From sequence record LR756511.1: a DNA stretch of 64,000 nucleotides; one strand, 5' to 3'. The translations under genes were made by a program, and so were the position numbers. This document shows positions 1 through 64,000 of this stretch, one piece after another (positions within the stretch are counted from its first letter, which is position 1; each line of letters opens with the position of its first letter). The notes beneath the pieces are model-generated. The model had not been told where the DNA came from. It worked only from the letters and a program-made list of their open reading frames with translations, and did not search any database.

Positions 1-99
1 CATCATTTTCTCTTGGTGCTTCAGCACATACTTCTCGTACGATTGCAGCATATGCAATCGCACTATATCATAAGGATATTCTCGCACTTTGTCAATCAT
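1..99 (-). CDS. Hypothetical protein, truncated by window start
   Basis: ATG at 99 overlaps the PP2C stop; frame MIDKVREYPY... stays open to base 1. Confidence 0.5.
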   Translation of the reverse strand, partial: MIDKVREYPYDIVRLHMLQSYEKYVLKHQEKMM

Positions 100-925
100 C
101 TGCATGGATCACTCCCATCGAAAAGTCATCTGTGTGTCGAATGCCCTTGGCAGCGTAATCTCTCATAACCTTCTGGCACCGACGATGGACAAACTGCCCT
201 GTTGCACTTTTAAACCCAACCAAATCCTTAACAACATCCATGTATTCAATCGACTGGTTCTGGATACTGGTTGTCCCCTTGACTTGCTGGACGAAGGACT
301 TCAATCCATCTGAGACAACCGCAACCATATCATATTCATCCACAGGGAATACATAATGAATAAACTTTGCTTCATCTAGTGGCTTAGAAGTAACAAAAAA
401 CTGATGCCCGCCACCGCCAACGATCCTATTTTCTACCTCAAACTTTCCTGTTCCGAAATTATCAAAATAACTTTTACGAAGTCCTTCGTTCAAACTGTAG
501 TACAAATAATATGGCGCTCCTGTTTCATAATTATGAAACATTACCATAAGGTTATCAGCTTTCTTATGATGAGCGATAATGAAACCGTCGCCAGTAATGA
601 AAGCGTTGATAACGTTCCCTTTGTCAGACTTATAAGCGCAGAGAAGGGTTGCTGCCAAACAATCTTGATTCAAGTCAAGTGTCTTAACATAGCTGTTCGC
701 TAGTGTTAAAACCGCGTCCTTGAGAACGGGGAAGTCCATTGAGAGCGGTTTACTACGCTCTTTGATTACATTATGACACGCTTTGACGAGCAGCCTAGCT
801 CCCCAATCCGATTGTTCGGCGGATGAGCAACCGTCTGCTAAAATGACAAATTCGCCGTTAGCCACGGCGAAATCTTGGCAGACATGGTGGGTTGAGCCAA
901 TCGCATAGAATACATCAGCGGCCAT
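92..925 (-). CDS. PP2C-family (TerY-P-associated type) protein phosphatase
   Basis: H..CQD, LADGCSS, VSDG and DDFS metal-binding motifs. Confidence 0.85.
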   Translation of the reverse strand: MAADVFYAIGSTHHVCQDFAVANGEFVILADGCSSAEQSDWGARLLVKACHNVIKERSKPLSMDFPVLKDAVLTLANSYVKTLDLNQDCLAATLLCAYKSDKGNVINAFITGDGFIIAHHKKADNLMVMFHNYETGAPYYLYYSLNEGLRKSYFDNFGTGKFEVENRIVGGGGHQFFVTSKPLDEAKFIHYVFPVDEYDMVAVVSDGLKSFVQQVKGTTSIQNQSIEYMDVVKDLVGFKSATGQFVHRRCQKVMRDYAAKGIRHTDDFSMGVIHADD

Positions 926-954
926 TTTTGCACCCCAAGTTTGTATATACTTTC

Positions 955-1731
955 ATGAATCTAGCGATCTGTGCAATCATTAGAGACGAACGCGAAGATT
1001 ACTTAAAAGAATGGATAAACTATCACCTTGCAATTGGCGTTGATTTTATCCACTTTTACGATAACAATAGCAAAATCCCTGTTCAACCCTCAAATCGCGT
1101 GTTAGTAACACCATTCCCATGTATTGATAGATGCAGACAAATGATTGCCTACGATGACTTTATATCCAGACTCAAAGGGAAAGTCAAATGGACCGCGTTT
1201 ATTGATCCAGATGAATTCATTGTAATTCGCAACTCGCCGCACCGACTCGACACCTTCTTAGAGAACTATGAAAATTACGGCGGCGTTGGACTAAACTGGC
1301 TCATTTATGGCTCAAGTGGCGTTATTGACAACGCTAGCGGTTCTCAGATTCATGCATTTACTAAACGATCAAACTATACAGCCGCCATCAACAACCATAT
1401 AAAGACAATTACACAGCTTGAGCATGTATTGTGTGCAGTTGAAGGCCATTCTTACAGGTATTTAAATGGTCAATATTGCGTAAATGAAAAGTATCAACGT
1501 GTAGACGGTGCGTTCTCGCCTTTCTCCTGTGAACAAGCTTACATCAACCATTATACTATCCGTAGCAAAGATGACTATGCCGCCAAAATAGAAAAAGGCG
1601 TCGTTTGGGGCGATCCGTTAGTGTATAACTGGAAGAAATTTAATTTTAACGAAGCTTTCTGCAATGAAATAGAAGATAAAACATTAATTGAAATACACAA
1701 TCACCTTAATCCCCCTTCTGTACGCCAATAG
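955..1731 (+). CDS. Glycosyltransferase, GT2/GT92-like
   Basis: LAICAIIRDE..YLKEWINYH..GVDFIHFYDNNS, FIDPDEF and INHY motifs; start reassigned to ATG 955. Confidence 0.85.
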   Translation: MNLAICAIIRDEREDYLKEWINYHLAIGVDFIHFYDNNSKIPVQPSNRVLVTPFPCIDRCRQMIAYDDFISRLKGKVKWTAFIDPDEFIVIRNSPHRLDTFLENYENYGGVGLNWLIYGSSGVIDNASGSQIHAFTKRSNYTAAINNHIKTITQLEHVLCAVEGHSYRYLNGQYCVNEKYQRVDGAFSPFSCEQAYINHYTIRSKDDYAAKIEKGVVWGDPLVYNWKKFNFNEAFCNEIEDKTLIEIHNHLNPPSVRQ

Positions 1732-1936
1732 CAATCTTGTTAAGGTTGACCAGCTTATCTTTGGTAAAATCAATAAGTTTGCAATTGAATCGACGCAGAT
1801 CATCCACATCATCCTGAGTAATAACATCTGGCGTCTCCACCAACTCAGCATAACGAGCGCCAGAACCCAACAAGATTAGCGTATCGTGCAGAAAATGAAA
1901 ATAAGCTCTTGCGTTGTCAGACATTTCACACTTCAT
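1706..1936 (-). CDS. Hypothetical protein
   Basis: Tightly packed in the minus-strand run. Confidence 0.55.
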   Translation of the reverse strand: MKCEMSDNARAYFHFLHDTLILLGSGARYAELVETPDVITQDDVDDLRRFNCKLIDFTKDKLVNLNKIAIGVQKGD

Positions 1937-2486
1937 ATTCGTAGCTCACCTTAAGTTTGAAACCAGGAGGAATTGGCGGGAAGGCCCAGCCCAAACGCCA
2001 CTCGCCAGCCAGATACGACCCCTCCTTAACATAATTTACTACTTCTTCAAGCTTTGTAAAGTACATTTCTCCATTTGAGCCAATAGTAAAACTCTGTATT
2101 GGTTTGTCTTCAACCAGAACAGTGCCAGTTATCGTGCCTGGAACGGGCGTATTCTCTAGAGGGAACAACCGTTCATCAATCTCTTCACTTTGCCGCCAAA
2201 CTCGTTGCTGTGGGAAATTGCTAATATCCTCGCCAGCCTTCCATGCTTTCAATCGTGCCAATACATCAGGATGCTCTTTCCATGCTTCCTCGTCAAGCTC
2301 TAGACAATCTATACAAATTATGCCTAAGCCCATATGGTGAACAGTGCCATTAATACCCATGCTGACAACCATTCTACGCTTACACTTATTGCATTCGCAA
2401 AACTCGAAAAGACTATCAATTTGCCATGCATCTTTCTTTGCGGGAATCCAACAATAAGGATTCATTCTTCTAATACTCCTTCCCAA
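1926..2486 (-). CDS. Hypothetical protein with CxxC pairs
   Basis: 186 aa ORF overlapping both neighbours. Confidence 0.65.
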   Translation of the reverse strand: MGRSIRRMNPYCWIPAKKDAWQIDSLFEFCECNKCKRRMVVSMGINGTVHHMGLGIICIDCLELDEEAWKEHPDVLARLKAWKAGEDISNFPQQRVWRQSEEIDERLFPLENTPVPGTITGTVLVEDKPIQSFTIGSNGEMYFTKLEEVVNYVKEGSYLAGEWRLGWAFPPIPPGFKLKVSYEYEV

Positions 2487-2866
2487 AATCTTCTAAAGTG
2501 GTCGGCTAAATCTGCCGCCAAACCATTTGTATACTCGTCAGCCATTCGTGTCATTACATAAATACACTTATTAGGCTTGCCGCGTAATTGCGGCCAAACT
2601 TCAATCCACCGCTCCTTCGGCATAAATTCCTTCATTCGGTAAGGCCAATCAACAATACGCTCAAACGCATTGCTCGGCTTACCAAATAAAACAACAAACC
2701 AACGGTCCTTGTCCCAATAAATTTTCTTAGCACCTTCCCCGAAGTAATCCTCTAGGAAATGAGTTACTTCCTTCTTTGTAGGATACTTCTTACAGAATCG
2801 CACCACACGATCTAAGGACATAACTGTTTCTTTTCTTCTTCTGTTAGCTGATCCCATCGACGCCAA
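2462..2866 (-). CDS. Hypothetical protein
   Basis: Packed ORF; true start may be the downstream MSLDRVV. Confidence 0.6.
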   Translation of the reverse strand: MASMGSANRRRKETVMSLDRVVRFCKKYPTKKEVTHFLEDYFGEGAKKIYWDKDRWFVVLFGKPSNAFERIVDWPYRMKEFMPKERWIEVWPQLRGKPNKCIYVMTRMADEYTNGLAADLADHFRRFWEGVLEE

Positions 2867-3000
2867 TGTTCTTCATCATTTCTCATTGGCGTATGTTTTC
2901 CCGCGAGATTATTACAAAACCAATACCATCGCCCATCATCAGGCTCTTGCCAGAAGTCCAGTGGCCCACCGCAACGACGGCATTTAGGTCTTTCGCTCAA
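2812..3000 (-). CDS. Small Zn-ribbon-like protein
   Basis: CRRC...WFC pattern. Confidence 0.5.
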   Translation of the reverse strand: MSERPKCRRCGGPLDFWQEPDDGRWYWFCNNLAGKHTPMRNDEEHWRRWDQLTEEEKKQLCP

Positions 3001-3247
3001 ATTTCAACCCCAATACTTGCATCTCTTCCTTAGATAGCTTCTTCGACACCGCCGCAAGTGCCACTTTTCGTTCTGCTTCTTTCTTCTCTCTATTCGCCTT
3101 AGCCGTCACCTTGGCCTTTTCTTTCTTCTCTTTATACAGCTTTAAGCCATCTTTATATTCGTCTTCGAAGTCTTCGAACAGCCATCGCGTAGGAAACTCG
3201 CCCCATTCTAATGACCACTCGCCACCATCTTTGGTAACGATTATCAT
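2984..3247 (-). CDS. Hypothetical protein
   Basis: ATGA overlap with the upstream small ORF. Confidence 0.6.
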   Translation of the reverse strand: MIIVTKDGGEWSLEWGEFPTRWLFEDFEDEYKDGLKLYKEKKEKAKVTAKANREKKEAERKVALAAVSKKLSKEEMQVLGLKFERKT

Positions 3248-3387
3248 TTTTGATCCATTCGTCCACTCGCCAGTAATATCAAATCATTCGCAAACCTTAA
3301 AAGAAGGTCGAGTGCAGCATCTTCTTTGGTGAAGAACTTACGTTTCTCACATGGCTTTTTATGATGTGGAATATTTCTAATAGACAT
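3244..3387 (-). CDS. Small hypothetical protein (47 aa, not in ORF track)
   Basis: ATG directly follows the TGA of 3388-4014 and the ORF ends in an ATGA overlap. Confidence 0.5.
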   Translation of the reverse strand: MSIRNIPHHKKPCEKRKFFTKEDAALDLLLRFANDLILLASGRMDQK

Positions 3388-4014
3388 TCATACTCCTAAC
3401 TCCGCTATCGCAGCCTGTCTTTCAGGCAAAATTAATCTGGCGATTTCATACAACCCTGTATGTTCCTTCGCATTGATTATCTGATGATTCAATCGTGCGG
3501 AATTATGGTCATTTAAGCAGACTTTCTCCCATGTGTCAAGCCTTGCTTGCCATTGGCGAGCAGTTATCTCGTTCGGCTTGTCTGAGGAGTTCCAGTAGGC
3601 ATACTCTTCCGCCTCTTCTGGAATTTTAAACTTCTCGTAAATCCAACCTTCCCCAATTGGAATGATGTAAGCCTTGTTATTATACAACCACAAATTCAAA
3701 GAAATGTCAAAACAGAATAGGAAGTCTCTCTCTGCCTGTTTGCTTGCTTCTGCACAAGTGCGGAAAACATGCCTAAAACGGCACAACTTTCCCAACTTTT
3801 GTTGGTATTGCTCGTAGGACATTTCATCCTGCCAGCCTTTATCGTAAACTTCCTTTATTACTGAATCTTCCACATGCTTCATTAGCTCCTTAGCCCGCTT
3901 CGCGGCGGCTTTAAAGCATGTTTCACGAAATGCAGGAAGAAAGACTTTGGTGAAGTCTTTGATGCCGCAACGGTATGCTGTGTAGATTTTTGTACTCATT
4001 TTCGCTTCCACCAC
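3388..4014 (-). CDS. Hypothetical phage protein
   Basis: 208 aa ORF in the minus-strand run. Confidence 0.7.
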   Translation of the reverse strand: MVEAKMSTKIYTAYRCGIKDFTKVFLPAFRETCFKAAAKRAKELMKHVEDSVIKEVYDKGWQDEMSYEQYQQKLGKLCRFRHVFRTCAEASKQAERDFLFCFDISLNLWLYNNKAYIIPIGEGWIYEKFKIPEEAEEYAYWNSSDKPNEITARQWQARLDTWEKVCLNDHNSARLNHQIINAKEHTGLYEIARLILPERQAAIAELGV

Positions 4015-4080
4015 ACCACAAGTTTTTCTATGAAATAAGAGATAATTGTCGTAACTAAGAAAATAGAACTGTCGCGTAGA

Positions 4081-4347
4081 TCATGCATTTACTCGCTCAC
4101 GTTCGATTTGACCGCACTTACATCCATATGCCATAAGTTGCACAATATCGCAAGTGCATTTTTCGGATGTTTTCTTTACTAGCTTGAAGCGACCACGGTG
4201 ATACCATATGTCCCCAAGCTTTCCTTCTACAAGGATATTTCCAGGTGATTTTTCGCCGTCTTTGACGACATAAATATCGCCGTTTTTAAGAGTGCCTTGC
4301 ACTCCTGTATCGTCAATACAAACAACATTATCGCCAGTTTTAAACAT
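4081..4347 (-). CDS. Hypothetical protein (SH3-like N-terminus)
   Basis: FKTGDNVVCID...LKNGDIYVV pattern common in phage small proteins. Confidence 0.6.
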   Translation of the reverse strand: MFKTGDNVVCIDDTGVQGTLKNGDIYVVKDGEKSPGNILVEGKLGDIWYHRGRFKLVKKTSEKCTCDIVQLMAYGCKCGQIERERVNA

Positions 4348-4356
4348 AAACAGTAA

Positions 4357-4388
4357 CGGGCATAGGCCGATTGCTCAACCTATGCCCG
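4357..4388 (-). terminator. Hairpin downstream of the vWA gene
   Basis: 10-bp stem CGGGCATAGG/CCTATGCCCG. Confidence 0.6.
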
Positions 4389-4407
4389 CGCCCTGAAAAC
4401 GTTTCCT

Positions 4408-5148
4408 TTAGAATGTCAGCGATGCACTTGGACCGCCGCTGCCAAGAGCCTGAGACTGCGAGCTAATTGACTTGCTCACGAATGCGGCAAGCTTAGCAAG
4501 AGTCTTTTCGCTGGCATCCTTCAACTCAACATACTGCGTAAACTCCGCAAGCTTGTTGAAATCGTTCAGGAAGTTAGCGATATAAGGATCATTGACATTA
4601 ACGCCGATCAAGACAGAAACAAGGCTTTCCAAAGCTTCGCTCTGGACGCACTTCGACAGGGCATCCTTAACCTGCTTCGCGCCAAACTTGCTGGCATTAT
4701 CCGCCCCGTCCGTGACAATGAACACGCACGCATTGCACAAATAATCATTATCAGCAAGATTCTTGGCGTAATCCTTCGTGGCTTCGATAGCATCGCAACT
4801 TGCATCAAATAGAGCAGTCGAACCGCCGTTGCCGTAAACGCCATCGTAATCGCCCACGTTACAAGCTTGCAACAGCTTGAATCCGTGAACTTCACGGTAA
4901 TTGGTGCCGAATGCCACCAAGCGAAGCATCAGGTTATCGGCACGCGGGCTATACCGACAAGCCTTAACGATTTCCTTAATAACGTTTTCCATTTCATTCT
5001 TGAACGGTTCAGTAGAACCGCTTTCATCAAGAACGATAGTGCAGAGGGTATATTCCGTAGCCCCCGCAAGGTCCGCAAGCCGCGTTCCCGTATACCCGAA
5101 ATGAGTACCAGGAACTTGCCGACTCTCCATCTGGTCAAACTTAGGCAT
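4408..5148 (-). CDS. vWA-domain protein (TerY-like)
   Basis: MIDAS motif DESGS, GSTALFD, VFIVTDG. Confidence 0.9.
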   Translation of the reverse strand: MPKFDQMESRQVPGTHFGYTGTRLADLAGATEYTLCTIVLDESGSTEPFKNEMENVIKEIVKACRYSPRADNLMLRLVAFGTNYREVHGFKLLQACNVGDYDGVYGNGGSTALFDASCDAIEATKDYAKNLADNDYLCNACVFIVTDGADNASKFGAKQVKDALSKCVQSEALESLVSVLIGVNVNDPYIANFLNDFNKLAEFTQYVELKDASEKTLAKLAAFVSKSISSQSQALGSGGPSASLTF

Positions 5149-5599
5149 GACTGTTCTCCTTCCTACATTTGTTTATGACTTCATCCGCAAATTGTTCTGT
5201 GTTTGGTGTAAGGCAACGATTTGGCTTAAACCTCATGCTATTTTCCGTTGGCTTAAGTATTATATTGCCATAATAATATGGCCTAAGCACTGGTTGCGTG
5301 CATTGCGTTTGACCAAGATGTTGCTCGCAATTTAATTCGCCCCAAAAAAGCGTTAATCCATATTCAATAGCATCACCTTGATTTACCCAAACCTTTCGCG
5401 TTCGCATAGCCTTAGCGTAAAGACCACCATGCTCAATATCACCTTCTGTAAATTCGAAGCTAATTCCTTCGAATACTTCGTCAACATTGGCAATATGACC
5501 TTTTTCGTTAAACTTCACGACAAAAGGTTTTTGTTTGGCAAATAACTTGCCAGCGCCAAGGAAGGCTAGCACCGAGAACATAAATCCACGGCGTTCCAT
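5141..5599 (-). CDS. Hypothetical protein with Tat-like N-terminus
   Basis: MERRGF plus a hydrophobic stretch. Confidence 0.55.
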   Translation of the reverse strand: MERRGFMFSVLAFLGAGKLFAKQKPFVVKFNEKGHIANVDEVFEGISFEFTEGDIEHGGLYAKAMRTRKVWVNQGDAIEYGLTLFWGELNCEQHLGQTQCTQPVLRPYYYGNIILKPTENSMRFKPNRCLTPNTEQFADEVINKCRKENSHA

Positions 5600-5600
5600 G

Positions 5601-5882
5601 TTACTTCCCCAAAATCTTATTCTTTTCTACCTTCCACTTTCCACGCTTGGAAGTGGGACCGCTTTTATGCTTTCGCTGAGGAGCATCAACAACAACTTCA
5701 TTATTACCAGTGAAGTCTTTAAACTTCTTCTTCGGCATTTGAAGGCGAAGCCAGGAATGATCCTTGCAGAAGGCGTGTCCACGCCGACTCTTAATCCGAC
5801 CCTTTGGACATTCCTTAACCTTGCACCTGTCCTTGCTTGGAGAAACAATACCCGCAGATGTTTCATTCACTTCGATGCGCAT
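5601..5882 (-). CDS. Basic hypothetical protein with a Cys/His cluster
   Basis: C..KEC....H.FC..H pattern. Confidence 0.5.
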   Translation of the reverse strand: MRIEVNETSAGIVSPSKDRCKVKECPKGRIKSRRGHAFCKDHSWLRLQMPKKKFKDFTGNNEVVVDAPQRKHKSGPTSKRGKWKVEKNKILGK

Positions 5883-5884
5883 GT

Positions 5885-6532
5885 TTAACTCCTTGCTCCT
5901 GCCTTTTGTTGTAGTTCAACATCCAACACTCTAGCTTCGTTTCGAGCAACTTTAACCACGATTGCCGTCGTCACTAAGAACCCAGCAACAACCGAGAATG
6001 CCACTAAAGCAATGACAAAGATTACCAATCCAGCTTTACTATCCTCTGAATCATCGTCACCGCCAGAGAACTTAGAGAAGAAACTGCCAACATTCTCAAA
6101 TGCTGGTCCCATATGCGTGAAGACATCAATCGTGTTGCTAATCTGAGCGTAGGTATTCCACCCAGCCACCGCAATTGACGTAAAGGTTCGTTCCCGCCAT
6201 GCCTGAATTAAAGAATCAATCCAGATGAATAACCCCGACAAACAGATTGCAGGGGCAAGGACAATATAGCCTAAATTCATTGTGGCAACTAATGCCTGTT
6301 GATCGAACCCAAACCAATGATTAACATAGGATAGAAGGGCAAGCGGGAGTAAGAAACACCAACTAAACCCGCAACCGCTCATGATGAAGCCGCACCACGT
6401 AATGAGACGGGTCCAACCGCCCATTTGCTTAGTATAAGGCCACATCTTGCCTACCGCATAAGCGTTCCAGGCAGAGATGCCAAGATTAAGAATCCAAATA
6501 AAAGCAATTAGCATGTATTCCATGTTACTCAC
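5885..6532 (-). CDS. Multi-pass membrane protein
   Basis: About five hydrophobic segments. Confidence 0.7.
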   Translation of the reverse strand: MSNMEYMLIAFIWILNLGISAWNAYAVGKMWPYTKQMGGWTRLITWCGFIMSGCGFSWCFLLPLALLSYVNHWFGFDQQALVATMNLGYIVLAPAICLSGLFIWIDSLIQAWRERTFTSIAVAGWNTYAQISNTIDVFTHMGPAFENVGSFFSKFSGGDDDSEDSKAGLVIFVIALVAFSVVAGFLVTTAIVVKVARNEARVLDVELQQKAGARS

Positions 6533-6755
6533 CTTTCAGATGCTCGTTTATCATTGCGATAACCTTTGCATCATCGTCGTTATCAGAATCAAGCCATTCC
6601 AAATCACGTTCGGTATAGAGTGAGCAGCCACCAGCCCCATAGAGAGTGGCACCGTCACTTAAACCGTCTGCGTAAGCTTCCATTATCTCTTCGTTGGGTT
6701 TTTCCACAACTTCATGGAATTCACCTTCGCAAACGATAATTCCTTTAACCGACAT
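6525..6755 (-). CDS. Acidic hypothetical protein
   Basis: Start reassigned to ATG 6755 behind a GGGAG ribosome-binding site. Confidence 0.55.
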   Translation of the reverse strand: MSVKGIIVCEGEFHEVVEKPNEEIMEAYADGLSDGATLYGAGGCSLYTERDLEWLDSDNDDDAKVIAMINEHLKGE

Positions 6756-6865
6756 TTCTATCTCCCTTGAATCAACCACAATGTCAAAACAATGATCGGA
6801 GAGAAGAACATAATCCAAAACAATACTAAAACATAATAACAACAGAACTTCTTAAACACTCTTGC

Positions 6866-7048
6866 TCACCCTTCATATTTTAACTTAATGTAATGCTCGC
6901 CATAACCATCCGCCAAGTTGATTTCGCCAGTAACCTTGCTGGGAATCTTCTTGCTAAGGTATTCGTCAATTAATCTTGATTCTTCCTCGTTTTCAGGAAG
7001 AAGAACCAAAGACTTTTCGCCCATTACCTTTCGGCCTAAAAGTTTCAT
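6866..7048 (-). CDS. Hypothetical protein
   Basis: Overlaps neighbour in the run. Confidence 0.5.
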   Translation of the reverse strand: MKLLGRKVMGEKSLVLLPENEEESRLIDEYLSKKIPSKVTGEINLADGYGEHYIKLKYEG

Positions 7049-7242
7049 TTCCGTGCCGCCTCAGTAATATTCCATGCTTCCTGTGCCAGTGCTTTATCAT
7101 GCAGGCAGGCCATTGCGTAATTTGCCATTACCACCCTGATTTCATCTTCTGATAATGTAGACTTAAATTTGAAGCCATCATACTCGTCAAACATTTCAAA
7201 CATGAAATCATCAATGGTCATTTCTTTTTCTTCCTCTTCCAA
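7045..7242 (-). CDS. Hypothetical protein
   Basis: Packed ORF; true start may be MTIDDF. Confidence 0.45.
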   Translation of the reverse strand: MEEEEKEMTIDDFMFEMFDEYDGFKFKSTLSEDEIRVVMANYAMACLHDKALAQEAWNITEAARK

Positions 7243-7375
7243 TGGCCTTTCTTGACCACATGCATCGGACCATCAGGCGTATCGACTTTCTTAATGCGAG
7301 TCACCTTAATTGGCTTTCCGCTTTTAAGATCGGCAAGGAATTGCTCAAGTCGTTCCTTGATGGTCTTTTCAACGT

Positions 7376-7561
7376 TCATCCGATATCAACCTCTGTAACA
7401 ACCCCGCCATCAATCTGTAAGTTGACCCGATTGGTGCGAAAGTCTTTTGTTACCATGTGGCTTTTTTCATCTTCTCTTAAAACTCGGACCTTCCAGCCGT
7501 GCGATTCAAGATACTTAATTGCGTCCGCTTTTGGAACGCCTAATACGTCAGCTATTTCCAT
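7376..7561 (-). CDS. Peptidase inhibitor I78-like small protein
   Basis: MVTKDFRTNRVNLQIDGGVVTEVDIG resembles the I78/I13 reactive loop. Confidence 0.6.
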   Translation of the reverse strand: MEIADVLGVPKADAIKYLESHGWKVRVLREDEKSHMVTKDFRTNRVNLQIDGGVVTEVDIG

Positions 7562-7575
7562 ACTTAAATCCTTGT

Positions 7576-7601
7576 GGGGCTATACCCAATTGTATAGCCC
7601 C
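7576..7601 (-). terminator. Hairpin downstream of nicotinamidase
   Basis: 10-bp stem GGGGCTATAC/GTATAGCCCC. Confidence 0.65.
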
Positions 7602-7611
7602 CATAAAACTC

Positions 7612-8412
7612 TTACACCAAGAAATCCTTCGTTGTCGTAACCTGCATACCGCGCTTCTTCATATCGGTTACGAAATCCTGACCCAACTTCTCGAAACCGC
7701 CAACGTCGCTGGTCGCATCTTCCAGCAGAACCAGCTTCTTAACCAACGAATCATCACTGAAATAGTTGCAAGCATCGCGGCCAGTGTTTGCAAGACAGTG
7801 CGAACGAGCTTCACCCGCGAGAAGAACCAAGTCAGCTTCGTTGATGGTATTGAGGAAACCAACATTCATCTGAGTGCCAGGATCGCTAGCATCAGGAACG
7901 TCAGCAACGATAGCGGAGTAGTGTTCCGTGAAGACGTTAGAACCCTTCGTAACGAAATCGACGGTAGCGAAGTCGCCACACCACTCCATTAAAGCCTCAT
8001 AAAGCGGTGGGAAGACGGTTTGGCCCATAGACCCAATCAGACAGTGGGGTGGCCAAATACACAAGGGATAACGAGCATTCGTCTCAAGCTTTTCGACATA
8101 TTCCTTGGCACGCTTGAACGTGCTAGGCATACGGGTAGTCCAGGTGCCGTCCCGAACGTCCTTGGCAGTAATAATCGTGAAAGGCTTGGGAGGATTGCCA
8201 GCCGAATCTTTCCAGAAAATCGGATGGGCAATATGAACTAAATGGTGGGAGTCGAGAGTAACGTGAATGTCGTCAATCTTGTCTTTAAGTCGCTTGAGCA
8301 TGGTTGCTAAACGCTGCATATCCTTATCGGCGCCGCCCACATATAGGGCACCTTTCGGATCGCAGAAATCGACCTGCGGATCAATCACCACCAGATGAAT
8401 CTTCTTAGCCAT
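7612..8412 (-). CDS. pncA: Nicotinamidase (cysteine hydrolase/isochorismatase family)
   Basis: IDPQVDF, TLDSH..H, WPPHC, VTKG and ARSHC (D-K-C triad plus metal ligands). Confidence 0.85.
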   Translation of the reverse strand: MAKKIHLVVIDPQVDFCDPKGALYVGGADKDMQRLATMLKRLKDKIDDIHVTLDSHHLVHIAHPIFWKDSAGNPPKPFTIITAKDVRDGTWTTRMPSTFKRAKEYVEKLETNARYPLCIWPPHCLIGSMGQTVFPPLYEALMEWCGDFATVDFVTKGSNVFTEHYSAIVADVPDASDPGTQMNVGFLNTINEADLVLLAGEARSHCLANTGRDACNYFSDDSLVKKLVLLEDATSDVGGFEKLGQDFVTDMKKRGMQVTTTKDFLV

Positions 8413-8579
8413 TTTTCTTTCCTTTCTTCTTTCTCTTTATCTTGCTCTTTGGTTTACGATTCTCAAGCCACGCACACAGAGGCTTTAAATCACCATGAGA
8501 AGCCCCGTAGAGAGCCGTGCCTATAAACGCTTGCAAGTCCGTAACTGGCTGTTTCATCTACCTACACCTTACCACAAAT

Positions 8580-8879
8580 TTACCATTTGGAAAGCGGCAT
8601 AATCAAGTTCTGGTATTTCCTTGCATCAAAAGCATCAATAAACTTCGATACTGGTTTTGGCATTTCGATTTGCACTTTCCCTACATTGGAATACAGCCTA
8701 GTCATGGTAATCTTACAGCGGGTTTTCATTTTCTTCCGCACGTAACGCGCCACAGGGCATTGCTTAGCGTGACACCAGATACCCTTAATCTTTTCTTTCT
8801 CCAAGGTCTTTGCAACTTCCGTTCTTGTCGCCCCTAAAGACCCAAGAACCTTCCTTACATTAGCCTCAGTAATTTTCAC
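8580..8879 (-). CDS. Hypothetical phage protein
   Basis: CPVARY motif seen in phage small proteins. Confidence 0.55.
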   Translation of the reverse strand: MKITEANVRKVLGSLGATRTEVAKTLEKEKIKGIWCHAKQCPVARYVRKKMKTRCKITMTRLYSNVGKVQIEMPKPVSKFIDAFDARKYQNLIMPLSKW

Positions 8880-9057
8880 TTTACCGTCCTATAGAAATAA
8901 GGGCACTCATTACCCAATCTTGCCTTCAATTCATCCGCTTCCGCAATCAACTTCTTTGCTTCCTCACCATCATGCGGCTCACGGCGATATCTTACCTCCT
9001 CACGACCATTAGGCCAAACGTATACTATTTCAAGAGTCATTGCAATATCATCTTCGA

Positions 9058-9390
9058 TTATTCTACTACCACCTTCAACTTAACGTCGGCAACCTTACTG
9101 ACTTCGAACGCAAGGAAATTGTCCTTTGTATCATCGTCTTCCATAAGGAACTTGATGAGAGTAATCCACTGTTCCTTATAACTGGTGATATAATGCTTAA
9201 AGGTATCGTAATGCTCTGTATGAGCAGGATAACCATGTCCAGGGGCCGTACGGCTACGCTCATCCCCTTCAATGTAGACACTTTCCTTCTCATAAACAAT
9301 AACCGCGTAATGGGAACTGCGGAGAATGTCTTGGGGGTTCCTTACACGGATAATATCTTTTAAATCCCTAAGCTTATATAAATAACTCAT
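9058..9390 (-). CDS. Hypothetical protein
   Basis: GGAGG ribosome-binding site, packed. Confidence 0.6.
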   Translation of the reverse strand: MSYLYKLRDLKDIIRVRNPQDILRSSHYAVIVYEKESVYIEGDERSRTAPGHGYPAHTEHYDTFKHYITSYKEQWITLIKFLMEDDDTKDNFLAFEVSKVADVKLKVVVE

Positions 9391-9399
9391 ATAGCCTCC

Positions 9400-9633
9400 T
9401 TACAGGTATAACAGCCAGCATTCGCCTTCTTGTTCTCTCACCCAACCTTCTTCAATAAGAATCTTTTCATCATTCTCATGAAGCAATAAAGGTAGTTCAT
9501 CGACTAGGATATAAAGAAGTGACGGATTTTTAGGCGCGCTTGAGAATTCAAAGCACGCGGGAACATAATCTACAGTTACCCTAGCTTCATCAGGAAAATA
9601 TCTAAGTTGCTGCCGTAGCTCCTTCACCGTCAT
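9400..9633 (-). CDS. Hypothetical phage protein
   Basis: MTVKELRQQL..P.EA.V N-terminus typical of phage small proteins. Confidence 0.6.
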   Translation of the reverse strand: MTVKELRQQLRYFPDEARVTVDYVPACFEFSSAPKNPSLLYILVDELPLLLHENDEKILIEEGWVREQEGECWLLYL

Positions 9634-10135
9634 TTGGCACCTCTACCTTTCCTTGAAATGGTCTAATTGGATATAAAGGACAATTTGTAATGTTGCACAG
9701 CTTCACTTCTTTGCTATCCCAATTAGAGCATTCCAGACATTTTAGCTTTATACAAGCCTTAGCACTACCCTTCTGAGCCTTCTGGACAATGGGCAGAAAT
9801 CGCTTTGGCGTTTCCAGCTTTAATCGCTTAAAGGTTTCCGCGAACGCTTTCATCTTTGCGCTACGCGGGGTGCGATTGCGAGGGACACCGCCACCACCAA
9901 GACCGCCAGGATTGCCACGCTTCCCAGGCTGGGTTTTGTAAACAATTCCTAGCTCTTTAGCTCGCTGGTATGCAACCGCCGCCGTTAGGGGACGGGGTTG
10001 CATATTCTTTCCCCAATCGCTTTGCTCTACCGCTTTCCATAAAGCAGATGGATTCTCAAACGTCTGTGCAGCTTCAAGGTCAGTAACGACTTTTTGAAAT
10101 TCACCTTTGTTAATTTCTAGTTTAGTCCTAGCCAT
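9602..10135 (-). CDS. Basic protein with C-terminal Cys4 Zn-binding motif
   Basis: KCLECS...EVKLC...CPLYP. Confidence 0.65.
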   Translation of the reverse strand: MARTKLEINKGEFQKVVTDLEAAQTFENPSALWKAVEQSDWGKNMQPRPLTAAVAYQRAKELGIVYKTQPGKRGNPGGLGGGGVPRNRTPRSAKMKAFAETFKRLKLETPKRFLPIVQKAQKGSAKACIKLKCLECSNWDSKEVKLCNITNCPLYPIRPFQGKVEVPNDGEGATAAT

Positions 10136-10136
10136 T

Positions 10137-10322
10137 TCATTCCTTGGTTAAGTCCTTATGACATTTGCAACACAGCTTAATCTCGCTTAGAACAATTACG
10201 GCACGAAAGATACGGCTGAACTTGATGGTATCGGGCGGCAGCGTATTAAAGCATTCACGACAATATTTATCATCGTTATACTTAAACCCGACAACATCAA
10301 GTCCAGCCGCACCTAGATTCAT
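10137..10322 (-). CDS. Small Cys-rich protein
   Basis: YCREC...CCKCH. Confidence 0.5.
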   Translation of the reverse strand: MNLGAAGLDVVGFKYNDDKYCRECFNTLPPDTIKFSRIFRAVIVLSEIKLCCKCHKDLTKE

Positions 10323-10729
10323 GATCGCAACGTTTTAATGGCGTCCTTCCAAACGTTTGTAAGTGCCTTGTAATGATCCTTCACAAGCTTCTCGGACGAG
10401 TCAATCTTCATAAACTTGTCAAGAACCTTACAAGTGAAGGACAGACCATAGGGCGCACCCGCGTCTAGCGGCCCATTATAAGGATCAGAAGTGGGATGCC
10501 TAATGCCAAGCCCCTCTGTTGCCGTCCAAAAATTCCCATAAAGCTGCCCAAGGATGCACGCCTTATCTCCATTTCCTTCGTGCGCCTTTTCTTCATAAAG
10601 ATCAAGCTTGTTCAACTTGATCTTTTTATACCAGCCAGGGCACTTCTTGTTCAGAAGCTTGACGCCCTTCTGGACACGGCTTTCCATCTGTTCCTGCGTT
10701 ACAATCAGCTTTGTCTTAAGAGCAACCAT
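10319..10729 (-). CDS. Hypothetical phage protein
   Basis: Abuts the rIIA stop; CILGQLYG motif. Confidence 0.6.
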   Translation of the reverse strand: MVALKTKLIVTQEQMESRVQKGVKLLNKKCPGWYKKIKLNKLDLYEEKAHEGNGDKACILGQLYGNFWTATEGLGIRHPTSDPYNGPLDAGAPYGLSFTCKVLDKFMKIDSSEKLVKDHYKALTNVWKDAIKTLRS

Positions 10730-12864
10730 TACACCGCTTCCTTTCGCATGAGTTCCGCGTCAAGGATTCGATTATCCATAGCGCGAATATACTCAGAAAC
10801 ACTTTGAATAAAGTTATCACGACCATACCGATACCATTCCAGACATTCAAACAGAGGATAAACCTCGCTTAATTCCTGTTCTTCCTTCGACAGAGCATAG
10901 AGATCAGTGGTTTCAGGAATTACAAACGAATTCTTCACGCACTGATTAAGGGCAATAACCGCCTGAACTTCCGCATTCGTGATGGACGCTTCCTTAGCGT
11001 TTTTCAGCTTTTCAAGGAACTGCCCAAACTTCGAATACTCTTCGAATTGCTCATTCACGAACTTATCATACCGCTCCGTATGGGAAACCTCTTCATAACG
11101 GCGAGCATTATGAATGTTCTCAATATGCTTCGGCATTTCCATATTCAGAACCGAATTAACATAATCGTCAAACTTAATCCAACGATTCTTATACTTCTCC
11201 ATCTTCGGAAGATCAGCGGGACGAATCGCCAGCAATTTGAAATCGGGACGGAGAGCAAGCAATGCCTTGTAAACACGCTTGATTTCCTGCGGACCCCGCT
11301 TGAAGGTGCCGCCGCTCCCATTGTCCTCTACGATTTGACCGTAGGAGACAACAACATATACGCCGCCGTCTCGCAAGTCAACCTCAAGATTCTGCCACCA
11401 ATCGACCATGTAATTCGAATCGGTTGGGTTATACTGCTGAACGACGGTTCGCTTCGTAACTCCGCGTCCACCACCACTATACCTACGCGCTTCACGTTCG
11501 GGAACAGGCAGGGAAGATGCCAGGATAGCAACTTCACCAATACCAGTTTCTTCAAGGAATGCCGCGTCAACACCGCTAATCATGTATGCTGACCGTCCAA
11601 TCACATTGGCAACATGATTACGGATACGAGGCCAGCCCCCACGCTCCAGATCATTAACAAAGATAGTCGTTCCATCGCAAATGATCGACTCTTCATCCCG
11701 ACGACGATAAGCTTCCTTGCGACGGTAAACCATCTCCAATTTCGGATACTTTTCGCTCGCACGATCAACAGTCGGCATCGTCTTCTGCACAGTCGCATGG
11801 AATTGGATAACTTGAGAAATTTCCTTTCCATGATAATTAATCGAATCGAGGCTGCGCACCTTGCCGAGAATGCTATGCTTGATATCGTGAAGCATACGGC
11901 GAGCCTGCCACACCGTAGGCACTTGCGACACCTGAGCTTCCAACTCTTCCTTAATCGACTGAATCGCTTCCGCCAAATACTTCTTAACGTTAGCGATAGT
12001 CTTTTCAGTCAGAGACAGCTTTTCACGGCTGGGAACGAATTCAACATCCCCAATATCAACAAAGAGATCAACACCCCAATCCAGAACCGCACGCTCAATA
12101 TCGTTGATCTTATTGTAGGTGAAATCGTCCGCATCAACAGGATACGCGACGTTGCTCATAATAACGAGCGAACCATTCTGGCGTTCCTTACGAATACCAT
12201 AACGATCCGTTTTGTGGAGATATTCGTGCGACTCAAATTCGAAATTTGCCTCTCCAATGACTCGCGGGCGCAACTTAAACCAACTCAGAACCTCTGCCGC
12301 CTTGCCAGCAAATTCACGATAATCCGATTCCTTAACAGGAAACTCAATCTTCATCCCATTTGGTTCGTCCGTCTCGCACGATCCAAGCGGAGTAATCGAC
12401 GGTTGCCCTTCCGCGTCCATGAAGACGGCATAACTATACTTCAAGCCGTTGTAATTGCTTTCAACGGTGAAGTTATCGGTATAAGACAGCGGAGACTTTG
12501 AACCGAGGCCCAAGCAACCAGTATAATCGTCTGAATTGCTCTTATTGGAATCGCAGAAAGTGATATAGATTCCATCTTCCCCACAGATTTGATCGGGGGA
12601 AAGACCAGTGCCGAAATCACGCACATAGAAATAAGGCTCAAGATCACTAGGAAGGTGAACTTCGAAAGGAGCATCCGCCTTGCCAGCCGCAATATGACTA
12701 TCATTTGCGTTGGTGGACAATTCGCGGATAATGGCGCGAACCTTGTCAGAATACAAGTCGCCATAAAGAAGCTTGAACGACTGACGGTTAATCTTAACTC
12801 GGAACTTGTGAGAAACCAGATTCTCGGAAAGGAAAACGTTACCGACCTTCTGCTCAAGCTTCAT
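10729..12864 (-). CDS. rIIA: T4 rIIA-like protein (GHKL ATPase N-terminus)
   Basis: LYSDKVRAIIRELSTNANDSH, VRDFGTGLS, GCLGLGSKSP, PSREKLS. Confidence 0.9.
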   Translation of the reverse strand: MKLEQKVGNVFLSENLVSHKFRVKINRQSFKLLYGDLYSDKVRAIIRELSTNANDSHIAAGKADAPFEVHLPSDLEPYFYVRDFGTGLSPDQICGEDGIYITFCDSNKSNSDDYTGCLGLGSKSPLSYTDNFTVESNYNGLKYSYAVFMDAEGQPSITPLGSCETDEPNGMKIEFPVKESDYREFAGKAAEVLSWFKLRPRVIGEANFEFESHEYLHKTDRYGIRKERQNGSLVIMSNVAYPVDADDFTYNKINDIERAVLDWGVDLFVDIGDVEFVPSREKLSLTEKTIANVKKYLAEAIQSIKEELEAQVSQVPTVWQARRMLHDIKHSILGKVRSLDSINYHGKEISQVIQFHATVQKTMPTVDRASEKYPKLEMVYRRKEAYRRRDEESIICDGTTIFVNDLERGGWPRIRNHVANVIGRSAYMISGVDAAFLEETGIGEVAILASSLPVPEREARRYSGGGRGVTKRTVVQQYNPTDSNYMVDWWQNLEVDLRDGGVYVVVSYGQIVEDNGSGGTFKRGPQEIKRVYKALLALRPDFKLLAIRPADLPKMEKYKNRWIKFDDYVNSVLNMEMPKHIENIHNARRYEEVSHTERYDKFVNEQFEEYSKFGQFLEKLKNAKEASITNAEVQAVIALNQCVKNSFVIPETTDLYALSKEEQELSEVYPLFECLEWYRYGRDNFIQSVSEYIRAMDNRILDAELMRKEAV

Positions 12865-12912
12865 AAGACTTTCTCCTAATTTCAGGTTTGACGTTATTGC
12901 CTATCGCTATAA

Positions 12913-12924
12913 GTACAGCTGCAA
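12913..12924 (-). promoter_or_regulatory. Repeated near-palindromic motif upstream of rIIA
   Basis: GTACAGCTGCAA on + strand; recurs upstream of several genes. Confidence 0.55.
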
Positions 12925-13164
12925 CTCAATTCGCCCACGCTCTTATTATAAGCAAAAGAATCTTTAGTGCGACTACTGTTAAAAAGAACACAACAAAACC
13001 ACGCAAATACCAGGGACGGTTAGGCTCCATTCTCAACCTCTGTTATAGCCTTCCATAGAAAGTGGTATGGCGCTTCGTCATAACTTTGAGAATCACGCCA
13101 TTCTTTTTCTTGTTCGCAAGTAAGGCAATGCATCGCCTTCTTAGAAGCTTCAAGTAATTGAAGA

Positions 13165-13204
13165 ATAACGGGACTAGCCGTTATTTCGCGGCTAGTCCCG
13201 TTAT
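13165..13204 (-). terminator. Perfect 16-bp inverted repeat just after rIIB
   Basis: ATAACGGGACTAGCCG-8nt-CGGCTAGTCCCGTTAT. Confidence 0.75.
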
Positions 13205-13209
13205 CTTTC

Positions 13210-14118
13210 TTAGTAGTCTTCATCTTCGTCTTCATCCTCATCGAAGTCTTCATCATCCTCATCAATATCCTCTTCCTCATCTTCGTCTTCATCGTCATCA
13301 ACAGGAAAACGATCATCCACCGAAGACATGGAAGACGGAGTAGGCGCCGCTGGAGGCGGGGAAGCTGGGGTATAGCTGGTTGGCGTAGTCTTATACAACT
13401 GCGCCACAAGCTCACCATCCATCTCGCCCACAACCGTATACTTACAGGTGCGACACTTCGTAAACTTTTCCTCAGAAGGAACGCTAACAACGTCCATCGG
13501 ATTCACTTCGACAATCATAATATGACCTTCCCCACGGTGGAAATCGGTCACATATTCGATAGCTCCGACGTGATAACCAGACGAACATTCCGTGCGCCAA
13601 TCATCGTCCACTTCGTTACGTTCCATCGTAGGAGTGTCACCGATCATATTACGGGTAGTGCCCGAATGCCAATCCATATAATCGGGACGAACCGACTTAT
13701 ACGCCAAAAAGCAACCATTCTCCGTAATAGGCAAGTTACGGTGAACAAGGAAGGAATAAAGTTCCTGCACCGCATGACGAGAGGTATTCTGCATCAGGTT
13801 ATCGAGGAACTTAACCATCGAATCGAAGGGGAACCCTTCACGCATCAAACTAAGGATGCGACGGGTGAGGCTGTTATCAAGCGACCGTCCCTTATAGGCG
13901 AGAACGCCCGCTTCAACCTTAATGTTGCCACCAGCGAAACGCTCGATACTCTTGGGGATATTACCCAGGCGTTCGATTTCCGCTCCATCCTTGCGGGAGA
14001 TAGCTTCCTTCACGCGCTCGTAATTGGGATTACTCTTGGCAAACGAGTAAGGCTTACCGTTGACGAACACGGTAACATTGCCAGAATCGGTAAAGACGCA
14101 GCTGAACGGAATAGACAT
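13210..14118 (-). CDS. rIIB: T4 rIIB-like protein with acidic C-terminal tail
   Basis: FLDNLMQN.S..AV.ELY.FL...LPITENG.FLAYK.V, C..GYHVG, VNPMDVVSVP; start reassigned to ATG 14118 behind AGGAG. Confidence 0.9.
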   Translation of the reverse strand: MSIPFSCVFTDSGNVTVFVNGKPYSFAKSNPNYERVKEAISRKDGAEIERLGNIPKSIERFAGGNIKVEAGVLAYKGRSLDNSLTRRILSLMREGFPFDSMVKFLDNLMQNTSRHAVQELYSFLVHRNLPITENGCFLAYKSVRPDYMDWHSGTTRNMIGDTPTMERNEVDDDWRTECSSGYHVGAIEYVTDFHRGEGHIMIVEVNPMDVVSVPSEEKFTKCRTCKYTVVGEMDGELVAQLYKTTPTSYTPASPPPAAPTPSSMSSVDDRFPVDDDEDEDEEEDIDEDDEDFDEDEDEDEDY

Positions 14119-14162
14119 TAACTCACTCCTTAAAACGTTGTTTTGATTTGACGACGTAGCGG

Positions 14163-14174
14163 GTACAGCTTCAA
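14163..14174 (-). promoter_or_regulatory. Motif copy upstream of rIIB
   Basis: GTACAGCTTCAA. Confidence 0.5.
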
Positions 14175-14226
14175 CTTGCCTTTGATTTGGCCTAGAAGAA
14201 TCGTCCAGCCGCACCTTGTCTACTTC

Positions 14227-14254
14227 ACTTTACTACAGATTCTCGTTTTGTAAA
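14227..14254 (-). promoter_or_regulatory. Sigma70-like promoter for rIIB
   Basis: TTTACA-N16-TAAAGT. Confidence 0.4.
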
Positions 14255-14281
14255 ATCGTTGCGACTGACACAACTGACGTT

Positions 14282-14293
14282 GTACAGCTGTAA
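14282..14293 (-). promoter_or_regulatory. Second motif copy upstream of rIIB
   Basis: GTACAGCTGTAA with perfect palindromic core TACAGCTGTA. Confidence 0.5.
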
Positions 14294-14310
14294 ATTCTAT
14301 CGAGTTGGGT

Positions 14311-15036
14311 CTACACCAGCAATCCACGTATTTCGCTTTCTTTGAGGATTTTGTCAACTTCATGGTCACGAACATGACGCACGAAATCATCAACAAACTT
14401 GAACGTTTGAACAGGTCTATTCTTATACTGGCATGTTTGCATGAATGCCACGAAATCATCTGACAGGAATCTTGTGATATTATACACTGGTACACCTACG
14501 CTCAACGCAACTATACCCATGCCGCTCGGACAACCAACATGAAAGCGAGCATTTGCCATTGTGTGTATGATATAGTCCAATGGCTTCATCCCACCAACAT
14601 CAATGGGGTTAAACCCTAAATCAATTAATTGCTTTCGAAGGTAATGCACCCGATCTAATGGCAAATTCTTTAAATTGCTTAAGTGCCTGCCGTCAAATTG
14701 ATAAGTCACAATGTTACTTCTACGAGCGTTAAGCCATTTTTCTTTAGTTCTGAACCATTTTACTATAAATGGGTCACAATAACGCAGTCGTCGCTGTTGT
14801 AGTCCTGCTGTTGGAAAATTAACAAATTCAACTATGCCTTTAGCGTCCAGGTGGGGAACAATTGAAAGTACGATTGATCGAAATTGTGCAGAATGGTGAT
14901 ACATCTTTGCTGGCAAACCCGTTTCCTGTGAAACTCTAAGCAGGAAATTGGCAATCGCCCACATATCACCGAAATTACAGTCCTGATAGGTCCAAAGACA
15001 ATCTTTCCATGCGTATTTTCTTGTTTTCAGCATCAA
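14311..15036 (-). CDS. Putative glycosyltransferase (GT-B fold, GT9-like)
   Basis: NFGD near N-terminus; ARFHVGCPSGMGIVALSVGVP. Confidence 0.55.
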   Translation of the reverse strand: MMLKTRKYAWKDCLWTYQDCNFGDMWAIANFLLRVSQETGLPAKMYHHSAQFRSIVLSIVPHLDAKGIVEFVNFPTAGLQQRRLRYCDPFIVKWFRTKEKWLNARRSNIVTYQFDGRHLSNLKNLPLDRVHYLRKQLIDLGFNPIDVGGMKPLDYIIHTMANARFHVGCPSGMGIVALSVGVPVYNITRFLSDDFVAFMQTCQYKNRPVQTFKFVDDFVRHVRDHEVDKILKESEIRGLLV

Positions 15037-15536
15037 ACTATTAATGATGCAGCACGATCTTTTTCCGACACAATGTAATTATCAGCGACAGGCCATTTCA
15101 CGCCGACTTTCGGATCGTCAAATCGTATTGCGCGTTCAATATTTGGATTGTACAATGCATCCTGTCCATATAAAATCATCGAATCGTCCTCAAGGGACAT
15201 GAACCCATGCCCACAGCCCGCAGGAATAAAAAATGATTTATTATCGCTTTCACACAATTCAACACCATACCACTGAAGATAAGTCGGGGAGCCTTCCCTT
15301 GTATCAACAACCACGTCAAACACTCGTCCCTTGATGCAATGCACCAGTTTGGCAAATGGAACAACGTGAACGCCCCGAATGACATTCTTGCTAGATTTTG
15401 AGCAATTTAACTGGATACAGGGGAAATGAGGAAAAAGCTGCTGTGAGTACAATACTTCGAAAAAGCCTCGCTGATCTCGGTAACGATCTATTTCGTAAAT
15501 CACAGCCCCTAAAACATTTACAGTTGTTGCCTTCAT
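15033..15536 (-). CDS. rmlC: dTDP-4-dehydrorhamnose 3,5-epimerase
   Basis: DQRGFF, NVIRGVH, KLVHC..G..FDVVVD.R.GSPT, IPAGCGHGF. Confidence 0.92.
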   Translation of the reverse strand: MKATTVNVLGAVIYEIDRYRDQRGFFEVLYSQQLFPHFPCIQLNCSKSSKNVIRGVHVVPFAKLVHCIKGRVFDVVVDTREGSPTYLQWYGVELCESDNKSFFIPAGCGHGFMSLEDDSMILYGQDALYNPNIERAIRFDDPKVGVKWPVADNYIVSEKDRAASLIV

Positions 15537-15835
15537 GGTATCTCCAAAATGCGCACAGTATGGTAGCTATTGGTAGTAAGAGTGTGGGTTATTGTATTCT
15601 TGTACAATCAGAAGTAACTTATCCCCTCTTTCCACTATCTCTGTCTCAAACTCACAAGTTTCCTTCAAGAATTTAGCAAATTTGGTAACAGCTTCACGTT
15701 CAGACCAATTGAACGTAAGTTCCATTTTAGGTGAAGATTCTGGAACATCTACCCATAAAGCGGGATTGGCAATTTCGAGAACGGTAAAACATTGCTGGTA
15801 GCTTTTCCCAGGCAAAATAAACGATTACATCCTGC

Positions 15836-16138
15836 TCAAGCTCCGTTGGAGTCATTTGGTCGATCTTCTGACGTAGCTCGCTCCAATTCATTTGGCTTTT
15901 CCTTTAAGACAGTCCATTTGGTGAAAAAAAGCTGATCGTTTTTAATCTCGCCGTCCAAAAGCACTTCACAACCGATAAGTCGATCTAAATTCTCGCCACT
16001 AAGCTTTAAAGAGCCTGTAGCTGTTACTAAAACGCGGTCACAAGTGACAGTGCCATAATGCTTTGTCACTTGTGAATTTGTTATTAAACCGCTTCTAGTT
16101 CCCGTGTAATGTCTTGTAGATTTTCTTCCGCAGCACAT
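15836..16138 (-). CDS. Hypothetical protein
   Basis: TAAATA immediately upstream; MCCGRK start. Confidence 0.5.
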   Translation of the reverse strand: MCCGRKSTRHYTGTRSGLITNSQVTKHYGTVTCDRVLVTATGSLKLSGENLDRLIGCEVLLDGEIKNDQLFFTKWTVLKEKPNELERATSEDRPNDSNGA

Positions 16139-16154
16139 GCATTATTTAGGTATT

Positions 16155-16412
16155 TCACTCCATTAGTTCCTTTAATTCCTTATCGGATAATTGCCATTTC
16201 TTGCACTCTTCTAACGCCTCTTCGACCGTCATTTGATCGGGACGTTTCACATGCTCCCATTGCTTCGGGTCTTTAATCTCAATCGTTCTAACCGCTATAA
16301 GGCGATTACCGAAGTTCTGAGAGACAATAAATGCCCATTCGATATTATCCTTACGACGGATAATGTCTCCTGGTCCTAATGCCTTAAATTCATCCTTATT
16401 CAAGTTTAGCAC
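16155..16412 (-). CDS. Hypothetical protein
   Basis: Overlaps the Clp-N gene. Confidence 0.55.
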   Translation of the reverse strand: MLNLNKDEFKALGPGDIIRRKDNIEWAFIVSQNFGNRLIAVRTIEIKDPKQWEHVKRPDQMTVEEALEECKKWQLSDKELKELME

Positions 16413-17022
16413 TCCTAAGATCGCTTAAAAGATGGCCAATATCCCTGAGAGTCATATCATGATAGAGGCGAATCATGTCAGCTTCAGCATCATAATGACC
16501 CACAGGTGTACTATCAGTTGTTATAGCATAAACCGACTTCCCAAACAACTGACTAGGCTGAAAAGTAAATTTTGTTTCTGTTTCACCAATCAATAAATGA
16601 ACATTAACCTTAAGTTCACCTATTAACGTCTTGCTAAAACTGTTTAGAATTGTATAAGCGGCAGAATCTATGCCCTCCAGAATTGCTAACAACAGATGTT
16701 CCGTGCCAACATAATTGTGATGTAATCGTCCTGCGATAGCTAAAGCCGTCCTAAATAAGTCTTTAGTTCGCGGAGTGTATATGTCGATAATACCATGCCA
16801 AAGACGACCATTCCCAGGCTGGGTTTGCTTCTTTGTTTCTTCTCTAATCTTCTGTGCGGTAATTTCGTAATTGTTTAAGGCGTGGTGAGCAACGCCAGAA
16901 GACTCTTTGGCTAAACCATATAAAATATGCTCGGTGCCAACTGCATCCGCACCCTGCTCTGTCGCTTCTGTTTTAGCATAAGCAACAACTTTACGGCTGC
17001 GGTCGGTAAACTTTTCAAACAT
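16396..17022 (-). CDS. Stand-alone ClpC-type N-terminal (double Clp_N) domain protein
   Basis: MFEKFTDRSRKVV..A..EA...VGTEHILYGL and HNYVGTEHLLLAIL repeats; no AAA module. Confidence 0.85.
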   Translation of the reverse strand: MFEKFTDRSRKVVAYAKTEATEQGADAVGTEHILYGLAKESSGVAHHALNNYEITAQKIREETKKQTQPGNGRLWHGIIDIYTPRTKDLFRTALAIAGRLHHNYVGTEHLLLAILEGIDSAAYTILNSFSKTLIGELKVNVHLLIGETETKFTFQPSQLFGKSVYAITTDSTPVGHYDAEADMIRLYHDMTLRDIGHLLSDLRSAKLE

Positions 17023-17033
17023 CTTTGTCCCCT

Positions 17034-17231
17034 CTATGAATAAGCATCTATTTTTTCCTCAAACTGTTGCGAAGCAACAGTTTCCAGATGAAAGTATTTG
17101 CCTTCTTGATTTCGCTTGTACACGCGGACCCAACCATCTCCCTGATACCCACAAAAGAGAAATGGTGATTCCTTTCCTTCCACCTCAACTTCCTTTCCGT
17201 CAAAGGGACCGCCGTTTAATATAGTTTTCAT
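17034..17231 (-). CDS. Hypothetical phage protein
   Basis: ILNGGPFDGKEVEV motif. Confidence 0.55.
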   Translation of the reverse strand: MKTILNGGPFDGKEVEVEGKESPFLFCGYQGDGWVRVYKRNQEGKYFHLETVASQQFEEKIDAYS

Positions 17232-17752
17232 TATTTATTAAACCATTCCCAAAATGCGACCCATAACGCATCGCCATTATCCAACATTACGCGCCTTTTT
17301 TCAAGACTTCCATGCCCATCATAGCTGCTACAACCACGCTGGTAGCCGCTCCCAAGAAGAACTTGTTGGACTGGTTGTATGTCTAGGCGCCGATTCTTCC
17401 ATAATTGTGTATGAAACTCCCAATCCAGCAAATAATCAGGAGAATGATAATTGACGTTTTTGTAAACGTCCACATCGCCATTGACTAATAAAGCAATTGG
17501 CAACATGGCAAAATGCTCATATCTTGTATATGGACAGTTGTACATCAATTGAATAGGCTTTGTGTTAATATCAAACATCGCACAAGCAACCCAAGGATTC
17601 GGGTGGGCACAAGCGAGAGGAATGACCTTATCGGTGCCTGTGCCTTCCTCCGCTACCAAATATTCAGACGATCCATTCTGAATCATCTCGCACATAATAT
17701 CGCCGCAATCTGTTTTATAATGATTGCTGGGTGATTTAACAACCTTAATCAT
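17231..17752 (-). CDS. Hypothetical protein
   Basis: GAGG ribosome-binding site, packed. Confidence 0.6.
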   Translation of the reverse strand: MIKVVKSPSNHYKTDCGDIMCEMIQNGSSEYLVAEEGTGTDKVIPLACAHPNPWVACAMFDINTKPIQLMYNCPYTRYEHFAMLPIALLVNGDVDVYKNVNYHSPDYLLDWEFHTQLWKNRRLDIQPVQQVLLGSGYQRGCSSYDGHGSLEKRRVMLDNGDALWVAFWEWFNK

Positions 17753-17768
17753 GATAGCCTCTAAACTG

Positions 17769-17793
17769 AAACAGGCGGCTTAGCCGCCTGTTT
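17769..17793 (-). terminator. Hairpin after the AAA ATPase gene
   Basis: AAACAGGCGGC-3nt-GCCGCCTGTTT. Confidence 0.65.
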
Positions 17794-17799
17794 GTTTTG

Positions 17800-19482
17800 T
17801 TAGTATTGTTGCCCCGCCATATCATCCCCGCTATGTCTGAGTAACCCAAGATCAACTCTTGACATCTTAGGAAGCGGCATGGGCGTCGGTGGCGATAACA
17901 AGGAAGGAAGTAACCTGTTAAGCAATTCCTTCGCCAAGTGAACGTGTTCCGTAGCGATAGAAACTTGCTCTCTACGGCGTTCCAGAAGGCTAGCGTGAAG
18001 CTTCATAGCCTCTGCCGCTTCTAACAAATCCTCTTCCCGAACCTGTCCCTCAATATTGCCGCCATTAAGACGAGCAATAGCCGCAATCTTAGCACGTTCT
18101 GTTACTTCCCGAATAAAGGCGGGAATACGACCTGCAAGCTTTTCACCAATGTTCGTGAAGTTGGTGGACTGAGCGAACAGATTCCTACCGTACAGCTTCA
18201 CTAGCCGAATCGCTGCTTCTGTATCAGGCGGCTTAATTTCAACTAATGTGTCCAGTCTACCCATGCGGAGAAGTGCTGGATTAATGCTCTCGATATTGTT
18301 AGAGGTAAAGACAACCATAACTTCCTTGCCTTTAGTGTCGCAACCATCCATAATATTCAATATTTCATCCATGCTCAGAGAACGTTCACCCTCTAAAGCA
18401 CGGTCAATATCTTCAGCAAAGATAATTGCTGGAGCATATTGAGTTGCAAGCTGTAAACCGCGAGCAAGGTCCAGAACGCTTTCCAGATAAATAAAGGTAA
18501 AGCCGTGACGGATTCCCTTTAAAGCTGTAACCGTTGCTGTTAAAGTCTTACCACAGCCATAAGGACCGTGTAATAGGATACCGCGTTTGAGTGGGACGCC
18601 ATATTTACGGCAGGCCGCAGCGTATTCAATCGGAGTAAACAGACCGATCTTGAGAGCAGTTGCAACGTCATTGCCGAAAACAAGATCGGTTTCAGCAACG
18701 CCTTCAAGGGAGATAAACTTGGGGCAATGATCCATTGGAGCATACTTCTGCCCTTTACGTTCCCAAGCAAATCCAACCTTAATCGCCTGACCGCGATAAA
18801 TGGATCGGTCACGCAACAATTCTTCGGTCTTCTTTGCGATAGCGGCAATCTTATCTTTATATCTGTTCTTAATCTTGCCACTAATAGCAAACTTTGGTGT
18901 AGGAGCGGAGATTAATTCGGTTTCAAGGTGCCCGTCGATGCCAGGGACAATGATACGGCCCCACGGAACCTGAACGGTTTCCGTAACACTAATAGGCACG
19001 CCAACAAGGACGGGTGACCTTGGAGCGGTCATCATACTGCCAGGAACCGTAACCATATCCGACCAACCATGAATCTCTGTCAAAGCACGATGAAAGGCAA
19101 CCGCACCATCCAAAGGGGAGCAAGCAAAATCATAATGAATCGCAACTTCGCGGTCATCTTCTTCACGTTTACGCTTGAGCCATTCAATACCTTCGTCATG
19201 GCTCATGCCGCTCGGAAGAATGATTTGATTGCCATTACGAATCACTTCTACATCTTTACAAGTCATCGTCACTTTAGGTTCCTCTTTCGGTATTTCAATC
19301 TTTGGAAGGTCTTTTTTAGTTAATTCAGCGGTAGGCATCTGAATCATTCTAACATCATAAGAGTTTTTAGTAGAACGACCAAACGACTGAACGGTGAATT
19401 GCTGCTGATATTTTCTTTTTTCTTCGTAATAACCCCATAATGCTAACAGATCAGCCAAAAACTGTTCATCAGCTTTAGCCAT
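17800..19482 (-). CDS. AAA+ ATPase (single classical AAA module)
   Basis: Walker A GPYGCGKT, Walker B IIFAEDID, SRH PALLRMGRLD. Confidence 0.85.
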   Translation of the reverse strand: MAKADEQFLADLLALWGYYEEKRKYQQQFTVQSFGRSTKNSYDVRMIQMPTAELTKKDLPKIEIPKEEPKVTMTCKDVEVIRNGNQIILPSGMSHDEGIEWLKRKREEDDREVAIHYDFACSPLDGAVAFHRALTEIHGWSDMVTVPGSMMTAPRSPVLVGVPISVTETVQVPWGRIIVPGIDGHLETELISAPTPKFAISGKIKNRYKDKIAAIAKKTEELLRDRSIYRGQAIKVGFAWERKGQKYAPMDHCPKFISLEGVAETDLVFGNDVATALKIGLFTPIEYAAACRKYGVPLKRGILLHGPYGCGKTLTATVTALKGIRHGFTFIYLESVLDLARGLQLATQYAPAIIFAEDIDRALEGERSLSMDEILNIMDGCDTKGKEVMVVFTSNNIESINPALLRMGRLDTLVEIKPPDTEAAIRLVKLYGRNLFAQSTNFTNIGEKLAGRIPAFIREVTERAKIAAIARLNGGNIEGQVREEDLLEAAEAMKLHASLLERRREQVSIATEHVHLAKELLNRLLPSLLSPPTPMPLPKMSRVDLGLLRHSGDDMAGQQY

Positions 19483-19764
19483 TTAAATCTCCAAGAAGAT
19501 AGCCTTTAACATTACCTCATCCTCTGGTAATGGTCCAACTCCTAGAGAACTAGACGGTATTGAATGGTGGAATAGATCACCTTTAAACAGTGTAAAGAAC
19601 CCAGCCGAAGTCGGAACTTCAGCATCATCAATTAAATGACGATGCTCTAATGGCCCATCCGCTATTCCATAGCGGAATTCATCATTAAGCCGCACGTATT
19701 TAACGTTTGCGGCTTGTCCCTTGGAGATTATATTCTGAATGTCTTCAACGGTTATGCCTTTCAT
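19483..19764 (-). CDS. Hypothetical protein
   Basis: Abuts the AAA gene. Confidence 0.55.
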   Translation of the reverse strand: MKGITVEDIQNIISKGQAANVKYVRLNDEFRYGIADGPLEHRHLIDDAEVPTSAGFFTLFKGDLFHHSIPSSSLGVGPLPEDEVMLKAIFLEI

Positions 19765-20009
19765 TTTGCCTCCCTTGCCAAACGAAAGTCTTCAAGACAT
19801 TTAGCACAGTGGACAGGCCAGTTGGCATGATCGCTGGTTCGATCTTTAAATTCGCCATGAATATTAACGAAGTCTGTCCATTCCGCAGGCTCGGTCCATT
19901 CTGCCCCGCATTTTTCACATTTCCATTTATAAACACCATCCACGGACGGTGTTCGATTAACCGCTTCTGCTACTTCCTCACGAATGCGCCAGTCTGGTTT
20001 TGTATCCAT
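19761..20009 (-). CDS. Small Zn-finger-like protein
   Basis: CEKC...HCAKC. Confidence 0.55.
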   Translation of the reverse strand: MDTKPDWRIREEVAEAVNRTPSVDGVYKWKCEKCGAEWTEPAEWTDFVNIHGEFKDRTSDHANWPVHCAKCLEDFRLAREAK

Positions 20010-20044
20010 GCAGCACCTTAACCGAAAAAGTTATTTTGTCAACT

Positions 20045-20734
20045 TCATTCCCAATATTTGCCCCAGCTTGTGCCAAAGAATTTTTGAATCCGTTTCAGAT
20101 AATCCCAAGTTTTTATCTTACAGAACCACAAGCCGTGTCCTTCGCCGCCCTTACAAATAACGCCTTCGTCAATTTCAGGAAATTGCTTTTCGCGGACCTT
20201 CTGTATAAACTCTTCGCTGAGTTTTCCAGTATAGATGACTTCCGCACTTCGCACAACCGAAAATTTCGAAATGAAATCTTTCGGGCTTAAGATTCCTTTC
20301 TTGTGAATATTCACATCGAAAAGCACTAATTCTTTTGGATCGTTGTTTTCAACTTCCAATATACCTGGATCATGAAGGCCAGCAAAGGAATGCGGCCCAA
20401 GGAATTCTAAGAAGGCGTACGCTCCCTCAGCCTTCGGGTAATGGTCCCTGATCGCCTTTGTTAGAGGTTCGGCGTGGGATTTTTCGAAGATTTGATATGT
20501 GCTGCCGAAGTTAGGATCGGATTCACCGAATAGACCACCACGGGTAGCAAATTTATGCCAGCCCCGCTTTGGACTCCATTCAATGCGTATTTGCGTTCCA
20601 TCGTATTTCTTGAACGCTATACATTCCTGTCCGATAAATTTCGTCAGAACTTTCGGTATAGATGGATAATCTTTCATATTAAGGAGGGAAAAAGATGGGT
20701 CTGGATTTCTCCAGACCCAAATTAAGTTACGCAA
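20045..20734 (-). CDS. RNA ligase 2-like nucleotidyltransferase
   Basis: KYDG (motif I), FLEF, LFDV, EGVICK, KIKT. Confidence 0.75.
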   Translation of the reverse strand: MRNLIWVWRNPDPSFSLLNMKDYPSIPKVLTKFIGQECIAFKKYDGTQIRIEWSPKRGWHKFATRGGLFGESDPNFGSTYQIFEKSHAEPLTKAIRDHYPKAEGAYAFLEFLGPHSFAGLHDPGILEVENNDPKELVLFDVNIHKKGILSPKDFISKFSVVRSAEVIYTGKLSEEFIQKVREKQFPEIDEGVICKGGEGHGLWFCKIKTWDYLKRIQKFFGTSWGKYWE

Positions 20735-21176
20735 CGTCGAACGGCATCGAGGTAGTAACTTCCGTTGCAGGAATAACCCCTGGTATTGCTACGTAATTGC
20801 CATGAGGATTTTCAGGGTAAATAGAATTTACAGGGAAAATATCACCCGATGGCGGTTCATGATAGAAATACCCGTTCTGGAAACTTTCGTAATTATAAAG
20901 GTAATTCTGAGGTGGCAACTGCGATGGAGCAGTAGCTACCAAAGTATAACCATCACCCGCAAGGCTAATTTGCAAGTTATTAAATACCGCAACGCCTGCG
21001 ACCGCATTTACAGTTAGAGTGCCCGATAGAACACCGCTGCTTGGATTCGTTCCAATCGAAAGTGTTACTGGATCGGTGCTTGTTGGATTGCCAATGTCAA
21101 CAACCACGCCGCCAAATGTGACGGAATTAGTTACTGCCGATGGCGATACCGAAAACTTCATATTCTTTTCCTCCAT
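20727..21176 (-). CDS. Ig-like (Big) domain protein
   Basis: VTLSI......LSGTLTVNAVAGVAVFNNLQI...G.GYTLVAT. Confidence 0.65.
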   Translation of the reverse strand: MEEKNMKFSVSPSAVTNSVTFGGVVVDIGNPTSTDPVTLSIGTNPSSGVLSGTLTVNAVAGVAVFNNLQISLAGDGYTLVATAPSQLPPQNYLYNYESFQNGYFYHEPPSGDIFPVNSIYPENPHGNYVAIPGVIPATEVTTSMPFDVA

Positions 21177-21192
21177 AAAAAGAAGTTAAAAG

Positions 21193-21211
21193 TATGTATT
21201 CTTATTAATTT
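21193..21211 (-). promoter_or_regulatory. AT-rich motif AAATTAATAAGNATA(C/T)ATA
   Basis: 17/19 identical to 41424-41442; both lie just upstream of ATG starts. Confidence 0.4.
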
Positions 21212-21613
21212 GTTTTTACATCCCTGCGTATAGCCTCATGCTCGCCTTTCGTCCCAAACGTTGTGCCAAACCGTTCTTGATAAACCTGATTCCAAATGTC
21301 TAACAGCCCACGTCCGATAATTGATTTGCCGTTATATTTGTTGTTTATATTAACTAGGTCAATACCTAAATCCATTGCAGTTTCGCAAAGCAGTTTTCTG
21401 GTAAGTAATCGTTCTCTATATGGTTTAAAGTATGGTCGGCGTTTGACAGCAACAGCTGCGCATAGACGAACGCGGCGTGATTAATCCTATGTAATAACCA
21501 TCATGGTGCGATGGTCCCCAAAACAAAATCATACAGTCGTAGGGCACATCAGCTACTTTTGGAACTTCGCCATATTGCCACTCCAACTTAGTAGGGTCAT
21601 CAACGTCGGGCAT
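21205..21613 (-). pseudogene. Possible frameshifted hypothetical gene
   Basis: ORF from 21613 appears to continue in the +1 frame near 21480 to a stop at 21205. Confidence 0.3.
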
Positions 21614-21803
21614 AATATCCTTTGCTCCACATATAAATAATGAAAGGTATAAAGCCAGCCATTTCCATGATGGCGCCTTGCGTCGTTAGATCATTTCTAT
21701 TCATAACAATGCCGACGCACATTGCTATCCAACCTGAAAGGCTTAAAAGGCCACAAAGAGTCAAACCAATAAGAAAGAGCAAAGTTTTAGTCGGTTTATT
21801 CAT
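21600..21803 (-). CDS. Small membrane protein
   Basis: Two hydrophobic segments. Confidence 0.55.
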   Translation of the reverse strand: MNKPTKTLLFLIGLTLCGLLSLSGWIAMCVGIVMNRNDLTTQGAIMEMAGFIPFIIYMWSKGYYARR

Positions 21804-22035
21804 GTTTCCGCTCCATATGTATCCATACCCAATGCTCGTTCCAACATTTCATTTCAATAATCCGCCAGCCCAGGCGATTCGCGGCGAGGGTCACTTGCTC
21901 CTGGTTTGCCGTAGTGATATAATCTTCAATTATATCTTCCTTCTGCATTCTAGCCCATAGCATTCCAAACTCAACACCATGAGCATAAGATGGACCTTCA
22001 TCCAAAAATGGACAAAGTAAGCCGTATTCAGACAT
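21796..22035 (-). CDS. Hypothetical protein
   Basis: Packed ORF. Confidence 0.55.
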   Translation of the reverse strand: MSEYGLLCPFLDEGPSYAHGVEFGMLWARMQKEDIIEDYITTANQEQVTLAANRLGWRIIEMKCWNEHWVWIHMERKHE

Positions 22036-22412
22036 CAGGGGTAAATCCTCAAGAGAAGTTTGGCTTGTTCCTGTGGCTCAAGCTTTGCAAGCTGACTAGA
22101 CAATTCATTAAATGCTGGCCGCTTCATATACTCACAAACAGTCGGCAGCATTCTAGCTCCGTGCGGAGAAACTTCGGTAGCTCTCCGCTGTGTTACCTCT
22201 ATGAATTTCTCTAGTGGTTCCTTCTTCATGTCACTACTACGTTCGATAGTAATGACAATCATGTTTAAATCATGAGGGCGGGGAATGCTTGTATCAGCAA
22301 GCCAATCGTCAATTTTAATTTGCTTGACGCCACACAAATAAGCCCAATCTTTACGATCAAAGACACCACTATCATCAAGAAGGCTTTTCAAAGCTTCGGC
22401 AAAGGGACTCAT
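22035..22412 (-). CDS. XRE-type helix-turn-helix protein
   Basis: FAEALKSLL...DWAYLCGV....IDDWLADTSIP. Confidence 0.55.
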   Translation of the reverse strand: MSPFAEALKSLLDDSGVFDRKDWAYLCGVKQIKIDDWLADTSIPRPHDLNMIVITIERSSDMKKEPLEKFIEVTQRRATEVSPHGARMLPTVCEYMKRPAFNELSSQLAKLEPQEQAKLLLRIYP

Positions 22413-22837
22413 CGCTGAATCTCCTCAACTAGACCCTTCTTAGGTCCAGTGGCATAAATTCTTTCGATAGCACGTTGGCCAGTAGGCGGCGCGGCTACGA
22501 TAGCGACCTTAACTTGCTTCCCGTCAATGATGCCTTCGAAGATAATGTTAATAAGAACATTTCTACGGAGGCAGTCGAAGTGAACGCGCGGCGGTTCATC
22601 AAAGCCAATCTTAGCGAATTTGCCAATGTTGAAATTGAAACCTGAATATACTTGTTCGCCGTCGTTCTTGCCGCCATGCACTTCTCGCACGGCAGGGAAA
22701 AACATAACTTCGTATTTGTTTTCCCCTACTTCGTTGATCTTACACGCGACACTACCTAAGCTTTGCCATGACTGAACCACGGCATTACTAAGCTTATGCA
22801 TAAATGGCAGTTCACTTGGGAAGAAGTAGCGTTTCAT
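22409..22837 (-). CDS. Hypothetical protein
   Basis: Packed ORF with ATGA overlap. Confidence 0.6.
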   Translation of the reverse strand: MKRYFFPSELPFMHKLSNAVVQSWQSLGSVACKINEVGENKYEVMFFPAVREVHGGKNDGEQVYSGFNFNIGKFAKIGFDEPPRVHFDCLRRNVLINIIFEGIIDGKQVKVAIVAAPPTGQRAIERIYATGPKKGLVEEIQR

Positions 22838-23075
22838 GATTTTGCTCCGTGTCTTTTAGAAAGTTTTCAACCATAGACCGTAAAGCAGCATCCGCATTTT
22901 CATGCGGAGTCAATTCATTTCGACCCAAGAACATTGCCAAGTGAATAGCGGTTTCTAAATGCCCACAACTTTGATGCCTGGATCGTCCTAAATTGTCCAC
23001 AATACAAATCTCATCTCCCTTTTTAAGTACTTTCCATATGCCGTTAGGGAGTGCGATTTCATGCTGTTCTAACAT
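22812..23075 (-). CDS. Hypothetical protein
   Basis: Packed ORF. Confidence 0.5.
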   Translation of the reverse strand: MLEQHEIALPNGIWKVLKKGDEICIVDNLGRSRHQSCGHLETAIHLAMFLGRNELTPHENADAALRSMVENFLKDTEQNHETLLLPK

Positions 23076-23108
23076 ACTTTACTACCTTTTTAAGAGTTGT
23101 GCAGGAAA

Positions 23109-23315
23109 TTATGCCGCGAGAATTGCCCTAACCACTGTTTCCTTAACACCTTTAGAAATTACCGCTGGAGAAACCATGTAAGAAATGAGTTTTCCTTTTG
23201 CCCATAATTCAGCAACGTCATATTCGTCCAGGGTGGCTTTGATTAGTTCAAGGAACATTTCGTAGTCTTTATCCAGACCACGGAAATCATCGCAGTTAAT
23301 CTTTGGGAGTCTCAT
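23109..23315 (-). CDS. Hypothetical protein
   Basis: GGAG ribosome-binding site. Confidence 0.5.
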   Translation of the reverse strand: MRLPKINCDDFRGLDKDYEMFLELIKATLDEYDVAELWAKGKLISYMVSPAVISKGVKETVVRAILAA

Positions 23316-23417
23316 TTTTCCACGTCTCCTTCAACGAAGGTATGACAACCTTGTGCATGAGAACAAAAATCACCACCAAGATGATAACCCCAATATACCA
23401 ACCTTTGTAGAATTCGC

Positions 23418-23864
23418 TCATAATGGTTCGTAGGCAACAACATGAACGTCTGGTAAATCCGCTGCGAATTTCTCGATTTCTTGCTTTACGTCCTTCCAAG
23501 CAAGACCGCCAAGACCGCACCCTAACGCACAAAGAGCAATAGATTTGATATCATTGTCTTTAATACTGTTCTTTAAAGACTCAAGCCCATGAGTGATATA
23601 CTCCATTTTGGATGGAGATAGATCGTCTTTGGTGGGAAAGTTAATAATGTATTTTGGATTGTCTGCGGGGTTCTTCCAAACATGCATATAACCAGGACGT
23701 AGTATTCCTTTATTGCATGTCAGAATGTAGTCCAGATTCATTTCAGGATAGCGACGTTTGAATGCTAAAGCTAATCCAGCACCCATAATACCAATACAAT
23801 TCACGGCATTGGTAATCGCTTCGCATCCTGAATCGAAAATATCACCTTTACGATATTCCAACAT
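23418..23864 (-). CDS. Macrodomain ADP-ribose hydrolase (DarG/TARG1-like)
   Basis: GDIF, NAVNCIGIMGAGLA, IINFPTK, ALGCGLGGLAW. Confidence 0.88.
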   Translation of the reverse strand: MLEYRKGDIFDSGCEAITNAVNCIGIMGAGLALAFKRRYPEMNLDYILTCNKGILRPGYMHVWKNPADNPKYIINFPTKDDLSPSKMEYITHGLESLKNSIKDNDIKSIALCALGCGLGGLAWKDVKQEIEKFAADLPDVHVVAYEPL

Positions 23865-23875
23865 GGGCGTCCCTT

Positions 23876-24163
23876 CTAGTTTGCTGCTTCACGAAGCCTA
23901 TCATAATCCTTGTAAAACTTAGCAAGGATTTTCAACAAAATAGTACCATTCTCTTCCGTTGTTACCCAGCCGACGAGCTTCCATTCTTTCTTGCTCTTGT
24001 TTCTAATCTCTTTGTCGCTTGGACTGTGGAGGATTTGCACCTTATTCTCTTTAGACATAACAACATATTTGGCATCTTGTCCAAATACATCGCAAAGATT
24101 TGTTCTCTTTGTCCGTACAATCTTACACACGCCATTACCATTAGCCTCTTGCTTCTTTGACAT
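23876..24163 (-). CDS. Hypothetical protein
   Basis: Packed ORF ending in TAG. Confidence 0.5.
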   Translation of the reverse strand: MSKKQEANGNGVCKIVRTKRTNLCDVFGQDAKYVVMSKENKVQILHSPSDKEIRNKSKKEWKLVGWVTTEENGTILLKILAKFYKDYDRLREAAN

Positions 24164-24166
24164 GGT

Positions 24167-24349
24167 TCACCTGTTAAGGATGTCGGTGCGTTCTTCGTAT
24201 TCCCAAATTAACTCAGTCAGCTTCTCAACTTCTGGTCCGTTAAGATCGTCCTTTGGATTGAACAAATGTTCATCCAAATAAGCAATTGCTTCATCAAGCT
24301 GTTCGTCAGTCTCCAGTCTTGGTAGTGCAAGTATTTCTTTCTTTGTCAT
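24167..24349 (-). CDS. Small acidic protein (HigA N-terminus-like)
   Basis: LETDEQLDEAIAYLDE...ELIWEYE. Confidence 0.45.
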   Translation of the reverse strand: MTKKEILALPRLETDEQLDEAIAYLDEHLFNPKDDLNGPEVEKLTELIWEYEERTDILNR

Positions 24350-24584
24350 CTTTTTTCACAATCCTATAACCGCCTTGCGTATCGAAGACAATATCTTCAG
24401 GCATCGCATACCGTTTCATTAATTCGATTGACTCATTCTCAAGAATCTCTACCTGTTTTCGAAGGTCTTTAATGAGCCTGCGTTGGTCATTAAAGACCAA
24501 CGTGCCGAAATACAAAAGAATGACAAATAAGATTGTCATGCCAATGAAGTAAGCATCAGGATCAATGCCTAAAGACTGAATCAT
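24306..24584 (-). CDS. Single-TM membrane protein
   Basis: Hydrophobic segment followed by a coiled coil. Confidence 0.5.
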   Translation of the reverse strand: MIQSLGIDPDAYFIGMTILFVILLYFGTLVFNDQRRLIKDLRKQVEILENESIELMKRYAMPEDIVFDTQGGYRIVKKDDKERNTCTTKTGD

Positions 24585-24598
24585 TAATCATTCCTTAA

Positions 24599-24796
24599 TT
24601 AAGATTCCTTTGTTTGCTGTCCTTTTAACCATTCTAGATAGTCTTTTTGACTTATCCCACGTCTCCAAAGTTCAGCCTGGATATTCTCCATCATTTTCAT
24701 GGAGCCAGTTTTTGCATAATGTCTTAATGTGGCAAATAATTGCTCATTTGGTGTATTGGTCTGTGGTCCGAACATAGCCCTCCTAATAAAAAACAA
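24599..24796 (-). CDS. Hypothetical protein
   Basis: Packed ORF. Confidence 0.45.
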   Translation of the reverse strand: MFFIRRAMFGPQTNTPNEQLFATLRHYAKTGSMKMMENIQAELWRRGISQKDYLEWLKGQQTKES

Positions 24797-25061
24797 TGCC
24801 TAAAACACCTTTCAGAGTATTTAACGTCCATCCCCAAAAGATTTTAGCACGATACCTAAAAGTAGTAAATGGCCCAAAAAATATCTGCTGCTCGACCGTC
24901 AGCTTACAGTGCCTACAACGCTTCTCCGACTCAAGATATGATTCTTGGCAATACTCACAAATAGTAAGTGCCACGTCTTCCCTCGCTTTCCTCTCAAAAT
25001 ATTCAACAATGTCTAAATAGGCTTCTCGATATCTTTCTTCTGTGTTATTGTATTTCTCCAC
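24783..25061 (-). CDS. Hypothetical protein with Cys motifs
   Basis: CEYC...CRHC. Confidence 0.5.
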   Translation of the reverse strand: MEKYNNTEERYREAYLDIVEYFERKAREDVALTICEYCQESYLESEKRCRHCKLTVEQQIFFGPFTTFRYRAKIFWGWTLNTLKGVLGIVFY

Positions 25062-25275
25062 AATCTTCCCTGTTATAAAACTTTGCCAATTTCACTTTTC
25101 GCTTTGTTAGAACGGCAATTTGATGCGCAAAAGGTCTTAAAGTTTCAAGACGAGTTTTATCCGATGCTATCATCGGCACCCATTGCTTTGTATATGGGTC
25201 TTGAAAGCCGCAAATTCCTTCTTCACCCTTCTCATCTTCACTGATATATGCCCAAACTTCTGTAATCAATCCCAT
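25045..25275 (-). CDS. Hypothetical phage protein
   Basis: ITEVWAYIS.DE.G.EGI motif. Confidence 0.55.
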   Translation of the reverse strand: MGLITEVWAYISEDEKGEEGICGFQDPYTKQWVPMIASDKTRLETLRPFAHQIAVLTKRKVKLAKFYNREDCGEIQ

Positions 25276-25443
25276 ACTCCCAAAACATAGCTAAGAAACA
25301 ACAATCCTACCACACTTCCTGCCGTTTGATAGAATATTTGCCAATTATGGTCTTGAATCGCCATCGCCATACTTGCGAAAGTCGCCATTACCGCCATAAA
25401 GACTGCCAAACATTGTAATAGTTTACGACCACTCATATGTTTC

Positions 25444-25477
25444 CTCCTAGAAAAATGTTATTCTATCTTTCTAGGAG
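25444..25477 (-). terminator. Hairpin after ArdC overlapping the next ribosome-binding site
   Basis: CTCCTAGAAA/TTTCTAGGAG 10-bp stem. Confidence 0.4.
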
Positions 25478-25484
25478 AAACATA

Positions 25485-26402
25485 TCAAGCCGCATTTTCA
25501 TCAAGTTGGTTGAACCTTTCTTCGGACAGTGAACTATATGCAAGAAGATGATCTACCGCCTTGCACGCCGACGCTGCAATTCGAAAAATCAAAGTTGGAT
25601 CATCTTGCATATAATCAACCCAATCGAGTCGGTATTGATTAAAATTGCGGAAGGCAACACTGTGCGGACATCCCAATTCTTCAACCATAAATGCCGCGCC
25701 AATTTCAGCCCTTAATTCCTTAATAGGATCGACCGTATCAGTGTCAAATCCCAATCGCGGCTCAGTCCAATGGATTAATTCATGGGCCAAACTTTCATAG
25801 TACCCAGGCAATCCGCCCAATCCAGCCTCAAATTCCTTTTTTGTTGGGAGGGTAATTGTGTCTGATCCATAGAAATAAGCGCATCTTCCGACGTTATTCT
25901 CCTGAATACAAGCGTGACTGGCGTGTAATACTTTTTCAGCCTTATTATAATCTGGCTTCATGATAGGATTAGGTAATAGTGATTCATCCGCCACCTTCAC
26001 CTGTTCAAGATTATAAACAACAGCAGGAATCAAATGCACGCTATTGGTTAAAACGTCAAGCTTATAAAATACGGTTTCCGTTCCCCACTCGCCCGCTGGA
26101 ACATTATCAGGACGGTCCTTTACAACCATTCCTAACGCTGTAAATTGTTCGACTGTTCCCCAAAGGTTACTTGAGTAACCACATCGTCTTGCGGCCATTT
26201 GAAGCAGAATGGCATTAACGCCAAAGAACTTCTTCTTGGTGAATACGTGGCGAGGAAACCCAACGCCATTGCCGCGACCAACCCAAGGCTTTTGCCAAGG
26301 CACTTCCTTAGACTGCAAAGCCTTAATGACTTGGTTGTTTATGTTACGACGTAAAAGATTACTCATCTCCTGCTTGCTTGGGGAATGTGTCGTTAAACTC
26401 AT
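25485..26402 (-). CDS. ardC: ArdC-like antirestriction protein (ssDNA-binding domain plus zincin domain)
   Basis: PWQKPW, F.GVNAILL, WGT..Q, VYNLEQ, YYESLAHELIHWT, ELRAEIGA. Confidence 0.85.
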   Translation of the reverse strand: MSLTTHSPSKQEMSNLLRRNINNQVIKALQSKEVPWQKPWVGRGNGVGFPRHVFTKKKFFGVNAILLQMAARRCGYSSNLWGTVEQFTALGMVVKDRPDNVPAGEWGTETVFYKLDVLTNSVHLIPAVVYNLEQVKVADESLLPNPIMKPDYNKAEKVLHASHACIQENNVGRCAYFYGSDTITLPTKKEFEAGLGGLPGYYESLAHELIHWTEPRLGFDTDTVDPIKELRAEIGAAFMVEELGCPHSVAFRNFNQYRLDWVDYMQDDPTLIFRIAASACKAVDHLLAYSSLSEERFNQLDENAA

Positions 26403-26754
26403 CTTCCACCTCTACATCCTTTTTTCCATATTTGGTGTAAATTCGTTCTCCTGTTTCAAGATCAAAGCCGATTGTTCCGTCTTCGGCATACAGATTCCAG
26501 TCACAAAGTAACACAAATTGCTCTGGATGATGCTCATTGTCCACACAGCTACGAGTAGTATCTACTTGCTCACCATCTGGTGTTGACGTAAATCGTTGTA
26601 CTGTGTCAAAGTCAACCACCTGATGAAGCGGATATGGTTTATCACCATCCGCTTGTGAAATCATAATTTGTGCGACCTGATCTAGCTGTTCATCCGTCAT
26701 GGAATCCAGCTTAGCCTTCAGATCACGATAGGTGAATTCACGATCTTCGTTCAT
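26359..26754 (-). CDS. Acidic hypothetical protein
   Basis: GGAG ribosome-binding site, packed. Confidence 0.6.
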   Translation of the reverse strand: MNEDREFTYRDLKAKLDSMTDEQLDQVAQIMISQADGDKPYPLHQVVDFDTVQRFTSTPDGEQVDTTRSCVDNEHHPEQFVLLCDWNLYAEDGTIGFDLETGERIYTKYGKKDVEVEDEFNDTFPKQAGDE

Positions 26755-26765
26755 TGCCTATCTCC

Positions 26766-27875
26766 TTATGCTGCCAAATCCAATTCGTCCATACTAAGAT
26801 GCTTGATGCTACGCTTGTCTAGCTCAGCAACCCCAGCCTTAGTGATACAATACCCACGATTATCAACGGAAACCATTGGTTCCTGATCGTCCGTAGCCGC
26901 CAGCAGCCACGGCATGATAAACTTATCCAATTCTTCGTGCTTAACGCCAGCGACAACTGGCAAATTCTTTGCACTAATCGGACCCTGCCCAAGTGCCTTG
27001 AGAATTGCGAGCCGCTTGTAGGACATTCCAAACGGATCAATTTCATTATCGCTCGCAACCTTGTGGGCGACATCCTTCCAGCTTTGGCAAGGATTCATGT
27101 TATATTCCAGTCGCATTTCACGCGCAAAAGCCAACGCTTCACGCGGAACGCGATTGCAGAAATGAGCGACGAGACGGCATGTAGCCAAATCCCAATCATC
27201 ATTCTGAACCTGGATAATCTTTGCTACTTCTTCCTTTGTATAAAGATTAAGAACACACTTGGTAAAACGAGTATCAAATGCATCAAACAGCTTGCCCCGT
27301 TCGGTAGTGGCAATCATCCAATGCACATTCTTACAATTGATACGAACGTTTCTTTCCGTAACAAGCATAGCATCATTGTGTTCTGTCGCCTTAAGCAAAC
27401 CTTGCACGATTGGCCCAGGCAAAGCATGGACTTCATCAATGAAAATATTGATTGGCGGGAAAAGGAAGTCATAACTGCCCTCCAATTCCACCAACGGAAC
27501 CGATGGATTCCACCGCGAGCAAACCCTAGCAACTTCTAAGAAAATATCATGAACTGTCTTCACCGATTTTGGTGAAATTTCGATTAAGGGCAATTGATTT
27601 GCTGCGGCATGACGGCGCGCAAGATCGGTCTTACCGCAGCCCGCTTGTCCGATGAAGGCGATAGAAAGGTCATTACAAACATGGTTGTAACGACCTTGTG
27701 CCTCAAAATCAATGCGGATAAGCTTGTCTACGGCACGGCGATTGCCGATGAAGCCGAAGTAAGGCGAGATCGGATTGGATGGGTCTAGAAAACGACGACG
27801 CTCATCCGCGTCGGGCGCTTCCTTTATGCGGGAATGGCTTGAGCCAAAGAAAATAATCTCACGTTGACCGCCCAT
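26766..27875 (-). CDS. ruvB: RuvB-like Holliday-junction branch migration ATPase
   Basis: FIG near N-terminus, GQAGCGKT, FIDEVH, IATT..GKL..AF..RF, C-terminal winged helix with RG...T..G. Confidence 0.75.
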   Translation of the reverse strand: MGGQREIIFFGSSHSRIKEAPDADERRRFLDPSNPISPYFGFIGNRRAVDKLIRIDFEAQGRYNHVCNDLSIAFIGQAGCGKTDLARRHAAANQLPLIEISPKSVKTVHDIFLEVARVCSRWNPSVPLVELEGSYDFLFPPINIFIDEVHALPGPIVQGLLKATEHNDAMLVTERNVRINCKNVHWMIATTERGKLFDAFDTRFTKCVLNLYTKEEVAKIIQVQNDDWDLATCRLVAHFCNRVPREALAFAREMRLEYNMNPCQSWKDVAHKVASDNEIDPFGMSYKRLAILKALGQGPISAKNLPVVAGVKHEELDKFIMPWLLAATDDQEPMVSVDNRGYCITKAGVAELDKRSIKHLSMDELDLAA

Positions 27876-27901
27876 AGGTTTACCCCTTTCTACAACCGTG
27901 T

Positions 27902-27913
27902 GTACAGCTGCAA
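27902..27913 (-). promoter_or_regulatory. Motif copy upstream of ruvB
   Basis: GTACAGCTGCAA. Confidence 0.55.
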
Positions 27914-27921
27914 CTTAGGGT

Positions 27922-28516
27922 TTATCCAATCTGGAACAAATCGTCAGCCTCATAATCAATAAAACCACGCGGTTCTTTTAAAACTTGATCCATTGGCTGA
28001 ATTGGGTCCAACCCATCATTAATTCTCTTTACCATTCGGTCATAAAGAATAATGTAAACCGCCGCCGCCAAATTAACACAATGAGCAGTTGGAATTACCA
28101 CAAAACGGTGACAATGCCGTAGTAATACTTGGTCAATGGAACCGTCTTCTGGACCAAAGACATAGAGAGCCTTTTCAGGGTGAACGAAATGCGGTAACAT
28201 TTCCGCATTCTTTCTCAATTCCACCGCAACTGGCATCATCATCAAACTGCTCAAAAAAGTAATCAAAATTCCTTAGCTCAACGTCCTTGTAGCCCTTCAT
28301 TCGTTCTTCTCGCGGCAAACGATATCCTTTTTCTCCACTAGGAGTTAAGGACACACGATTACCAGAGAACCACAATTGTTTAACGCCAAAACAAGAGCAA
28401 GAACGAAGTACCGCGCCTACATTGCGAGGGTATTTTGGATTAACCAAAGCAACGGCTGGTGTTGCACCCTCTTTTTTCTTATTCTTGCCCCAAACGGCTG
28501 ATTCTACTTGATTCAT
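27922..28516 (-). pseudogene. SpoU/TrmH-family RNA methyltransferase split by a +1 frameshift
   Basis: N-half (LVNPKYPRNVGAVLR.C..FG) and C-half (VAVE...F.HPE..LYVFGPEDGS, CVNLAAAV) lie in different frames, crossing near 28230-28260. Confidence 0.8.
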
Positions 28517-28531
28517 AATTTATCCTATAAA

Positions 28532-28566
28532 AATACCAGGGTGTGTTTTAGTCACACCCTGGTATT
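28532..28566 (-). terminator. Hairpin after the sigma gene
   Basis: 14-bp stem AATACCAGGGTGTG/CACACCCTGGTATT. Confidence 0.7.
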
Positions 28567-28573
28567 ATACAAC

Positions 28574-29575
28574 TTACTTCTCGCCTTGTCCCTCCCATTC
28601 GTCAAAAAATTTATCAACGGAGGGATTTTCTTTGTGAACCTTTGGCGGATTGACGTAGGCTTCCTTCACCTTTTTCTTTGCTCGCTCAAGAACATACTGG
28701 ATGTTCTGGCGGGTATAGCGATCACCTGTTCGTTCATTAACGTGAGTCTTCGCAACGTCTTCCTTCCATCCATGATAAGGGAAGAGTTCCGTCAACAGAC
28801 ACGCCAATTCCAATTCATCCAAATCCGCGTCCTTCACGGCTTGCCGTGCATCCTTGCGGATATAAAAGACTTCCTTGAAATCGCGGTCTACACCAGAACG
28901 GCTACCAGTGTAGTCATCTTCATGAGTCTCTTCGTCCGTGTCGCTGGCAAGAGCCTCATTAATAACCTTCGTGGTAGAGCGGAAGAAGATCGTGCGCTCT
29001 TCCTCCGTAAGCCCAATCGCTTCAACCACTTCGTCATCTGAAATGTTTCCGTCATGCTTTTCGCGTTCCTCTTCCACGCGACGAATGATATCAAGAGCTT
29101 CATTCGTTAGTGGACAAAGAGGATTAAGGCGATTGATGCACGCGACGATCTTGCGGCGCACACAACGCCAAACGTAGGTGAGAAGAGTGGTTCCCTTTTC
29201 CGTTTCGTATGAATACGTAGCGTCAAGGATACCCATTTCACCTTCCTGCATGAATTCCTCATACGCTTCATGCGGATCGAAATTATTCGCAGCCGCAGCC
29301 CGCGCCTGTCGCACGATCATCCGATAGAATGCCGCGCGCATCTTGGTTTCGCACTTGTCACGGACTTCCATAATGAGCGGAATTGCCGCGTCAAGGGTTT
29401 GCTTTTGCTCAGGAGTGAGCTTGGAGGTGTCCAGGGTTCCCTTGAAGAGTTGTCCCCGAAACATGGTGTGTTTAAGACCCATCATTTCCGCGCACCGCTT
29501 AAGAGCGGAATTGCCAGCGGTCATGATTTGGCACAACTCTTCTGCTTCTCCCTTCGTCAAACGAATTGGTCGCAT
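28574..29575 (-). CDS. Sigma70-family RNA polymerase sigma factor
   Basis: Region 2-like EEFMQEGEMGILDATYSYETEKGTTLLTYVWRCVRRKI; region 4-like TRQNIQYVLERAKKKVK. Confidence 0.75.
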   Translation of the reverse strand: MRPIRLTKGEAEELCQIMTAGNSALKRCAEMMGLKHTMFRGQLFKGTLDTSKLTPEQKQTLDAAIPLIMEVRDKCETKMRAAFYRMIVRQARAAAANNFDPHEAYEEFMQEGEMGILDATYSYETEKGTTLLTYVWRCVRRKIVACINRLNPLCPLTNEALDIIRRVEEEREKHDGNISDDEVVEAIGLTEEERTIFFRSTTKVINEALASDTDEETHEDDYTGSRSGVDRDFKEVFYIRKDARQAVKDADLDELELACLLTELFPYHGWKEDVAKTHVNERTGDRYTRQNIQYVLERAKKKVKEAYVNPPKVHKENPSVDKFFDEWEGQGEK

Positions 29576-29622
29576 GAAATCCTACCTTCTGTGTTTGGGT
29601 TTGGGTTTTGACGGTTCTACCA

Positions 29623-29634
29623 GTACAGCTGCAA
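29623..29634 (-). promoter_or_regulatory. Motif copy upstream of the sigma gene
   Basis: GTACAGCTGCAA. Confidence 0.55.
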
Positions 29635-29648
29635 GTAAGAGACGTGAC

Positions 29649-29981
29649 CTACTCGCGCGGTTCGAACTTTTTCCGATTTTCCTCAAGCCAAGTCATGACC
29701 TGTTCGGATGTTAGCTCCCAGGTAGAACCTTCTTCTTTAGGCAACATACCAATCACTGAACCTTTGTAATCCTGATACGCAAGTTCAGCCGTTGCCGCGT
29801 CTGTGACTTCCAGTAGAATACCAAGGGCAAGCTGCGCGGGACCGCTGCCATGATAGCCCCACGCAAAGCCGTCAGGAGAGTGGTTACGAATTTTCAAAGA
29901 ACGCTTGTGGGAGAAAGGCTTTCCGTCTTTCCAGACTTCAAACCACTTCTCTTGGGTGAACTTGCCGCTGAAGACGGACAC
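29649..29981 (-). CDS. DUF6166-like protein
   Basis: HSPDGFAWGYHGSGPAQLALGIL. Confidence 0.75.
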   Translation of the reverse strand: MSVFSGKFTQEKWFEVWKDGKPFSHKRSLKIRNHSPDGFAWGYHGSGPAQLALGILLEVTDAATAELAYQDYKGSVIGMLPKEEGSTWELTSEQVMTWLEENRKKFEPRE

Positions 29982-29994
29982 ATCCCACCTACCT

Positions 29995-30022
29995 TTCTTA
30001 CTAGAAATTTCTCGGATGTCAA
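29995..30022 (-). promoter_or_regulatory. Sigma70-like promoter
   Basis: TTGACA-N16-TAAGAA. Confidence 0.45.
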
Positions 30023-30041
30023 ATGGATTTGCCGTTTTCGT

Positions 30042-30053
30042 GTACAGCTACAA
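30042..30053 (-). promoter_or_regulatory. Motif copy upstream of the DUF6166 promoter
   Basis: GTACAGCTACAA. Confidence 0.5.
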
Positions 30054-30656
30054 GTTCGTAGGCCAGTTAGGACTAATCAAAGTTGCTGGCACGCCCGCGT
30101 AGACTCCTGGCTCGCTTATGTCTTTAACGACACAAGCACCCATTCCTACGCAAACATTGTCACAAATTTCAATTTTTTGCTTAATCGTTGAATTAGCCCC
30201 AAGATAAACTTGATTTCCAATGGTGCAATTTCCGCAAACTCTTGCCCCAGGACCAGTTGTGAAAAAATTGCCTATCTTACAATCGTGTGATATAGATGAG
30301 CCTATATTAAGTTGTGCATGGTCGCCAATACTAATGTCCGTAGTAAGAATGCAGCCAGCCGAAATAAAACAGCCAGCCCCTAACCCTATGTTGTCCAATA
30401 TAATAGAAGATGGATGAACATAGTGAACAAAGTTCATGTCTATAAATCTGTTCACTATGTCGCACCGCTTCTTACTGTCGCCAATCGCTATGTGTAATAC
30501 GTCCTTCGGCGTGATCTCTTTCACAAAAATGACAGGACGCCCCAAAAATTCGCTTTGTGAGCTTTCATCCGCGCAAAAGACTATGTTGTTATACTTCAAA
30601 TGAGCATAAGAGTCTTTTGCCGCGCCGCCCATACCAAATATAACTATTCTTTTCAT
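30048..30656 (-). CDS. NeuD/PglB-type sugar O/N-acetyltransferase (hexapeptide repeat)
   Basis: IFGMGG.AK, IAIGD...R, left-handed beta-helix repeats, GVYAGVPA. Confidence 0.88.
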   Translation of the reverse strand: MKRIVIFGMGGAAKDSYAHLKYNNIVFCADESSQSEFLGRPVIFVKEITPKDVLHIAIGDSKKRCDIVNRFIDMNFVHYVHPSSIILDNIGLGAGCFISAGCILTTDISIGDHAQLNIGSSISHDCKIGNFFTTGPGARVCGNCTIGNQVYLGANSTIKQKIEICDNVCVGMGACVVKDISEPGVYAGVPATLISPNWPTNL

Positions 30657-31264
30657 TGTGTGTAAATGCTGAATTTAGACAAGTCTGGATATCTCAACTC
30701 CAAGTCTTCATTATCATTAGGCATCCCATTCATTAATAGTAAACCTCTAGCGGCAATTTCTGGCATCATATAGAAGTTCCAGCCAAGCATATCAAAATGA
30801 TCTTTGTGATAGTCCATTTCATTTCTTCCGCTAAACCTAGATCGTCTAAACCATTTGGCGGCATCTTCACAGTCTGTAAGTATCATGCCCCCTTTGCTTA
30901 ATTTTAGATGTTTGTATGGTCCTGTGAATGAAAGACACATAAATGTATTAGGAATATACATTTTTGACGTAAATCTCAAAGCAGAGTCCCATACTGGCGT
31001 AGGCTTTAACTGATAGGCTCCTCTTATGTATTCTCCATTAACGGGGTCAAATTTAACTTTCCCGCCTGCATGGATAATCTCACAGGGAACCGACATATAA
31101 GTTCTACTTGGAATTGTTATTTCTTGCCCTTCAATACCAATATACTTTAGGGCAAGAAATAAGGCATTGCTACAATTATCCAAAGCTACAGCGTGAGGAG
31201 CGCCAGTGTAATTTGCAACAACCTTCTCAAACTGTTCAACGATTTTATAAACACCTATTGCCAT
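30653..31264 (-). CDS. Short DegT/DnrJ/EryC1/StrS-type aminotransferase
   Basis: FE...A.YTGAPHAVALDNCSNALFLAL, SF...K.L...GGMILTD, GWNFYM.PEIAARG; only 203 aa. Confidence 0.8.
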   Translation of the reverse strand: MAIGVYKIVEQFEKVVANYTGAPHAVALDNCSNALFLALKYIGIEGQEITIPSRTYMSVPCEIIHAGGKVKFDPVNGEYIRGAYQLKPTPVWDSALRFTSKMYIPNTFMCLSFTGPYKHLKLSKGGMILTDCEDAAKWFRRSRFSGRNEMDYHKDHFDMLGWNFYMMPEIAARGLLLMNGMPNDNEDLELRYPDLSKFSIYTQ

Positions 31265-31293
31265 TTTGCCTTCTTTTTTGAATACTATAATAT

Positions 31294-32079
31294 ATGAATT
31301 ACTTCTCGGTTTGTGTCGTTTGTGATGATAAAGAAATTAAATGGATCACAGAATTTATTGATTATCACTTAGTTGTAGGGGCCACACACGTCTTTGTTGT
31401 TTATGCCGAACGTAATCCGCTTCAAGGAAACACATTACTTAAACCCTATGTGGATAAGGGTTTGGTAACTATAATTCACGTTCCTTCGAATCACGCATGG
31501 GATAGATGGGCAGAGGGATTAACGATAGCCAAAGACAAGGCTATTGAGTTGGGATATCGCTGGCTTGCCATCATTGACATAGATGAGTTTATTTTACCCA
31601 TGCAAACAGACAGCGTGCCAGAATTTCTAAAGGATTATGAGGATTATAGCGGGGTTTGTATCAATTGGTTTATTTATGGAACGTCTGGTTACATAGAATC
31701 ACCACCATCTGTGTTAAAACACTTAGTTCACCGCGCCGAAGATAATTGGCGTGTAAATGGGCATGTTAAATCTATACTTAATCCAAAAATGATTAAGGTT
31801 CTTCATGCACACACTTCCAGTTTGACTAGTGGCTTCATTGTGAATGAAGACAAAGAACAGATTAGCTCGTTTCTCACAACGATAAAAGCCTCTAAAATAC
31901 GGTTAAATCATTACGTTATTAGGTCGAGAAAGGAATTTGAAGAGATTGATAGCAAAATGACAAATTACAAAGATGAGATATTTTATGATGATAATAACAG
32001 AAATGAAGTTTTTGACGACGAGATTTATAGGAGATTTGGACAGAGGGTAGAAGAGTTTCACAAATCAATTCACAGCTAA
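31294..32079 (+). CDS. Glycosyltransferase, GT2/GT92-like (paralog of 955-1731)
   Basis: WITEFIDYH, IDIDEF, HVKSI, LNHYVIRS. Confidence 0.8.
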   Translation: MNYFSVCVVCDDKEIKWITEFIDYHLVVGATHVFVVYAERNPLQGNTLLKPYVDKGLVTIIHVPSNHAWDRWAEGLTIAKDKAIELGYRWLAIIDIDEFILPMQTDSVPEFLKDYEDYSGVCINWFIYGTSGYIESPPSVLKHLVHRAEDNWRVNGHVKSILNPKMIKVLHAHTSSLTSGFIVNEDKEQISSFLTTIKASKIRLNHYVIRSRKEFEEIDSKMTNYKDEIFYDDNNRNEVFDDEIYRRFGQRVEEFHKSIHS

Positions 32080-32790
32080 ACGGTTCTTAGTCAATTGGCG
32101 TTCATCCCACCGCGACCCCTGAATGAAATCAGACCGAACCCACTTAAAACGATGGGCAATCTTCTCATCATCACAAACCTTAATGTAAATCCCCTCACGC
32201 CTGTCTAAAGTGGAATAAGGACTTTTTTCGCCCATAAACTTTTCAAGAAATTCGAAATTTGGCACTTCGCCCTTGTGAAGCAAAGGCACCAATTCAAAAC
32301 CCGCCTGTCCTAATAACTCCCTAGCTTTACCAGTAGGTATAAAGATGCCCCTTTCCCAATCATAAATGTCATAGGGAATAAAGTAAGTGGGGAGATGATT
32401 GTACTCAATGCCGTGGAGAGCATAAAGCCACTCGCCATATACCGCAGCATCAAATCCACAAAGATCATTAAGCATCACAAACTTTGGACGAATTTCATAG
32501 ATGTGATTCCAGATCGGCGCAAACTGAAGTTTCGCTGGCGTTCGCAAATGACCTGACTTCCCCTTCTGGAGAATGTTATTACGATTACGAACAATGGGAT
32601 TGTCATTATAAAAACAAATGCCTACCGAAGCTCCGTCAATCTTCTCTTCACAAAACGTGTTCTCATTGCTGAAAATGACATCACATTCTTTTTCAGAGGC
32701 AATAAGATCAAGGCGTTGCGCATTTGGCTTATAACACAAATGCTTTGTGCGAGGATATTCAGGAAGTATTTGTTGCGGGTTCACAAGCAC
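32065..32790 (-). CDS. RNA ligase family (Rnl2-like) protein
   Basis: YPRTKHL, EEKIDG, YGEW, YDIYD, REGIYIK, FKWVRSDF. Confidence 0.88.
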   Translation of the reverse strand: MLVNPQQILPEYPRTKHLCYKPNAQRLDLIASEKECDVIFSNENTFCEEKIDGASVGICFYNDNPIVRNRNNILQKGKSGHLRTPAKLQFAPIWNHIYEIRPKFVMLNDLCGFDAAVYGEWLYALHGIEYNHLPTYFIPYDIYDWERGIFIPTGKARELLGQAGFELVPLLHKGEVPNFEFLEKFMGEKSPYSTLDRREGIYIKVCDDEKIAHRFKWVRSDFIQGSRWDERQLTKNRLAVN

Positions 32791-33179
32791 GCTCCCAACA
32801 ATCCAGTAATCATGAACAAAGTAAAAAGGATGGTTAGAAAACCATAACCAAACCGAAGAAAATCACTCGTTATAAACCGTTCCACATCCAATACCAGTTG
32901 TAGGCACAGACGCACGCCCCAAAAAACGGCTAAATAGCCGCACACAAAGCGAGAAAGCATACTGCCGTCAGCTAATGCCGTCGAATTACATATACATACC
33001 AACCCGTTAAAGATAATAGCCAGAACGACATAGCCGCCATAAACCCAATAAAGCTGCTTGTGCAGCCGTGGCAAATGCTTAAATACAGTTTTCCATTCAA
33101 GTTTGAAAGGCAATGAGAAGGACACCAACAACACACTTAATTGTAACCACCCAACGATAAAGATTAAATTAGCAAGCAT
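32781..33179 (-). CDS. Membrane protein coupled to the MBOAT gene
   Basis: About four TM segments; starts 1 nt after the MBOAT stop. Confidence 0.7.
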   Translation of the reverse strand: MLANLIFIVGWLQLSVLLVSFSLPFKLEWKTVFKHLPRLHKQLYWVYGGYVVLAIIFNGLVCICNSTALADGSMLSRFVCGYLAVFWGVRLCLQLVLDVERFITSDFLRFGYGFLTILFTLFMITGLLGACL

Positions 33180-33180
33180 A

Positions 33181-33879
33181 CTACCTCACAAATAAATTTC
33201 TAAAACCTTCATGTAGAAGAAGCGGCAGCGGAAGAATAACTACTAACATCGTGAATATTCTTCCGCGTACTATTGGTAATTTCCACTCCGTTAAAAGCCC
33301 AACAAATTGAATCATAAAGTATAAGAACGGTTGTCCATAACCTGAACCCACAGGCAAAGTCATAACAATTTCATGCAGAATACCACTTAGGGCGAAGACG
33401 GCAAACGTTGCCAAAGTGATTGATTTTCTTACCAGCCGTTTAAAAACAAGTATTTGAGCTAGATCGCGGAAAGCGGTATTCCAACGATTGCCCCAAAAAT
33501 CTCCTAAACTGACCGCAAGAATCGGGAAGTTCATTAAAGGTTTAGCATGGAACCCCGCCATTCTCCATGCCAAACTAAGCAAATGAAACACCCCAAAATG
33601 CAATATGAGAACAATTCCAACAATGGTCGCAATAGGGATGTTTAATAGTATCAAATACGTGCCAATGGCGATATTGAGGAAGCTATAGCCCCACTCTGAA
33701 ATATGAATTGGTTTAGCTTTAGAGTTTAAGAACCCTCTAGGGTCCATGCCTACCCAAAGGAAGAAGTAGGCAAGCTCCATTTTGGTTGACTTAACTGGAA
33801 TGAGTGAAGCAAACTTACAACAGAGATAAACAGCTACCGCTACTGTCCACATTAGTTCCATTATTTCAACACTTCCCAA
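33181..33879 (-). CDS. Membrane-bound O-acyltransferase (MBOAT_2-like)
   Basis: P.LA.SLGDFWG.RWN.AF, F.LSG.LHE. Confidence 0.85.
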   Translation of the reverse strand: MGSVEIMELMWTVAVAVYLCCKFASLIPVKSTKMELAYFFLWVGMDPRGFLNSKAKPIHISEWGYSFLNIAIGTYLILLNIPIATIVGIVLILHFGVFHLLSLAWRMAGFHAKPLMNFPILAVSLGDFWGNRWNTAFRDLAQILVFKRLVRKSITLATFAVFALSGILHEIVMTLPVGSGYGQPFLYFMIQFVGLLTEWKLPIVRGRIFTMLVVILPLPLLLHEGFRNLFVR

Positions 33880-34208
33880 CCATTTCCTAAGTCGTATGAC
33901 CCTTCAATATCCGCAGACTCAATAGCCGTAGATAATGGTGGCGCACAACCGAGACAGTTATCCCCAAGCGGAACGCTCAAATTTTTCACGCCTAGCTTTT
34001 GAAACTCAGCAACTTCCTCGTCAATGATCTTACGATACTTCGGGGCTAATTTTAAGCAGACAGGCACATTTTCTTTATCTTCAGCAAAATAACGGCACCA
34101 TTCATTCGGTTTGCCCTTCTTGCAAACCCCTTCAATCATTGTGCTTCCGATCACATGAAGCGGAATCAGACCCACGGTTGCAACACCGAGGAAGCTACGA
34201 CGATCCAT
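33861..34208 (-). CDS. Hypothetical protein with Tat-like N-terminus and Cys motif
   Basis: MDRRSFL; C..G.....CRY.....C. Confidence 0.55.
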   Translation of the reverse strand: MDRRSFLGVATVGLIPLHVIGSTMIEGVCKKGKPNEWCRYFAEDKENVPVCLKLAPKYRKIIDEEVAEFQKLGVKNLSVPLGDNCLGCAPPLSTAIESADIEGSYDLGNGWEVLK

Positions 34209-34218
34209 TGTACAACTC

Positions 34219-34641
34219 CTAGCCAGCGAAAAGCTTGGTAATGGTTGCCATCAGATTGTTTTCTGATACTCTCTTCGACGCCCCAGGATGGTACAGGATA
34301 TAGTAGCCGCTTTGTCCTCTCTTGTGTAACTCAGCAGGAACGATCCAACCAGAGTGGTGTGGTCCCCTCACAATTACACAATCTTCACCTAATGGTGCAT
34401 CTCCTAACGTAAACTTGAGAGGCTCGCCATTAGAGCAGAGCATATCACAAAAACAATCTTGCAGTTTAATAAGCAAATCGGGCGCGAGCCTTTTCCTTCT
34501 TTCTCTCTCAGCCTCTTCTCTCTCAGCCTTTCGCCTATTAATCTCAACCTGTTCTTCCCAAGTTGGCGTTCTAAACCAACTGAATATATTCCAATACCAC
34601 TTACGCTTCGGTTGCTTATGTGTCCAAATTACGTCGTCCAT
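34219..34641 (-). CDS. Hypothetical protein
   Basis: Start reassigned to ATG 34641, 1 nt after the upstream stop. Confidence 0.6.
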   Translation of the reverse strand: MDDVIWTHKQPKRKWYWNIFSWFRTPTWEEQVEINRRKAEREEAERERRKRLAPDLLIKLQDCFCDMLCSNGEPLKFTLGDAPLGEDCVIVRGPHHSGWIVPAELHKRGQSGYYILYHPGASKRVSENNLMATITKLFAG

Positions 34642-34642
34642 C

Positions 34643-35248
34643 TTAATCTCCCCCGCCACCACAACCGCCACCGCCGCAAGAACTTCCACAACTACTACCA
34701 CCGCAACTGTGACCGCCACAAGAATGCCCACCACCGTCAGAGTGACCACCGCAACTGTGGCCATCTGAGTGTGAGCAATCGTGTGAGTGCGAATGTGAAT
34801 CACAACCGCCAGCACAAAACACTGGAACAAATGCAGTTCCGCCACTACACCCAGGTTCTACCGAAGATGTTGATTTCGCTTTTGCCTTTTCCCCAAAGGC
34901 TTCTTTATACATTTCCTTCGTTTTATTGAACGCTTTTACTTGTGACAGACTGCCGATAGGTAAATGTGGGTTGTGATGGAACATCTTTCCGAAAAGCGTT
35001 TGGCAATCTTTCTCATATTTTGCTGTATCCAAAATATGCTCATGCCAGAAGTCGTCTAATACTTGCGTCCACGGCACAACCACTTCCTCTGGATTCATCA
35101 CAGCCAAATAGAGGAATTGACGATACTCTTTTTCTATATTGTCAACATTGTGCCAAAGTCTCCACCACCAACCTTTTTTATCGCTAAGCTTTACCTTCAC
35201 AGAATTTAGGTCGATACTTTGGACTAATGCCCATTTATCTTGATCCAT
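34643..35248 (-). CDS. Glycine-rich-domain (GRDP-like) protein with Cys/Gly/His/Ser tail
   Basis: EY..FL.L.......VVP...LDDFWH.HILDT..Y...C...FG....H.P followed by a low-complexity tail. Confidence 0.8.
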   Translation of the reverse strand: MDQDKWALVQSIDLNSVKVKLSDKKGWWWRLWHNVDNIEKEYRQFLYLAVMNPEEVVVPWTQVLDDFWHEHILDTAKYEKDCQTLFGKMFHHNPHLPIGSLSQVKAFNKTKEMYKEAFGEKAKAKSTSSVEPGCSGGTAFVPVFCAGGCDSHSHSHDCSHSDGHSCGGHSDGGGHSCGGHSCGGSSCGSSCGGGGCGGGGD

Positions 35249-35257
35249 AATTACTCC

Positions 35258-35611
35258 TTATGTTTCAGGAGTTGTTATTCTATCAAGCCAACGCAAATAT
35301 TTGAAGTGCTTTTTCGCTTCCTCTGGATCGCCTCTAAGGTCAAACCTACAAAGGGATTGTGATGGTTTGATGGTGCGACAAACTTCTGGTTGTTTGTTTT
35401 GCTGTCCCCAAACCTTACACATATTGTCGGGGCCGAGATGAATACAGCGTTCCCCAGCAGGTTTTTTGAAACGTTCCCCTGTTGGAAGCATGGAATTGAT
35501 GCTTACGCCAGTGCAGCAGCGTCCACACATATCACAATCGTATTTCTTCCCATTATCGTCAATGATTTCCAACGATTGTCGCATTTCCAGCCATTGATTG
35601 AACGTCTTCAT
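35258..35611 (-). CDS. YkgJ-family cysteine-cluster protein
   Basis: CDMCGRCC...KPAGERCIHL....C.V....PEVC; start MKTFNQWLE at 35611. Confidence 0.8.
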   Translation of the reverse strand: MKTFNQWLEMRQSLEIIDDNGKKYDCDMCGRCCTGVSINSMLPTGERFKKPAGERCIHLGPDNMCKVWGQQNKQPEVCRTIKPSQSLCRFDLRGDPEEAKKHFKYLRWLDRITTPET

Positions 35612-35773
35612 GCCGATATGTAGGGACTCTAGGATCGAAAAATTCAACTTCTCTCACAGTCCCATTCGGGTAATACCTAATCTTTTTCACTTTAGGGCAT
35701 GGCCCACCATGAAAAATTGATTGATAATCGTTCGAACACCACCGACAACGATTTGGGTCGAAATTTAGTAACA

Positions 35774-35986
35774 TTACTTTTTCCTTTTCACAGGATAAAC
35801 TTGCCTTCCGTTGATTTCGATAATGTATTTAGAGGATAATATCTCTACACCGAGAATCGTTCCATTTTCAGCGAAATCAATAATTACTTCACCCTTTTCA
35901 TCCACATCTATTGAACGCGCATAGATTGTATTTTCATCTAGTTTAGCAAACCGAATATAAGCAGGTTTCATACTTTTGCTGGGCAT
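35774..35986 (-). CDS. DUF2283-like protein
   Basis: AYIRF...IIDFAENGTILGVEIL. Confidence 0.65.
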   Translation of the reverse strand: MPSKSMKPAYIRFAKLDENTIYARSIDVDEKGEVIIDFAENGTILGVEILSSKYIIEINGRQVYPVKRKK

Positions 35987-37131
35987 AGGCCAAGTTCCTC
36001 TTTAATCTGCTTAACCTTCACAGGATCACCAGTATGCTTGCCTTCATCATCGGAAAGCTTCACAACTGGTCTAAGACCATCACCGAATCCAAAGTCTGCT
36101 CCCGTAAGCTTAATAACCATATTAAGCGGTTTGTGTCCGCAATCGTTTGTGAGGAAGGTTCCAATCCCCATCACACAAGGAATTTCTTCTCCAAACTCCT
36201 TCTGTAAAGCAATCGCCTTATCGTCATTAAGACTATCACTGAAAACAATTTTCTTTGTCTTGGGATCAATACCCAAATCCCTATAATGCTGGAGCATCTT
36301 GCGTCCAAACTCAGCGGGATCGCCGCTATCCTGTCTCACACCGCTAAAAGCATCCGCCATTTCTTTGTCAAAATCTCGCAAGAATATATCGGTAGTAAGT
36401 GTGTCTGTAAGAGCAATACGCGCAGACGGCTTATATTCCTCCATCCAATACCCCATCCATGCCCGATTCGAAAGTGTCGCGCCGTGCAAAGCCTGCATAG
36501 CCATCACAGATTCATGAGCATATGTGCCAGAGACAGGAACCTTATACTTCATTGCAAAGTAAGGGTTACTAGTCCCTTTAAATCCGTCATACAGTCTCAT
36601 GTAAGCAACAACCGCATCTTGTGCCGCTTTAGAAAAGCGGCGGCGCGTGCCGAAGTCAATCCAATTAACGCCCTTACAATTCATATTAGCGGCTTTATCA
36701 ACAATACGCCTCTGCCAATCATTAGCTGGCTCCGCATTAGTCATTCGGAAATATAATTCGCTGATAATTGCCATCAGCGGCACTTCCCACAAAATTGTGT
36801 TTTTCCATTTGCCACGCACAGAGACATTTAGTTTACTTTCATGTTGAGTTATTATAACATCAGCAGGTTTAAATTTAAACTCATTAAGCCAATTCACATA
36901 ATCCGATTTGAAAACCGATTGATCTCTTAGCCACTGGTTCTCCTCATTGCTCAAGCTAAGATGAGACATACTATCAACTTCAACCCTTAAGCGGTCAGCA
37001 AATCCAACAGGGAAATTATCAATCCCCCTGTTAATAAATTGATATGTGGCAATAGCTTCTGGAAATTTATGAAATACCACTTGTTGTTGGGTAAGTTTAT
37101 AGAAATCTGTATCTAATATGGACATAATCAT
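35968..37131 (-). CDS. pncB: Nicotinate phosphoribosyltransferase
   Basis: SILDTDFYKLT, LWEVPLMAIISE, DFGTRRRFS, GTSN, GT.AHE, LTDT, G.RQDSGDP, FSDSL, GIGT.LTND, KLSD..GK. Confidence 0.92.
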   Translation of the reverse strand: MIMSILDTDFYKLTQQQVVFHKFPEAIATYQFINRGIDNFPVGFADRLRVEVDSMSHLSLSNEENQWLRDQSVFKSDYVNWLNEFKFKPADVIITQHESKLNVSVRGKWKNTILWEVPLMAIISELYFRMTNAEPANDWQRRIVDKAANMNCKGVNWIDFGTRRRFSKAAQDAVVAYMRLYDGFKGTSNPYFAMKYKVPVSGTYAHESVMAMQALHGATLSNRAWMGYWMEEYKPSARIALTDTLTTDIFLRDFDKEMADAFSGVRQDSGDPAEFGRKMLQHYRDLGIDPKTKKIVFSDSLNDDKAIALQKEFGEEIPCVMGIGTFLTNDCGHKPLNMVIKLTGADFGFGDGLRPVVKLSDDEGKHTGDPVKVKQIKEELGLCPAKV

Positions 37132-37560
37132 TTGATTACCCTTTTGATGTGGGCAAATTCCATATGCAAATTTGGCCCAATTACAGTTGTGACAAAGAAT
37201 TTGATACCCTTCTGGATAATTATTTTTTGCAAGCCATCTGTAGAATCCGCTTTTGCCTTTTTCGTCGCGGTCTTGCCTGCCATTACCATTAACATGATCT
37301 ATGGCTAAAAACTCGATATGGTCTTCTCCACAACAAATACACTTTCCACCATATGATAATATAACATTTTCTCTGGTTTTACGATATCGTTTTGCAACTT
37401 CACAATTTATTTTATCGGCACAGTCATCGCAATTACGTTTCTCATTATTCGTTGGTTTGCCACAACGAGGGCATAATCCATTTTTAACACGATCATCCCT
37501 TTGTTTTTTCTGCCAAATTCTATTAGCTTCATTTCTTCTGTCTTTGTCTTTATAGGGCAT
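37132..37560 (-). mobile_element. HNH homing-endonuclease-like domain fused in frame to the NAPRTase
   Basis: YGGKCICCGE...FL.IDHVNG.G...YQILCHNCN.AK..YG.CPH; no stop before the pncB ATG. Confidence 0.8.
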
Positions 37561-37918
37561 TACTGTTTCCGAACCCGCCAAGCGTCTTGCCTTCGTTCGT
37601 ACAGCTGCCACTTTGCGGGGGCAGTTCGGCTGGTGGCTTCCATCCAGGCGGTTTCCAATCGTCAAATTCCCGTGGCGATAACTTCTCTACCAAATCTCTG
37701 ACTCGTTCCCAAAGCTTATCCGCCGCCATGTTCACAATATCATTCTGCATTTTCACCAAGTTGAATTTGTCTGTGATGCTTAATGCGCGGTCTTCAAAAA
37801 GCACAAGCTCAAGAGCGTCATTAAACTCTTGAGTCTTATGCTTAATTCCCGCCGCCATATTATTCAGAAAACGCAACTTCACAAATCTTTCTGATTTGTG
37901 CCATTCATCCCTGGTCAT
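37550..37918 (-). CDS. Hypothetical protein
   Basis: ATGA overlap upstream. Confidence 0.55.
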   Translation of the reverse strand: MTRDEWHKSERFVKLRFLNNMAAGIKHKTQEFNDALELVLFEDRALSITDKFNLVKMQNDIVNMAADKLWERVRDLVEKLSPREFDDWKPPGWKPPAELPPQSGSCTNEGKTLGGFGNSNAL

Positions 37919-38523
37919 CTCTTTTCCTTTAATGCGTATTTGATATCTTCTGTGATTTCCTTAACTAACTCTTCACAAGCCTTTTTGTCCCACCAATCCT
38001 TTGCCTTCTCGTAGCTTTTATCTTCTGGATGGGATACATAAACAACAAGGCAGTTATTGAACATTAAACCACAGCGGTCACTTTGTTTCACAAATTCTTC
38101 TGGCACCACCGAGGCAAGCGGCGCCATATGAATGTTTTTGTGAGGACGAGTAGCTTGTTCAATTGATAGATCGACAATATATTTGTCGTTCACAGCCGTC
38201 ACAAGATGCCCAGGCCACATCTTTTTGTCTTCTAACTCTTGCTTCTTATCACCAATCACAACATGCCAAGCACCTTCTGCAAGCCAAGCCTGAGCCTCTT
38301 CATCGCTTTCAGGCGTGCGGCCTTTTTTCACATAGGTTTCATTAAAAACATTTGCCTCTACGACGAGAGGCTTTAAGTCTTTAAAGTGAAACTTTTTAAG
38401 AACCTCAATCACAATCCTAGTTGCGGCTACACAACAGTAATAATTGTAAGTTCTTGCAATAGCTTTTGGTGCGATTTGTGTTAATGCTTCTAATACTTTT
38501 AACTGATATGCCGATAAATCCAT
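37915..38523 (-). CDS. Hypothetical protein
   Basis: 202 aa, GAGG ribosome-binding site; C....R, GHLV and DLSI motifs. Confidence 0.7.
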   Translation of the reverse strand: MDLSAYQLKVLEALTQIAPKAIARTYNYYCCVAATRIVIEVLKKFHFKDLKPLVVEANVFNETYVKKGRTPESDEEAQAWLAEGAWHVVIGDKKQELEDKKMWPGHLVTAVNDKYIVDLSIEQATRPHKNIHMAPLASVVPEEFVKQSDRCGLMFNNCLVVYVSHPEDKSYEKAKDWWDKKACEELVKEITEDIKYALKEKR

Positions 38524-39070
38524 TATAATCCTCTATTGTTTTGATGCCCATTCATTCAGCTTCGCTGCGTAATCATTTAATGCGTCTATTGCTTCTTTTT
38601 CAGTTGCATAAGCCTCATCACAAAACTGTTCAGCTTCATCTACCCAATACCATCCGCCAACCCACGTCTTCTTATGCATCCATGTCCCAGGCGGAATATA
38701 ATAAACAAATTGACTATGCTGGGATTGTATCATCTTTCTTCAATTCCTCAATGATATATTTTGCAATTTTAGGTTTGCTTGCTTCTGTATCGACTGCATG
38801 GGAATGACAATCAATCCTACAGTCATTACACTTGCACCATTCCCAATCATCGAAATTTTCAAGTATCTCTTTCAGTTGTTGTTCTGTAACATTCATAATG
38901 ATAACTTAAAATCTAGTTTTGCACCAGAGCAGTTCCACTTCATAGCGGATATCAGCACCATCCCGCCACCTTTAAAGTGGACAAGAATAAACTCGTCATC
39001 CTTAGAGCAGTCGATCCGCTCTATGGTTTTATCTTTCAAAAGGTCGGTTAGTAGCTTTTGATCTACCATG

Positions 39071-39823
39071 TTACACCACATGATAGGCAAGGTCAAGACT
39101 AGGTTGATTTAACCACTCTTCGGGCCACTGTTCCCACAATTGCCCATCAAGCAAGTTATCCTGCCCAGGCTTAAATGCCGCGCCCTGCTTATAGAAGAAA
39201 GCAACTTTTTCTTTTACGCACAAGTCTCTAATTTCTCTGGCCCACTCAGGGTCCATTGCACGGAAATTAGGACCAGATTCGCCGCCAACAATTACCCAGC
39301 AAATCTTCTTTAAATTCAAATCCTTCAAAGAACCCAATAGAGGTTCTGCGGAAATGAATCTCCACCTAGTAGGGATTTTCCTTAAGGTGTCAACTCTCCA
39401 TAGATAATCACTATTCTCGACAGAAACACCTAGCGCAACATTAGGATAACCATGCACCCCCCAATCTTTAGGCAGTCTGGTTCCTATGTTGTTAGGTCTT
39501 TTTGTTAGAATCTGATATATAAGATTCGGCGTTTCCTTGATAACTTTCCAAGCATCATTGCGCCATTCATCTGCTTCTTCAATAAAGAAGTCAGACCATG
39601 AGCAAGTAAACACCATTTCCTTCTTATCACTGTTAGCCAATGGAAGCTGCCAGCGACGAGGATTATTCCACGTTTTAGTTTTAGTAACGACGGTGGAATC
39701 GTTGCCATAACGTTCCATATCACGGAACATATAGCAATTCTTACACCCAGGAGATATTTTCTGGCACCCTTTCCAAAAATTTTGGGTACGAAGGGTCCAA
39801 GAAATGTTTGTCGAGTCACCCAT
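39071..39823 (-). CDS. DUF5131 / Gp37Gp68-family protein
   Basis: T.ISWT..T.N.W.GC.KISPGC.NCY, F.CSWSDFF, LTKRP, F.SAEPLL, W.IVGGESG. Confidence 0.9.
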   Translation of the reverse strand: MGDSTNISWTLRTQNFWKGCQKISPGCKNCYMFRDMERYGNDSTVVTKTKTWNNPRRWQLPLANSDKKEMVFTCSWSDFFIEEADEWRNDAWKVIKETPNLIYQILTKRPNNIGTRLPKDWGVHGYPNVALGVSVENSDYLWRVDTLRKIPTRWRFISAEPLLGSLKDLNLKKICWVIVGGESGPNFRAMDPEWAREIRDLCVKEKVAFFYKQGAAFKPGQDNLLDGQLWEQWPEEWLNQPSLDLAYHVV

Positions 39824-40272
39824 TTGCCACCTTCACTGTGCAGAACTCTTCCATAAGGATTTTAATGAACCTTATGGTGTCTTCGGTTAAAGCCTCACCA
39901 GTTTTTTCAGCACGCCGAGTTGCAACTTCGTATAAGTAGCCTTTTACAACAATTGGATGCCGTAAAGCTAAAGGCCGCATTTGAACTAGCTTTTCAATTG
40001 CCCTTCTTAGCAGCGGTTTCATTTTTTGCTTTCTCCTCGCATCCTGAAGCATGATTCAACAATGTTAGCAGATTTCCCGCGCTTCGACCAGTTTTTTTCA
40101 AACTATACGCGGATTTGCAAAATTTACATTGTAGAATCCAACTATCCCCTTTGTCTACGGAGGAATAGTATTCGGGGTACGGAGGTTCACTGTCCATTTC
40201 ATTTTGCCTATAATAGAGTTGTCCAGAGAACACCTACTCCACTATACTACAAAATTGACGCTTGGAAAGCGA

Positions 40273-41235
40273 TCAAAGTTCCATTTCGCTGAGCGGCTGC
40301 AACAATTTTCTTATGAAATTCGTCGTTCTTTCTAGTTCTGTTTTGAACAGGCTTTTTTGCCTTAGAAAACTGTGGAGCAGTGATTTTGCCTTGACGTAAT
40401 CGAAATGCCAGTAATCAAGACTCCAATCCTTTCTACCAATAAACTCCATAAACATTTCATTTTTGGTGTGGTGAGTTATATCGAAGAAAGGCGTGTTGCC
40501 TAGACAGCTAAAAATCGCCGCATGTAATCTAGATGTAATTGCTGCATCTGCCGCTGCAAATATATCTAAAGTGTCTTGGACGGACAATTTATCATAAACA
40601 ACAATATGCTTCTTGTAAAACTTTGAAGTCGCATAAACAAAGGAATTGGCGATTCTATCATTTTGAGGGAATCCATTTCCAAATGGAATTAAAATGAAAC
40701 TTGCTGGCGTTTCGTCCATTAAGTGCCCTAAATCATAACACACTTTCTCGAAATTAACGTAATCTCTAGCTAACTGTGCCTCTCGACTACATAGAAAGCT
40801 ATTGAATGTCAAAACCACTACATCGTCATAAAGATCAGCGCGTTCTGCATTAAATCTATCTCTAATCAATTTTTTACCATTCTTCGCGTCACCTGAGAGA
40901 CAGAACGTGAAATCGGGCATCACAGTAACATTTGGAATGTTTGTCTTGTTTCTGGCAATAACCTTGAGAAATGGTGAAAGTTGATGTTCGTTTTCTGGTC
41001 GAAGATTAATCGACATAGCATATTTGCGTGCGTTTGGCGACTTATTTATGTTCTTTAAGAATTCTGGTGAAATAACGTCACCGCCACCTAGAATAATAAC
41101 TTCAGGATCGCGTTCCAGCACTTCCTGACTAAACTGGAAGTTATATTGTGGAAACAACTTAGGAAATGCTAGTTTGTAGGCTTCGTCGCCAATGTTAGAA
41201 TGGTTGTACCAACCAAGGATGCATATAGGTTTCAT
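40273..41235 (-). CDS. Polysaccharide pyruvyltransferase family protein
   Basis: GWY.H.NIGDE, ILGGGD, MPD..F, SRLHAAIFS. Confidence 0.8.
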   Translation of the reverse strand: MKPICILGWYNHSNIGDEAYKLAFPKLFPQYNFQFSQEVLERDPEVIILGGGDVISPEFLKNINKSPNARKYAMSINLRPENEHQLSPFLKVIARNKTNIPNVTVMPDFTFCLSGDAKNGKKLIRDRFNAERADLYDDVVVLTFNSFLCSREAQLARDYVNFEKVCYDLGHLMDETPASFILIPFGNGFPQNDRIANSFVYATSKFYKKHIVVYDKLSVQDTLDIFAAADAAITSRLHAAIFSCLGNTPFFDITHHTKNEMFMEFIGRKDWSLDYWHFDYVKAKSLLHSFLRQKSLFKTELERTTNFIRKLLQPLSEMEL

Positions 41236-41423
41236 TGTGAATATATACTATCGTCTATTCTACAAAACTTGCAAGTTGAAGAGGTTTTGTGATCTTCATA
41301 TTTGTCAATTTTAGCACAGCGAATCGAACACCAAGACCTTTCGCAATCACATTCTAGGTAATCATCACAACTAAAAATTATTTCGCGGCAAACATCACAG
41401 AGAAAATAGGAAGGCATATAACT

Positions 41424-41442
41424 TATATATGCTTATTAATTT
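41424..41442 (-). promoter_or_regulatory. AT-rich motif copy
   Basis: AAATTAATAAGCATATATA, 6 nt before ATG 41417. Confidence 0.4.
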
Positions 41443-41640
41443 GAGCTATCGGATTTGATTATACGGATTGTGAGCGGAGTTGAACTGGCTAATACTTCAC
41501 AGGCTTCGGAAATGAGATAAAGCAACGCTTCTGTTTCCCATTCTTCCAAGTGCCTGAAATCTAAAATCGGTAATACTTCATCGCAATTTTGCAAATTTAA
41601 AACCTCCAGACTTTATGTAGTATTTAGTATTATATATTAT

Positions 41641-42351
41641 ATGCAATATCTAGAACGAGTATCACTGATTGAAGGCAAAAAGCCAATAATCTTCGTCGCT
41701 CCGCACGGTGCGCCATGTGACGACACAAATACCGCCCTGATGACTGAAATTCTTGCAGAACTAACCGAAGGTTACGCCGTTATTAATCGCGGTTGGGAAC
41801 GTGGCAAAGACATCGACTACAAGCGAGAGAAAGCCAACTGTAATAACGTCGAACACTGTCACAAAGATGTTGTCAAAGAAGAATTTCTAGACCCGCTCAT
41901 TCGATTCAAATGTCGCATTCTCAAAAAATGGTCCCGTGCCATGATCGTTTATGTCCACGGCATGAGTAATTCCATCCGAGAACAATCACAAATTCCAAAC
42001 TTAAATTATGTCGTTGGTTTCGGAAGAGGCAATCCTAATTCTTTCACATGCCAAAAATGGATTAAAGACTTTATTGTTTACCACTTAGCCACAGGAGATA
42101 ACTGTAAAGTAGGCGAAGGTAAAGCAGGAGGCAATTATGCTGCCTGGAGAAAGAATAATATGACTCAGTTATTTAGAAAGTGGTATCCTGACAGCGAAGT
42201 GGATTCCATTCAGCTAGAAATCATTAATGAACTGCGACAACAACGCCAAACCGCTAAAATCACAGCCCAAATTATAGCAATCACAATGTCGGAGTTGTTG
42301 GAATGTAATAAGTGGGAAATGCCCAACGATTTCAGGATTCCAAGGGTTTAA
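41641..42351 (+). CDS. N-formylglutamate amidohydrolase-like Zn hydrolase
   Basis: IIFVAPHG, VYVHGM, SIQLEI. Confidence 0.55.
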   Translation: MQYLERVSLIEGKKPIIFVAPHGAPCDDTNTALMTEILAELTEGYAVINRGWERGKDIDYKREKANCNNVEHCHKDVVKEEFLDPLIRFKCRILKKWSRAMIVYVHGMSNSIREQSQIPNLNYVVGFGRGNPNSFTCQKWIKDFIVYHLATGDNCKVGEGKAGGNYAAWRKNNMTQLFRKWYPDSEVDSIQLEIINELRQQRQTAKITAQIIAITMSELLECNKWEMPNDFRIPRV

Positions 42352-42682
42352 AAGACGGATATCCGTCCGTTGTTACCCTTGTTTTAACCCTCTTGGACCC
42401 GTTACAAATACGGCAAGTGCCATTTTGTTTATAGCCACCATCAAAACCAGTAGGTTCGCCTTTAGGTCCACCCATACAACCCATACAGGGAAATCCTTTT
42501 TTGTGAATCTGGTTCCTCTTGAACCATTCAGCCATACAGGTTAAGTTACAAAAACAATATTGCCAATCATCTGTTGCGATATGATGACACTTGCCACAAT
42601 TGCGAACGCGATGAATGAATGTTAAACTAATATCAAACAAACTGCATTCTTTGCAATTAACACAACAGATAGATTGGATCAT
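42332..42682 (-). CDS. Cys-rich Zn-finger-like protein
   Basis: Several CxxC pairs. Confidence 0.55.
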   Translation of the reverse strand: MIQSICCVNCKECSLFDISLTFIHRVRNCGKCHHIATDDWQYCFCNLTCMAEWFKRNQIHKKGFPCMGCMGGPKGEPTGFDGGYKQNGTCRICNGSKRVKTRVTTDGYPSFKPLES

Positions 42683-42978
42683 TCTTCCTTCTCCATAGTA
42701 AGTTTTGGAAGTCGTCTAAGTCTTTCTTCAATTTCCATCCTACGAGCTTCTGGATTACATTCATGCATACCAATCCAGCTTTCATAATACTCATGTTCTA
42801 GGACTATCCGACGTAATATCCCTTCTGCCTGTTCCTCATCATTTGGATAGAATCCGAGCCGCATAGCAAAATGCATTACCGTGCCTTTATCAGCATACTT
42901 ATCAGCAGTTCCAGCATCAAACGCAATTGCTTCTGTATTCCTGCAATCTTTTAATTCTTGGGGCGGTTTAATATCCAT
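42679..42978 (-). CDS. Hypothetical protein
   Basis: Packed ORF. Confidence 0.55.
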   Translation of the reverse strand: MDIKPPQELKDCRNTEAIAFDAGTADKYADKGTVMHFAMRLGFYPNDEEQAEGILRRIVLEHEYYESWIGMHECNPEARRMEIEERLRRLPKLTMEKEE

Positions 42979-43256
42979 TATTGCTCCTTAAACGACCAAA
43001 TGATCGCTTCACAACTTTTACATTGTCCAAGATAGACAAAGCCTTTGCCATCCGAACATTCGTATTTATGTAATTTAACCGATTTCTGACACCGACATGG
43101 TGGCTGATAATGTTCTATTAAGAAAATCGGTGGTTCTTCATAAAACCACGGACGATCCCACGCATCATGCACATAATTCATTGCCCATTCAACCAATTCG
43201 TCTGCTGGCACTTGTTCTGTCATTCTAGAAATCCTTGATGAATATAAATATCCCAT
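42978..43256 (-). CDS. Hypothetical protein with Cys motifs
   Basis: CRC...GQCKSC. Confidence 0.5.
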   Translation of the reverse strand: MGYLYSSRISRMTEQVPADELVEWAMNYVHDAWDRPWFYEEPPIFLIEHYQPPCRCQKSVKLHKYECSDGKGFVYLGQCKSCEAIIWSFKEQ

Positions 43257-44146
43257 CCGTCTATAGTTACGACAACTTCATCGCCTTCTCTCCAGTGAGG
43301 TTTCAGTACCGCTCCCATTCTAATAGAGGCAAATTCTTCCTTATCTTCAAGTGGTTTGTCGTAGACGGATTTAGCAATCGTATGACCATCTATACCTGTC
43401 CATACTCGCAAATCTGTATTGGTCACAACCGATTCTTCCGATTTTAAACTATCTAGAAACGCTTTTCTATCTTTTCGAGGGACAGGCGGCTTTGGTAGGG
43501 GAACACTAAACTGACCGCGCACCTGTTCCAGAAGCGTATGCAGCTTCTTCCTGGGAAGGTTCTTGTTGTCATTGTAAATTTGTCTTAGTTCGCCAATCTT
43601 TGCCAAGGTCAAGTTAGATGACCCTTTTAGACCGTTACAAACGGCGCATAGAGTCTGAAAGTTGCTATGAACTTCACTTCCATCACAAGATTTGGGATGA
43701 ATATGATCTTTGGTCATTAAGACTAGAACACCATTCTCTTCTGCATACAAATTAAAATGTGGATTCTTGTCTGATGGACTTTGTTCCAAAAGGAACTTAG
43801 TGCCTTCAAGACCACATGCGGAACAACGGGGATTACTTCTAAAGACAAAATATCGCTTGCTATCCATTCGAACTTCGTAAATCTTATCTCCAATCTTGTA
43901 TTCTTTCTTTCTTTCATCTCTTGAAACGAATGGAAGGACTTCATTCAGATTAAATTCGGCTAAACTGATGCGGTGCCGTTCTCTTTGACGGAGACGTTCA
44001 AGCCGAATATTGCTTTTCAAAAGAACGACATCGGATGTTTTCTTATTTAATTCTTCTTGTAGTTCTGCGAGAAGTTCCTCAGTAGATTTATCGGTTTCTC
44101 TATCGAAGACGTACTTGACGTGAACCCGATAGCTATTTTTCGTCAT
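43220..44146 (-). CDS. HNH endonuclease domain protein
   Basis: CSACG...MTKDHIHPKS..G....SNFQTLCAVCNGLKG. Confidence 0.8.
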   Translation of the reverse strand: MTKNSYRVHVKYVFDRETDKSTEELLAELQEELNKKTSDVVLLKSNIRLERLRQRERHRISLAEFNLNEVLPFVSRDERKKEYKIGDKIYEVRMDSKRYFVFRSNPRCSACGLEGTKFLLEQSPSDKNPHFNLYAEENGVLVLMTKDHIHPKSCDGSEVHSNFQTLCAVCNGLKGSSNLTLAKIGELRQIYNDNKNLPRKKLHTLLEQVRGQFSVPLPKPPVPRKDRKAFLDSLKSEESVVTNTDLRVWTGIDGHTIAKSVYDKPLEDKEEFASIRMGAVLKPHWREGDEVVVTIDGWDIYIHQGFLE

Positions 44147-44164
44147 TAGTCACTCTTTTATTCC

Positions 44165-44515
44165 ATGCGGCCTAAAACTATTTTCCTAGATATTGACGGC
44201 ACAATCCTGAAACATCACGGCTCAATGAGCAAGTGTGTATCAATGCCGCCTGCATTACTCGACAACGTTCATCAAAAACTCGATGAATGGGATCGAAAAA
44301 GCTACCGTGTTATTTTAGTGACTGGCAGAAAGGAATCAATGCGAAAAATGACAGAAAAGCAGCTTCGCAGATTAGGAATTAATTACGATATGCTTGTGAT
44401 GCAAGTTGGCAATGGGCCTAGAGTTCTGATTAATGACACAGGATACGAAGGCGAAGAAACCGCTTTTGGTATTACTGTGGAACGAAATAAAGGCTTAGGC
44501 GACGTGGACGTTTAG
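44165..44515 (+). CDS. Small HAD-superfamily phosphatase
   Basis: FLDIDGT, VTGRKE, INDT. Confidence 0.8.
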
Positions 44516-44973
44516 CGAAGCTCAGGCGAGCCACCGCTGTATTTACCTTCCATTGAATCCTTCCAGCCTTGATTGACTTGCCCGTTGATATTCTTTATAT
44601 CCGTAGCATTGTTTCTAGCCCATTCTGCACGTTCAAATGCCGATAGAGGATTTCCCCAAAGGTCTGTAACTGGTGGTGGAGCATCGGAAATACCGAAACC
44701 ATCTCTTCGAACCTTGAATTCAGTTGAACCCTTCGGTTTACGAGGTGGCGGTTGTGGACGCTTAGGTTGTGCGTGGCCGCTGTTATAGCGTGCGCGTGCA
44801 TTTACGTCGATTAGCGTTTCATAAGCTAATTGGATTTGTTTAAAACGAGCTTCTGCTGCTTTGTCACCAGGGTTACGATCAGGATGATATGCAAAAGCTA
44901 GTTTTCTATATGCTGACTTAATTTCAGCTTCGGTGGCGACCCTTGACACGCCAAGCAGTTGATAGTAGTCCAT
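44512..44973 (-). CDS. J-domain (DnaJ-type) protein
   Basis: DYYQLLGV...A...[28 protein letters not shown]. Confidence 0.9.
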
Positions 44974-44994
44974 TATTCCTCATTAAATAATTAA

Positions 44995-45243
44995 TTACTC
45001 TTCCATTCGGTCTACTTCTGCTTGACTTCTTAGCAATTTATAAACTAAAATCCCACAAAATGCCGACATAAGTTTTTCTTCGCCTAACATCGACCAACTA
45101 GCTATAAAGTTGGCGATTGCAGGATTTTCCGCCGCAATTGCTGCTAACTCATTCTTAACAAACGTTCTATCATTCGCTTCGCCAATATGTCTCGCTATCG
45201 AAAAACCAACATCCGAATTCACAACTGGCAACAATGGTTTCAT
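44995..45243 (-). CDS. Hypothetical protein
   Basis: Standalone short ORF. Confidence 0.55.
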   Translation of the reverse strand: MKPLLPVVNSDVGFSIARHIGEANDRTFVKNELAAIAAENPAIANFIASWSMLGEEKLMSAFCGILVYKLLRSQAEVDRMEE

Positions 45244-45274
45244 ATAATAATATATTGTCTTTCTATAATATTAT

Positions 45275-45493
45275 ATGGCCTACTTTAATGAAAATCTTAA
45301 AAATTGGCTTCTTGGCAAAAGCGAAATAGACTATGATTGTTTCTCCGCGCCGCCCAAAGAAGAAAACCCGCAAGACCTTCTAGAGAAATTCAAAGGGTCC
45401 AGCGACAAGAAAGAGATAACCAAAATAACCAAGAAATTAAACAACTTGGGATATGAAATAAAAACTGTTTATATTCTCAGTAAAAAAAATTAG
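45275..45493 (+). CDS. Hypothetical protein
   Basis: AT-rich leader; convergent hairpin at about 45492-45512. Confidence 0.5.
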   Translation: MAYFNENLKNWLLGKSEIDYDCFSAPPKEENPQDLLEKFKGSSDKKEITKITKKLNNLGYEIKTVYILSKKN

Positions 45494-45518
45494 GGGCAGG
45501 TTTCCCCGCCCCATAGCT

Positions 45519-45953
45519 TTACTTTGCCTGCAAACACATTTGATATATTTCCTCAATCATTCGCAATGTAGATTGAGAGAATACACTACAAGCCTCTTCA
45601 TGAACTGGATACCGAGCTTCACGGTAGTAGTTCTCCATTTCAGCATACACCAGACTGACAGTAGTAACTTCTTCCTTGGTCCACTGGTGACGTGGGCCAG
45701 TTTGCTTATGACAGAACACAGAATCAAGTTCTGGCTCTGGCATTGGCTCTGGTGCCGCATAACCCACCGCACGACCCTGTGAATCCCTTAACTTTCGTCG
45801 GATCACACGATTATGTGGCATTTTGCGATCCCATCGCTCCCATGCCGCCTTCTGATGTCTCGCCTTCGTAAGAAACTTGTTAATTTCTTTGAGCTTCTTA
45901 CAGGTTTCCCGATCACAAGGATGGAAACCCCACTTACTTTGAAACGCTGCCAT
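45519..45953 (-). CDS. Hypothetical protein
   Basis: Packed ORF. Confidence 0.6.
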   Translation of the reverse strand: MAAFQSKWGFHPCDRETCKKLKEINKFLTKARHQKAAWERWDRKMPHNRVIRRKLRDSQGRAVGYAAPEPMPEPELDSVFCHKQTGPRHQWTKEEVTTVSLVYAEMENYYREARYPVHEEACSVFSQSTLRMIEEIYQMCLQAK

Positions 45954-45954
45954 T

Positions 45955-46530
45955 TTAGTTCTCCTTTCGCTTGATTGTAAAACCCATGTCCAAAGACACT
46001 TCTAACTGTTGATCCCACTGCTTGTGTCGCCGTGAATTCCAACTCTCTCCGATAATAGGAATATCGGGAGGCATGTCATCATAAGGCGTTAAATTGCCGT
46101 CAAAGAAATTCTTTGCTACAACCTTCACAAGTTCAGTATTTTGAGTCGTCTTACTTAATGCCCACTTTGTAAAGTTCTCTAATTCCAACTCGTAATCACA
46201 GTCTTTAGCTTTCTGCCTTACCTTAGCATGGTTTTCGGCATAGCTTTTCTGACGTGCTTCATCAAGCTCTGAATAATCCATTGGAATATCAGGACGATCC
46301 CAAATAAGGGTGTTAAAATCCAGAGTGCTAATCTGAATCTTATTGCCCTCACGACAATACTTTCCGCCAATAGGCGTTCCCTTTTCATCCCTGATAATCA
46401 TTTGAGCAGAACCATCCCAATAAGCAGGCTCTTTACAGACGCCGCTTATATCAACATTGCCCACCACAACATGCTCCTCGCCTGTTGGGTCTTCTTCCTG
46501 CAACAATCTTATTAGCTCTTTAGTTTTCAT
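45955..46530 (-). CDS. Hypothetical phage protein
   Basis: MKTKELIRLLQEEDP start at 46530. Confidence 0.65.
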   Translation of the reverse strand: MKTKELIRLLQEEDPTGEEHVVVGNVDISGVCKEPAYWDGSAQMIIRDEKGTPIGGKYCREGNKIQISTLDFNTLIWDRPDIPMDYSELDEARQKSYAENHAKVRQKAKDCDYELELENFTKWALSKTTQNTELVKVVAKNFFDGNLTPYDDMPPDIPIIGESWNSRRHKQWDQQLEVSLDMGFTIKRKEN

Positions 46531-46801
46531 TGTTTCCCTCCACTTTAAACCTGTCGTTAAGCCAGCCTTCACAAGCTCCTACGATCTCATGCAAAGTAGG
46601 TGATTCTCCCGCCCACCCACAGTTGAAGATGTCACAGACCAGTTCACAGATTTCATCATCTACCTTTGCAAGAACCTCTGTGTATTCTGGCGTTCCCATC
46701 TTGCCCGCATACGCATAACCTTGCAGAAATCCCAAGAGCATTGCGTACTTCATTTTCATGTCCAAAAACACTTTTGGATCACTTTTCCAATCTGTTGTCA
46801 T
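46520..46801 (-). CDS. Hypothetical protein
   Basis: ATGA overlap at 46801. Confidence 0.55.
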   Translation of the reverse strand: MTTDWKSDPKVFLDMKMKYAMLLGFLQGYAYAGKMGTPEYTEVLAKVDDEICELVCDIFNCGWAGESPTLHEIVGACEGWLNDRFKVEGNNEN

Positions 46802-47115
46802 TTTTCTCCATTCTTCCATTTGTTAAAAAGTATTCTAAATTCTTCGTCTGTAACAAGCCCCATTGCTTGCTTATAGTAAAACGTTTCTTCAATGGGGATG
46901 TTTTCTACGGCACATTTAAGCCCCGTAAGATCAAGATTCTGTTCCTTGGCTTCATCAAGGATTTGCTTAAGTGTGAAACTATGACACAAATCCCACGCAT
47001 CAGACTTTGATCCGCCAAGAGCATTAGCGAATGCCATTGCACCATAACACGGTGCGCATTTTAGGCAAATAGCGTTCTTCACAGCGGCAGCAGTCGGCTT
47101 GAGATTAATCCCCAT
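46798..47115 (-). CDS. Hypothetical protein
   Basis: TAATG overlap with the Pth stop. Confidence 0.6.
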   Translation of the reverse strand: MGINLKPTAAAVKNAICLKCAPCYGAMAFANALGGSKSDAWDLCHSFTLKQILDEAKEQNLDLTGLKCAVENIPIEETFYYKQAMGLVTDEEFRILFNKWKNGEK

Positions 47116-47450
47116 TACGCAACTCCTTTCAAAAGTTGGTAGTTACGAAAAAACCGCCTTTGCTCACCGAAAATAACTTCGGTAGCTAAAGCAGTAGCTT
47201 CCCCGTTGCGGTCTGGTTCCGTGAAAACACGAAATTGAATACCAGCCGAAGCGAGTTTATCAGCAGACTTAAATAGCGCAGCTTCGTCCTTAACAGCAAG
47301 GACGATAAGATGTGGATGCTCTAAATCGTGGTCAAGAAAGGCTTTAGTGGCTTCGATACAGGCATGGGATGCCTGAACCACTTGAACGGAATGAGGAAGG
47401 TCTTTCCGAACAAAACAATACAGATACGGGGTTTCAACCTAGTGAGTCAT
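47115..47450 (-). CDS. Pth2-like peptidyl-tRNA hydrolase with an in-frame amber at codon 4
   Basis: YCFVRKDL...QVVQASHA, LIVLAVKDE, F.EPD, TALAT; ATG 47450 has AGGAG and an ATGA overlap; TAG at 47439-47441. Confidence 0.85.
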
Positions 47451-47746
47451 TTTTCTTCTCCTTGTTCTATAGTAGTGTTCTGAGCTTCTTTTCTCTTTTT
47501 GTATTCGTCAAATTCTTTGTTCATTTCCGCCGCTACACGACAATTTTCAGCGTGTAACCAACGATCCTGCCAACCAGGAGTCTTTTTCCTGTTATTATAT
47601 CGCTTCGCCATCGGCTTTAACTGAGCAAGCACTTGTTCAGGATCACCGAATGGGAAACAAGTGCAATCCATAAGCACTGCACCCAACTTCTTTTCTTCCA
47701 AACCAGGGAACAATTCTCTTACTTTATCTACGCAAATTTGGCACAC
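47447..47746 (-). CDS. Hypothetical protein
   Basis: MCQIC start; stop overlaps the Pth ATG. Confidence 0.6.
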   Translation of the reverse strand: MCQICVDKVRELFPGLEEKKLGAVLMDCTCFPFGDPEQVLAQLKPMAKRYNNRKKTPGWQDRWLHAENCRVAAEMNKEFDEYKKRKEAQNTTIEQGEEK

Positions 47747-47953
47747 TAGGAAAATCCTTTGGATTACTTCTTATGCCTACATTCTCTGCCCCAAGCTGCT
47801 CCGCTAACCACTTGGGGTCAATCTTCCGCATTGCCTTACCAGTTATTTTGATCTTTGGTAACGCTTTGCCAGTCACGTTGATTCGCATAACCCACTTTAC
47901 GCCGAAAAACCAGTTTGTCAAGCAGAATTTTTCCTTTTGTCCTAAATAGAAGT

Positions 47954-48415
47954 ATGCATACTTTCAATGAATTCATGCTTAGCAGACAGATTGATGTTCT
48001 AGCGGAAAGGTGCGTCGAGAAGAACATTCCTGTTGTTGAGTTTGTTCAATATTTAGAAGCGGGTCTTTTGGGCAGTATGGCGGGTGGCGCTGTTCGCGGT
48101 GGCGGATATGGTAGTTGGTTTGGTATGCCTGGAGCCGCTGTCGGCGCTGGCTTAGGTGCATTAGGCGGCGCAGCCAAGCATTTCTATAATCAATGGCAAG
48201 GGAATAAACAAGGACAGAATTTAGAGTTTAATAAGACTCAAGCCATCCAAGCTATTGAGAAACTTAGTAAACTACTACCAAATGACGCTCAAGGACAATT
48301 AAGCCAAATTATTTCTACCTTACAAGGTATTGGCGCACAACCACAAGTGCCGCAACCAAAACAAGTCTATAATCCAGCAATGGGTATGGCTCAAGGCTTG
48401 GCACAGGGTCAATAA
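47954..48415 (+). CDS. Gly-rich protein with a hydrophobic glycine-zipper segment, possible virion internal protein
   Basis: MHTFNEF start after TAAATA; GAAVGAGLGALGGAA; Q-rich tail. Confidence 0.65.
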   Translation: MHTFNEFMLSRQIDVLAERCVEKNIPVVEFVQYLEAGLLGSMAGGAVRGGGYGSWFGMPGAAVGAGLGALGGAAKHFYNQWQGNKQGQNLEFNKTQAIQAIEKLSKLLPNDAQGQLSQIISTLQGIGAQPQVPQPKQVYNPAMGMAQGLAQGQ

Positions 48416-48416
48416 A

Positions 48417-48716
48417 TTAGTCTTTCGGTGGAATATAGAACTCTTCGGCAAATGGCTTTGGCTTTACTTTAGGTTCTGGTCCACGGCCCATTAATTTGTC
48501 AAAATTAATGATTTTTTTGATATCAACCACTTCATCTGGTTCTACTGGATCAATAGGAAGTGGTTCTTGATCCCAAATGTGGAAATGTTTATAAGGTAGA
48601 ACCTTCTTTAGCTTTTCAACGAATGCTTCGGCCTTTTCAGCAGTAGAAAAAGCTGCCAGAGGAAAGTAGTGTGTATCCCCTGAGCAGCTTATCTCTTCTA
48701 CATGTACTTCCTTCAT
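48417..48716 (-). CDS. Hypothetical phage protein
   Basis: LAAFSTAEKAEAF motif. Confidence 0.55.
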   Translation of the reverse strand: MKEVHVEEISCSGDTHYFPLAAFSTAEKAEAFVEKLKKVLPYKHFHIWDQEPLPIDPVEPDEVVDIKKIINFDKLMGRGPEPKVKPKPFAEEFYIPPKD

Positions 48717-48727
48717 TGCAAACTCCG

Positions 48728-49561
48728 TTATGGAGGTGGAATGACAAGATCACCAGAAGTCAATGTGTATGGGACCGTTGTTATCTGGTCAGGTGTAGTG
48801 TTGGCTCCAGTATACGTGTATTGGATTTTTCTTGCCATATCACCTACCACAGAACCAGCAAAATATTCGATGATTTCTGTAATTCTCAAGTTTACATCAA
48901 GCGTAATCTTGGAGAAAGTATGTGTATTTGATCTGCCGTGTAGAAGCTCATAATCAGACTGAGGGGCAAGTGGATTCAATCCTGCTGCCGTTATTACAGC
49001 CGCATCTACTGGATTGAGTGGATTAAGCTCAATTAAAACGGAAGGCCCATCTGGAAAGACGAAACGATTATCAACAGTATAACGCTCGAAATACGTTGGG
49101 AATTCTACAACCTTAGCCTGATAATTGAATCTTAGTTTTTCTTCAGCCCCAGCATTGGTTACATAGATACGAACCGCTTGCTTCTGTCGCTTGCAACGGA
49201 TACAAACCCTGAAAGGACCGCCTGCACCCGTGCCGCCATGTGTCTTGTTGCTTATGTAAGCGGTAAAATTATCCGCAAAAAGTGCATTTGCGTTTAATAG
49301 TGCGGCAACTTCAACAGCGGTTGTTGCGGCTGGAATTGCACCAGCAACGTTCACGGCGATAGCAGTATAACCCTTACGCTCAGGATCATATGCTATGTTA
49401 ATGGTAAACGTATTGACTACGCTAAAATCGTAAGGCTCAGCATTGCCAGAAACCATGTCTGCGCCAGTGTTATTAAGATTGGCACCAACACTAAAAATGG
49501 CTTGCTGATCTATTGGCCAACTCTGTCTGAACTCTTCTCCAAATGGATTCTGGAAAAACAT
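48728..49561 (-). CDS. Putative virion structural protein
   Basis: Ala/Thr/Asn-rich, beta-strand-like composition; no family recognised. Confidence 0.5.
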   Translation of the reverse strand: MFFQNPFGEEFRQSWPIDQQAIFSVGANLNNTGADMVSGNAEPYDFSVVNTFTINIAYDPERKGYTAIAVNVAGAIPAATTAVEVAALLNANALFADNFTAYISNKTHGGTGAGGPFRVCIRCKRQKQAVRIYVTNAGAEEKLRFNYQAKVVEFPTYFERYTVDNRFVFPDGPSVLIELNPLNPVDAAVITAAGLNPLAPQSDYELLHGRSNTHTFSKITLDVNLRITEIIEYFAGSVVGDMARKIQYTYTGANTTPDQITTVPYTLTSGDLVIPPP

Positions 49562-49585
49562 TTACACCCCTTATATGCTTATTAT

Positions 49586-50131
49586 TTATATAGAGGGGAT
49601 AGGTTTTAATTTTCCAAGAGCCATTTTGGAAACCAACTCAAAACTAGGCCACGTTCCCCCTTGCGACGGATCAACCTGATTGAAATGATGCCGAATCCAC
49701 TTTACGTAATTCCTCCAAACCTCTCTATCGTCTAATATACAGGCTCCCAGGTAGACAATAAGACGGTTTGGCCGATGCTTTTCAGGGTCCAAAAAACCCA
49801 AAGCGGCATCTGAACCTACGGCTTGACAAGCTGCAATATAAGCAGTTGCAGAACTTCGGCAAACGCCCGCACGACAGCAAACGAGAAGCTTTTTCCGACC
49901 TTTGGCAAAATCCAAAGCGGATTGGATGTGGTATGCTCGCGGTGCTACGAAATCATCAAACTTGTAATGGTCGATATCATCCACTGGAAGATGAAGTGAT
50001 TCCAAGGCATGTTGCTGAACAAACTTTAATTCAGGCCACTCAGAAGGAGTATAGTAAATTATGTCATATTGCTTAGAGTGCCCTTCAACAAATCTCTCTA
50101 ACTCCTTATGGCCAAATATCTTAAGTTCCAT
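49586..50131 (-). CDS. PTP/DSP-like phosphatase
   Basis: LLVCCRAGVCRSSATA CX5R P-loop, PN..IV. Confidence 0.8.
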   Translation of the reverse strand: MELKIFGHKELERFVEGHSKQYDIIYYTPSEWPELKFVQQHALESLHLPVDDIDHYKFDDFVAPRAYHIQSALDFAKGRKKLLVCCRAGVCRSSATAYIAACQAVGSDAALGFLDPEKHRPNRLIVYLGACILDDREVWRNYVKWIRHHFNQVDPSQGGTWPSFELVSKMALGKLKPIPSI

Positions 50132-50843
50132 TTTTCTTTACCTTGTGCTTATATTTCTCTTCGGTTTTGATGTAATAAACATCCAATCCTAAACGATTAT
50201 TGAGTTTGTCGTCAATTTCGTTATATTGCTTTATTGTAGTCTGCCCATTGTAAATATCATGGCAACGAATCGCCTCTCCATTAAACCAACGAGTTATAGC
50301 TAATCCCTTATGATAAGAATGTTTGTGGCTATAAGCTGTTTGCTCATAAGGACTTGCTGAATCCTTTATAATATCATTGATGACAGGATTGGTGTCTCTG
50401 CCATTAATGTTGTAGATCATAATTTTTTCGATAGCGGTGGGAGGTATCTTTAGTAGATAGACGCAAACACCGCTTTGGGCAAGTGAAAGTTTCCACTTGT
50501 TTTTATAGTTGGCGAGATTTTCTAATATTTCTTTGCGTTGCTTTTCAAGAGCGGCGGGATTTCTGGTTCTTAGCTTGTTTATTCTCTGTATAAAAGCGGG
50601 AGATGGGGCTATCATATCCTGGTAAAGCGTATTAAGCTTTACGGATATAATGCCCCATCTCTCAGCTTCAGGTGGGCAAACGGATTTACAGAAGAAGCCT
50701 GCGTAAATATCAGTCAAGAAAACTGGCGGTTCCAAACCCTTTGACGGCGCTAACTTTGCAACATCTTCGGTTGTGCCGATGTAAAGGATTTTGTCATCCT
50801 GTTGCTTGGTGCAATCCTTGGATTTGGAAGCCGTTGCTTTCAT
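50121..50843 (-). CDS. Hypothetical protein
   Basis: 240 aa ORF. Confidence 0.65.
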   Translation of the reverse strand: MKATASKSKDCTKQQDDKILYIGTTEDVAKLAPSKGLEPPVFLTDIYAGFFCKSVCPPEAERWGIISVKLNTLYQDMIAPSPAFIQRINKLRTRNPAALEKQRKEILENLANYKNKWKLSLAQSGVCVYLLKIPPTAIEKIMIYNINGRDTNPVINDIIKDSASPYEQTAYSHKHSYHKGLAITRWFNGEAIRCHDIYNGQTTIKQYNEIDDKLNNRLGLDVYYIKTEEKYKHKVKKNGT

Positions 50844-51045
50844 TGGACGGATGTTCCTTCATTGATTGTATTTTACTCGGAACACCCCATGATTTAAAAC
50901 CATTGGGGTCCAGAGGCAACGCAGCCTCTGCAAGCATTCTTACTTCTTTGCAAATCAAATCTGTTGGCGCGGCCATTTCAAGTAGATCGCTTAGCCGCTT
51001 TGCCCTACCTTCCAACAGACCCATATGATACGCGCGTGCAGACAT
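50794..51045 (-). CDS. Hypothetical protein
   Basis: GAGGTGG ribosome-binding site. Confidence 0.45.
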   Translation of the reverse strand: MSARAYHMGLLEGRAKRLSDLLEMAAPTDLICKEVRMLAEAALPLDPNGFKSWGVPSKIQSMKEHPSNESNGFQIQGLHQATG

Positions 51046-51081
51046 CTTACCACCTCTTTTGGAGTTGTAAAGTCAAAAGTT

Positions 51082-52212
51082 TCAAACAGAGGAAGTTGCG
51101 GGACTATCATTCGGCCTTACTCCTTGCAGCGGAAGCGGGTTTATAAATTGCCCCAGCTTAACCAGAACCTCTTGAGCTTCTTTGTTCTGATTAAACACCT
51201 TCGACAATTCTTCGTTTTCCTTATCCAACAACTCGATCTTTTGCTCTAAGGAAGCTCTTTCCGCGTTGTTAGCCGCGATTCGTCTCGCAACGTCCGCTAA
51301 TTCCTGTAGCTTATCCTTCAAGCCGATAAGCATATCAGGAATGTTAATCTTTGGTTTTGGCGGGGTGGGCGGGGCGGATGGCGGGGGCGGTGCGTCCTTA
51401 TATTTCTCTAAGAAGCCACGCCCTTTATCTGTTAGTAAGTAACCGATCACCTTATCGCGTTCATTGACCCTCTCCATTAAATATTCACTTTTGACCAATT
51501 CCGTTAAGACCCGCGAAACCGCTGCCAGATGCGATCCGCGCCAATGACATTCGTGCTTTAGCGTTTGAGCGAATTGAACCCTGTTCTTGCAGAAATTAGT
51601 ATCAATTACCGACTTAACCTTCTTCAAAACATATAAGAGCTTGTCATGACTCTTAACCACGCCTTGAAGGTTAGCAAATTCAGGCCGCTCATCCTTAACG
51701 AATGTTTCTGGTTCAACAACTTCTTTCTTCTCTTCTTCTTTGATTTCAAGCCTTGTCACACTCACGCCATTAATATGTGGACGTTCGATTACAGTAGTCA
51801 TGGTCGTAGTAGGGACTTCCTTTTTTTCTTTCTGTTCCTGGCGGATCGTGCGACTGATGGACTTTTCGTTTGCTTTTAGCTGAGTAAATAAGCTTTTTGC
51901 GGAATACCCCGAACCTTGCGGGATAAGCAGTGTCATTTCGTAATCGCGGGTAGCATGAACGTCTGGTTTTACCCTAACTGAAACTCCATATGGCTTAAAT
52001 CCAACCATGCGAACAGGACGACTTTCGGCACTACAATGGCGTAACTTGTCAACCCGACATTCCCATTCGTAACCTTTAGTATATCCTGAACGTTTGAGCA
52101 GTAATTCCAGTAATTCACTGGTTTGTGCTGGCTCTTGCGCACCGCCAAAATGGTCCCCAGCGGTAAAAACCCTAACTCTAGGCTCAGCAAGAAGCTCCAT
52201 CGCCAACCCCAT
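51082..52212 (-). CDS. Hypothetical protein with winged-helix-like segment and C-terminal coiled coil
   Basis: VSRVLTELVKSEYL...GYLLTDKG; Pro linker; heptad tail. Confidence 0.7.
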   Translation of the reverse strand: MGLAMELLAEPRVRVFTAGDHFGGAQEPAQTSELLELLLKRSGYTKGYEWECRVDKLRHCSAESRPVRMVGFKPYGVSVRVKPDVHATRDYEMTLLIPQGSGYSAKSLFTQLKANEKSISRTIRQEQKEKKEVPTTTMTTVIERPHINGVSVTRLEIKEEEKKEVVEPETFVKDERPEFANLQGVVKSHDKLLYVLKKVKSVIDTNFCKNRVQFAQTLKHECHWRGSHLAAVSRVLTELVKSEYLMERVNERDKVIGYLLTDKGRGFLEKYKDAPPPPSAPPTPPKPKINIPDMLIGLKDKLQELADVARRIAANNAERASLEQKIELLDKENEELSKVFNQNKEAQEVLVKLGQFINPLPLQGVRPNDSPATSSV

Positions 52213-52242
52213 CTATCATTTTATTGTTGTTCCGCCTTACTT

Positions 52243-52270
52243 ATCTTACTGCAAATCCCTTCATTGTCAA
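52243..52270 (-). promoter_or_regulatory. Sigma70-like promoter
   Basis: TTGACA-N16-TAAGAT. Confidence 0.5.
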
Positions 52271-52304
52271 GAAGTTGGGGAAAACCGTCCAATCAAAATA
52301 AAAA

Positions 52305-52334
52305 AAAGGCTAGGAAAAAAATTCCCTAGCCTTT
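52305..52334 (-). terminator. Rho-independent terminator
   Basis: AAAGGCTAGG/CCTAGCCTTT stem followed by a T-run on the minus strand. Confidence 0.75.
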
Positions 52335-52352
52335 CGTGGTGTGAGAGTCGCT

Positions 52353-52571
52353 TTACTTTCGCTTTTTTTTCCGTTCTTCAGCCCTGTCTGCTGCTGGAGT
52401 TGAACGCTTTGCCGCAACCTTCATCGTCTTCGGCTTGGGTGGCTGTTCACGTTCAAGCTCATTCTCGGCATCAAGCCAGAATTGAACGCCATCCCCAGGC
52501 GGATAGCCAGCTTTTTCCCATTTTAAATAAGCTCTCTTTGCAATCTTCTCACGCCATTCGCACTCAGTCAT
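52353..52571 (-). CDS. DUF2934-like small protein
   Basis: EKIAKRAYLKWEKAG.P.G....FWLDAE.EL. Confidence 0.75.
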   Translation of the reverse strand: MTECEWREKIAKRAYLKWEKAGYPPGDGVQFWLDAENELEREQPPKPKTMKVAAKRSTPAADRAEERKKKRK

Positions 52572-52607
52572 TGCTTCTCCTATTTTGGTGGAACCCTTGA
52601 ATCATAA

Positions 52608-52678
52608 TGACCCCTGAGGGAATCGAACCCTCGTCAAAGGATTAAAAGTCCATTGCTTTACCACTAAGCTAAGGGGTC
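52608..52678 (-). tRNA. tRNA-Lys (UUU)
   Basis: Cloverleaf GACCCCT..AGCTTAGTGGTAAAGC..GGA-CTTTTAA-TCC..GAGGG-TTCGATT-CCCTC-AGGGGTC-A; CCA not encoded. Confidence 0.9.
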
Positions 52679-52690
52679 AATCGCCTTTAC

Positions 52691-52879
52691 CTAAGCATAC
52701 CACAATTCATTAATTGGCACGACTAAGACACGTTCAGCGGATGATTGGATGCCGCTACCTTGCACCTTGATAGTATCAATTTGGCAAGGGCCAGAATGAA
52801 CTTCTACTTTCATAGGAAGATTACCGAAACCTTCCTTTTCCAGTCCTTCCAATCGCTTACGCATTTCTGAAACGGTCAT
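52691..52879 (-). CDS. Hypothetical protein
   Basis: MTVSEMRKRLE start; ends in TAG before the tRNA. Confidence 0.55.
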   Translation of the reverse strand: MTVSEMRKRLEGLEKEGFGNLPMKVEVHSGPCQIDTIKVQGSGIQSSAERVLVVPINELWYA

Positions 52880-53271
52880 ACAACAACTTTCTGAGGCATC
52901 ACGCCCAACTCATTAGGTATAAACTCTTTGCCCTTAGAAATTCTAACAATCTCGGCATGAGTGGCACGATAGCCATATTCATGTATGATTACCGTGCCCC
53001 AAACCTTAATAGTACCTAAGATTAAACTGGAGCCATTATAATACCGCCTACGCAGTCTATGATCTTTAAAGGCATGTAAGCCAACACGATTCGTCTCTTT
53101 GGGCCTAGCCTGTGCCCTAACAACCTTGCCCAGCGCCCATTTGGTTCTGGCCCTGGTTCTGAACAGTGATTGAAGACCAACTTTCCAAGCTCGATAAGCC
53201 AATAAAGCTTTCTCTCTTGGAATTTCCACAATCCTTTTAACCTTGCCAAGATTACACATTTTATACTCCAA
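52876..53271 (-). CDS. Phage hypothetical protein, tandem paralog 2
   Basis: AYR.W...GL..F...GTI..WGTV..HE.GYRA.HAEI. Confidence 0.7.
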   Translation of the reverse strand: MEYKMCNLGKVKRIVEIPREKALLAYRAWKVGLQSLFRTRARTKWALGKVVRAQARPKETNRVGLHAFKDHRLRRRYYNGSSLILGTIKVWGTVIIHEYGYRATHAEIVRISKGKEFIPNELGVMPQKVVV

Positions 53272-53626
53272 CTGCTTCTAAATTAGGAAGATATTCTTTA
53301 CCTTTTGTAATTTTAACAATCTCGGCATGGGAAGCACGGTAGCCAGATTCATGAAAAACTACCGTGCCCCAAATCTTAATTGTGCCCATCATTGCCGTCT
53401 TCCACAACCCATTCTTTCTAGCGGCAGGCGATGTGAAACAATACAATCCATACTGATTAATGGCTGTGGGTTTGGCGTGTGTCCTAACCACTTTGCCAAG
53501 TCGCCATTTGGTTTTAGCTCTAACGCTACTTGTGGATTGCAACCCAATGTTCCAAGAACGATAAGCTAGAATAGCTTTATCTTGCGGAACTTCCACAACC
53601 TTTTTTACTTTGCCAAGAATACACAT
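53261..53626 (-). CDS. Phage hypothetical protein, tandem paralog 1
   Basis: Same motifs as 52876-53271. Confidence 0.7.
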   Translation of the reverse strand: MCILGKVKKVVEVPQDKAILAYRSWNIGLQSTSSVRAKTKWRLGKVVRTHAKPTAINQYGLYCFTSPAARKNGLWKTAMMGTIKIWGTVVFHESGYRASHAEIVKITKGKEYLPNLEAVGV

Positions 53627-54084
53627 TACTTTACGACGTATTTCACGCCGCCCACAATTAAAAAGTGAATGGTCCTATGATCCACTTGTTTGATCCTGTG
53701 CTTATCCGTTTCATCAAGGTCTTCAACCATGCTACGTCCAAGCAAAGGCTCAGGCTTAATCAAACGTCCACGGAGAGTACGCTCATTGCCATCAGCTTTA
53801 TCAAAAGAAACGGTAAATGGACGATTGTGAGAGCTAATGAGGATTTCAGCAGCTTCCGTCTTCGTTACCTTTTCTGTCTCCTCAAACTGATCGGCAGACA
53901 AAGCATTTACTACTAAATCACGACCAGTGATTCTAATGTCTTTGCTGTTCTTGTCAAGCGGAGTTACGATTAACTCTTCCCCGCTGTGATTGACGGTCTT
54001 GACCTTTACGTAATTGACAAAGGCCATCAAATCGTTGTTTTTTACTTTCGTCGGTTCAACATTGTTTACTTTAGTGTCTTTCAT
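53626..54084 (-). CDS. Protein with C-terminal WYL/Sm-like beta-barrel
   Basis: FTVSFDKADGNERTLRG. Confidence 0.6.
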   Translation of the reverse strand: MKDTKVNNVEPTKVKNNDLMAFVNYVKVKTVNHSGEELIVTPLDKNSKDIRITGRDLVVNALSADQFEETEKVTKTEAAEILISSHNRPFTVSFDKADGNERTLRGRLIKPEPLLGRSMVEDLDETDKHRIKQVDHRTIHFLIVGGVKYVVK

Positions 54085-54114
54085 AATTCCTCCTATTAGG
54101 TATATCGAGGAATT

Positions 54115-54143
54115 ATCTTAGACAGTAAAGTAAAATTTGTCAA
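54115..54143 (-). promoter_or_regulatory. Sigma70-like promoter
   Basis: TTGACA-N17-TAAGAT upstream of an AGGAGG ribosome-binding site. Confidence 0.65.
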
Positions 54144-54637
54144 GAAATATGCCACCAATACGGCAATTTTCCTGCCCTGTAATTATCCGCGTATTGTTTA
54201 TCGGTGCCTGAAAGCTTCCACCATTTATCCTTTGGCCGATTTGCACCGCCAAACGAGAATTTGCAAATGTAAACACGTTCTTCTAGATACGCTGTCCTTC
54301 CCCAAGCTTCATTATAAATTGCATCAATCTCTTTCCAGGTGAAATCAATCAATTTATCAAGTTGATCCTTGTCGATATGCTTGAAGATAGGATCAAAATT
54401 CTTTTCGGTAAAAAGAGCAGTTAATTGTTCCGTAGTAGGCTTTGGAGTTCGGTTTTCAAACCATTCACGTAATATAGCCGCAGGCACATACATAGCATCC
54501 GCAGCAGCATCACCATTGTAATAGTCTTCAATTGTATCGCGGTTTGGGATGGCGTTTATAAGACTACCGCCCTCATGTCCACTTGGCTTGTTCTCATAGT
54601 CAATGCCGCCACTACAATTACATTTCCACCAACCCAT
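54140..54637 (-). CDS. Hypothetical protein
   Basis: Abuts the OGFr-domain gene. Confidence 0.6.
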   Translation of the reverse strand: MGWWKCNCSGGIDYENKPSGHEGGSLINAIPNRDTIEDYYNGDAAADAMYVPAAILREWFENRTPKPTTEQLTALFTEKNFDPIFKHIDKDQLDKLIDFTWKEIDAIYNEAWGRTAYLEERVYICKFSFGGANRPKDKWWKLSGTDKQYADNYRAGKLPYWWHIS

Positions 54638-55141
54638 TTAATTCTCCTTAATCGCCTTCGTCCAATAGGCGAATGAGTTTTCAGAAACTAAATTTTCCGT
54701 TTCGTGCAGTTCCAGCAAGAAATTATAAAGCCGTTGAGCAAGGTCTTCTCTTCCCAATAGCTTTAATGAAGTCAAGCAACGTGTAATGCGGAGCCAATTA
54801 TGATTAATCTGGTTCCAGCAATAACGCGCTCGATCTTCGAAATTTTCCGCTTTATAGACTTTCTGGCCATCTGTGTTAAGGCCAAGAAAGCGTAGGAAGC
54901 GGTGGAATGAGTACGAAAGGTTAGCCTGCAACGTTTCACTCTGTTTAAACAGACTGATTTCTTCGTCTGTTAGGAGTGGAGCGTCAGGATTAAAGTTGGA
55001 GGGTTCTTTAAGCGGGAACAGCCACTGCACCCACGAATGATCGAATTCCAGCCAGTCGTCATCTTCATCCTGAATCTGGAATAGATATCGTCCGTCGATA
55101 TCAGGGTGATACCCGCTATAGAAGTTACAGATTTCGCTCAT
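54638..55141 (-). CDS. OGFr_N (opioid growth factor receptor) domain protein
   Basis: LE..H.WVQWLFP...S.FNP.AP.L, F.RFL.FLG, NHN.LRITRCL.SL..LG. Confidence 0.88.
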   Translation of the reverse strand: MSEICNFYSGYHPDIDGRYLFQIQDEDDDWLEFDHSWVQWLFPLKEPSNFNPDAPLLTDEEISLFKQSETLQANLSYSFHRFLRFLGLNTDGQKVYKAENFEDRARYCWNQINHNWLRITRCLTSLKLLGREDLAQRLYNFLLELHETENLVSENSFAYWTKAIKEN

Positions 55142-55463
55142 ATTGCTCTAAAAAGTGATTATAAGCGTTTTCAAACGCTTTTGTACTATCGGTCTTGACT
55201 AGTACAGCATCGACTGGCACTTGAAAGTCATCGTTGCCGATGGAGATTTCAATGCAGCTTTTGCTGTTAACTCTAACGATGTGGTTCGTCGCTAGAGAGT
55301 TTTTGAAATACGTTTCTACTTGCGTGTTAATTACATCAAGCATGGACTGTTGCCACATCACGGCAACGCTGCGGTGATGGAGGAGAAGTTTGAAGTATTT
55401 GTTTCTATAGTAATTTGCCGCCCGCGCCGCCAGGATAAATAGAAACGACAATGCGAGGATCAT
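55125..55463 (-). CDS. Hypothetical protein with N-terminal membrane anchor
   Basis: GGGGAG ribosome-binding site; hydrophobic N-terminus. Confidence 0.55.
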   Translation of the reverse strand: MILALSFLFILAARAANYYRNKYFKLLLHHRSVAVMWQQSMLDVINTQVETYFKNSLATNHIVRVNSKSCIEISIGNDDFQVPVDAVLVKTDSTKAFENAYNHFLEQYERNL

Positions 55464-55479
55464 GAAGCTCCCCTTTGTA

Positions 55480-55564
55480 ACTTTGTAGCAACTTCAAACT
55501 AGGCGACTTTGCCACAACTTCACAACTGCGTAGGTAACGCAGCTACTGCGTAAATAACGCAGCT
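55480..55564. repeat. Two pairs of short direct repeats downstream of the suppressor tRNA
   Basis: ACTTTG..CAACTTCA.ACT x2 (55480-55500, 55506-55527); ACTGCGTA..TAACGCAGCT x2 (55525-55544, 55545-55564), each of the latter a hairpin. Confidence 0.7.
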
Positions 55565-55588
55565 TTTCTGGCGTCATTGCCCTGTCAG

Positions 55589-55661
55589 CGCTTGCGGCGG
55601 GAGTCGAACCCGCAACCAATCAGTTTTAGAGACTGTCGCTCTGCCATTGAGCTACGCAAGC
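55589..55661 (-). tRNA. Amber-suppressor tRNA (anticodon CUA), tRNA-Trp-like body
   Basis: GCTTGCG-TA-GCTC-AATGGCA-GAGC-G-ACAGT-CT[CTA]AA-ACTGA-TTGGTT-GCGGG-TTCGACT-CCCGC-CGCAAGC-G. Confidence 0.88.
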
Positions 55662-55669
55662 AAGCGCCT

Positions 55670-55987
55670 TTAAAGCGAATCAATCAACTCTTTGGATGCT
55701 TCCTTGCCGAGAAGGTCCACCAACTTCTTAGCCGTGCGAACCAATTCCGCAACACCACTGAGAGGATTTGCGGGCTTGGGAGCAGGAGCGACAAGCGACG
55801 GGGCGGTAGATGCGGTTCGCTTGGCGGCTTCCTTCCTCATCTCGTTTCGCCTGTTGTGGAAACTCGACTGAGGGAGCGGAATCCTGTAGGTGCGGAAGAA
55901 CTCATTCTTGGCTTGCGCGTAAGTGGTATCCAAACCCTTCTTTTCCAGAAACTCACGAATCTTCGGCGTCAACACCGACTCTGCCAT
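55670..55987 (-). CDS. Small basic protein
   Basis: AGGAG ribosome-binding site; C-terminal AKKLVDLLG.....LID.L helix. Confidence 0.65.
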   Translation of the reverse strand: MAESVLTPKIREFLEKKGLDTTYAQAKNEFFRTYRIPLPQSSFHNRRNEMRKEAAKRTASTAPSLVAPAPKPANPLSGVAELVRTAKKLVDLLGKEASKELIDSL

Positions 55988-55999
55988 GACACACTCTCC

Positions 56000-56218
56000 T
56001 TACTTTAGGCGGTGAACAATCCGCCCCTTTGTTAAGTCATAAGGTGAAATTTCAACTTCAACCTTATCACCAGGAATCACCCGAATAAAATTCTGACGCA
56101 TCTTACCGCAAATGTGCGCCAGAACAGTATGTCCGTTGTCCAATTTTACTCGAAAACTTGTATTCGGCAAGGATTCCAATACTTGCCCTTGAACCGAAAT
56201 TCCATCCGTCTTAGCCAT
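56000..56218 (-). CDS. infA: Translation initiation factor IF-1
   Basis: [46 protein letters not shown]. Confidence 0.95.
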
Positions 56219-56511
56219 TAGTCCTCTACCTTAGTTACTTTCCCAAAGATACCATTCTTGCCAACCCAGCCATTTATATGACCGTGATTATTAGAAATTT
56301 GGTATCTCTCGCCTTGGATCGCCGTCAATAAATGAACGTAATAGCGACCCTTAACCTTACAAAAAACCACATCGCCCTTATTCAATTCCGAAACATCTGG
56401 ACTAATGGTTATCAATTGTCCAGAATTAATCCGTGGCTTCATGGACGATCCGCGTGGACGGCACTGAACCGTCTCACCTTTAATCAATTTATCCGCAAAA
56501 TGCCTATTCAC
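56218..56511 (-). CDS. S24/S26-like peptidase domain protein
   Basis: GSSMKP, GDVVF, YYVHL, G.I.GKV. Confidence 0.65.
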
Positions 56512-56737
56512 TCACTGGCTCTAAAATATAAGTATGAAACCCTTGCTCCGCTAACTGTCTAAGCAAAACATCGGCAAAGGTCACGTCTTCGAAGGTTCCG
56601 TCATCATTCTGCACCGTCACCTTGTACTCTTTCGAGAAGCGACAGGCGATACAATCACATAGCCACGGCTCTTGTCTTTTCGCGTGGCTCATGGCATGAT
56701 TCGTGGCGACAAGATGCAGGAATGTCGCATTTTCCAT
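56504..56737 (-). CDS. Hypothetical protein
   Basis: Packed ORF. Confidence 0.5.
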   Translation of the reverse strand: MENATFLHLVATNHAMSHAKRQEPWLCDCIACRFSKEYKVTVQNDDGTFEDVTFADVLLRQLAEQGFHTYILEPVSE

Positions 56738-57189
56738 TAAGATACCCTTTTTTGATACTTGGGACGATTTAGGAAGTCTGCAATCACATAAGACCCGTTG
56801 AACTTCTCACGGGCATCAACGCAAGTTACAACAACCTTTTCGCCATCTCTTTCAATAACCACAAAGAGCGCGTCTTCGTAAACAAGGAAAGAATAGCGAT
56901 GATATCCATACCGTTCATACATATAGGTCATGAATCGGTCATTGTTCTGGAAGATACGAATATCATCGGCCTTTTCCAATTTTGCACAAATGATGTCGTT
57001 CCATTTGCGACGATCACTTAGCATGTTCCGCATCTTATACATCAGGCTGGTGCAATTATTGCAACCCTTGCAATTGCCTAGATGCTGGAATTCGTTAGCA
57101 CACTCTGAAAATCGTTCCACATACCGTTGACGAGCATGGTAAGTTATCGCGTATTTACCTCGCAGCGTTGCGACGGGTTCCATGTGCAA
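56737..57189 (-). CDS. Hypothetical protein (RelE/DUF4258-like ITYHA..RY..R start)
   Basis: ITYHARQRYVER, VVVTCV. Confidence 0.5.
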   Translation of the reverse strand: MHMEPVATLRGKYAITYHARQRYVERFSECANEFQHLGNCKGCNNCTSLMYKMRNMLSDRRKWNDIICAKLEKADDIRIFQNNDRFMTYMYERYGYHRYSFLVYEDALFVVIERDGEKVVVTCVDAREKFNGSYVIADFLNRPKYQKRVS

Positions 57190-57221
57190 CTCCTATAACT
57201 GTGCCCATGTGATACTTTCAT

Positions 57222-57249
57222 ATCTTACTACGAATTCTCACTTTGTAAA
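57222..57249 (-). promoter_or_regulatory. Sigma70-like promoter
   Basis: TTTACA-N16-TAAGAT. Confidence 0.4.
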
Positions 57250-58220
57250 AACTTGTCACAGAAATTGTCAGCCAAGGCAAGAATCTCGTCGCCCTGATCC
57301 AACTTTTCTCTAAGGTAAGAAGGAAACACTTCTTCGCCACGGAGAGCGCCCAAGAGAGCGCCTACCATAGAACCGTTCGTGTCAGTATCACCGCCAGAGT
57401 AGATAACGTCAATCAGCGAATGATACTGGAATGGACTTCGCATAAAGAACGCATACGTGAATGGCAACGAATTATAGACATAACAAGTGCCACGCCCGTA
57501 TTCATTAATTATGTGTTTGTCGTCGTACAGTAGCTTCGGATTTTCGTAAAGAGGAATCAGCGTCTTAAGACGCTCCGTTAAATCGTCCCCAAGAGTATTG
57601 GAATAGTAAGACCGCCCAATCTCGCTAGCACGGACAATCTTTTTGACGAATGCCTTGGTATCGAATTTATGATATTCGTTTTCCAGGCATTCCGAGAGGG
57701 CCATCACATGAGCGAGACAGGAAGAAACGGCAACGCTAGTCTGATGAGTCATTGCCGTAAAATCAACACAAATCTTCACGAAATCATCGAATTTCTTCGT
57801 TAAAGCAAAATAAGCAGCGAGCGGCGCCGCCTTCATTACAGGGCCATTTCCAAGACCACGATTAATTGCCCCGTCAAAATCGCCAGCCTTAGACCAATGC
57901 GTTCCATCTTTAATCTTTTTGACAGCTTCCCTCGTTGTCGATCCCCACCCAGCAGTCGTATCATCATAAGCTTCGACGTGGTACTTGCCCACCTTTTCCA
58001 TATCAACGGCGCCAGCTTCTAAAATCGCTTTTGCAACCGCAATGGATAATTGGGTATCGTCCGTCCATGTGCCTAGCTTTTGGCGTCGTCCTCTTGTAAA
58101 ACTGCTTTTTCGTTTTAGCTTTTCTAATGATTCATAAGGCTTGGATTCAAAGGGCATACCGAGGGCATCCCCGATAGCCAATCCAAGGAACATGCCTCTA
58201 ATTTTCTCTTTGAGGTTCAT
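57228..58220 (-). CDS. ADP-ribosylglycohydrolase (ARH/DraG family)
   Basis: G.AIGDALG, WTDDTQL, GNGPVM..AP, GGDTDT..SM.GALLGA. Confidence 0.92.
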   Translation of the reverse strand: MNLKEKIRGMFLGLAIGDALGMPFESKPYESLEKLKRKSSFTRGRRQKLGTWTDDTQLSIAVAKAILEAGAVDMEKVGKYHVEAYDDTTAGWGSTTREAVKKIKDGTHWSKAGDFDGAINRGLGNGPVMKAAPLAAYFALTKKFDDFVKICVDFTAMTHQTSVAVSSCLAHVMALSECLENEYHKFDTKAFVKKIVRASEIGRSYYSNTLGDDLTERLKTLIPLYENPKLLYDDKHIINEYGRGTCYVYNSLPFTYAFFMRSPFQYHSLIDVIYSGGDTDTNGSMVGALLGALRGEEVFPSYLREKLDQGDEILALADNFCDKFLQSENS

Positions 58221-58411
58221 ATAGCTTCTAGAAGGGCGGTTGTTGAAAGGTAAATTTCCTTGTTATCTGGCTTGACAACCATCAATATCTTAGCTAAATT
58301 TGGCTTTTTCGTCTTGAGTTGCCATAGGTTTAAAGCCTCCTCTGCTGCTTGTCTAGGGGTCGCGGTTTCTACTGTTGCTCTAAAGTCTCCCGAAATAACC
58401 ACATACTTCAT
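58217..58411 (-). CDS. Hypothetical protein
   Basis: ATGA overlap with the ARH gene. Confidence 0.55.
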   Translation of the reverse strand: MKYVVISGDFRATVETATPRQAAEEALNLWQLKTKKPNLAKILMVVKPDNKEIYLSTTALLEAI

Positions 58412-58421
58412 GCAAAACTCC

Positions 58422-58464
58422 TGAAAAAGTCAGATTATTCTATCACAATAATCTGATCTTTTCA
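58422..58464 (-). terminator. Long imperfect hairpin
   Basis: TGAAAA..TCAGATTATT / AATAATCTGA..TTTTCA. Confidence 0.5.
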
Positions 58465-58492
58465 AGATAATTATGCTTAAACTCCTTCCAAT

Positions 58493-59005
58493 TTAGGAGA
58501 TAAGTATGTCCGCGTCTTTGAGTGCCTGTGTCAGTTTTATCAAGTGCTTACACATTCCAGGGAGTTCTTTTGGGTTTATTCGGTAAGCACCCTCGTATTT
58601 TGTGCGTTTCTTCCCTTGTAAAGAATGATCCAAGTGATCGTAATAATTAAACCGCCAGTAGAAATCGCCACACTCACAGCGAACCAACACATCATTCTTT
58701 GGCGATAACCGCTCCACGTAGAATGGAATGCCATCATCCGCCATCACTTCGACGGCATTTGCGGCTGGGCCATTGTGGTAGCGTACAGCTTTGAAAACGA
58801 TGATTGGGTTATATTCCCTATCTTCGTTCTGAGCTAAGCCTTTAAAGAACAGCGTCTTTACACCCTTAAAGGGGATTATAGACAACTGTGTTATACGTAT
58901 AGGATCAACCGCGTGCTGTCTCTTTGCAGTATTAGGAAATGCATCTACGGCTGAGTCATAAAGATCATTTAATGAAGATTCATTAAGCCATCCGCTAAAG
59001 TTCAT
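58493..59005 (-). CDS. SWIM-type Zn-finger-like phage protein
   Basis: V.CECGDF.....P....GMCKHL. Confidence 0.65.
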   Translation of the reverse strand: MNFSGWLNESSLNDLYDSAVDAFPNTAKRQHAVDPIRITQLSIIPFKGVKTLFFKGLAQNEDREYNPIIVFKAVRYHNGPAANAVEVMADDGIPFYVERLSPKNDVLVRCECGDFYWRFNYYDHLDHSLQGKKRTKYEGAYRINPKELPGMCKHLIKLTQALKDADILIS

Positions 59006-59012
59006 GCATTAT

Positions 59013-59297
59013 TTAATCTGCTGGTGTGTAATAATACAAATTCATTTCTTGCAATATGCCGAAAATATCCCCTCTATTAATTTTAGTCCTGTTGGCTTTA
59101 TAGCACTTCTCTTTAGCCTTTTCCCTTACCTCATCACGTATTCTATTGAGAACAATAGTGAGCAATTGATCTGCGTCTTGTTCCCACTTCACACAATCAG
59201 ACAGTTTTTCAGGCGTAGTCTCTTGTTTAGTCTCTTGCCCTAGCAAGTAATCCAGGCCAAATAGTTCTCTTATAGGTTTCATATAAGTTAGCTCCAA
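59013..59297 (-). CDS. Hypothetical protein, paralog of 59426-59650
   Basis: Shared LL.I.L.R.RD.V.E..K..CY. Confidence 0.55.
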   Translation of the reverse strand: MELTYMKPIRELFGLDYLLGQETKQETTPEKLSDCVKWEQDADQLLTIVLNRIRDEVREKAKEKCYKANRTKINRGDIFGILQEMNLYYYTPAD

Positions 59298-59425
59298 AGC
59301 CAGCTACAGCCCAATCCATGCCAGCGGGACAATTAACACCCAAATTAACCCAAGTGGGTCTATTACATTTTGGGCAATGAATAATAAGACCTTCAAGGAC
59401 GGTTTCGCCCCAATCCTTGCAATGC

Positions 59426-59650
59426 TCACACTTCGGCATATTTGTAGTCATCTGGCTCTATGTAGGATGATACTGGCTTCATCATACCATTTAAAACGTT
59501 GAGAACATCAGTTGTAGAAACTTCTGATTGGTTGCTGCGGTAGCAAGTCATTTTCACTTCTTCTGCAACTTGATCCCGCACACGCTTCAAAATAATGTCT
59601 AATAAATCGGAAGCTTCTGGTTGCCAAGTTATTTTATCGGTTAGCTTCAT
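59426..59650 (-). CDS. Hypothetical protein, paralog of 59013-59297
   Basis: Shared motif as above. Confidence 0.55.
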   Translation of the reverse strand: MKLTDKITWQPEASDLLDIILKRVRDQVAEEVKMTCYRSNQSEVSTTDVLNVLNGMMKPVSSYIEPDDYKYAEV

Positions 59651-60224
59651 TGGCTATTTCCGCCTTAACTCTCTTGAGCCATTTGATCCCAAATTCCTTC
59701 TTTGTCACTCCCTCAATCGAATACCCGTCACGGTCTAACTTGCCTAGAGGGAAATAACGAACGAACATCTTACCCCAATGCACAGCCTTCTGCAACTGAT
59801 CTAGACGATAATAATTAATTGCAAGACGGATTCGACAATCACTCCGTAAAGCCGTCATTTGGGGACGACTCTCATTGCAAACGATAAACCTCTTCATTTC
59901 TAGAATGTCATGATAAAGCTTAATAGCTTTCTTTACGTCTTTCCTTGTGCCATAACAAAGGGCACCAGCTAAATGCCACAGCACCAAAGGACACAAAGAT
60001 TTAGTAATGGCGTGAGCTTTACGAGCGTAGCGTAAAGCAATTTTGTATTTTTTTTGTTCGTAATAAGCGGAAGACAATTGAGCGTAAAGCCAATGTGCAT
60101 CCCAATCGCCAGGAGGCAATAGCTTTAGTTCTTTTTTTGCTAAAGCTATTGCCTCCTTGAAGCGATTACGGAGAATTAGGCTGTTGATTCGTTTGCCAGC
60201 AGCCTTTTGTTCTTTGCTAAGCAT
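59634..60224 (-). CDS. TPR-repeat protein
   Basis: LSSAYYEQKKYKIALRYARKA repeats; start reassigned to ATG 60224. Confidence 0.65.
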   Translation of the reverse strand: MLSKEQKAAGKRINSLILRNRFKEAIALAKKELKLLPPGDWDAHWLYAQLSSAYYEQKKYKIALRYARKAHAITKSLCPLVLWHLAGALCYGTRKDVKKAIKLYHDILEMKRFIVCNESRPQMTALRSDCRIRLAINYYRLDQLQKAVHWGKMFVRYFPLGKLDRDGYSIEGVTKKEFGIKWLKRVKAEIANEANR

Positions 60225-60885
60225 ACTTCTTAACTTTAATTTGATTGCTGTCGCCTTCGATTTCGAAAGCAACTCCCTGAATACCAACCTTCGTAAAGGT
60301 CGCACGACCAATGCGGACGTTATCATAACGATCCACATGATAATCTGCAACAGGAGTTGCCCCAGCAGGCAACGACGGAGCAAGAACCAATTCCGAAGGA
60401 TCGCTTTGGAAAACGACAACTGGATCGCTGTCCTTCAAGCCAAGCTGACGAACCAGCTTATTCGGAATGCAAAGACGGTCGGTAGTATCGAACTTATAAA
60501 TTACCGAACCGTCTGCGGCAACGTCCACACCATCATCAATGGTTGAGATGGATGCGGCGGGAAGTGCCGCAACAGGCGGAACGGTAGCAATCGCCGCCAC
60601 GGGCGCACTGACAGGCTGACCACTATATGTGGACGGGTCCGCAGAAAGAGGATGATAAATCCACGGTTGAGGATTCACATTTGGCAAATTGGCAAGCGTT
60701 CGGTTATAGCTGAACATATTGCCGTTATCGAACATTCGGTGAACTTCCTTCTTCACTTCGAAATGCTGAACTCGCTGCTTGGATCGCTTACGCACAGCCA
60801 TCGTCACATCCCAAGCGGTAAACATGGTGTCAGCGTTGACAAATTCATTCACCGCGTCTTCAATCTCGTTCAGATACATGCACAT
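60217..60885 (-). CDS. Hypothetical protein with C-terminal AbrB-like domain
   Basis: D...RLCIPNKLVRQLGLK..D.V; start reassigned to ATG 60885 behind GGGAG. Confidence 0.6.
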   Translation of the reverse strand: MCMYLNEIEDAVNEFVNADTMFTAWDVTMAVRKRSKQRVQHFEVKKEVHRMFDNGNMFSYNRTLANLPNVNPQPWIYHPLSADPSTYSGQPVSAPVAAIATVPPVAALPAASISTIDDGVDVAADGSVIYKFDTTDRLCIPNKLVRQLGLKDSDPVVVFQSDPSELVLAPSLPAGATPVADYHVDRYDNVRIGRATFTKVGIQGVAFEIEGDSNQIKVKKYA

Positions 60886-60910
60886 AGTTTTCTCCCTTGT
60901 TAAAAAGTTG

Positions 60911-62059
60911 TTACTCGTCTCGTAAGCCCATAAAGTACGGGAATCGTGGCTTGCCATCAGGCGTCAAATTGAAATATTTGACCGTGCCAGTCTTCCCGAT
61001 ATAGTCATCTTTTTTCTGTAGCATTTGCTTGCAGAAGTCACGGGTGCCCTTAATATTACAATCGAAGCTAGTGGAACCATCTGCAAATGCACTACCATCA
61101 AGTTTCTTGCATGTAATATTGCCAGCACCACCACTACGATTACCAACACCTTCTGTAACTCCTACGATCAAATACTCGCCATCCTTGAATTCTTTGTATT
61201 TCAGAAGGCTTTTCGTTCGTTTCTGCTCATACTTGGCGTCGAAACGAACCATTGCCCCCTCGTAGCCTTCTTCAACAAATTGCTCATAAGCTCCAACGAT
61301 ATCGTTTTCACACATTGCTTCGTGTGTTTCAACCAGTTGGAGACAGCCACGCTTTTTAGCAAAACCAAGAACCTTCTTTAGTTCTGCATGGCGGGCGCTA
61401 AACACATCCTCCCAAAACGGGAAGTCATAAATGTGATATTCAATATGCGCAGCCGCTTCCTGTAGGTCTTCCTTCGTCGGCTTTGTCTTCTTTGCTAACG
61501 AGCAAATTTTATTGAAATCGTTAGCAAACTTGTCTGCATACACTTCGCCGTCGAAGATATACTTTGGGTTATACCTAAAGAGCGGTTTTAGAGCTTCGTA
61601 AATGTGAGGAATAGATTTATATTCCTTGCCGTTACGAGTCCACAAACCATCTTTATTGGCAATAAGCCGCAAGCCATCAAGCTTCGGTTGCACCCAAAGA
61701 GAACCATCGCCCAAAGCTTTTAATGCTTCATCCTTGTAATCTTGCCATGATTTCGCAAGCATTGGCTCAAAGAAAGAAGCATTATCAATATCATTAATAT
61801 CGGCCTTATAGCCTTTGTCGAGCTTCTTTTGATACTCGGATTTCGCTTCAGACATAGCTTGTTGTTCGGCAGTCGTTGCATTTGCACGACCAATATTCTT
61901 ACTGCCGCAGACTGTCCATTCGGATGTTACGATTTCACCATCCATAATTCCTGAATGGGAGCGATGCTTGCCGCCATCGACTTCCTTTTCCCAAATCTGA
62001 ATTTTGCCATCAGAGCGGCGGCTATAAAGCGGTGGTAATTTCATATCTGATAACTCCAT
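60911..62059 (-). CDS. ATP-dependent DNA ligase with WGR-like N-terminal domain
   Basis: PMLAK, QPKLDG, FDGEVY, YHIYD, EGAMVR, LLKYKEF. Confidence 0.92.
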   Translation of the reverse strand: MELSDMKLPPLYSRRSDGKIQIWEKEVDGGKHRSHSGIMDGEIVTSEWTVCGSKNIGRANATTAEQQAMSEAKSEYQKKLDKGYKADINDIDNASFFEPMLAKSWQDYKDEALKALGDGSLWVQPKLDGLRLIANKDGLWTRNGKEYKSIPHIYEALKPLFRYNPKYIFDGEVYADKFANDFNKICSLAKKTKPTKEDLQEAAAHIEYHIYDFPFWEDVFSARHAELKKVLGFAKKRGCLQLVETHEAMCENDIVGAYEQFVEEGYEGAMVRFDAKYEQKRTKSLLKYKEFKDGEYLIVGVTEGVGNRSGGAGNITCKKLDGSAFADGSTSFDCNIKGTRDFCKQMLQKKDDYIGKTGTVKYFNLTPDGKPRFPYFMGLRDE

Positions 62060-62247
62060 TCTTGTTCAGCGGCCATTTCGAACACCTTTTCTCCATATTT
62101 CTCGTAAGCTATGGAGTGCTTTGCGCAAAATCGACAAGCGTTATAACGCTGGATAACTCCCGTAGGCTTTCCTAAGAAATTGTCACGCACGCGAAACCAG
62201 CAGTCATATAACTCGTCAAAGTCCAAAAAGCATATCTCACACTTCAT
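62041..62247 (-). CDS. Small Cys-containing protein
   Basis: CEIC...CRFC. Confidence 0.45.
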   Translation of the reverse strand: MKCEICFLDFDELYDCWFRVRDNFLGKPTGVIQRYNACRFCAKHSIAYEKYGEKVFEMAAEQEWSYQI

Positions 62248-62446
62248 TTAGGACTTCCTCTCGCATTTCGTACAGCTCATCCTCACAGCGGATTCTGTTT
62301 AGCCTATTACAGACCCTTTGAACCTTGGCCGAATCTCTAGAGATTACATTATCTCGATAGAGATTCGGCCAAGACTCTATGTAATCCACCAACGGATACC
62401 ATTGTCCGCGAGCGGATCGCCACCATAGCTTATACAACTTTATCAT
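62237..62446 (-). CDS. Hypothetical protein
   Basis: ATGA overlap with the PARP stop. Confidence 0.5.
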   Translation of the reverse strand: MIKLYKLWWRSARGQWYPLVDYIESWPNLYRDNVISRDSAKVQRVCNRLNRIRCEDELYEMREEVLNEV

Positions 62447-64000
62447 GTGTCAAATTCGCAAAGGTAGCGAAGCTGATTTTGCCTACCATCGTAAATAATC
62501 CATTCATTATTCACGACGCCAGATCGTCCAGCCTTACCGAACACGCAATGGTGTCCCTTTGGAGGCGAAGCATAACCGCCAGAAGAAGGAGCTACATAAG
62601 GGCTTCCAAGGACCACATCGCAAGCAAACATGAAGGCGGCACGACCACGCACGTTGCCATCACCAGACGACCAATAAGAGCCGCGAAGTGACGTATAACC
62701 AGCAGATTTCCGCCAATCGTCAGCGAAGTAGCAGCCTGGACCGAACATCGCACCAGTAATTACAACGCCGACTAGTTGCTTGGGTAGTCGCAAACCTTCT
62801 CTTAAAATACCACGGACATTAACAGAACGGGTGCCGTGGAATAGGAGAGCGGTATTTGTGCTGTGATAACGCTTTAAGAGAGTGTTGTCATCCAAGTCAT
62901 TTCTTTCTGTCGGCTGGTAGGGCGGTCGTTCCGTAATGCGGGGCTTCTCATCAATAATACCGCCCTGAGTCTTTTCAACCTTTTCCTGATCGCCGTTACG
63001 GGCAACCTTCCACATATTCTTGATCTTCATGTTGCCAACGCCCGCATGACGATTGGCACTGGCCTTCGGCCACCAATTATAGAGGAATTTTCCAAGAGCC
63101 GTGCTAGGATCAATCCATTCCATCTTAAGTGGCATTCCATCAAACGGATCGCTTGCATCTGTATCCGAATCCGTCGTAACATATAGAGCAGATTCGAATG
63201 CGTCAAGGTCCGCAAGCCAAGCGAGAATGTTATCCTTATTTAAAAGCCAATCCTTCGGCGGGCAATGTAGAGCCTTCTTTTTGGGAATGCGGCTATACAT
63301 GACGCGAGTAAGCTGATTAAGCTCATTGTCAGCAACTTGATCGTCAACATTATCGCCAACCTTAATGAGCCGCTTCTGCGCTTCCACAAGAATATCGCGG
63401 GCTTCATTAATTGACTTTTGAGTTGGAAGGCAAGCGTCGGCCATTGACCCGCGAGTATAAGAAACCGTAGCCACGTTTAAATCTTTCATTAAACGCAGCG
63501 TATTGGTGTCAATGGTAATGGAAGGCTTTTTAGCGCCATTGCCATTCATGACTGCTGGCTTTGCCGTAGTCTTTGCGCCTTCGTTAAGCTTAATCGTCTT
63601 CGCGTCAGGAAGACCCGTTGAGCGAGTTGCCATAGGACGCACTAAATAGCAGTCCTTATTTGGCTTGGCTTGAAGCGTGCGAATGCCCGCTACAGTCGTC
63701 CATTGCCCACGCTTATCATTCTTTTCGTGAAGTTGCTTGGCGAATTCATACTGAGCATCGGATTCGCTGCTGCATTCAACAAATTGGAATTGAGGTGAAG
63801 AGGCACCTGTGCGACCCCACTCAAAATAAGCATACCACTTCTTAGTCTTGCGGTTTTGGACTACCGCACCGTGATAATACTTGTTACTATCCTTGCCTGA
63901 CTGATCGAAGCAGCCAAGGTCGGCAATCTTACAGTTTTCGAATTGACCATCTTCTGTTGCTGGCGGTCCAAAACACTGAAAATCTTCGGGAGTAGAACTG
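62443..64000 (-). CDS. Poly(ADP-ribose) polymerase (WGR - helical - catalytic), 5' truncated by window end
   Basis: Frame open to base 63999; WGR motif SNKYY...EWGRTG; catalytic LFHGT (H), FGPGCYFAD (Y), NNEWIIYD (E). Confidence 0.9.
   Translation of the reverse strand, partial: SSTPEDFQCFGPPATEDGQFENCKIADLGCFDQSGKDSNKYYHGAVVQNRKTKKWYAYFEWGRTGASSPQFQFVECSSESDAQYEFAKQLHEKNDKRGQWTTVAGIRTLQAKPNKDCYLVRPMATRSTGLPDAKTIKLNEGAKTTAKPAVMNGNGAKKPSITIDTNTLRLMKDLNVATVSYTRGSMADACLPTQKSINEARDILVEAQKRLIKVGDNVDDQVADNELNQLTRVMYSRIPKKKALHCPPKDWLLNKDNILAWLADLDAFESALYVTTDSDTDASDPFDGMPLKMEWIDPSTALGKFLYNWWPKASANRHAGVGNMKIKNMWKVARNGDQEKVEKTQGGIIDEKPRITERPPYQPTERNDLDDNTLLKRYHSTNTALLFHGTRSVNVRGILREGLRLPKQLVGVVITGAMFGPGCYFADDWRKSAGYTSLRGSYWSSGDGNVRGRAAFMFACDVVLGSPYVAPSSGGYASPPKGHHCVFGKAGRSGVVNNEWIIYDGRQNQLRYLCEFDT

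What the first reader, a model, noticed from the sequence alone, without database searches (positions are those of the whole stretch)
7612..37560. Nicotinamidase plus NAPRTase: a deamidating NAD+ salvage route
pncA (7612-8412) and pncB (35968-37131) convert nicotinamide to nicotinate mononucleotide (Preiss-Handler entry). The described phage anti-NADase pathways NARP1 (Adps+Namat) and NARP2 (Nampt+Nmnat) use different chemistry. This pair could be a further route to counter NAD-depleting defences (Thoeris, SIR2) or to fuel the phage PARP. NadD and NadE are not in this window.
Basis: partly seen in the sequence, partly recalled or inferred. Interest (0 to 1): 0.65.

Follow-up and report, generated by a model that had tools for sequence, protein, structure and literature searches.

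The report
Phage nicotinamide-to-NAD salvage genes
A 595-kb uncultured phage carries every enzyme needed to rebuild NAD+ from nicotinamide through nicotinic acid, a route already noted by computer analysis in other giant phages, and its nicotinamidase gene also heads an undescribed four-gene cassette.

Summary
Both genes are real. pncB (35968-37131, minus) is a clear PncB-type nicotinate phosphoribosyltransferase. 'pncA' (7612-8412, minus) falls below the curated family cut-offs, but its fold, catalytic triad and metal site all match nicotinamidases.

The window is LR756511.1 (595,163 bp), bases 124001-188000. Outside the window the same genome encodes a glutamine-dependent NadE, a divergent NadD/NMNAT-like adenylyltransferase and a PRPP synthetase. 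It has no Nampt and no PnuC. The deamidating route from nicotinamide to NAD+ is therefore complete on paper.

In the four closest relatives pncB lies directly upstream of pncA. Here 27.5 kb separates them, and an HNH endonuclease is fused in frame to the front of pncB.

- A complete Preiss-Handler set in jumbo phages was already reported in silico (PMC11662467).
- No data link this route to counter-defence. A phage WGR-PARP and an ADP-ribosylglycohydrolase in the window are equally plausible reasons for it.

One result was unexpected. In 74-76 of 80 viral loci and most bacterial loci, this nicotinamidase subfamily is the first gene of a cassette: PncA-like, vWA, PP2C, Ser/Thr kinase. It is linked to that cassette more tightly than to pncB.

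The parts
7612..8412 (-). PncA-like nicotinamidase, 266 aa. It belongs to a divergent, highly conserved 266-267 aa subfamily with an insertion of about 45 aa.
   Evidence: Family invariants D11/K156/C206 and D54/H56/H123 align to yeast Pnc1 D8/K122/C167 and D51/H53/H94 (residue roles from established knowledge). The AF2 model has pLDDT 91.2. The top Foldseek PDB hits are all nicotinamidases. It is below the Pfam and NCBIfam cut-offs.
35968..37131 (-). PncB, nicotinate phosphoribosyltransferase, 387 aa counted from the internal ATG at 37131.
   Evidence: TIGR01514 scores 403.9 bits against a cut-off of 269.55. PDB 3os4 matches at E 3e-77. The GTxAHE, DFGTRRR and GIGT motifs are invariant in A2. 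An AAGGG Shine-Dalgarno-like site lies 7 nt before the ATG.
37132..37560 (-). HNH endonuclease domain (143 aa) in the same frame as pncB with no stop codon between them. It gives a 530-aa fusion ORF if translated from the ATG at 37560.
   Evidence: phrog_2255 HNH endonuclease at E 2e-10. The junction was read. The public gene call for this contig is the 530-aa product (P0145). The HNH is absent from all 80 related viral loci. Relatives carry a hydrophobic hairpin of about 55 aa at this position instead.
4408..5148 (-). vWA (TerY-like) protein, 246 aa. It is the second gene of the conserved PncA-like cassette.
   Evidence: Pfam VWA at E 7.7e-4. The MIDAS DxSxS..T..D residues are invariant in A4. 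VWA-type Pfam families hit at least 6 of 21 members. It sits next to PncA-like in 76 of 80 viral loci.
92..925 (-). PP2C-type phosphatase, 277 aa. It is the third gene of the cassette. The fourth gene, a 579-aa Ser/Thr-kinase-like protein, lies just outside the window at record 119935-121674.
   Evidence: PF13672 PP2C_2 scores 51.7 bits against a cut-off of 24. The kinase scores 28 bits on Pkinase and has weak PD-T4-6 hits. PP2C and the kinase are each present in 74 of 80 viral loci.
62443..64000 (-). WGR + PARP catalytic-domain protein, 529 aa (the start codon is at window 64032). It consumes NAD+ and releases nicotinamide.
   Evidence: PF00644 scores 70 bits and PF05406 WGR 36.8 bits. The H-Y-E residues can be read in the sequence.
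57228..58220 (-). ADP-ribosylglycohydrolase, 330 aa.
   Evidence: PF03747 scores 179.8 bits. In relative L009 its homologue lies 1.3 kb upstream of pncB-pncA.

Best explanation
The phage encodes a complete deamidating salvage route from nicotinamide to NAD+:
1. The PncA-like hydrolase turns nicotinamide into nicotinate.
2. PncB joins nicotinate to PRPP to give nicotinate mononucleotide. The phage has its own PRPP synthetase.
3. A divergent NadD/NMNAT-like enzyme adenylates this to deamido-NAD.
4. A glutamine-dependent NadE amidates it to NAD+.

What is shown: gene presence, family membership, intact catalytic motifs, predicted folds, and conserved adjacency of pncB and pncA in the closest relatives.

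What is inferred: that the enzymes are active on these substrates, and that the route keeps NAD+ up in the infected cell by recycling nicotinamide. That nicotinamide could come from the phage's own NAD+ consumers (the WGR-PARP) or from host NADase defences. I take NAD+ homeostasis and nicotinamide recycling as the primary role, and escape from NAD+-depleting defence as a possible, untested consequence.
For: - pncB passes the equivalog cut-off and matches solved PncBs.
- The PncA-like protein has the nicotinamidase triad, metal site and fold.
- NadE scores 528.8 bits on NF010588 against a cut-off of 479.
- The NadD-like protein has the GSFNPxHxGH and ISSRxxR motifs. Its family profile hits human NMNAT1 at E 3e-4. 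Its model (pLDDT 88.3) has only NMN/NaMN adenylyltransferases among the listed Foldseek matches.
- Prs scores 250 bits on TIGR01251 against a cut-off of 113.
- The genome has no Nampt and no PnuC, so this is its only visible nicotinamide route.
- pncB sits directly upstream of pncA in L008, L009, L010 and L020, with flanks collinear to the window.
- PncB or NadE is interleaved with the PncA-like cassette in other viral contigs.
- An NrtR regulator lies directly upstream of PncA-like in one bacterium, and two genes upstream (with PncB and a Tpt1-type NAD+ consumer alongside) in another.
- Other huge viral genomes with this PncA-like gene also carry PncB, NadE and NadD. In a 619-kb genome all four lie within about 9 kb.
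- The PARP and the ARH in the window supply a source of nicotinamide.
Against: - No enzyme was assayed and no expression data were available.
- PncA-like and NadD-like both fall below the curated family cut-offs.
- The five genes are scattered over about 260 kb in this genome rather than clustered.
- PncA-like is accompanied by PncB within 10 kb in only 23 of 80 viral and 16 of 48 bacterial loci. The vWA protein and the kinase accompany it in about 90% or more.
- pncB carries an in-frame HNH insertion of unknown effect.
- The host is unknown, so redundancy with host enzymes cannot be judged.
Confidence: 0.6

Rival explanations
1. The PncA-like gene is first of all a component of a conserved four-gene cassette (PncA-like, vWA, PP2C, Ser/Thr kinase; TerY-P-like architecture). 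This cassette would be a signalling or conflict module in which the hydrolase senses or clears nicotinamide, or a related pyridine amide, next to a phosphorylation switch. On this reading the NAD salvage link through pncB is secondary and optional.
For: - In 80 viral loci the vWA gene is present in 76, nearly always as the next gene on the same strand. PP2C and the kinase are each present in 74. PncB is present in only 23.
- In 48 bacterial loci the counts are vWA 42, kinase 43, PP2C 28 and PncB 16.
- vWA-PP2C fusion proteins exist.
- An ADP-ribosylglycohydrolase takes the PP2C position in three bacterial loci, and a PARP lies within 10 kb in three others.
- PncA-like is unusually conserved, at 60% identity or more between the window's protein and the best 120 of its 3,717 homologues, and 57-67% to bacterial copies from several phyla.
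Against: - The metal site typical of nicotinamidases is intact.
- PncB and NadE are often inserted inside the cassette.
- NrtR lies directly upstream of PncA-like in one bacterium and two genes upstream in another.
- Four Armatimonadales loci have PncA-like followed by PncB with no triad.
- The vWA and PP2C proteins hit no PADLOC model, so none for TerY-P.
- This reading does not exclude the salvage role.
Confidence: 0.25
2. One reading: the route is a dedicated counter-defence, a fourth NAD+ reconstitution pathway. It would rebuild NAD+ from the nicotinamide released by TIR, SIR2 or DSR NADases and so rescue the phage from abortive infection.
For: - The substrate is the universal product of defence NADases.
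- NARP1, NARP2 and NARP3 show that phages do counter NAD+ depletion by resynthesis (bioRxiv 10.1101/2024.02.11.579819; PMC13464706).
- The full set plus Prs is phage-encoded.
- An ArdC-like anti-restriction gene lies between pncA and pncB.
Against: - No experiment exists.
- The route needs four steps, PRPP, at least two ATP and glutamine, so it is slower and costlier than NARP1-3.
- The genes are dispersed rather than forming an early anti-defence island.
- The same genes occur in bacterial chromosomes near the NAD regulator NrtR.
- The phage's own PARP gives an alternative reason for the route.
Confidence: 0.25
3. The pair is not a working unit in this genome. pncB has been disabled or altered by the HNH endonuclease insertion, and 27.5 kb of other DNA separates the two genes, so one or both are decaying passengers.
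For: - The HNH is in frame with no stop, and it replaces the N-terminal hairpin seen in relatives.
- The pair is split only in this genome among its close relatives.
Against: - Both ORFs are intact, with all catalytic motifs.
- pncB keeps a Shine-Dalgarno-like site before its own ATG.
- PncA is 79-84% identical to the proteins of close relatives.
Confidence: 0.07

Closest known systems
Preiss-Handler pathway sets in 'NAD-jumbo phages' (PMC11662467, Microbiome 2024)
   Same: These are huge phages carrying pncB, nadD and nadE. The claim rests on annotation only, as here. Phage pncA is mentioned in that paper's discussion.
   Different: There the genes can form one cluster (Kuafu_71) and the stated start is nicotinate. 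Here the set is dispersed and includes a nicotinamidase step and a Prs. The nicotinamidase is a divergent subfamily tied to a vWA-PP2C-kinase cassette. LR756511.1 is not among the largest published genomes that the paper says it re-examined; I read only its main text.
NARP2 (Nampt + Nmnat; also the Vibrio phage KVP40 NadV/NatV salvage)
   Same: It starts from nicotinamide and PRPP and ends in NAD+.
   Different: NARP2 uses two amidated steps through NMN. This genome has no Nampt and uses four steps through nicotinate, NaMN and NaAD.
NARP1 (Adps + Namat)
   Same: A Prs-family enzyme and a type II phosphoribosyltransferase are both present in the genome.
   Different: The only PF04095 gene is a PncB equivalog, not a Nampt-like Namat. 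The Prs lies next to FolD, about 37 kb from pncB. No ADPR-PP chemistry is implied.
NARP3 (PnuC + NadR, PMC13464706)
   Same: It is a phage-encoded route that restores NAD+.
   Different: NARP3 imports nicotinamide riboside. No PnuC was found in this genome. The three CTP_transf_like hits are two heptose-type enzymes and the NadD-like protein, so there is no NadR.
Bacterial PncA-PncB salvage under NrtR control
   Same: The enzymes and their order of action are the same. Bacterial members of this PncA-like subfamily lie one or two genes downstream of NrtR, in one case with PncB alongside.
   Different: Here the genes are carried by a phage. PncA-like is a 266-aa subfamily that falls below the Pfam and NCBIfam cut-offs.
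TerY-P triad (vWA TerY, PP2C phosphatase, Ser/Thr kinase; recalled from Anantharaman et al. 2012 and Gao et al. 2020, not re-read here)
   Same: The same three domain types sit in one co-directional cassette downstream of PncA-like.
   Different: The vWA and PP2C proteins gave no PADLOC hit. The cassette has an added nicotinamidase-like first gene. PP2C is sometimes replaced by an ADP-ribosylglycohydrolase.

Membership tests
Nicotinamidase PncA (isochorismatase-like hydrolases) | Isochorismatase-like fold closest to solved nicotinamidases | tested here: met
   The AF2 model has pLDDT 91.2 and pTM 0.88. The top 13 listed Foldseek PDB matches are all nicotinamidases, E 4e-14 to 4e-9, and other amidases rank lower.
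Nicotinamidase PncA (isochorismatase-like hydrolases) | Asp-Lys-Cys catalytic triad | tested here: met
   D11, K156 and C206 are invariant in 26 family members. They align to Pnc1 D8, K122 and C167.
Nicotinamidase PncA (isochorismatase-like hydrolases) | Asp/His/His metal site that binds the pyridine nitrogen | tested here: met
   D54, H56 and H123 (the WPPHC motif) are invariant. They align to Pnc1 D51, H53 and H94.
Nicotinamidase PncA (isochorismatase-like hydrolases) | Score above the curated family cut-offs | tested here: not met
   PF00857 scores 17.7 bits against 27. NF008623 scores 22.8 bits against 174.
Nicotinamidase PncA (isochorismatase-like hydrolases) | Hydrolysis of nicotinamide to nicotinate | not testable with these tools
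   This needs an enzyme assay.
PncB nicotinate phosphoribosyltransferase | Equivalog score, two-domain architecture and the phospho-His motif | tested here: met
   TIGR01514 scores 403.9 bits against 269.55. NAPRTase_N and NAPRTase are both present. GTxAHE is invariant. PDB 3os4 matches at E 3e-77.
NadD/NMNAT adenylyltransferase | HxGH and ISSTxxR motifs, and the fold | tested here: met
   The motifs are invariant in A3. The family profile hits NMNAT1 at E 3e-4. All listed Foldseek matches are NMN/NaMN adenylyltransferases.
NadD/NMNAT adenylyltransferase | Score above the TIGR00482 cut-off | tested here: not met
   It scores 37.8 bits against 112.45, and only the N-terminal motif aligns.
Glutamine-dependent NAD+ synthetase NadE | Equivalog score with CN-hydrolase and synthetase domains | tested here: met
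   NF010588 scores 528.8 bits against 479. TIGR00552 scores 189 bits.
NARP1 | A Namat (Nampt-like ADPR-PP transferase) paired with Adps | tested here: not met
   The whole record has only one PF04095 gene, and it is a PncB equivalog.
NARP2 | Nampt | tested here: not met
   There is no second NAPRTase-family gene.
NARP3 | A PnuC transporter plus NadR | tested here: not met
   PF04973 has no match in the record. None of the PF01467 hits is NadR.
'NAD-jumbo phage' as defined in PMC11662467 | A genome over 200 kb with all genes of one NAD+ salvage or Preiss-Handler pathway | tested here: met
   The genome is 595,163 bp and carries pncB, a NadD-like gene and nadE.
TerY-P triad | vWA, PP2C and Ser/Thr kinase genes in one cassette | tested here: inconclusive
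   The architecture is present. The vWA and PP2C proteins gave no PADLOC hit, and the kinase hits only PD-T4-6 and mad6 weakly.

The most novel reading that the evidence does not exclude
The 266-aa PncA-like protein defines an undescribed four-gene module: nicotinamidase-like hydrolase, MIDAS-bearing vWA protein, PP2C (or in its place an ADP-ribosylglycohydrolase), and a 570-aa Ser/Thr-kinase-like protein. Soil bacteria (Acidobacteriota, Armatimonadota, Myxococcota) and more than 100 huge-phage contigs share it. It would couple nicotinamide clearance and NAD+ resynthesis to a protein-modification switch, for instance by sensing or buffering NAD+ breakdown during phage-host conflict. In that case the pncB, nadE and PARP genes that repeatedly join the module are its metabolic arm.
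Probability: 0.3. Interest if true: 0.7.

Novelty: new member of a known kind. Interest (0 to 1): 0.5.

Why it matters
If the enzymes are active, huge phages can rebuild NAD+ from nicotinamide by the deamidating route. That would be a fourth chemistry beside NARP1, NARP2 and NARP3. It uses only nicotinamide (the base that defence NADases release), PRPP, ATP and glutamine. It would also remove nicotinamide, which inhibits PARPs and sirtuins (established knowledge, for example yeast Pnc1 and Sir2). That fits a phage that carries its own PARP.

The gene inventory is not new for jumbo phages, so the value lies elsewhere. This genome offers a complete, defined five-gene set that can be tested. The tight, unreported link between this nicotinamidase subfamily and a vWA-PP2C-kinase cassette, in both phages and bacteria, may point to regulated NAD+ turnover.

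Tried and rejected
- No whole genome is held for the window. I searched the public record LR756511.1 through a locus handle instead.
- The two stronger CTP_transf_like hits in the record (L002, L003) are HldE- or HddA-like heptose enzymes, not NAD enzymes. I rejected them as NadD candidates.
- The weak Isochorismatase hit at record 529734 (12.4 bits) was not pursued.
- No NAD-dependent DNA ligase is present, so it cannot be the NAD+ consumer. The ligase in the window is ATP-dependent.
- PADLOC gave nothing for PncA-like, the vWA protein, PP2C, PARP, ARH or PncB.
- A profile of the vWA family against PDB sequences gave no hit.
- No public sequencing run was listed for the pncB region. Neither expression nor the in-frame HNH junction could be checked against reads, and read laying was not used.
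There is therefore no evidence either way on binding.
- The large representative-protein search was not used. The word search and family scans left no protein open in a way that needed it.
- A paper search found nothing that links a nicotinamidase with vWA, PP2C and a kinase. The NARP1/2 preprint does not mention PncA, PncB or NadE.

Full report
**Identity of the window.** The pncA and pncB stretches match LR756511.1 at 100% identity. This is an unannotated 595,163-bp 'uncultured phage' genome. Window base 1 is record base 124001. No whole genome is held for the window, so I searched the rest of the phage through the record handle.

**The observation.**
- pncB (35968-37131) is unambiguous. TIGR01514 scores 403.9 bits against a cut-off of 269.55, and NF003704 scores 435.9 against 379. 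Both Pfam NAPRTase domains are present. Solved PncB structures match at E 3e-77. The GTxAHE, DFGTRRR and GIGT motifs are invariant among relatives.
- pncA (7612-8412) is weaker by sequence. Pfam Isochorismatase scores 17.7 bits against 27, and the PncA equivalog scores 22.8 bits against 174.
- Three further tests support the nicotinamidase call. An alignment of 26 family members keeps D11, K156 and C206, plus D54, H56 and H123, invariant. A profile of that alignment hits only nicotinamidases in the PDB (yeast Pnc1 at 2e-8, M. tuberculosis PncA at 4e-6, Leishmania PNC1 at 1.5e-5), and those residues align to the Pnc1 catalytic triad and metal ligands. An AlphaFold model with pLDDT 91.2 has nicotinamidases as its top 13 listed Foldseek matches, ahead of other isochorismatase-like amidases.
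- I therefore call it a nicotinamidase-like enzyme of a divergent subfamily. It is 266-267 aa long and has an insertion of about 45 residues between the first metal ligands and the WPPHC motif.

**The rest of the pathway.** Both are in the genome.
- A 559-aa glutamine-dependent NAD+ synthetase lies at record 99246-100925. NF010588 scores 528.8 bits against a cut-off of 479.
- A 190-aa protein at record 359933-360505, next to DHFR and thymidylate synthase, carries the GSFNPxHxGH and ISSRxxR motifs. It scores below the NadD equivalog cut-off. Its family profile hits human NMNAT1. Its model (pLDDT 88.3) has only NMN/NaMN adenylyltransferases among the listed Foldseek matches.
- A PRPP synthetase lies at record 197789-198769, next to FolD. 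TIGR01251 scores 250 bits against 113.
- The record has only one NAPRTase-family gene, so there is no Nampt or Namat. It has no PnuC and no NAD-dependent ligase.
- On paper the phage can therefore run nicotinamide to nicotinate to NaMN to NaAD to NAD+, with its own PRPP supply. This is its only visible nicotinamide route.

**Linkage of pncA and pncB.**
- Protein-length and contig-length coincidences in the homologue lists led me to three contigs whose PncA-like protein is 79-82% identical to the window's. In each, pncB lies directly upstream of pncA on the same strand.
- The closest IMG/VR relative (84% identity, 373 kb) has the same arrangement.
- The flanks of these contigs are collinear with the window on both sides. 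The pair is therefore ancestrally adjacent, and in this genome a 27.5-kb block (8413-35967) separates it. The block carries an ArdC-like protein, AAA ATPases, a sigma-like protein and an RNA ligase.

**The front of pncB.**
- In close relatives PncB has a hydrophobic N-terminal hairpin of about 55 aa. The Kyte-Doolittle 19-residue maxima are 1.4-2.5, above 2.1 in five of the six relatives.
- In the window that segment is replaced by a 143-aa HNH endonuclease domain (phrog_2255, E 2e-10) in the same frame, with no stop codon before pncB.
- A Shine-Dalgarno-like AAGGG lies 7 nt before the pncB ATG. PncB may therefore be made alone, as a 530-aa fusion, or both ways.
- The HNH is absent from all 80 related viral loci and has no paralogue in the window.

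**An unexpected partner set.** I fetched 80 IMG/VR loci and 80 bacterial loci that encode this PncA-like subfamily and scored their neighbours with tblastn.

| Neighbour within 10 kb | 80 viral loci | 48 bacterial loci with 4 kb or more downstream |
|---|---|---|
| 246-aa vWA protein | 76 | 42 |
| PP2C phosphatase | 74 | 28 |
| Ser/Thr-kinase-like protein (about 570 aa) | 74 | 43 |
| PncB | 23 | 16 |
| NadE | 14 | 1 |

- In the viral loci the vWA gene is nearly always the next gene on the same strand.
- The vWA protein keeps the MIDAS residues.
- vWA-PP2C fusion proteins occur.
- In three bacterial loci an ADP-ribosylglycohydrolase sits where PP2C usually is. In three Chthonomonadaceae loci a PARP 38-42% identical to the phage's lies within 10 kb.
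- PncB and NadE are often inserted inside the cassette.
- In bacteria an NrtR regulator lies directly upstream of PncA-like in one case, and two genes upstream, with PncB and a Tpt1-type RNA 2'-phosphotransferase, in another.
- In the window the cassette is present but stretched: PncA-like at 8412-7612, vWA at 5148-4408, PP2C at 925-92, and the kinase just outside at record 119935-121674.
- The vWA and PP2C proteins gave no PADLOC hit. I found no paper that links a nicotinamidase with such a triad.

**NAD+ consumers in the window.**
- A 529-aa WGR+PARP protein with the H-Y-E residues lies at window 62443-64032.
- An ADP-ribosylglycohydrolase lies at 57228-58220.
- An ATP-dependent DNA ligase lies between them at 60911-62059.
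- In relative L009 the ligase and ARH homologues lie just upstream of pncB-pncA.
- PARP turnover releases nicotinamide, which also inhibits PARPs (established knowledge). A nicotinamidase beside it makes biochemical sense without invoking host defence.

**Comparison with what is known.**
- NARP1 and NARP2 use different chemistry (bioRxiv 10.1101/2024.02.11.579819). That preprint does not mention PncA, PncB or NadE.
- NARP3, published in August 2026, is PnuC plus NadR (PMC13464706).
- PMC11662467 reported that 174 of 668 gut jumbo phages encode a complete salvage or Preiss-Handler pathway. It gives a pncB-nadD-nadE cluster as an example and mentions phage pncA in its discussion.
- Agrobacterium phage Atu_ph07 is annotated with both NAPRTase and NAD synthetase.
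- In the phage collection, PncB homologues occur in 13 records, NadE in 11, this PncA-like subfamily in 4 and this NadD-like subfamily in 2.
- Among five other near-complete huge viral genomes with the PncA-like gene, one carries clear PncB, NadE and NadD matches and two more have weaker NAPRTase-family matches alongside NadE and a NadD-type gene. In the 619-kb genome among these, all four lie within about 9 kb.
- The inventory is thus a new member of a kind already described in silico. No one has shown activity or a counter-defence effect for the deamidating route.

**Verdict.**
A complete deamidating route is encoded and differs from NARP1-3. Its purpose is open, whether counter-defence, support for the phage's own PARP, or general NAD+ supply. 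The idea is not new for jumbo phages.
- The most interesting residue is the near-constant pairing of this nicotinamidase subfamily with a vWA-PP2C-kinase cassette in both phages and bacteria. I could describe this pairing but not explain it.
- Expression, the HNH junction in reads, an Atlas look-up and a co-folding test could not be run.

Noticed in passing
window 7612-8412, 4408-5148, 92-925, and record 119935-121674 (L015:3936-5675): A conserved four-gene cassette (PncA-like, vWA with an intact MIDAS site, PP2C, and a Ser/Thr-kinase-like protein of about 570 aa) is found in 74-76 of 80 viral loci and most bacterial loci. vWA-PP2C fusions occur. An ADP-ribosylglycohydrolase sometimes replaces PP2C. 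The cassette is stretched over about 11 kb in this genome.
   Followed up: partly
window 37132-37560 (-): An HNH endonuclease domain is fused in frame to the front of pncB. It is unique to this genome among 80 related loci and has no paralogue in the window. It replaces a hydrophobic N-terminal hairpin that close relatives' PncB carries, which suggests that PncB is membrane-anchored in those phages.
   Followed up: partly
window 8413-35967: A 27.5-kb block separates the pncB-pncA pair, which is adjacent in close relatives. The block holds an ArdC-like anti-restriction/zincin protein (25485-26402), two AAA ATPases (17800-19482, 26766-27875), a sigma-70 region-2-like protein (28574-29575), an RNA ligase (32065-32790) and an MBOAT_2 protein (33181-33879).
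   Followed up: partly
window 57228-64000 (-): A possible ADP-ribosylation and DNA-repair group: an ADP-ribosylglycohydrolase (57228-58220), an ATP-dependent DNA ligase (60911-62059), and a WGR+PARP protein with H-Y-E (62443-64032, running off the window).
   Followed up: partly
window 34643-35248 (-): A 201-aa protein with a Cys/His/Gly-rich tail and no Pfam hit. Its homologue in relative L010 lies elsewhere, downstream of the cassette, which points to a local rearrangement.
   Followed up: no
window 39071-39823 and 40273-41235 (-): DUF5131 and polysaccharide pyruvyl transferase genes lie upstream of pncB. They are syntenic with relative L010.
   Followed up: no
LR756511.1 record 356655-361927 (L002, L004) and 108277-111552 (L003): An HldE-like bifunctional heptose kinase/adenylyltransferase and a GHMP-kinase-cytidylyltransferase fusion, so the phage encodes sugar-nucleotide synthesis. 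DHFR and thymidylate synthase flank the NadD-like gene.
   Followed up: no
L016 and L017 (related viral contigs): In these relatives a Peptidase_M24-like gene sits between PncB and NadE inside the cassette. Thg1-like, RNA ligase and UDG genes lie just upstream, so NAD salvage is embedded in an RNA/DNA-repair neighbourhood.
   Followed up: no
LR756501.1 / LR756503.1 record 428860-431429: The 735-kb phage has a PncB homologue directly next to an NAD synthetase-domain gene. PMC11662467 credits that phage with nadD only.
   Followed up: no

What the first reader, a model, noticed from the sequence alone, without database searches (positions are those of the whole stretch)
47115..56218. Candidate amber-gated translation circuit: suppressor tRNA plus amber-interrupted peptidyl-tRNA hydrolase, near IF-1
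Seen: a CUA-anticodon tRNA, and a Pth2-like gene with TAG at codon 4, which is the only amber-interrupted gene I found; tRNA-Lys and infA are nearby, and TAG is a normal stop elsewhere. Established: very short ORFs (lambda bar minigenes) cause peptidyl-tRNA drop-off, which is the substrate of Pth. Inference: full-length Pth is made only when the suppressor outcompetes RF1, giving a timing switch or a sensor of termination stress, while non-readthrough events release MTH-peptidyl-tRNA. I know of no description of this exact circuit.
Basis: partly seen in the sequence, partly recalled or inferred. Interest (0 to 1): 0.92.

Follow-up and report, generated by a model that had tools for sequence, protein, structure and literature searches.

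The report
Suppressor tRNA gates a phage hydrolase gene
A huge phage carries an amber-suppressor tRNA and a Pth2-like hydrolase gene that starts ATG-ACT-CAC-TAG; about a hundred related phages, several of them cultured, keep the same pairing with stop codon and anticodon always matching, which names a conserved client for the so far unexplained suppressor tRNAs of standard-code jumbo phages.

Summary
The window is record 124001-188000 of LR756511.1, a 595-kb uncultured phage.

- **The gene.** On the minus strand, AAGGAG, then ATG ACT CAC TAG, then 107 codons of a Pth2-fold protein. Its first beta-strand lies between the TAG and the first later start codon.
- **Relatives.** Of 123 distinct homologous loci, 97 have an in-frame stop at codon 2-9 and/or in a surface loop. 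Fifteen have two.
- **Pairing with the tRNA.** The stop is TAG where a tRNA-CUA lies nearby (64 loci), TGA with tRNA-UCA (2, plus L045) and TAA with tRNA-UUA (1). There are no mismatches. The tRNA is on the same strand in 72 of 73 cases, at a median distance of 904 nt.
- **Genetic code.** These phages otherwise use the standard code.
- **Cultured carriers.** GAP32, CBB, Serratia BF, fHe-Yen9-03, Acinetobacter ME3, RsoM2USA and Salmonella Arash. Their annotations truncate, split or miss the gene.

The best reading is a suppressor-dependent translational gate. The purpose of the hydrolase is inferred, not shown. IF-1 and tRNA-Lys are not part of the module. I found no prior description.

The parts
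55588..55661 (-). Suppressor tRNA with anticodon CUA. Class I cloverleaf, anticodon loop C-U-CUA-A-A, discriminator G, no encoded CCA.
   Evidence: ARAGORN; Rfam RF00005 at 65 bits; sequence; acceptor stem and discriminator. It is the only stop-anticodon tRNA among 63 tRNAs in the 595-kb genome.
47458..47463 (-). Shine-Dalgarno AAGGAG, 7 nt upstream of the leader ATG.
   Evidence: Read directly. An SD-like motif precedes the leader ATG in 75 of 90 homologous loci. No SD-like motif precedes GTG 47381.
47442..47450 (-). Three-codon leader ATG ACT CAC (Met-Thr-His). The ATG overlaps the TGA stop (47449-47447) of the upstream ORF.
   Evidence: Leaders of 1-8 codons, most often 2, occur in 90 homologous loci. 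MTH, MEH, MSH and MGH occur in the nearest relatives.
47439..47441 (-). Gating amber codon TAG, followed by G (a purine at +4).
   Evidence: The closest relative also has TAG here. The +4 base is a purine in 88 of 90 gating stops against 201 of 340 terminator TAGs, Fisher p=4e-15.
47115..47438 (-). Pth2-fold domain: 107 sense codons (47438-47118) plus TAA (47117-47115). Beta-strand 1 is residues 5-11, upstream of the first later start codon (GTG 47381, residue 20).
   Evidence: Pfam PTH2; profile hits to solved Pth2 structures; AlphaFold2 model, pLDDT 93.2; Foldseek top 13 PDB hits are all Pth2, TM 0.66-0.75; invariant Q22, H25, A26, F72, E74, D76, T82.
45519..45953 (-). Possible accessory gene: a 144-aa ORF of unknown function (motif WGxHPC ... 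W.RW.RK.PHNR). It lies directly downstream of the Pth2-like gene in most of the 31 loci that have it, and 1.5 kb downstream here.
   Evidence: Neighbour clustering. No Pfam or PHROG hit. Whether it belongs to the module is uncertain.
47447..47746 (-). Upstream 99-aa ORF whose TGA overlaps the leader ATG (ATGA). This suggests translational coupling in this phage and its closest relative. It is context, not a conserved part.
   Evidence: No Pfam or PHROG hit.

Best explanation
This is a two-part translational gate. The phage encodes an amber-suppressor tRNA (CUA) and a Pth2-fold tRNA-ester hydrolase paralog whose mRNA carries a UAG three codons after a strong SD-AUG.

Ribosomes start at AUG 47450. 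At UAG, either host RF1 ends synthesis after Met-Thr-His, or the phage tRNA inserts an amino acid and the 111-residue protein is made. Output therefore needs transcription of the gene AND an expressed, processed and charged suppressor tRNA, and it scales with suppression efficiency. Relatives with two UAGs would respond more steeply.

The stop sits in the N-terminal tail, and in relatives also in surface loops, where any inserted residue is tolerated. It is followed by a purine, the context that classically favours suppression over release.

Supported by comparative evidence: the gate and its tRNA partner.

Inferred: the protein hydrolyses peptidyl- or aminoacyl-tRNA esters, and its dose is tied to suppressor activity. 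The coupling could mitigate the side products of read-through (drop-off and non-stop stalls), or it could limit the charged suppressor as negative feedback.
For: 1. **Anatomy.** SD, ATG, two codons, TAG, then the domain in the same frame. There is no ATG, GTG or TTG for 19 codons after the TAG.
2. **Truncation would break the fold.** Beta-strand 1 and the start of helix 1 lie before GTG 47381.
3. **Conservation.** 97 of 123 distinct loci at 32-86% identity carry an in-frame stop. 90 have the clear leader form, 15 also have a second TAG (14 in the loop before (D/E)xHPHL, one in the EPD loop) and 3 have only an internal TAG at a third position.
4. **Linkage.** 30 of 35 gated loci with at least 9 kb on both sides have a suppressor tRNA within 9 kb. 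72 of 73 are on the same strand, at a median distance of 904 nt.
5. **Covariation.** 64 TAG with CUA, 2 TGA with UCA (plus L045), 1 TAA with UUA, and no mismatches. The exact probability is 7e-6. The TGA forms sit in two separate clades among TAG forms.
6. **Context.** The +4 base is a purine at 88 of 90 gating stops against 59% at true TAG terminators.
7. **Standard code elsewhere**.
8. **Pth2 fold with conserved Q, H, D, T positions**.
9. **Cultured phages.** GAP32, CBB, BF, fHe-Yen9-03, ME3, RsoM2USA and Arash show the same architecture. A CUA tRNA was seen 0.45-3.5 kb away in GAP32, BF, ME3 and Arash. For RsoM2USA its paper reports one CUA tRNA in the genome. The flanks fetched for CBB and fHe-Yen9-03 (400 nt) were too short to tell.
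Against: There is no experimental evidence of read-through, of the inserted amino acid or of enzyme activity.

- In this window the tRNA is 8.1 kb from the gene, further than in most relatives.
- 5 of 35 long gated loci show no suppressor within 9-10 kb. It may lie elsewhere in those genomes.
- 26 loci are ungated, 13 of them still next to a suppressor, so gating is not obligatory.
- Suppressor discriminator bases vary (A 42, U 20, G 17), so no single charging identity can be named.
- The Gly-Lys loop after beta-1 of canonical Pth2 is absent, so the chemistry may differ.
- TAG terminators are not followed by extra back-up stops. There is thus no sign that the genome has adapted to strong global read-through.
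Confidence: 0.8

Rival explanations
1. Same gate, but the enzyme is a negative regulator. It deacylates or hydrolyses the charged (or peptidyl-) suppressor tRNA. More suppression then makes more hydrolase, which lowers suppression. This would hold read-through at a set point, in the way RF2 controls its own synthesis through an in-frame UGA.
For: - The sensor codon lies in the regulator's own mRNA and matches the linked tRNA.
- The gene stays next to suppressor tRNAs even when ungated (13 of 26 ungated loci).
- GAP32 also has a canonical PTH2 (GAP32_382), so this paralog probably has a special role.
- Two-TAG versions would sharpen the response.
- TAG remains a common terminator with no back-up stops, so unchecked suppression should be costly.
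Against: There are no data on substrate. Ungated members would then repress the suppressor constitutively. Nothing in the sequence shows specificity for one tRNA.
Confidence: 0.3
2. Same gate, used as a timer or checkpoint for a counter-defence enzyme. The hydrolase clears N-blocked or damaged aminoacyl-/peptidyl-tRNAs made by host tRNA-targeting toxins (acetyltransferase toxins, anticodon nucleases). It is produced only once phage tRNA genes are expressed.
For: PTH2 of jumbo phages has been proposed to free peptidyl-tRNA during ribosome rescue after tRNA cleavage (PMC7824862). Pth detoxifies acetylated aminoacyl-tRNA (title and abstract of PMC9241777). tmRNA genes lie beside the module in several loci (L040, L132, L133, L074, L076).
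Against: tmRNA is nearby in only 5 of 46 long loci. The model does not explain why the gate must be a suppressor tRNA, nor the strict stop/anticodon matching better than the main model does.
Confidence: 0.15
3. The leader is an independent mini-ORF. The hydrolase is made by termination-reinitiation or a non-canonical start, and the suppressor tRNA neighbourhood is coincidental or serves other genes.
For: SD-AUG-1 to 7 codons-stop resembles lambda bar-type minigenes. Three loci have AUG-UAG directly. A few loci have an ATG soon after the stop (L156, L094).
Against: - Most loci have no start codon between the stop and beta-strand 1.
- Internal TAGs in loops, 18 loci at three different positions, cannot be bypassed by reinitiation.
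- Stop type covaries with the neighbouring anticodon.
Confidence: 0.04
4. The phage reassigns TAG genome-wide (code 15-like), and this is just one of many recoded genes.
For: A CUA tRNA is the hallmark of TAG-recoded phages. Gene callers translated some homologs with Q at the TAG.
Against: - TAG-joined ORF pairs are no commoner than TGA-joined ones.
- Reading TAG as sense adds no more ORF coverage than reading TGA or TAA as sense, in the genome and in 52 long loci.
- 19% of long ORFs end in TAG.
- Only six weak further candidates exist. The five I scanned with Pfam gave no domain spanning the TAG.
Confidence: 0.03
5. Pseudogene, sequencing error or transient nonsense polymorphism.
For: A single C-to-T change would turn CAG into TAG. 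Database proteins read MEHQV at the equivalent place.
Against: That Q is itself a TAG in the DNA. The stop is kept in about 100 loci while the neighbouring codons change. The downstream domain is under clear constraint.
Confidence: 0.01

Closest known systems
Stop-codon reassignment in phages with suppressor tRNAs (code 15 TAG to Gln, code 4 TGA to Trp; Lak megaphages, crAss-like phages)
   Same: A phage-encoded tRNA with a stop anticodon decodes in-frame stops in phage genes while the host uses the standard code. It has been proposed as a regulator of gene expression (10.1101/2021.08.26.457843; PMC11210395).
   Different: There, tens to hundreds of genes are recoded, mostly late and lysis genes, coding density under code 11 is low and TAG is lost as a terminator. 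Here one small gene carries 1-2 positionally conserved stops, the tRNA is physically linked to it, and TAG stays a normal terminator.
prfB (RF2) autoregulation through an early in-frame UGA
   Same: An in-frame stop early in the mRNA of a translation factor makes that factor's synthesis depend on how the same stop is decoded (own knowledge).
   Different: prfB bypasses the stop by a +1 frameshift, and the sensed molecule is the product itself. Here the frame is unchanged, the sensed molecule is a separately encoded tRNA, and feedback by the product is only a hypothesis.
Synthetic AND gate built from the supD amber suppressor and a T7 RNA polymerase gene with two amber codons (Anderson, Voigt and Arkin 2007; own knowledge)
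   Same: The logic is the same: output protein needs both the mRNA and the suppressor tRNA. Two amber codons tighten the gate, as in the 15 natural loci with two TAGs.
   Different: That gate is engineered. This one is natural, conserved and widespread, and its output is a small tRNA-ester hydrolase.
Canonical PTH2 of jumbo phages, archaea and eukaryotes (PF01981)
   Same: The fold is the same and the VQxxHA and acidic-loop...T motifs are conserved. [quoted passage not shown]
   Different: This is a divergent paralog with no pairwise BLAST similarity to GAP32_382. It lacks the Gly-Lys loop after beta-1, is about 105 aa long, is stop-gated and is tRNA-linked. PHROGs holds it as a truncated family of unknown function (phrog_34073).
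Lambda bar minigenes and Pth
   Same: SD + AUG + one or a few codons + stop. Termination on such very short ORFs is slow and prone to peptidyl-tRNA drop-off, which is the substrate of Pth (own knowledge).
   Different: bar minigenes stand alone and act by sequestering tRNA. Here the mini-ORF is in frame with a conserved domain that has no start codon of its own.
Programmed read-through in RNA phages and retroviruses (Q-beta A1 protein, MLV gag-pol)
   Same: A fraction of ribosomes reads a stop as sense to make a longer protein (own knowledge).
   Different: Those systems use host near-cognate tRNAs and RNA context at the 3' end of a complete gene. This one uses a dedicated cognate suppressor at the 5' end, so the unread product is only a 1-8 residue peptide.

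Membership tests
PTH2 peptidyl-tRNA hydrolase (PF01981) | Sequence match to the family model above its curated threshold | tested here: met
   28 bits against a cut-off of 23, E=2.8e-6, covering profile positions 3-90 of 115. The family profile hits solved Pth2 chains 24bt_A and 2zv3_A at E about 1e-5.
PTH2 peptidyl-tRNA hydrolase (PF01981) | Pth2 alpha/beta fold | tested here: met
   AlphaFold2 model with pLDDT 93.2 and pTM 0.86. The Foldseek top 13 PDB matches are all Pth2 (2zv3, 3erj, 1wn2, 1xty, 1q7s, 1rlk), TM 0.66-0.75, probability 1.00.
PTH2 peptidyl-tRNA hydrolase (PF01981) | Conserved active-site motifs | tested here: inconclusive
   Q22, H25, A26 (VQxxHA) and E74, D76, T82 are invariant in 32 sequences and align with the AQxxHA and D-A-G...T regions of Pth2. 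The two-residue Gly-Lys insertion after beta-1 is missing.
PTH2 peptidyl-tRNA hydrolase (PF01981) | Hydrolysis of peptidyl-tRNA or N-acyl-aminoacyl-tRNA | not testable with these tools
   Needs an enzyme assay or complementation of E. coli pth(ts).
Nonsense-suppressor tRNA | Canonical tRNA cloverleaf with a stop anticodon in a 7-nt loop, U33 and a purine at position 37 | tested here: met
   ARAGORN and Rfam at 65 bits. The loop reads C-U-CUA-A-A. 51 of 82 related suppressors have CU-CUA-AA.
Nonsense-suppressor tRNA | A cognate in-frame stop in a client gene | tested here: met
   Stop type matches the anticodon in all 67 gated loci that show a suppressor, with no mismatches. The switches are independent on the tree.
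Nonsense-suppressor tRNA | Aminoacylation and decoding of the stop in vivo | not testable with these tools
   Discriminator and acceptor pairs vary between loci, so the identity could not be assigned.
Genome-wide TAG reassignment (code 15-like phage) | Many genes with in-frame TAG and low coding density under code 11 that recovers when TAG is read as sense | tested here: not met
Genome-wide TAG reassignment (code 15-like phage) | TAG abandoned as a terminator | tested here: not met
   97 of 521 long ORFs in the genome and 340 of 1757 in related loci end in TAG.
prfB-type autoregulatory recoding | Early in-frame stop bypassed by a +1 frameshift | tested here: not met
   The domain is in the zero frame with the leader ATG. 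The +1 frame does not encode it.
prfB-type autoregulatory recoding | The product changes decoding of its own sensor codon | not testable with these tools
   This is the hypothesis of rival 1.
Lambda bar-type minigene | SD + AUG + one to a few codons + stop | tested here: met
Lambda bar-type minigene | A free-standing mini-ORF with no in-frame continuation | tested here: not met
   A conserved domain follows in frame, without a start codon.
Pyrrolysine system (ARAGORN's label 'tRNA-Pyl') | The atypical tRNA-Pyl architecture together with pylS/pylBCD genes | tested here: not met
   The tRNA fits the general tRNA model over its full length, with a normal D-loop and T-loop. The label only reflects the CUA anticodon. 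pyl genes were not searched for.

The most novel reading that the evidence does not exclude
The module is a natural, portable device for setting read-through. The Pth2-like enzyme would act specifically on the charged or peptidyl form of its linked suppressor tRNA, so that stop-codon read-through during infection is held at a set level by feedback through the enzyme's own UAG codon or codons. It could also be the first-client stage from which genome-wide stop-codon reassignment in phages evolves.
Probability: 0.25. Interest if true: 0.95.

Novelty: new variant of a known kind. Interest (0 to 1): 0.88.

Why it matters
- **It names a client for unexplained tRNAs.** Suppressor tRNAs are annotated in many standard-code jumbo phages, but their targets have been called unidentifiable or left open. 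See XacN1, PMC5852040, and RsoM2USA, PMC8504454. This finding names a conserved, genetically linked client gene.
- **The evidence is of an unusual kind.** It shows compensatory change between a codon in one gene and the anticodon of a neighbouring tRNA gene.
- **It corrects annotation.** The gene is truncated, split or absent in the GenBank records of GAP32, CBB, BF, fHe-Yen9-03, RsoM2USA and Arash. In ME3 the annotated CDS starts after the TAG. It is held as a truncated 77-aa family in PHROGs.
- **It is a natural counterpart of a synthetic design.** Amber-suppressor AND gates have been built in the laboratory.
- **It may be a stepping stone.** It could be an intermediate on the road to stop-codon reassignment.
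- **It can be tested now.** Several cultured phages carry it, and heterologous tests in E. coli K-12 are straightforward.

Tried and rejected
- **General TAG recoding.** Tested three ways. Rejected.
- **Other stop-gated genes in the 595-kb genome.** The leader-type scan found only this gene convincingly. Six internal TAG candidates had coding-like sequence on both sides. Pfam on five of them showed window 30050 to be two separate genes (a hexapeptide transferase and DUF6166). The other four gave no domain spanning the TAG. Record -43822 was not scanned.
- **Back-up stops after TAG terminators.** No enrichment against TGA.
- **IF-1 and tRNA-Lys as parts of the module.** Rejected, at 2 of 46 and 4 of 46 long loci. 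tmRNA is only occasional, at 5 of 46.
- **Amino-acid identity of the suppressor.** The nearest tRNAs of the phage itself are Arg-UCU (0.69) and Gln-CUG (0.68), which is not decisive. Discriminators vary across loci.
- **Canonical Pth2 in this genome.** None found by tblastn with GAP32_382.
- **Pfam and PHROG on the flanking ORFs and the conserved partner.** Nothing found.
- **Cellular genomes.** Only 4 loci in 185,579 species genomes, 3 of them MAG contigs. All 3 MAG contigs carry the full module and are probably phage contigs.
- **Literature.** Eight searches and nine look-ups in papers found nothing that links PTH2 with suppressor tRNAs or in-frame stops. Absence from this library is not proof of absence.

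Full report
**Where the window comes from.** The window is identical to positions 124001-188000 of LR756511.1, an unannotated 595,163-bp 'uncultured phage' record. I fetched the whole record in pieces. It holds 63 tRNA genes and a tmRNA. Only one tRNA has a stop anticodon: the CUA tRNA of this finding.

**The observation.** ARAGORN and the Rfam tRNA model (65 bits) both find a normal class I tRNA with anticodon CUA at 55588-55661 on the minus strand.
- At 47463-47115, also on the minus strand, the sequence reads AAGGAG, seven bases, ATG ACT CAC TAG, then 107 sense codons and TAA.
- The ATG overlaps the stop of the upstream ORF (ATGA).
- The piece after the TAG matches Pfam PTH2 above threshold from its sixth residue.
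- An AlphaFold2 model built on 32 homologs has pLDDT 93. Its 13 best PDB matches are all Pth2 structures.
- The first beta-strand (residues 5-11) and the start of helix 1 lie between the TAG and the next possible start codon, GTG 47381. That GTG has no Shine-Dalgarno motif and is what gene callers chose (protein P0002).
- A GTG-started protein would therefore lack a core strand.

**Is it an accident?** No.
- A protein search with the post-TAG piece found 31 relatives. Several read 'MEHQV...' where the window reads 'MTH*V...'.
- The DNA of the closest one (86% identity) is ATG GAA CAC TAG GTT. The Q is a gene caller's code-15 translation of a TAG.
- I then collected loci from IMG/VR (64), metagenomes (80) and GenBank phages, and read the DNA upstream of every match.
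- After removing duplicates there are 123 distinct loci, and 97 carry an in-frame stop.
- In 90 the architecture is the same as here: an SD-like motif (75 of 90), ATG, 0-7 further codons (most often one), a stop, then 1-12 codons before beta-strand 1.
- Fifteen of the leader-gated loci have a second TAG. In fourteen it lies in the loop before the conserved (D/E)xHPHL strand, and in one (L123) in the EPD loop.
- Three loci lack the leader stop but have a TAG in a different loop.
- All gating positions are in the N-terminal tail or in loops of the model.

**The link to the tRNA.** ARAGORN on the flanks shows a stop-anticodon tRNA close to the gene in most loci.
- Among gated loci with at least 9 kb on both sides, 30 of 35 have one within 9 kb.
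- 72 of 73 suppressors are on the same strand as the gene. The median distance is 904 nt, and 38 lie within 1 kb.
- 75 of the 311 tRNAs in these flanks have anticodon CUA.
- The stop type matches the anticodon every time: 64 TAG with CUA, 2 TGA with UCA (L043, L076) and 1 TAA with UUA (L048). L045, which has a ten-codon leader ending in TGA, is also next to a UCA tRNA. There are no mismatches (exact probability 7e-6).
- On a tree of the domain, L043 and L076 sit in separate clades among TAG-gated relatives. The codon and the anticodon therefore changed together at least twice.
- This is compensatory covariation between an mRNA codon and a tRNA gene. It is the strongest argument that the tRNA decodes that codon.

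**Context of the stop.** The base after the gating stop is A or G in 88 of 90 loci and never T. After genuine TAG terminators in the same loci it is A or G in only 59% (Fisher p=4e-15). From classical E. coli genetics (own knowledge: Bossi 1983; Miller and Albertini 1983), a 3' purine favours suppression of UAG. Very short nascent chains are also released slowly by release factors (own knowledge, minigene literature). That would give the tRNA a kinetic advantage at codon 2-4. These two points are inference.

**Not a recoded genome.**
- TAG-joined ORF pairs are no more frequent than TGA-joined ones.
- Reading TAG as sense does not raise ORF coverage more than reading TGA or TAA as sense, in the genome or in 52 long loci.
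- 19% of long ORFs end in TAG.
- A scan for the leader architecture in all 2211 open frames of the genome gives this gene as the only convincing case.
- Six internal TAGs had coding-like sequence on both sides and no nearby start. Pfam on five of them showed two separate genes in one case and nothing diagnostic in the rest.
- TAG terminators are not backed up by extra stops.

**What is not part of it.** IF-1 is near the gene in only 2 of 46 long loci, tRNA-Lys(UUU) in 4 and tmRNA in 5. These are neighbours in this lineage, not components. A 115-150-aa ORF of unknown function (WGxHPC...PHNR) follows the gene in 31 loci. In the window it is at 45519-45953. It may be an accessory.

**Cultured phages.** The same architecture is present in:
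- Cronobacter phage GAP32 (ATG GCA CAA TAG; its annotated Sup-tRNA has anticodon CUA and lies 3.1 kb downstream),
- Pectobacterium phage CBB,
- Serratia phage BF (MTH*; tRNA-Sup 3.5 kb downstream),
- Yersinia phage fHe-Yen9-03,
- Acinetobacter phage ME3 (CUA tRNA about 450 nt upstream),
- Ralstonia phage RsoM2USA,
- Salmonella phage Arash (a CUA tRNA 1.3 kb downstream, labelled tRNA-Phe in the record).

In those records the gene is truncated (GAP32_397, CBB_406), split (Arash), starts after the TAG (ME3_195) or is not annotated (BF, fHe-Yen9-03, RsoM2USA). PHROGs holds a 77-residue truncated family of unknown function. RaK2 has an ungated copy. XacN1 and RAS14 have the domain fused to an upstream domain without a stop. 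GAP32 also has a canonical PTH2 gene, so the gated gene is a specialised paralog. In 185,579 species genomes the family appears only four times. Three of those are MAG contigs that carry the full module.

**How it most likely works.**
- Supported by comparative evidence: an early in-frame stop, matched and linked to a suppressor tRNA, is under selection in this gene family. Full-length protein should therefore require decoding by that tRNA in competition with RF1 (or RF2 for the UGA and UAA forms).
- Inferred: output rises with suppressor activity, and more steeply with two stops. Failed attempts cost only a 1-8-residue peptide.
- Inferred: the product is a tRNA-ester hydrolase whose amount is thereby tied to suppressor activity.
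- Two purposes fit this. One is mitigation of the side products of read-through. The other is negative feedback on the charged suppressor, which I rate at 0.3. I cannot separate them.
- A counter-defence role, with the tRNA acting as a timer, is a third possibility.
- The varied discriminator bases of the tRNAs, and the placement of the stops at tolerant positions, suggest that the identity of the inserted amino acid does not matter.

**Comparison with what is known.**
- It shares the phage suppressor tRNA with code-15 and code-4 phages, but fails their defining features.
- It shares the early sensor stop with prfB, but involves no frameshift.
- It shares the SD-AUG-short ORF with lambda bar minigenes, but is followed in frame by a domain.
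- Its logic is that of the synthetic supD/T7 two-amber AND gate.

**Prior literature.**
- The XacN1 paper states that targets of its CUA tRNAs could not be identified.
- The RsoM2USA and phiKp24 papers leave the role of their suppressor tRNAs open.
- A comparative study of jumbo phages lists PTH2 without any mention of suppressors.
- The stop-recoding papers do not mention it.
- I found no description of this pairing in eight searches. That is not proof that none exists.

**Verdict.** The physiological role is open. I rate it a new variant of translational recoding and regulation, of high interest, and directly testable.

Noticed in passing
window 45519-45953 (-); 31 related loci, e.g. L014 +367, L035 +320: A conserved 115-150-aa ORF of unknown function (motif WG(F/Y/W)(H/Y)PC ... 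W.RW.RK.PHNR) lies on the same strand, directly after the Pth2-like gene in most of these loci. It has no Pfam or PHROG hit.
   Followed up: partly
L159 (XacN1 ORF364), L171 (RAS14), L018, L041, L095, L102, L124: In one clade the Pth2-like domain is fused to a roughly 180-aa N-terminal domain with a WHDIGKP (HD-like) motif (phrog_14850, unknown function). These copies have no in-frame stop and no nearby suppressor tRNA.
   Followed up: partly
L162 13214-13642 (GAP32_382) against L162 20001-20318: GAP32 carries both a canonical PTH2 gene and the stop-gated paralog 6.4 kb apart. The two show no pairwise BLAST similarity. LR756511.1 has only the gated paralog.
   Followed up: yes
L040 10795-11300; L132 8560-9080; L133; L074; L076; L054; L056: tmRNA genes, some permuted, lie beside the suppressor tRNA and Pth2-like pair in several phages. 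LR756511.1 has its own tmRNA (tag ANPEFAMAA) at record 341280-341632.
   Followed up: partly
L006 40614-40689 (record 290614-290689); L043 3606-3683; L051 10892-10971: ARAGORN reports tRNA-like genes with four-base anticodons (gaaa, tttg, ccgg). They could be frameshift-suppressor-like tRNAs or prediction artefacts.
   Followed up: no
window 54638-55141 (-): A 167-aa phage ORF matches the Pfam OGFr_N family (opioid growth factor receptor conserved region), E=5.5e-26. This is an unexpected family for a phage.
   Followed up: no
window 52876-53271 (-) and 53261-53626 (-): Two adjacent paralogous ORFs (131 and 121 aa, both starting with ...C(N/I)LGKVK(R/K)(I/V)VE(I/V)P...) form a tandem duplication between tRNA-Lys and the tRNA-CUA region.
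   Followed up: no
window 56218-56511 (-) and 56000-56218 (-): An S24-like peptidase fragment ORF (PF00717, E=1.3e-7) ends exactly where infA starts. IF-1 accompanies the module only in the close relatives L013 and L024.
   Followed up: partly
L160 3801-3872 (Salmonella phage Arash, OQ632216): A tRNA annotated as tRNA-Phe in the record is read by ARAGORN as anticodon CUA. The gated gene is split in the record into gp85c and gp84c ('peptidyl-tRNA hydrolase').
   Followed up: partly
LR756511.1 record positions +23665, +18101, +78987, -516005, -43822: In-frame TAGs with coding-like sequence on both sides and no start codon within 15 codons. They could be read-through extensions. At -516005 the upstream piece is a D12 adenine methyltransferase. 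Pfam on four of them gave nothing decisive, and -43822 was not scanned.
   Followed up: partly
L060 9842-9916 and L131 8597-8673: UUA (ochre) suppressor tRNAs lie next to ungated copies of the gene. No in-frame TAA was seen in those copies.
   Followed up: partly

Follow-up and report, generated by a model that had tools for sequence, protein, structure and literature searches.

The window analyzed here is a 64,000-nucleotide stretch of LR756511.1, the 595-kb genome of an uncultured phage. We think that it carries an ADP-ribosylation cassette that is conserved in a clade of huge phages and consists of a PARP, the protein P246 and, in roughly half of the lineages, an ADP-ribosylhydrolase (ARH), and we give this reading a rough probability of 55%. 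In the genomes compared, the persistent core is PARP with P246 and often ARH, while a DNA ligase stands beside PARP only sometimes. An earlier note on this DNA had pointed to clustered PARP, DNA ligase, ARH, and OGFr_N genes. Pfam matches to minus-strand ORFs of the window confirmed this clustering, and all four domains are genuine, with E-values far beyond chance. For both PARP and OGFr_N, the nearest bacterial homologs belong to Planctomycetota; the host of this phage is likely a member of this phylum, and the huge phages of the clade (0.35 to 0.67 Mb) probably infect its members too.

Table 1. Features of the window, ordered from the PARP end
Feature	Coordinates	Strand	Remarks
PARP	62443..>64000	-	529 aa; first 11 codons past window end
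Two small ORFs	62041..62446	-	69 aa; 68 aa, Cys-rich, zinc-ribbon-like; between PARP and ligase; ORF list
ATP-dependent DNA ligase	60911..62059	-	382 aa from first ATG; called 377 aa from M6
P246	60217..60957	-	Conserved, PARP-associated; P246N gene ≤3 kb downstream in 32/51 PARP loci
TPR-repeat protein	59634..60419	-	Pfam TPR_10/TPR_2; maximal ORF
P170	58493..59005	-	Conserved; between P246/TPR and ARH
ARH/DraG-family ADP-ribosylhydrolase	57228..58220	-	330 aa; Pfam ADP_ribosyl_GH 1.3e-52
P150	56737..57189	-	Conserved; immediately after ARH
S24 (LexA/CI-like) peptidase-domain protein	56218..56511	-	97 aa; Pfam Peptidase_S24
IF-1/eIF-1a-like protein	56000..56218	-	72 aa; eIF-1a family called in relatives
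tRNA, anticodon CUA (amber-reading suppressor type)	55588..55661	-	ARAGORN; Rfam tRNA 65 bits
OGFr_N-family protein	54638..55141	-	167 aa; Pfam 5.5e-26
Nicotinate phosphoribosyltransferase family	35968..37665	-	565 aa; Pfam NAPRTase + NAPRTase_N
Macro-domain protein	23418..23864	-	148 aa; Pfam Macro 2.7e-19; whole-record scan

The PARP ORF extends 32 nt past the window (the complete ORF was read in locus L001), and Pfam detected a PARP (2.6e-19) and a WGR (4.3e-09) domain in it. The WGR domain (aa 44 to 107), with the canonical motif FEWGRTG, is followed by a middle region of ~250 aa and the catalytic domain. Alignment showed an intact H399/Y435/E510 triad in register with PARP1, and this triad and W72-G73-R74 are invariant among 39 PARP homologs. 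In the PDB the protein matches PARP1, tankyrase, and PARP2 best. Eukaryotic PARP1, PARP2, and PARP3 and bacterial PARP homologs likewise have a WGR domain and then a catalytic domain with H-Y-E, and the sequence supports a eukaryote-like, PARP1-3-like writer with the WGR domain as its predicted break sensor. Unlike PARP1, PARP2, and PARP3, however, the phage enzyme has neither zinc fingers nor BRCT, its middle region is not recognized as a helical regulatory domain, and its catalytic core is only ~30% identical to theirs, with polymer formation and DNA dependence being predictions. Because no PARP_reg/HD is detectable in the family (Pfam did not detect PARP_reg, with 1 of 39 homologs at E 0.21), PARP1-like autoinhibition and DNA-dependent activation stay unproven. 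Relatives carry one to three small ORFs in the gap between PARP and ligase; downstream of more distant PARP loci there are NADAR, DUF4326, histidine phosphatase, and RNA-repair genes.

P246 had previously gone unnoticed as a PARP partner, although it is part of the persistent core: the PARP-P246N pairing spans 44 to 79% PARP identity with variable spacers. P246 is predicted to have a novel N-domain of ~80 aa, a Pro/Ala-rich linker, and a C-terminal DNA-binding domain of the AbrB/MazE swapped-hairpin type. F46, H65, H73, and Y101 of the N-domain are invariant in the alignment, and the C-domain has AbrB matches in the PDB (E 0.0065), with 10 of the 36 members also matching Pfam MazE_antitoxin. 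The N-domain also shares 40% identity with the N-terminal part of a retron-type reverse transcriptase (RT) adjoining a bacterial PARP. The TPR protein that follows has homologs at the equivalent position in L002, L004, L008, L177, and L178; its true start is probably internal, because the 5' end of the maximal ORF overlaps P246.

A whole-record scan found no second copy of ARH in the genome. The protein has the motifs of the binuclear metal site (GDALG..E25, T53-D54-D55-T56, and GGDTDT), which align with DraG and ARH3, and its PDB matches are Lmo0067, T. thermophilus ARH, DraG, and ARH3 (E 4e-18 to 3e-10). The nearest curated models, DraG and Tri1, were the only NCBIfam matches and stayed below threshold. 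ARH lies within 9.5 kb of PARP in 21 of 40 related loci, and the two keep company although the genes between them change. ARH had been proposed to recycle the PARP polymer, with which an ARH near PARP with an intact metal site agrees; however, two complete PARP phages have no ARH in their genomes, so it is not an obligatory recycler. ADP-ribosyltransferases near ARH-family hydrolases with intact metal sites are similarly found in DraT-DraG, Tre1-Tri1, and phage ART-ARG pairs (Iyer et al. 2022). In contrast to these, the writer here is a WGR-PARP rather than a DraT/Tre1-type mono-ART, PARP and ARH are separated by five genes and a distance of 4 kb, and some complete PARP phages lack the pairing. 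Homologs of P170 (53 to 69% identical) occupy the equivalent position in L002, L004, L005, L008, L177, and L178, and a PHROG search gave just a weak match to a PHROG that has no assigned function. P150 homologs follow ARH in L002, L004, L005, L008, L177 to L179, L197, L206, L207, L221, and L241. The S24 and IF-1 proteins (78 to 84% identity across the clade) are collinear neighbors by gene order, with nothing pointing to a role in ADP-ribosylation.

The OGFr_N protein was modeled as all-helical (pLDDT 94), with H35, Q39, S48, N51, D53, H114, N115, R118, and R121 as invariant polar residues in the alignment. No solved structural relative was found by Foldseek (E ≥ 0.5) or VIA, whose best match (Z 7.9) was generically helical. 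Its co-location with PARP is confined to the close clade (3 versus 37 of 40 loci), and no ARH or PARP was found near OGFr_N in more distant huge phages. Neighbors of bacterial OGFr_N genes are heterogeneous, but the Atlas includes a cluster of ARH+OGFr_N fusions from unrelated bacteria, and a cyanobacterium (L136) has an ARH-OGFr_N gene pair or operon. OGFr_N is more probably a loosely linked accessory working with ARH rather than with the ligase. Elsewhere the window holds a wider set of predicted NAD/ADP-ribose genes. The NAPRTase, found by whole-record scan and carrying a 180-aa N-terminal extension, appears to serve NAD salvage, and the Macro protein appears to be a second type of ADP-ribose-processing enzyme; a PRPP synthetase gene lies 10 kb past the window end.

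In the ligase ORF, Pfam identified DNA_ligase_A_M (2.3e-19) and DNA_ligase_OB_2 (1.9e-08). The protein belongs to PHROG 114, and its PDB match is the ASFV ligase (6imj, E 3.6e-14). It is built of an N-domain (aa ~6 to 98), a nucleotidyltransferase domain, and an OB_2 domain, with K126, D128, G129, R131, D170-G171-E172, K287, and K289 as invariant motif residues. The earlier note had likened its N-terminus to WGR, and this holds at the fold level but not at the sequence level. An AlphaFold2 model of residues 6 to 100 (pLDDT 79.5), WGR-like in fold, was used for fold searches. Foldseek returned the N-terminal domain of ASFV ligase first (E 1.5e-4, TMq 0.69) and then 2ra8. VIA-align against 48,161 chains gave 2ra8 (Z 9.0), ASFV ligase (Z 8.6), the WGR domain of PARP1 (Z 6.4 and 6.3, two entries), and that of PARP3 (Z 6.3, rmsd 2.2 Å over 70 residues), with the best unrelated fold at Z 5.1. 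At the sequence level, however, the ligase has no WGR motif, the true FEWGRTG belonging to PARP. Pfam WGR matched 1 of 47 family members, at only E 0.89, the N-domain profile recovered from the PDB the ASFV ligase alone and no WGR structure, and an hhalign comparison with the WGR profile of PARP returned P = 0.055. The ASFV ligase (6imj/6imk) shares the three-part build, with a mixed alpha/beta N-terminal DNA-binding domain before nucleotidyltransferase and OB_2, as do the bacterial WGR-NT-OB_2 ligases (Williamson and Leiros 2020). WGR has been annotated on NT-OB_2 ligases from Planctomycetia and delta-proteobacteria (PMC7470946), whereas the phage N-domain, lacking the W-G-R motif, goes undetected by Pfam WGR. 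The ASFV N-domain is described in the literature as a unique fold; a WGR-like fold for it and for the phage domain is suggested by our model-based search. The ligase family has more than 3,800 proteins of equal length and domain content, and the WGR-fold N-domain, present in thousands of phage ligases, is its normal DNA-binding clamp. Whole-record scans found no second DNA ligase in the genome, so the enzyme is replicative, and it is predicted to be the phage's ordinary replication and housekeeping nick-sealing enzyme.

The earlier note saw in the cluster a PAR-signaled break-repair module like that of PARP1 and ligase III, an analogy that is only partly supported. In a dedicated module of this kind, PARP would sense nicks in phage DNA and make PAR, the ligase would be recruited or regulated and seal, and ARH would recycle; we consider this unlikely. 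It gains from the presence of writer and eraser and from the WGR-type fold of both PARP and ligase. The PARP1-3 version of this fold reads DNA breaks, and that of PARP2/3 reads 5'-phosphorylated nicks, which are the ligase substrate. PARP-ligase adjacency also recurs in three arrangements: PARP-x-LIG-P246 in the clade of the window, PARP-LIG-x-P246-like in L191 and L235 (ligase 33% identical), and LIG-PARP-x-P246N in L239 (ligase 33% identical). This exceeds expectation for one gene among ~600 and hints at some ligase-PARP coupling; in L004, another PARP type (430 aa, with PARP_reg) fills the slot before the ligase. The PARP1-XRCC1-DNA ligase III system likewise joins a break-sensing PARP to an ATP-dependent ligase, here encoded side by side, together with a hydrolase able in principle to reverse the mark. 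A comparable idea, with phage PARPs as damage sensors in self-repair, has been published on bioinformatic grounds for gut jumbo phages (PMC11662467). However, the adjacency is not conserved: of 51 loci, only 6 have a ligase no more than 3 kb downstream of PARP. Close relatives with an intact PARP-ARH cluster have the ligase ~100 kb (L177 and L178) or ~500 kb off, and the order PARP-P246-TPR-P170-ARH-P150-S24 is kept without it in L008, L177, and L178. In three complete PARP phages the ATP-ligase is missing and a distant NAD-dependent ligase is used instead; PARP phages do not combine the two types, and either can sit far from PARP. No PARP, ARH, or OGFr was found within 10 kb of family ligases at 80 sampled loci on viral contigs, and no PARP or ARH in the whole genomes of four complete phages with a family member. 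The ligand of PARP WGR domains is DNA breaks, not PAR, and Pfam found in the ligase no PAR-reader domain (BRCT, PBZ, macro, or WWE); no XRCC1-like scaffold was found either. Unlike DNA ligase III, the enzyme has no BRCT, PBZ, or zinc-finger reader of PAR or nicks. As the genome's sole ligase it also differs from ligase III. On our reading, its place beside PARP is lineage-specific though recurrent, and not required for the cassette.

We find it rather improbable that the locus is a toxin-antitoxin-like conflict module, with PARP as an NAD+-consuming or target-modifying effector derived from or shared with bacterial defense, P246 as regulator or antitoxin, and ARH as enzymatic antidote, as in DraT-DraG and DarT-DarG, serving host takeover, superinfection exclusion, or counterdefense. 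The AbrB/MazE-type domain of P246 is typical of antitoxins, a role resembling that of T4 ARTs, the modification of host machinery, has been proposed for phage PARPs (PMC7824862), and the literature counts ART-ARG pairs among phage T-A systems (PMC9503650). Moreover, one bacterial chromosome of 4.0 Mb has a PARP 63% identical to the phage enzyme that lies 50 nt downstream of a retron type XIII-like RT (PADLOC 6e-155) carrying the P246 N-domain, and a PemK toxin gene adjoins this PARP. Type XIII retron RTs (Mx162/Mx65 class) coevolve with a WGR-like protein (PMC7736814), but this known accessory is WGR with HEAT repeats, whereas the phage has WGR with PARP and no RT at this locus. The retron context is a single bacterial locus, and the bacterial PARP of L009 is solitary. 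No PADLOC model matches PARP, ARH, P246, or OGFr, and phage NAD salvage suits use of NAD+ over its depletion. The WGR domain argues for dependence on nucleic acid ends, which is compatible with a conflict module and with our preferred reading alike. It is very improbable that the four genes form no functional module and are neighbors through one inherited collinear accessory block. The order of ClpX, M50 peptidase, glyoxalase, S24 peptidase, and IF-1 is conserved around PARP, and the separation of OGFr_N from ARH and PARP in more distant huge phages, like the mixed neighbors of bacterial OGFr_N genes, favors this reading. The unrelated flanking ClpX, M50 peptidase, S24, and IF-1 genes are collinear over the PARP-ARH range, so part of the PARP-ARH linkage may be inherited gene order and not selection. 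However, the PARP-P246N pairing survives to 44% PARP identity, P246N recurs as a domain fusion adjoining a bacterial PARP, ARH stays with PARP through changes of the intervening genes, and unrelated bacteria have ARH-OGFr_N fusions.

For the ADP-ribosylation cassette that we favor, the analysis shows domain content, catalytic residues, how the ligase N-domain folds, gene-order statistics, and per-genome gene counts, whereas activation by nucleic acid ends, polymer versus mono-ADP-ribose as product, the targets, and what P246 and OGFr_N do are inferred. DNA or RNA ends arising during infection would be captured by the WGR domain and thereby activate PARP, which would consume NAD+ to ADP-ribosylate itself and further targets, with P246 as a possible regulator or targeting factor. 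The Mg-dependent ARH and the Macro protein would remove the modification, and the NAPRTase together with the PRPP synthetase just outside the window may sustain the NAD+ supply.

The window matches bases 124,001-188,000 of LR756511.1 at 100% identity; the record is an unannotated 595,163-bp "uncultured phage" genome. The sequence is densely coding, nearly all genes lie on the minus strand, and genetic code 11 suits it, giving 98 ORFs over 85% of its length. The earlier note had described PARP, DNA ligase, ARH, and OGFr domains clustered at one end, and all four were found by Pfam with the E values tabulated below.

Features of the window and its flank, with the matches that identify them
Feature	Position	Strand	Identification
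Macro-domain protein	23418..23864	-	Scan and Pfam
NAPRTase-family NAD-salvage enzyme, unassigned 180-aa N-terminal extension	35968..37665	-	Scan and Pfam
OGFr_N protein	54638..55141	-	Pfam 5.5e-26
tRNA, anticodon CUA (amber-reading), between the OGFr_N and ARH genes	55588-55661	-	"Pyl" per ARAGORN
IF-1/eIF-1a-like protein (72 aa) and S24 (LexA/CI-type) peptidase-domain protein (97 aa)	56000-56511	-	
ARH	57228..58220	-	Pfam ADP_ribosyl_GH 1.3e-52; PHROGs agrees
P246 (N-domain and AbrB-like domain)	60217..60957	-	
ATP-dependent DNA ligase	60911..62059	-	DNA_ligase_A_M 2.3e-19, OB_2 1.9e-08; PHROGs agrees
PARP	62443..>64000	-	Pfam PARP 2.6e-19, WGR 4.3e-09; complete ORF 529 aa; PHROGs agrees
PRPP synthetase-family protein	31790-32863 of locus L001 (LR756511.1 with flanks), about 10 kb past the window end		

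The CUA tRNA had raised the suspicion of stop-codon recoding, which we rejected for the window: coding under code 11 is already dense, TAG ends 13 of the 98 ORFs, the ARH gene included, and reading it as sense did not lengthen the ORFs appreciably. Rfam matched only two tRNAs in the window. The IF-1-like and S24 proteins adjoin the cassette and are 65-84% identical clade-wide. With Macro and NAPRTase proteins inside the window and, beyond it, the PRPP synthetase-family protein, which may be a true PRPP synthetase or a NARP1-type ADPR-PP synthetase, the phage has a dispersed NAD+/ADP-ribose toolkit; such gene sets have already been catalogued for jumbo phages (PMC7824862, PMC9503650).

The PARP was compared with the PARP1-3-like class (ARTD clade). 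Its catalytic domain scores 70 bits against PF00644 (cutoff, 26.7), and the alignment with human PARP1 spans the WGR and catalytic domains with the His-Tyr-Glu triad, known for NAD+ binding and elongation, in register. The motifs LLFHGTR, GCYFADD, and NNEWIIYD align with PARP1 H862, Y896, and E988. Among 39 PARP homologs, H399, Y435, E510, and W72-G73-R74 are invariant, so the real WGR motif of the cluster is in the PARP. This WGR domain lies N-terminal to the catalytic domain (PF05406, 36.8 bits against a cutoff of 22), is present in all 39 homologs, and gave weak direct matches to PARP1/2 WGR chains. For the helical regulatory domain, which is autoinhibitory until DNA is bound, PF02877 (PARP_reg) matched one of the 39 homologs weakly (E = 0.21), and the PARP1 HD gave only a nonsignificant collinear stretch with the phage PARP, leaving the middle region of this PARP without a domain assignment. 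Used as a single-sequence query against viral contigs, the PARP found no match; an alignment-based query was required. The related locus L004 carries in the same slot (8346-9638) a PARP of another type, 430 aa long with a recognizable PARP_reg domain, that aligns with the window PARP over the catalytic domain only (37% identity). The ligase there is 72% identical, and the locus looks like an in-place swap of one PARP type for another. A chromosomal WGR-PARP with 63% identity was also seen on a 7.8-Mb bacterial contig (locus L009, 10001-12013). Its N terminus is extended by 140 Lys/Ala-rich residues, which matched the histone H1-like HC2 model below threshold (E = 5e-4; 20.7 bits; cutoff, 40), and ARH, ligase, and OGFr are all absent from its vicinity.

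The ARH scores 179.8 bits against Pfam PF03747, a match that covers positions 1-286 of the 287 in the profile, and its binuclear Mg/Mn-site motifs GDALG..E, TDDT, and GGDTDT align with those of Lmo0067 and Thermus thermophilus ARH. Bacterial ARHs, DraG, and ARH3 are all distant from it to a similar degree (E = 1e-18 to 1e-10), and the NCBIfam matches were subthreshold (DraG, 85 bits against a cutoff of 337; Tri1, 61 bits against 490). These matches favor neither the ARH3-like class (poly- or Ser-linked ADP-ribose) nor the DraG/ARH1/Tri1 class (Arg-linked ADP-ribose). Two complete PARP phages have a Macro protein only and no ARH, which shows that ARH is not obligatory.

The ligase exceeds the cutoffs of both PF01068 and PF14743. 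Nucleotidyltransferase motifs I (KxDGxR), III, IV, and V are present, and K126, D128, G129, R131, D170-G171-E172, E267-G268, K287, and K289 are invariant in 47 sequences. The family is very large, with 3,825 matches, all about 365 aa long and including the N-domain. Its best solved relative is the African swine fever virus (ASFV) ligase (E = 3.6e-14), and the alignment reaches into the N-terminal DNA-binding domain of that enzyme.

The earlier note had likened the ligase N terminus to a WGR fold. We aligned 48 N-domains and folded ligase residues 6-100, and the model (pLDDT, 79.5) has four strands followed by one long helix; the WGR fold is a curved antiparallel sheet that packs against a single long helix. 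Foldseek placed the ASFV N-domain first (E = 1.5e-4) and 2ra8 second. VIA-align, which is independent of Foldseek, run against 48,161 chains returned as its top six 2ra8 (Z = 9.0), taken here as a top fold match and not as an annotated WGR protein, the ASFV N-terminal domain (Z = 8.6), and four PARP1/PARP3 WGR structures (Z = 6.3 to 6.4); unrelated folds begin at Z = 5.1. The root mean square deviation was 2.2 to 2.5 Å over 70 to 72 residues for the two isolated-domain nuclear magnetic resonance WGR entries; that of the PARP3 WGR (Z = 6.3) is 2.2 Å over 70. This ranking bears out the WGR idea at the level of fold and makes the ASFV domain look WGR-like as well. The likeness did not extend to sequence: Pfam WGR matched one of 47 family members (E = 0.89), hhalign of the N-domain against the phage PARP WGR profile gave P = 0.055, a search of the PDB with the N-domain profile found the ASFV ligase alone, and in the alignment of 48 N-domains the W-G-R motif is absent, with S-G at its position. 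As the Z values are moderate, we regard the relationship as a fold resemblance and not as proof of shared descent. In PARPs, the WGR domain reads DNA breaks and not poly(ADP-ribose) (PAR), so the WGR-like domain of the ligase is best seen as a DNA clamp and not as evidence for PAR signaling. When the homologous phage domain is the structural query, the ASFV ligase N-terminal domain (6imj/6imk) groups with the PARP1/PARP3 WGR domains and 2ra8. That domain has been described as a unique fold, and WGR annotations have already been published for NT-OB_2 ligases from Planctomycetia and deltaproteobacteria (PMC7470946).

We assembled PARP-centered loci from the encoding contigs, IMG/VR (22 loci), and JGI/ENA metagenomes (62 loci) and scored the neighbors by tblastn; the counts that follow are of loci without dereplication and include some duplicates. 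A gene with the P246 N-domain lies within 3 kb downstream of PARP in 32 of the 51 loci long enough, and the pairing persists down to 44% PARP identity. ARH follows within 9.5 kb in 21 of 40 loci and OGFr_N in 3 of 40. The ligase is found within 3 kb downstream in 6 of 51. ClpX, an M50 peptidase, S24, and IF-1 are collinear over the same range, and synteny by itself therefore cannot prove function. At more distant PARP loci, the downstream genes encode histidine phosphatases, metallophosphatases, NADAR, DUF4326, a T4-type RNA ligase, and Thg1. PARP and P246, often joined by ARH, make up the better-supported unit. To our knowledge, none of the jumbo-phage PARPs has been assayed so far, nor had their gene context been charted.

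Seen from the ligase, the association was absent: none of 80 viral-contig loci with ligases 42-51% identical has PARP, ARH, or OGFr within 10 kb, and four complete jumbo phages with the ligase have neither PARP nor ARH genome-wide (positive control run). Each gene occurs without the other, and the conserved co-occurrence expected by the earlier note did not hold in the synteny check. The gene order at the PARP locus of a 587-kb relative is PARP-P246-TPR-..-ARH-..-S24-OGFr_N; its ligase is elsewhere, at a distance of about 500 kb, with a second ARH, NAMPT, and PNKP as neighbors. L177 and L178, whose PARPs are 70-73% identical, likewise have a cassette without the ligase, which is about 100 kb off. 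LR756511.1 itself has one full PF01068 match, its sole DNA ligase, besides one weak 213-aa nucleotidyltransferase ORF, and a whole-record scan found no NAD-dependent ligase. Three complete PARP phages (498,568, 488,051, and 572,167 bp) have no ATP-ligase and one distant NAD-dependent ligase each. A single ligase per phage, of one type or the other, is typical of a replicative enzyme (compare PMC9503650). The ligase region of the 587-kb relative (L003, 12656-18418) also contains a resolvase, a TnpB/Cas12f-like gene, and a metallophosphatase near the ligase, NAMPT, PNKP-like gene, and divergent second ARH (299 aa, 24% identical). These genes resemble a further NAD/repair cluster, and the ligase was perhaps relocated by mobile elements.

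Proteins of the P246 family are 190 to 300 aa long; a Pro-rich linker joins their conserved N-domain, roughly 80 aa in size, to a swapped-hairpin domain of the AbrB/MazE type. F46, H65, H73, and Y101 are invariant in the N-domain; the C-domain matched AbrB in the PDB (E = 0.0065) and Pfam MazE_antitoxin in 10 of 36 members. The ESM Atlas gave no usable match for P246, and no PADLOC model matched PARP, ARH, OGFr, P246, P170, P150, or P522. The N-domain also begins a 650-aa reverse transcriptase (RT) encoded on a 4.0-Mb bacterial chromosome (40% identity over 77 aa). At this locus (L010, 7997-11620, on the 4.03-Mb contig ERZ25039474:contig_12364), a 50-nt gap separates the RT gene from a downstream gene for a WGR-PARP that shares 63% identity with that of the phage, and next comes a PemK toxin gene. 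PADLOC assigned the RT to retron type XIII (6.4e-155), and type XIII retron RTs are known to coevolve with a "WGR-like plus HEAT" protein (PMC7736814). L010 is possibly a retron system with a PARP effector. Since it is a single locus, and another bacterial PARP (L009) stands alone, we treat the retron link as a lead only.

For the OGFr_N protein, PF04664 scored 91.8 bits against a cutoff of 22, and the domain is present in all 143 homologs found by word search. We know of no biochemical function for this family, animals included. The model is all-helical (pLDDT, 94). Fold searches with it were uninformative (Foldseek, E ≥ 0.5; best VIA Z = 7.9, to generic helical repeats), and the sequence had no match in the PDB. 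Nine polar residues invariant in 43 homologs suggest a pocket. Two independent lines hint at a tie to ARH: a 99-member bacterial ESM Atlas cluster annotated automatically with ADP_ribosyl_GH in 98% and OGFr_N in 94%, and the cyanobacterium Stenomitos frigidus, in which the ARH gene ends 112 nt before the OGFr_N gene. A general ARH-OGFr_N operon was rejected, as an ARH neighbor was Pfam-confirmed in only one of 80 bacterial loci (the cyanobacterial L136), with two further weak tblastn hints; these neighborhoods are heterogeneous and include HSP20, aldehyde dehydrogenase, and kinases, among others. Huge phages that are more distantly related have OGFr_N away from PARP and ARH. No paper was found in the literature that ties OGFr_N mechanistically to ADP-ribosylation. 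In Marinimicrobia and Rhodospirillaceae (L147, L148, L151, L157, L159, L161, L165, L167, and L169), a same-strand ORF of about 155 aa precedes OGFr_N. These ORFs form one blastp cluster, HSP20 by Pfam in one representative (L159), and aldehyde dehydrogenase is often near. The setting is conserved too, but of another kind that has no relation to ADP-ribosylation.

The nearest bacterial OGFr_N homologs are almost all from Planctomycetota, including complete Singulisphaera and Tundrisphaera chromosomes, and named PARP and OGFr matches are from Rubripirellula and Gemmataceae. On these sequence matches, the half-megabase phage clade probably infects Planctomycetota. Close OGFr_N homologs also occur on "bacterial" contigs of hundreds of kilobases, such as L097 (a 411-kb contig of a Planctomycetota metagenome-assembled genome [MAG]) and other MAG contigs; these may come from huge phages and have been binned into Planctomycetota MAGs. 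The 373-kb and 390-kb relatives (G010/G011) carry the label of proviruses in IMG/VR. Both the binning and the provirus labels bear on host assignment.

How the ligase relates to the PARP can now be weighed. The earlier note proposed a PAR-signaled break-repair module like PARP1-ligase III, and parts of it stand: a writer that plausibly senses breaks, an eraser, and a ligase with a WGR-like fold. Against it, the ligase does housekeeping work for the phage and neighbors PARP only occasionally, and ARH is dispensable in some lineages. Moreover, whereas the PARP1-XRCC1-ligase III system has a PAR-reading or PARP-binding module on the ligase or scaffold, no such Pfam domain (BRCT, PBZ, macro, WWE, or ZnF) was found in the phage ligase, its 47 homologs, or the neighbor ORFs scanned, a set without several short ORFs (64-112 aa) between 55.1 and 62.4 kb. 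The adjacency is still beyond pure chance and recurs in three arrangements. PARP-x-LIG-P246 is shared by the window, L002, L005, and L201, and also by L004 with its PARP_reg-type PARP; L191/L235 have PARP-LIG (33% identity)-x-P246-like; and L239 has LIG (33% identity)-PARP-x-P246N. We therefore retain a real but optional PARP-ligase coupling as a possibility, at about one chance in five.

A reading that joins these observations, to which we give a probability of roughly one in eight, is an end-triggered ADP-ribosylation switch linked to retron-type defense. WGR-PARP, P246, and ARH would form a switch triggered by nucleic acid ends and evolutionarily tied to bacterial type XIII-like RT plus WGR defense modules. 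Where the ligase abuts the PARP, the two WGR-fold proteins would share 5'-phosphorylated ends as their target. The PARP might, for instance, place ADP-ribose on nicks or ends of phage DNA as a cap or mark, which ARH would strip before the ligase sealed. As a partner of ARH, OGFr_N would be a new domain that processes or binds ADP-ribose.

PARPs in jumbo phages were listed earlier (PMC7824862), and a self-repair role for them has been suggested (PMC11662467); phage PARPs and WGR-ligases are thus both known kinds already. Four leads are new: a conserved partner of the PARP (P246), a connection to retron RTs, a WGR-like fold assignment for the ASFV-type ligase domain, and a connection between ARH and OGFr_N. 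The analysis replaces the PARP-ligase III analogy with a better-defined experimental object: a WGR-PARP with a small AbrB-like partner and often ARH, for which one bacterial locus, with a retron-type RT alongside, may hold a counterpart. Three side results are testable: a WGR-like fold for the DNA-binding domain called "unique" in the ASFV ligase and for that of a very large phage ligase family, OGFr_N paired with or, by automatic annotation, fused to ARH in bacteria, and Planctomycetota as the probable host of a half-megabase phage clade.
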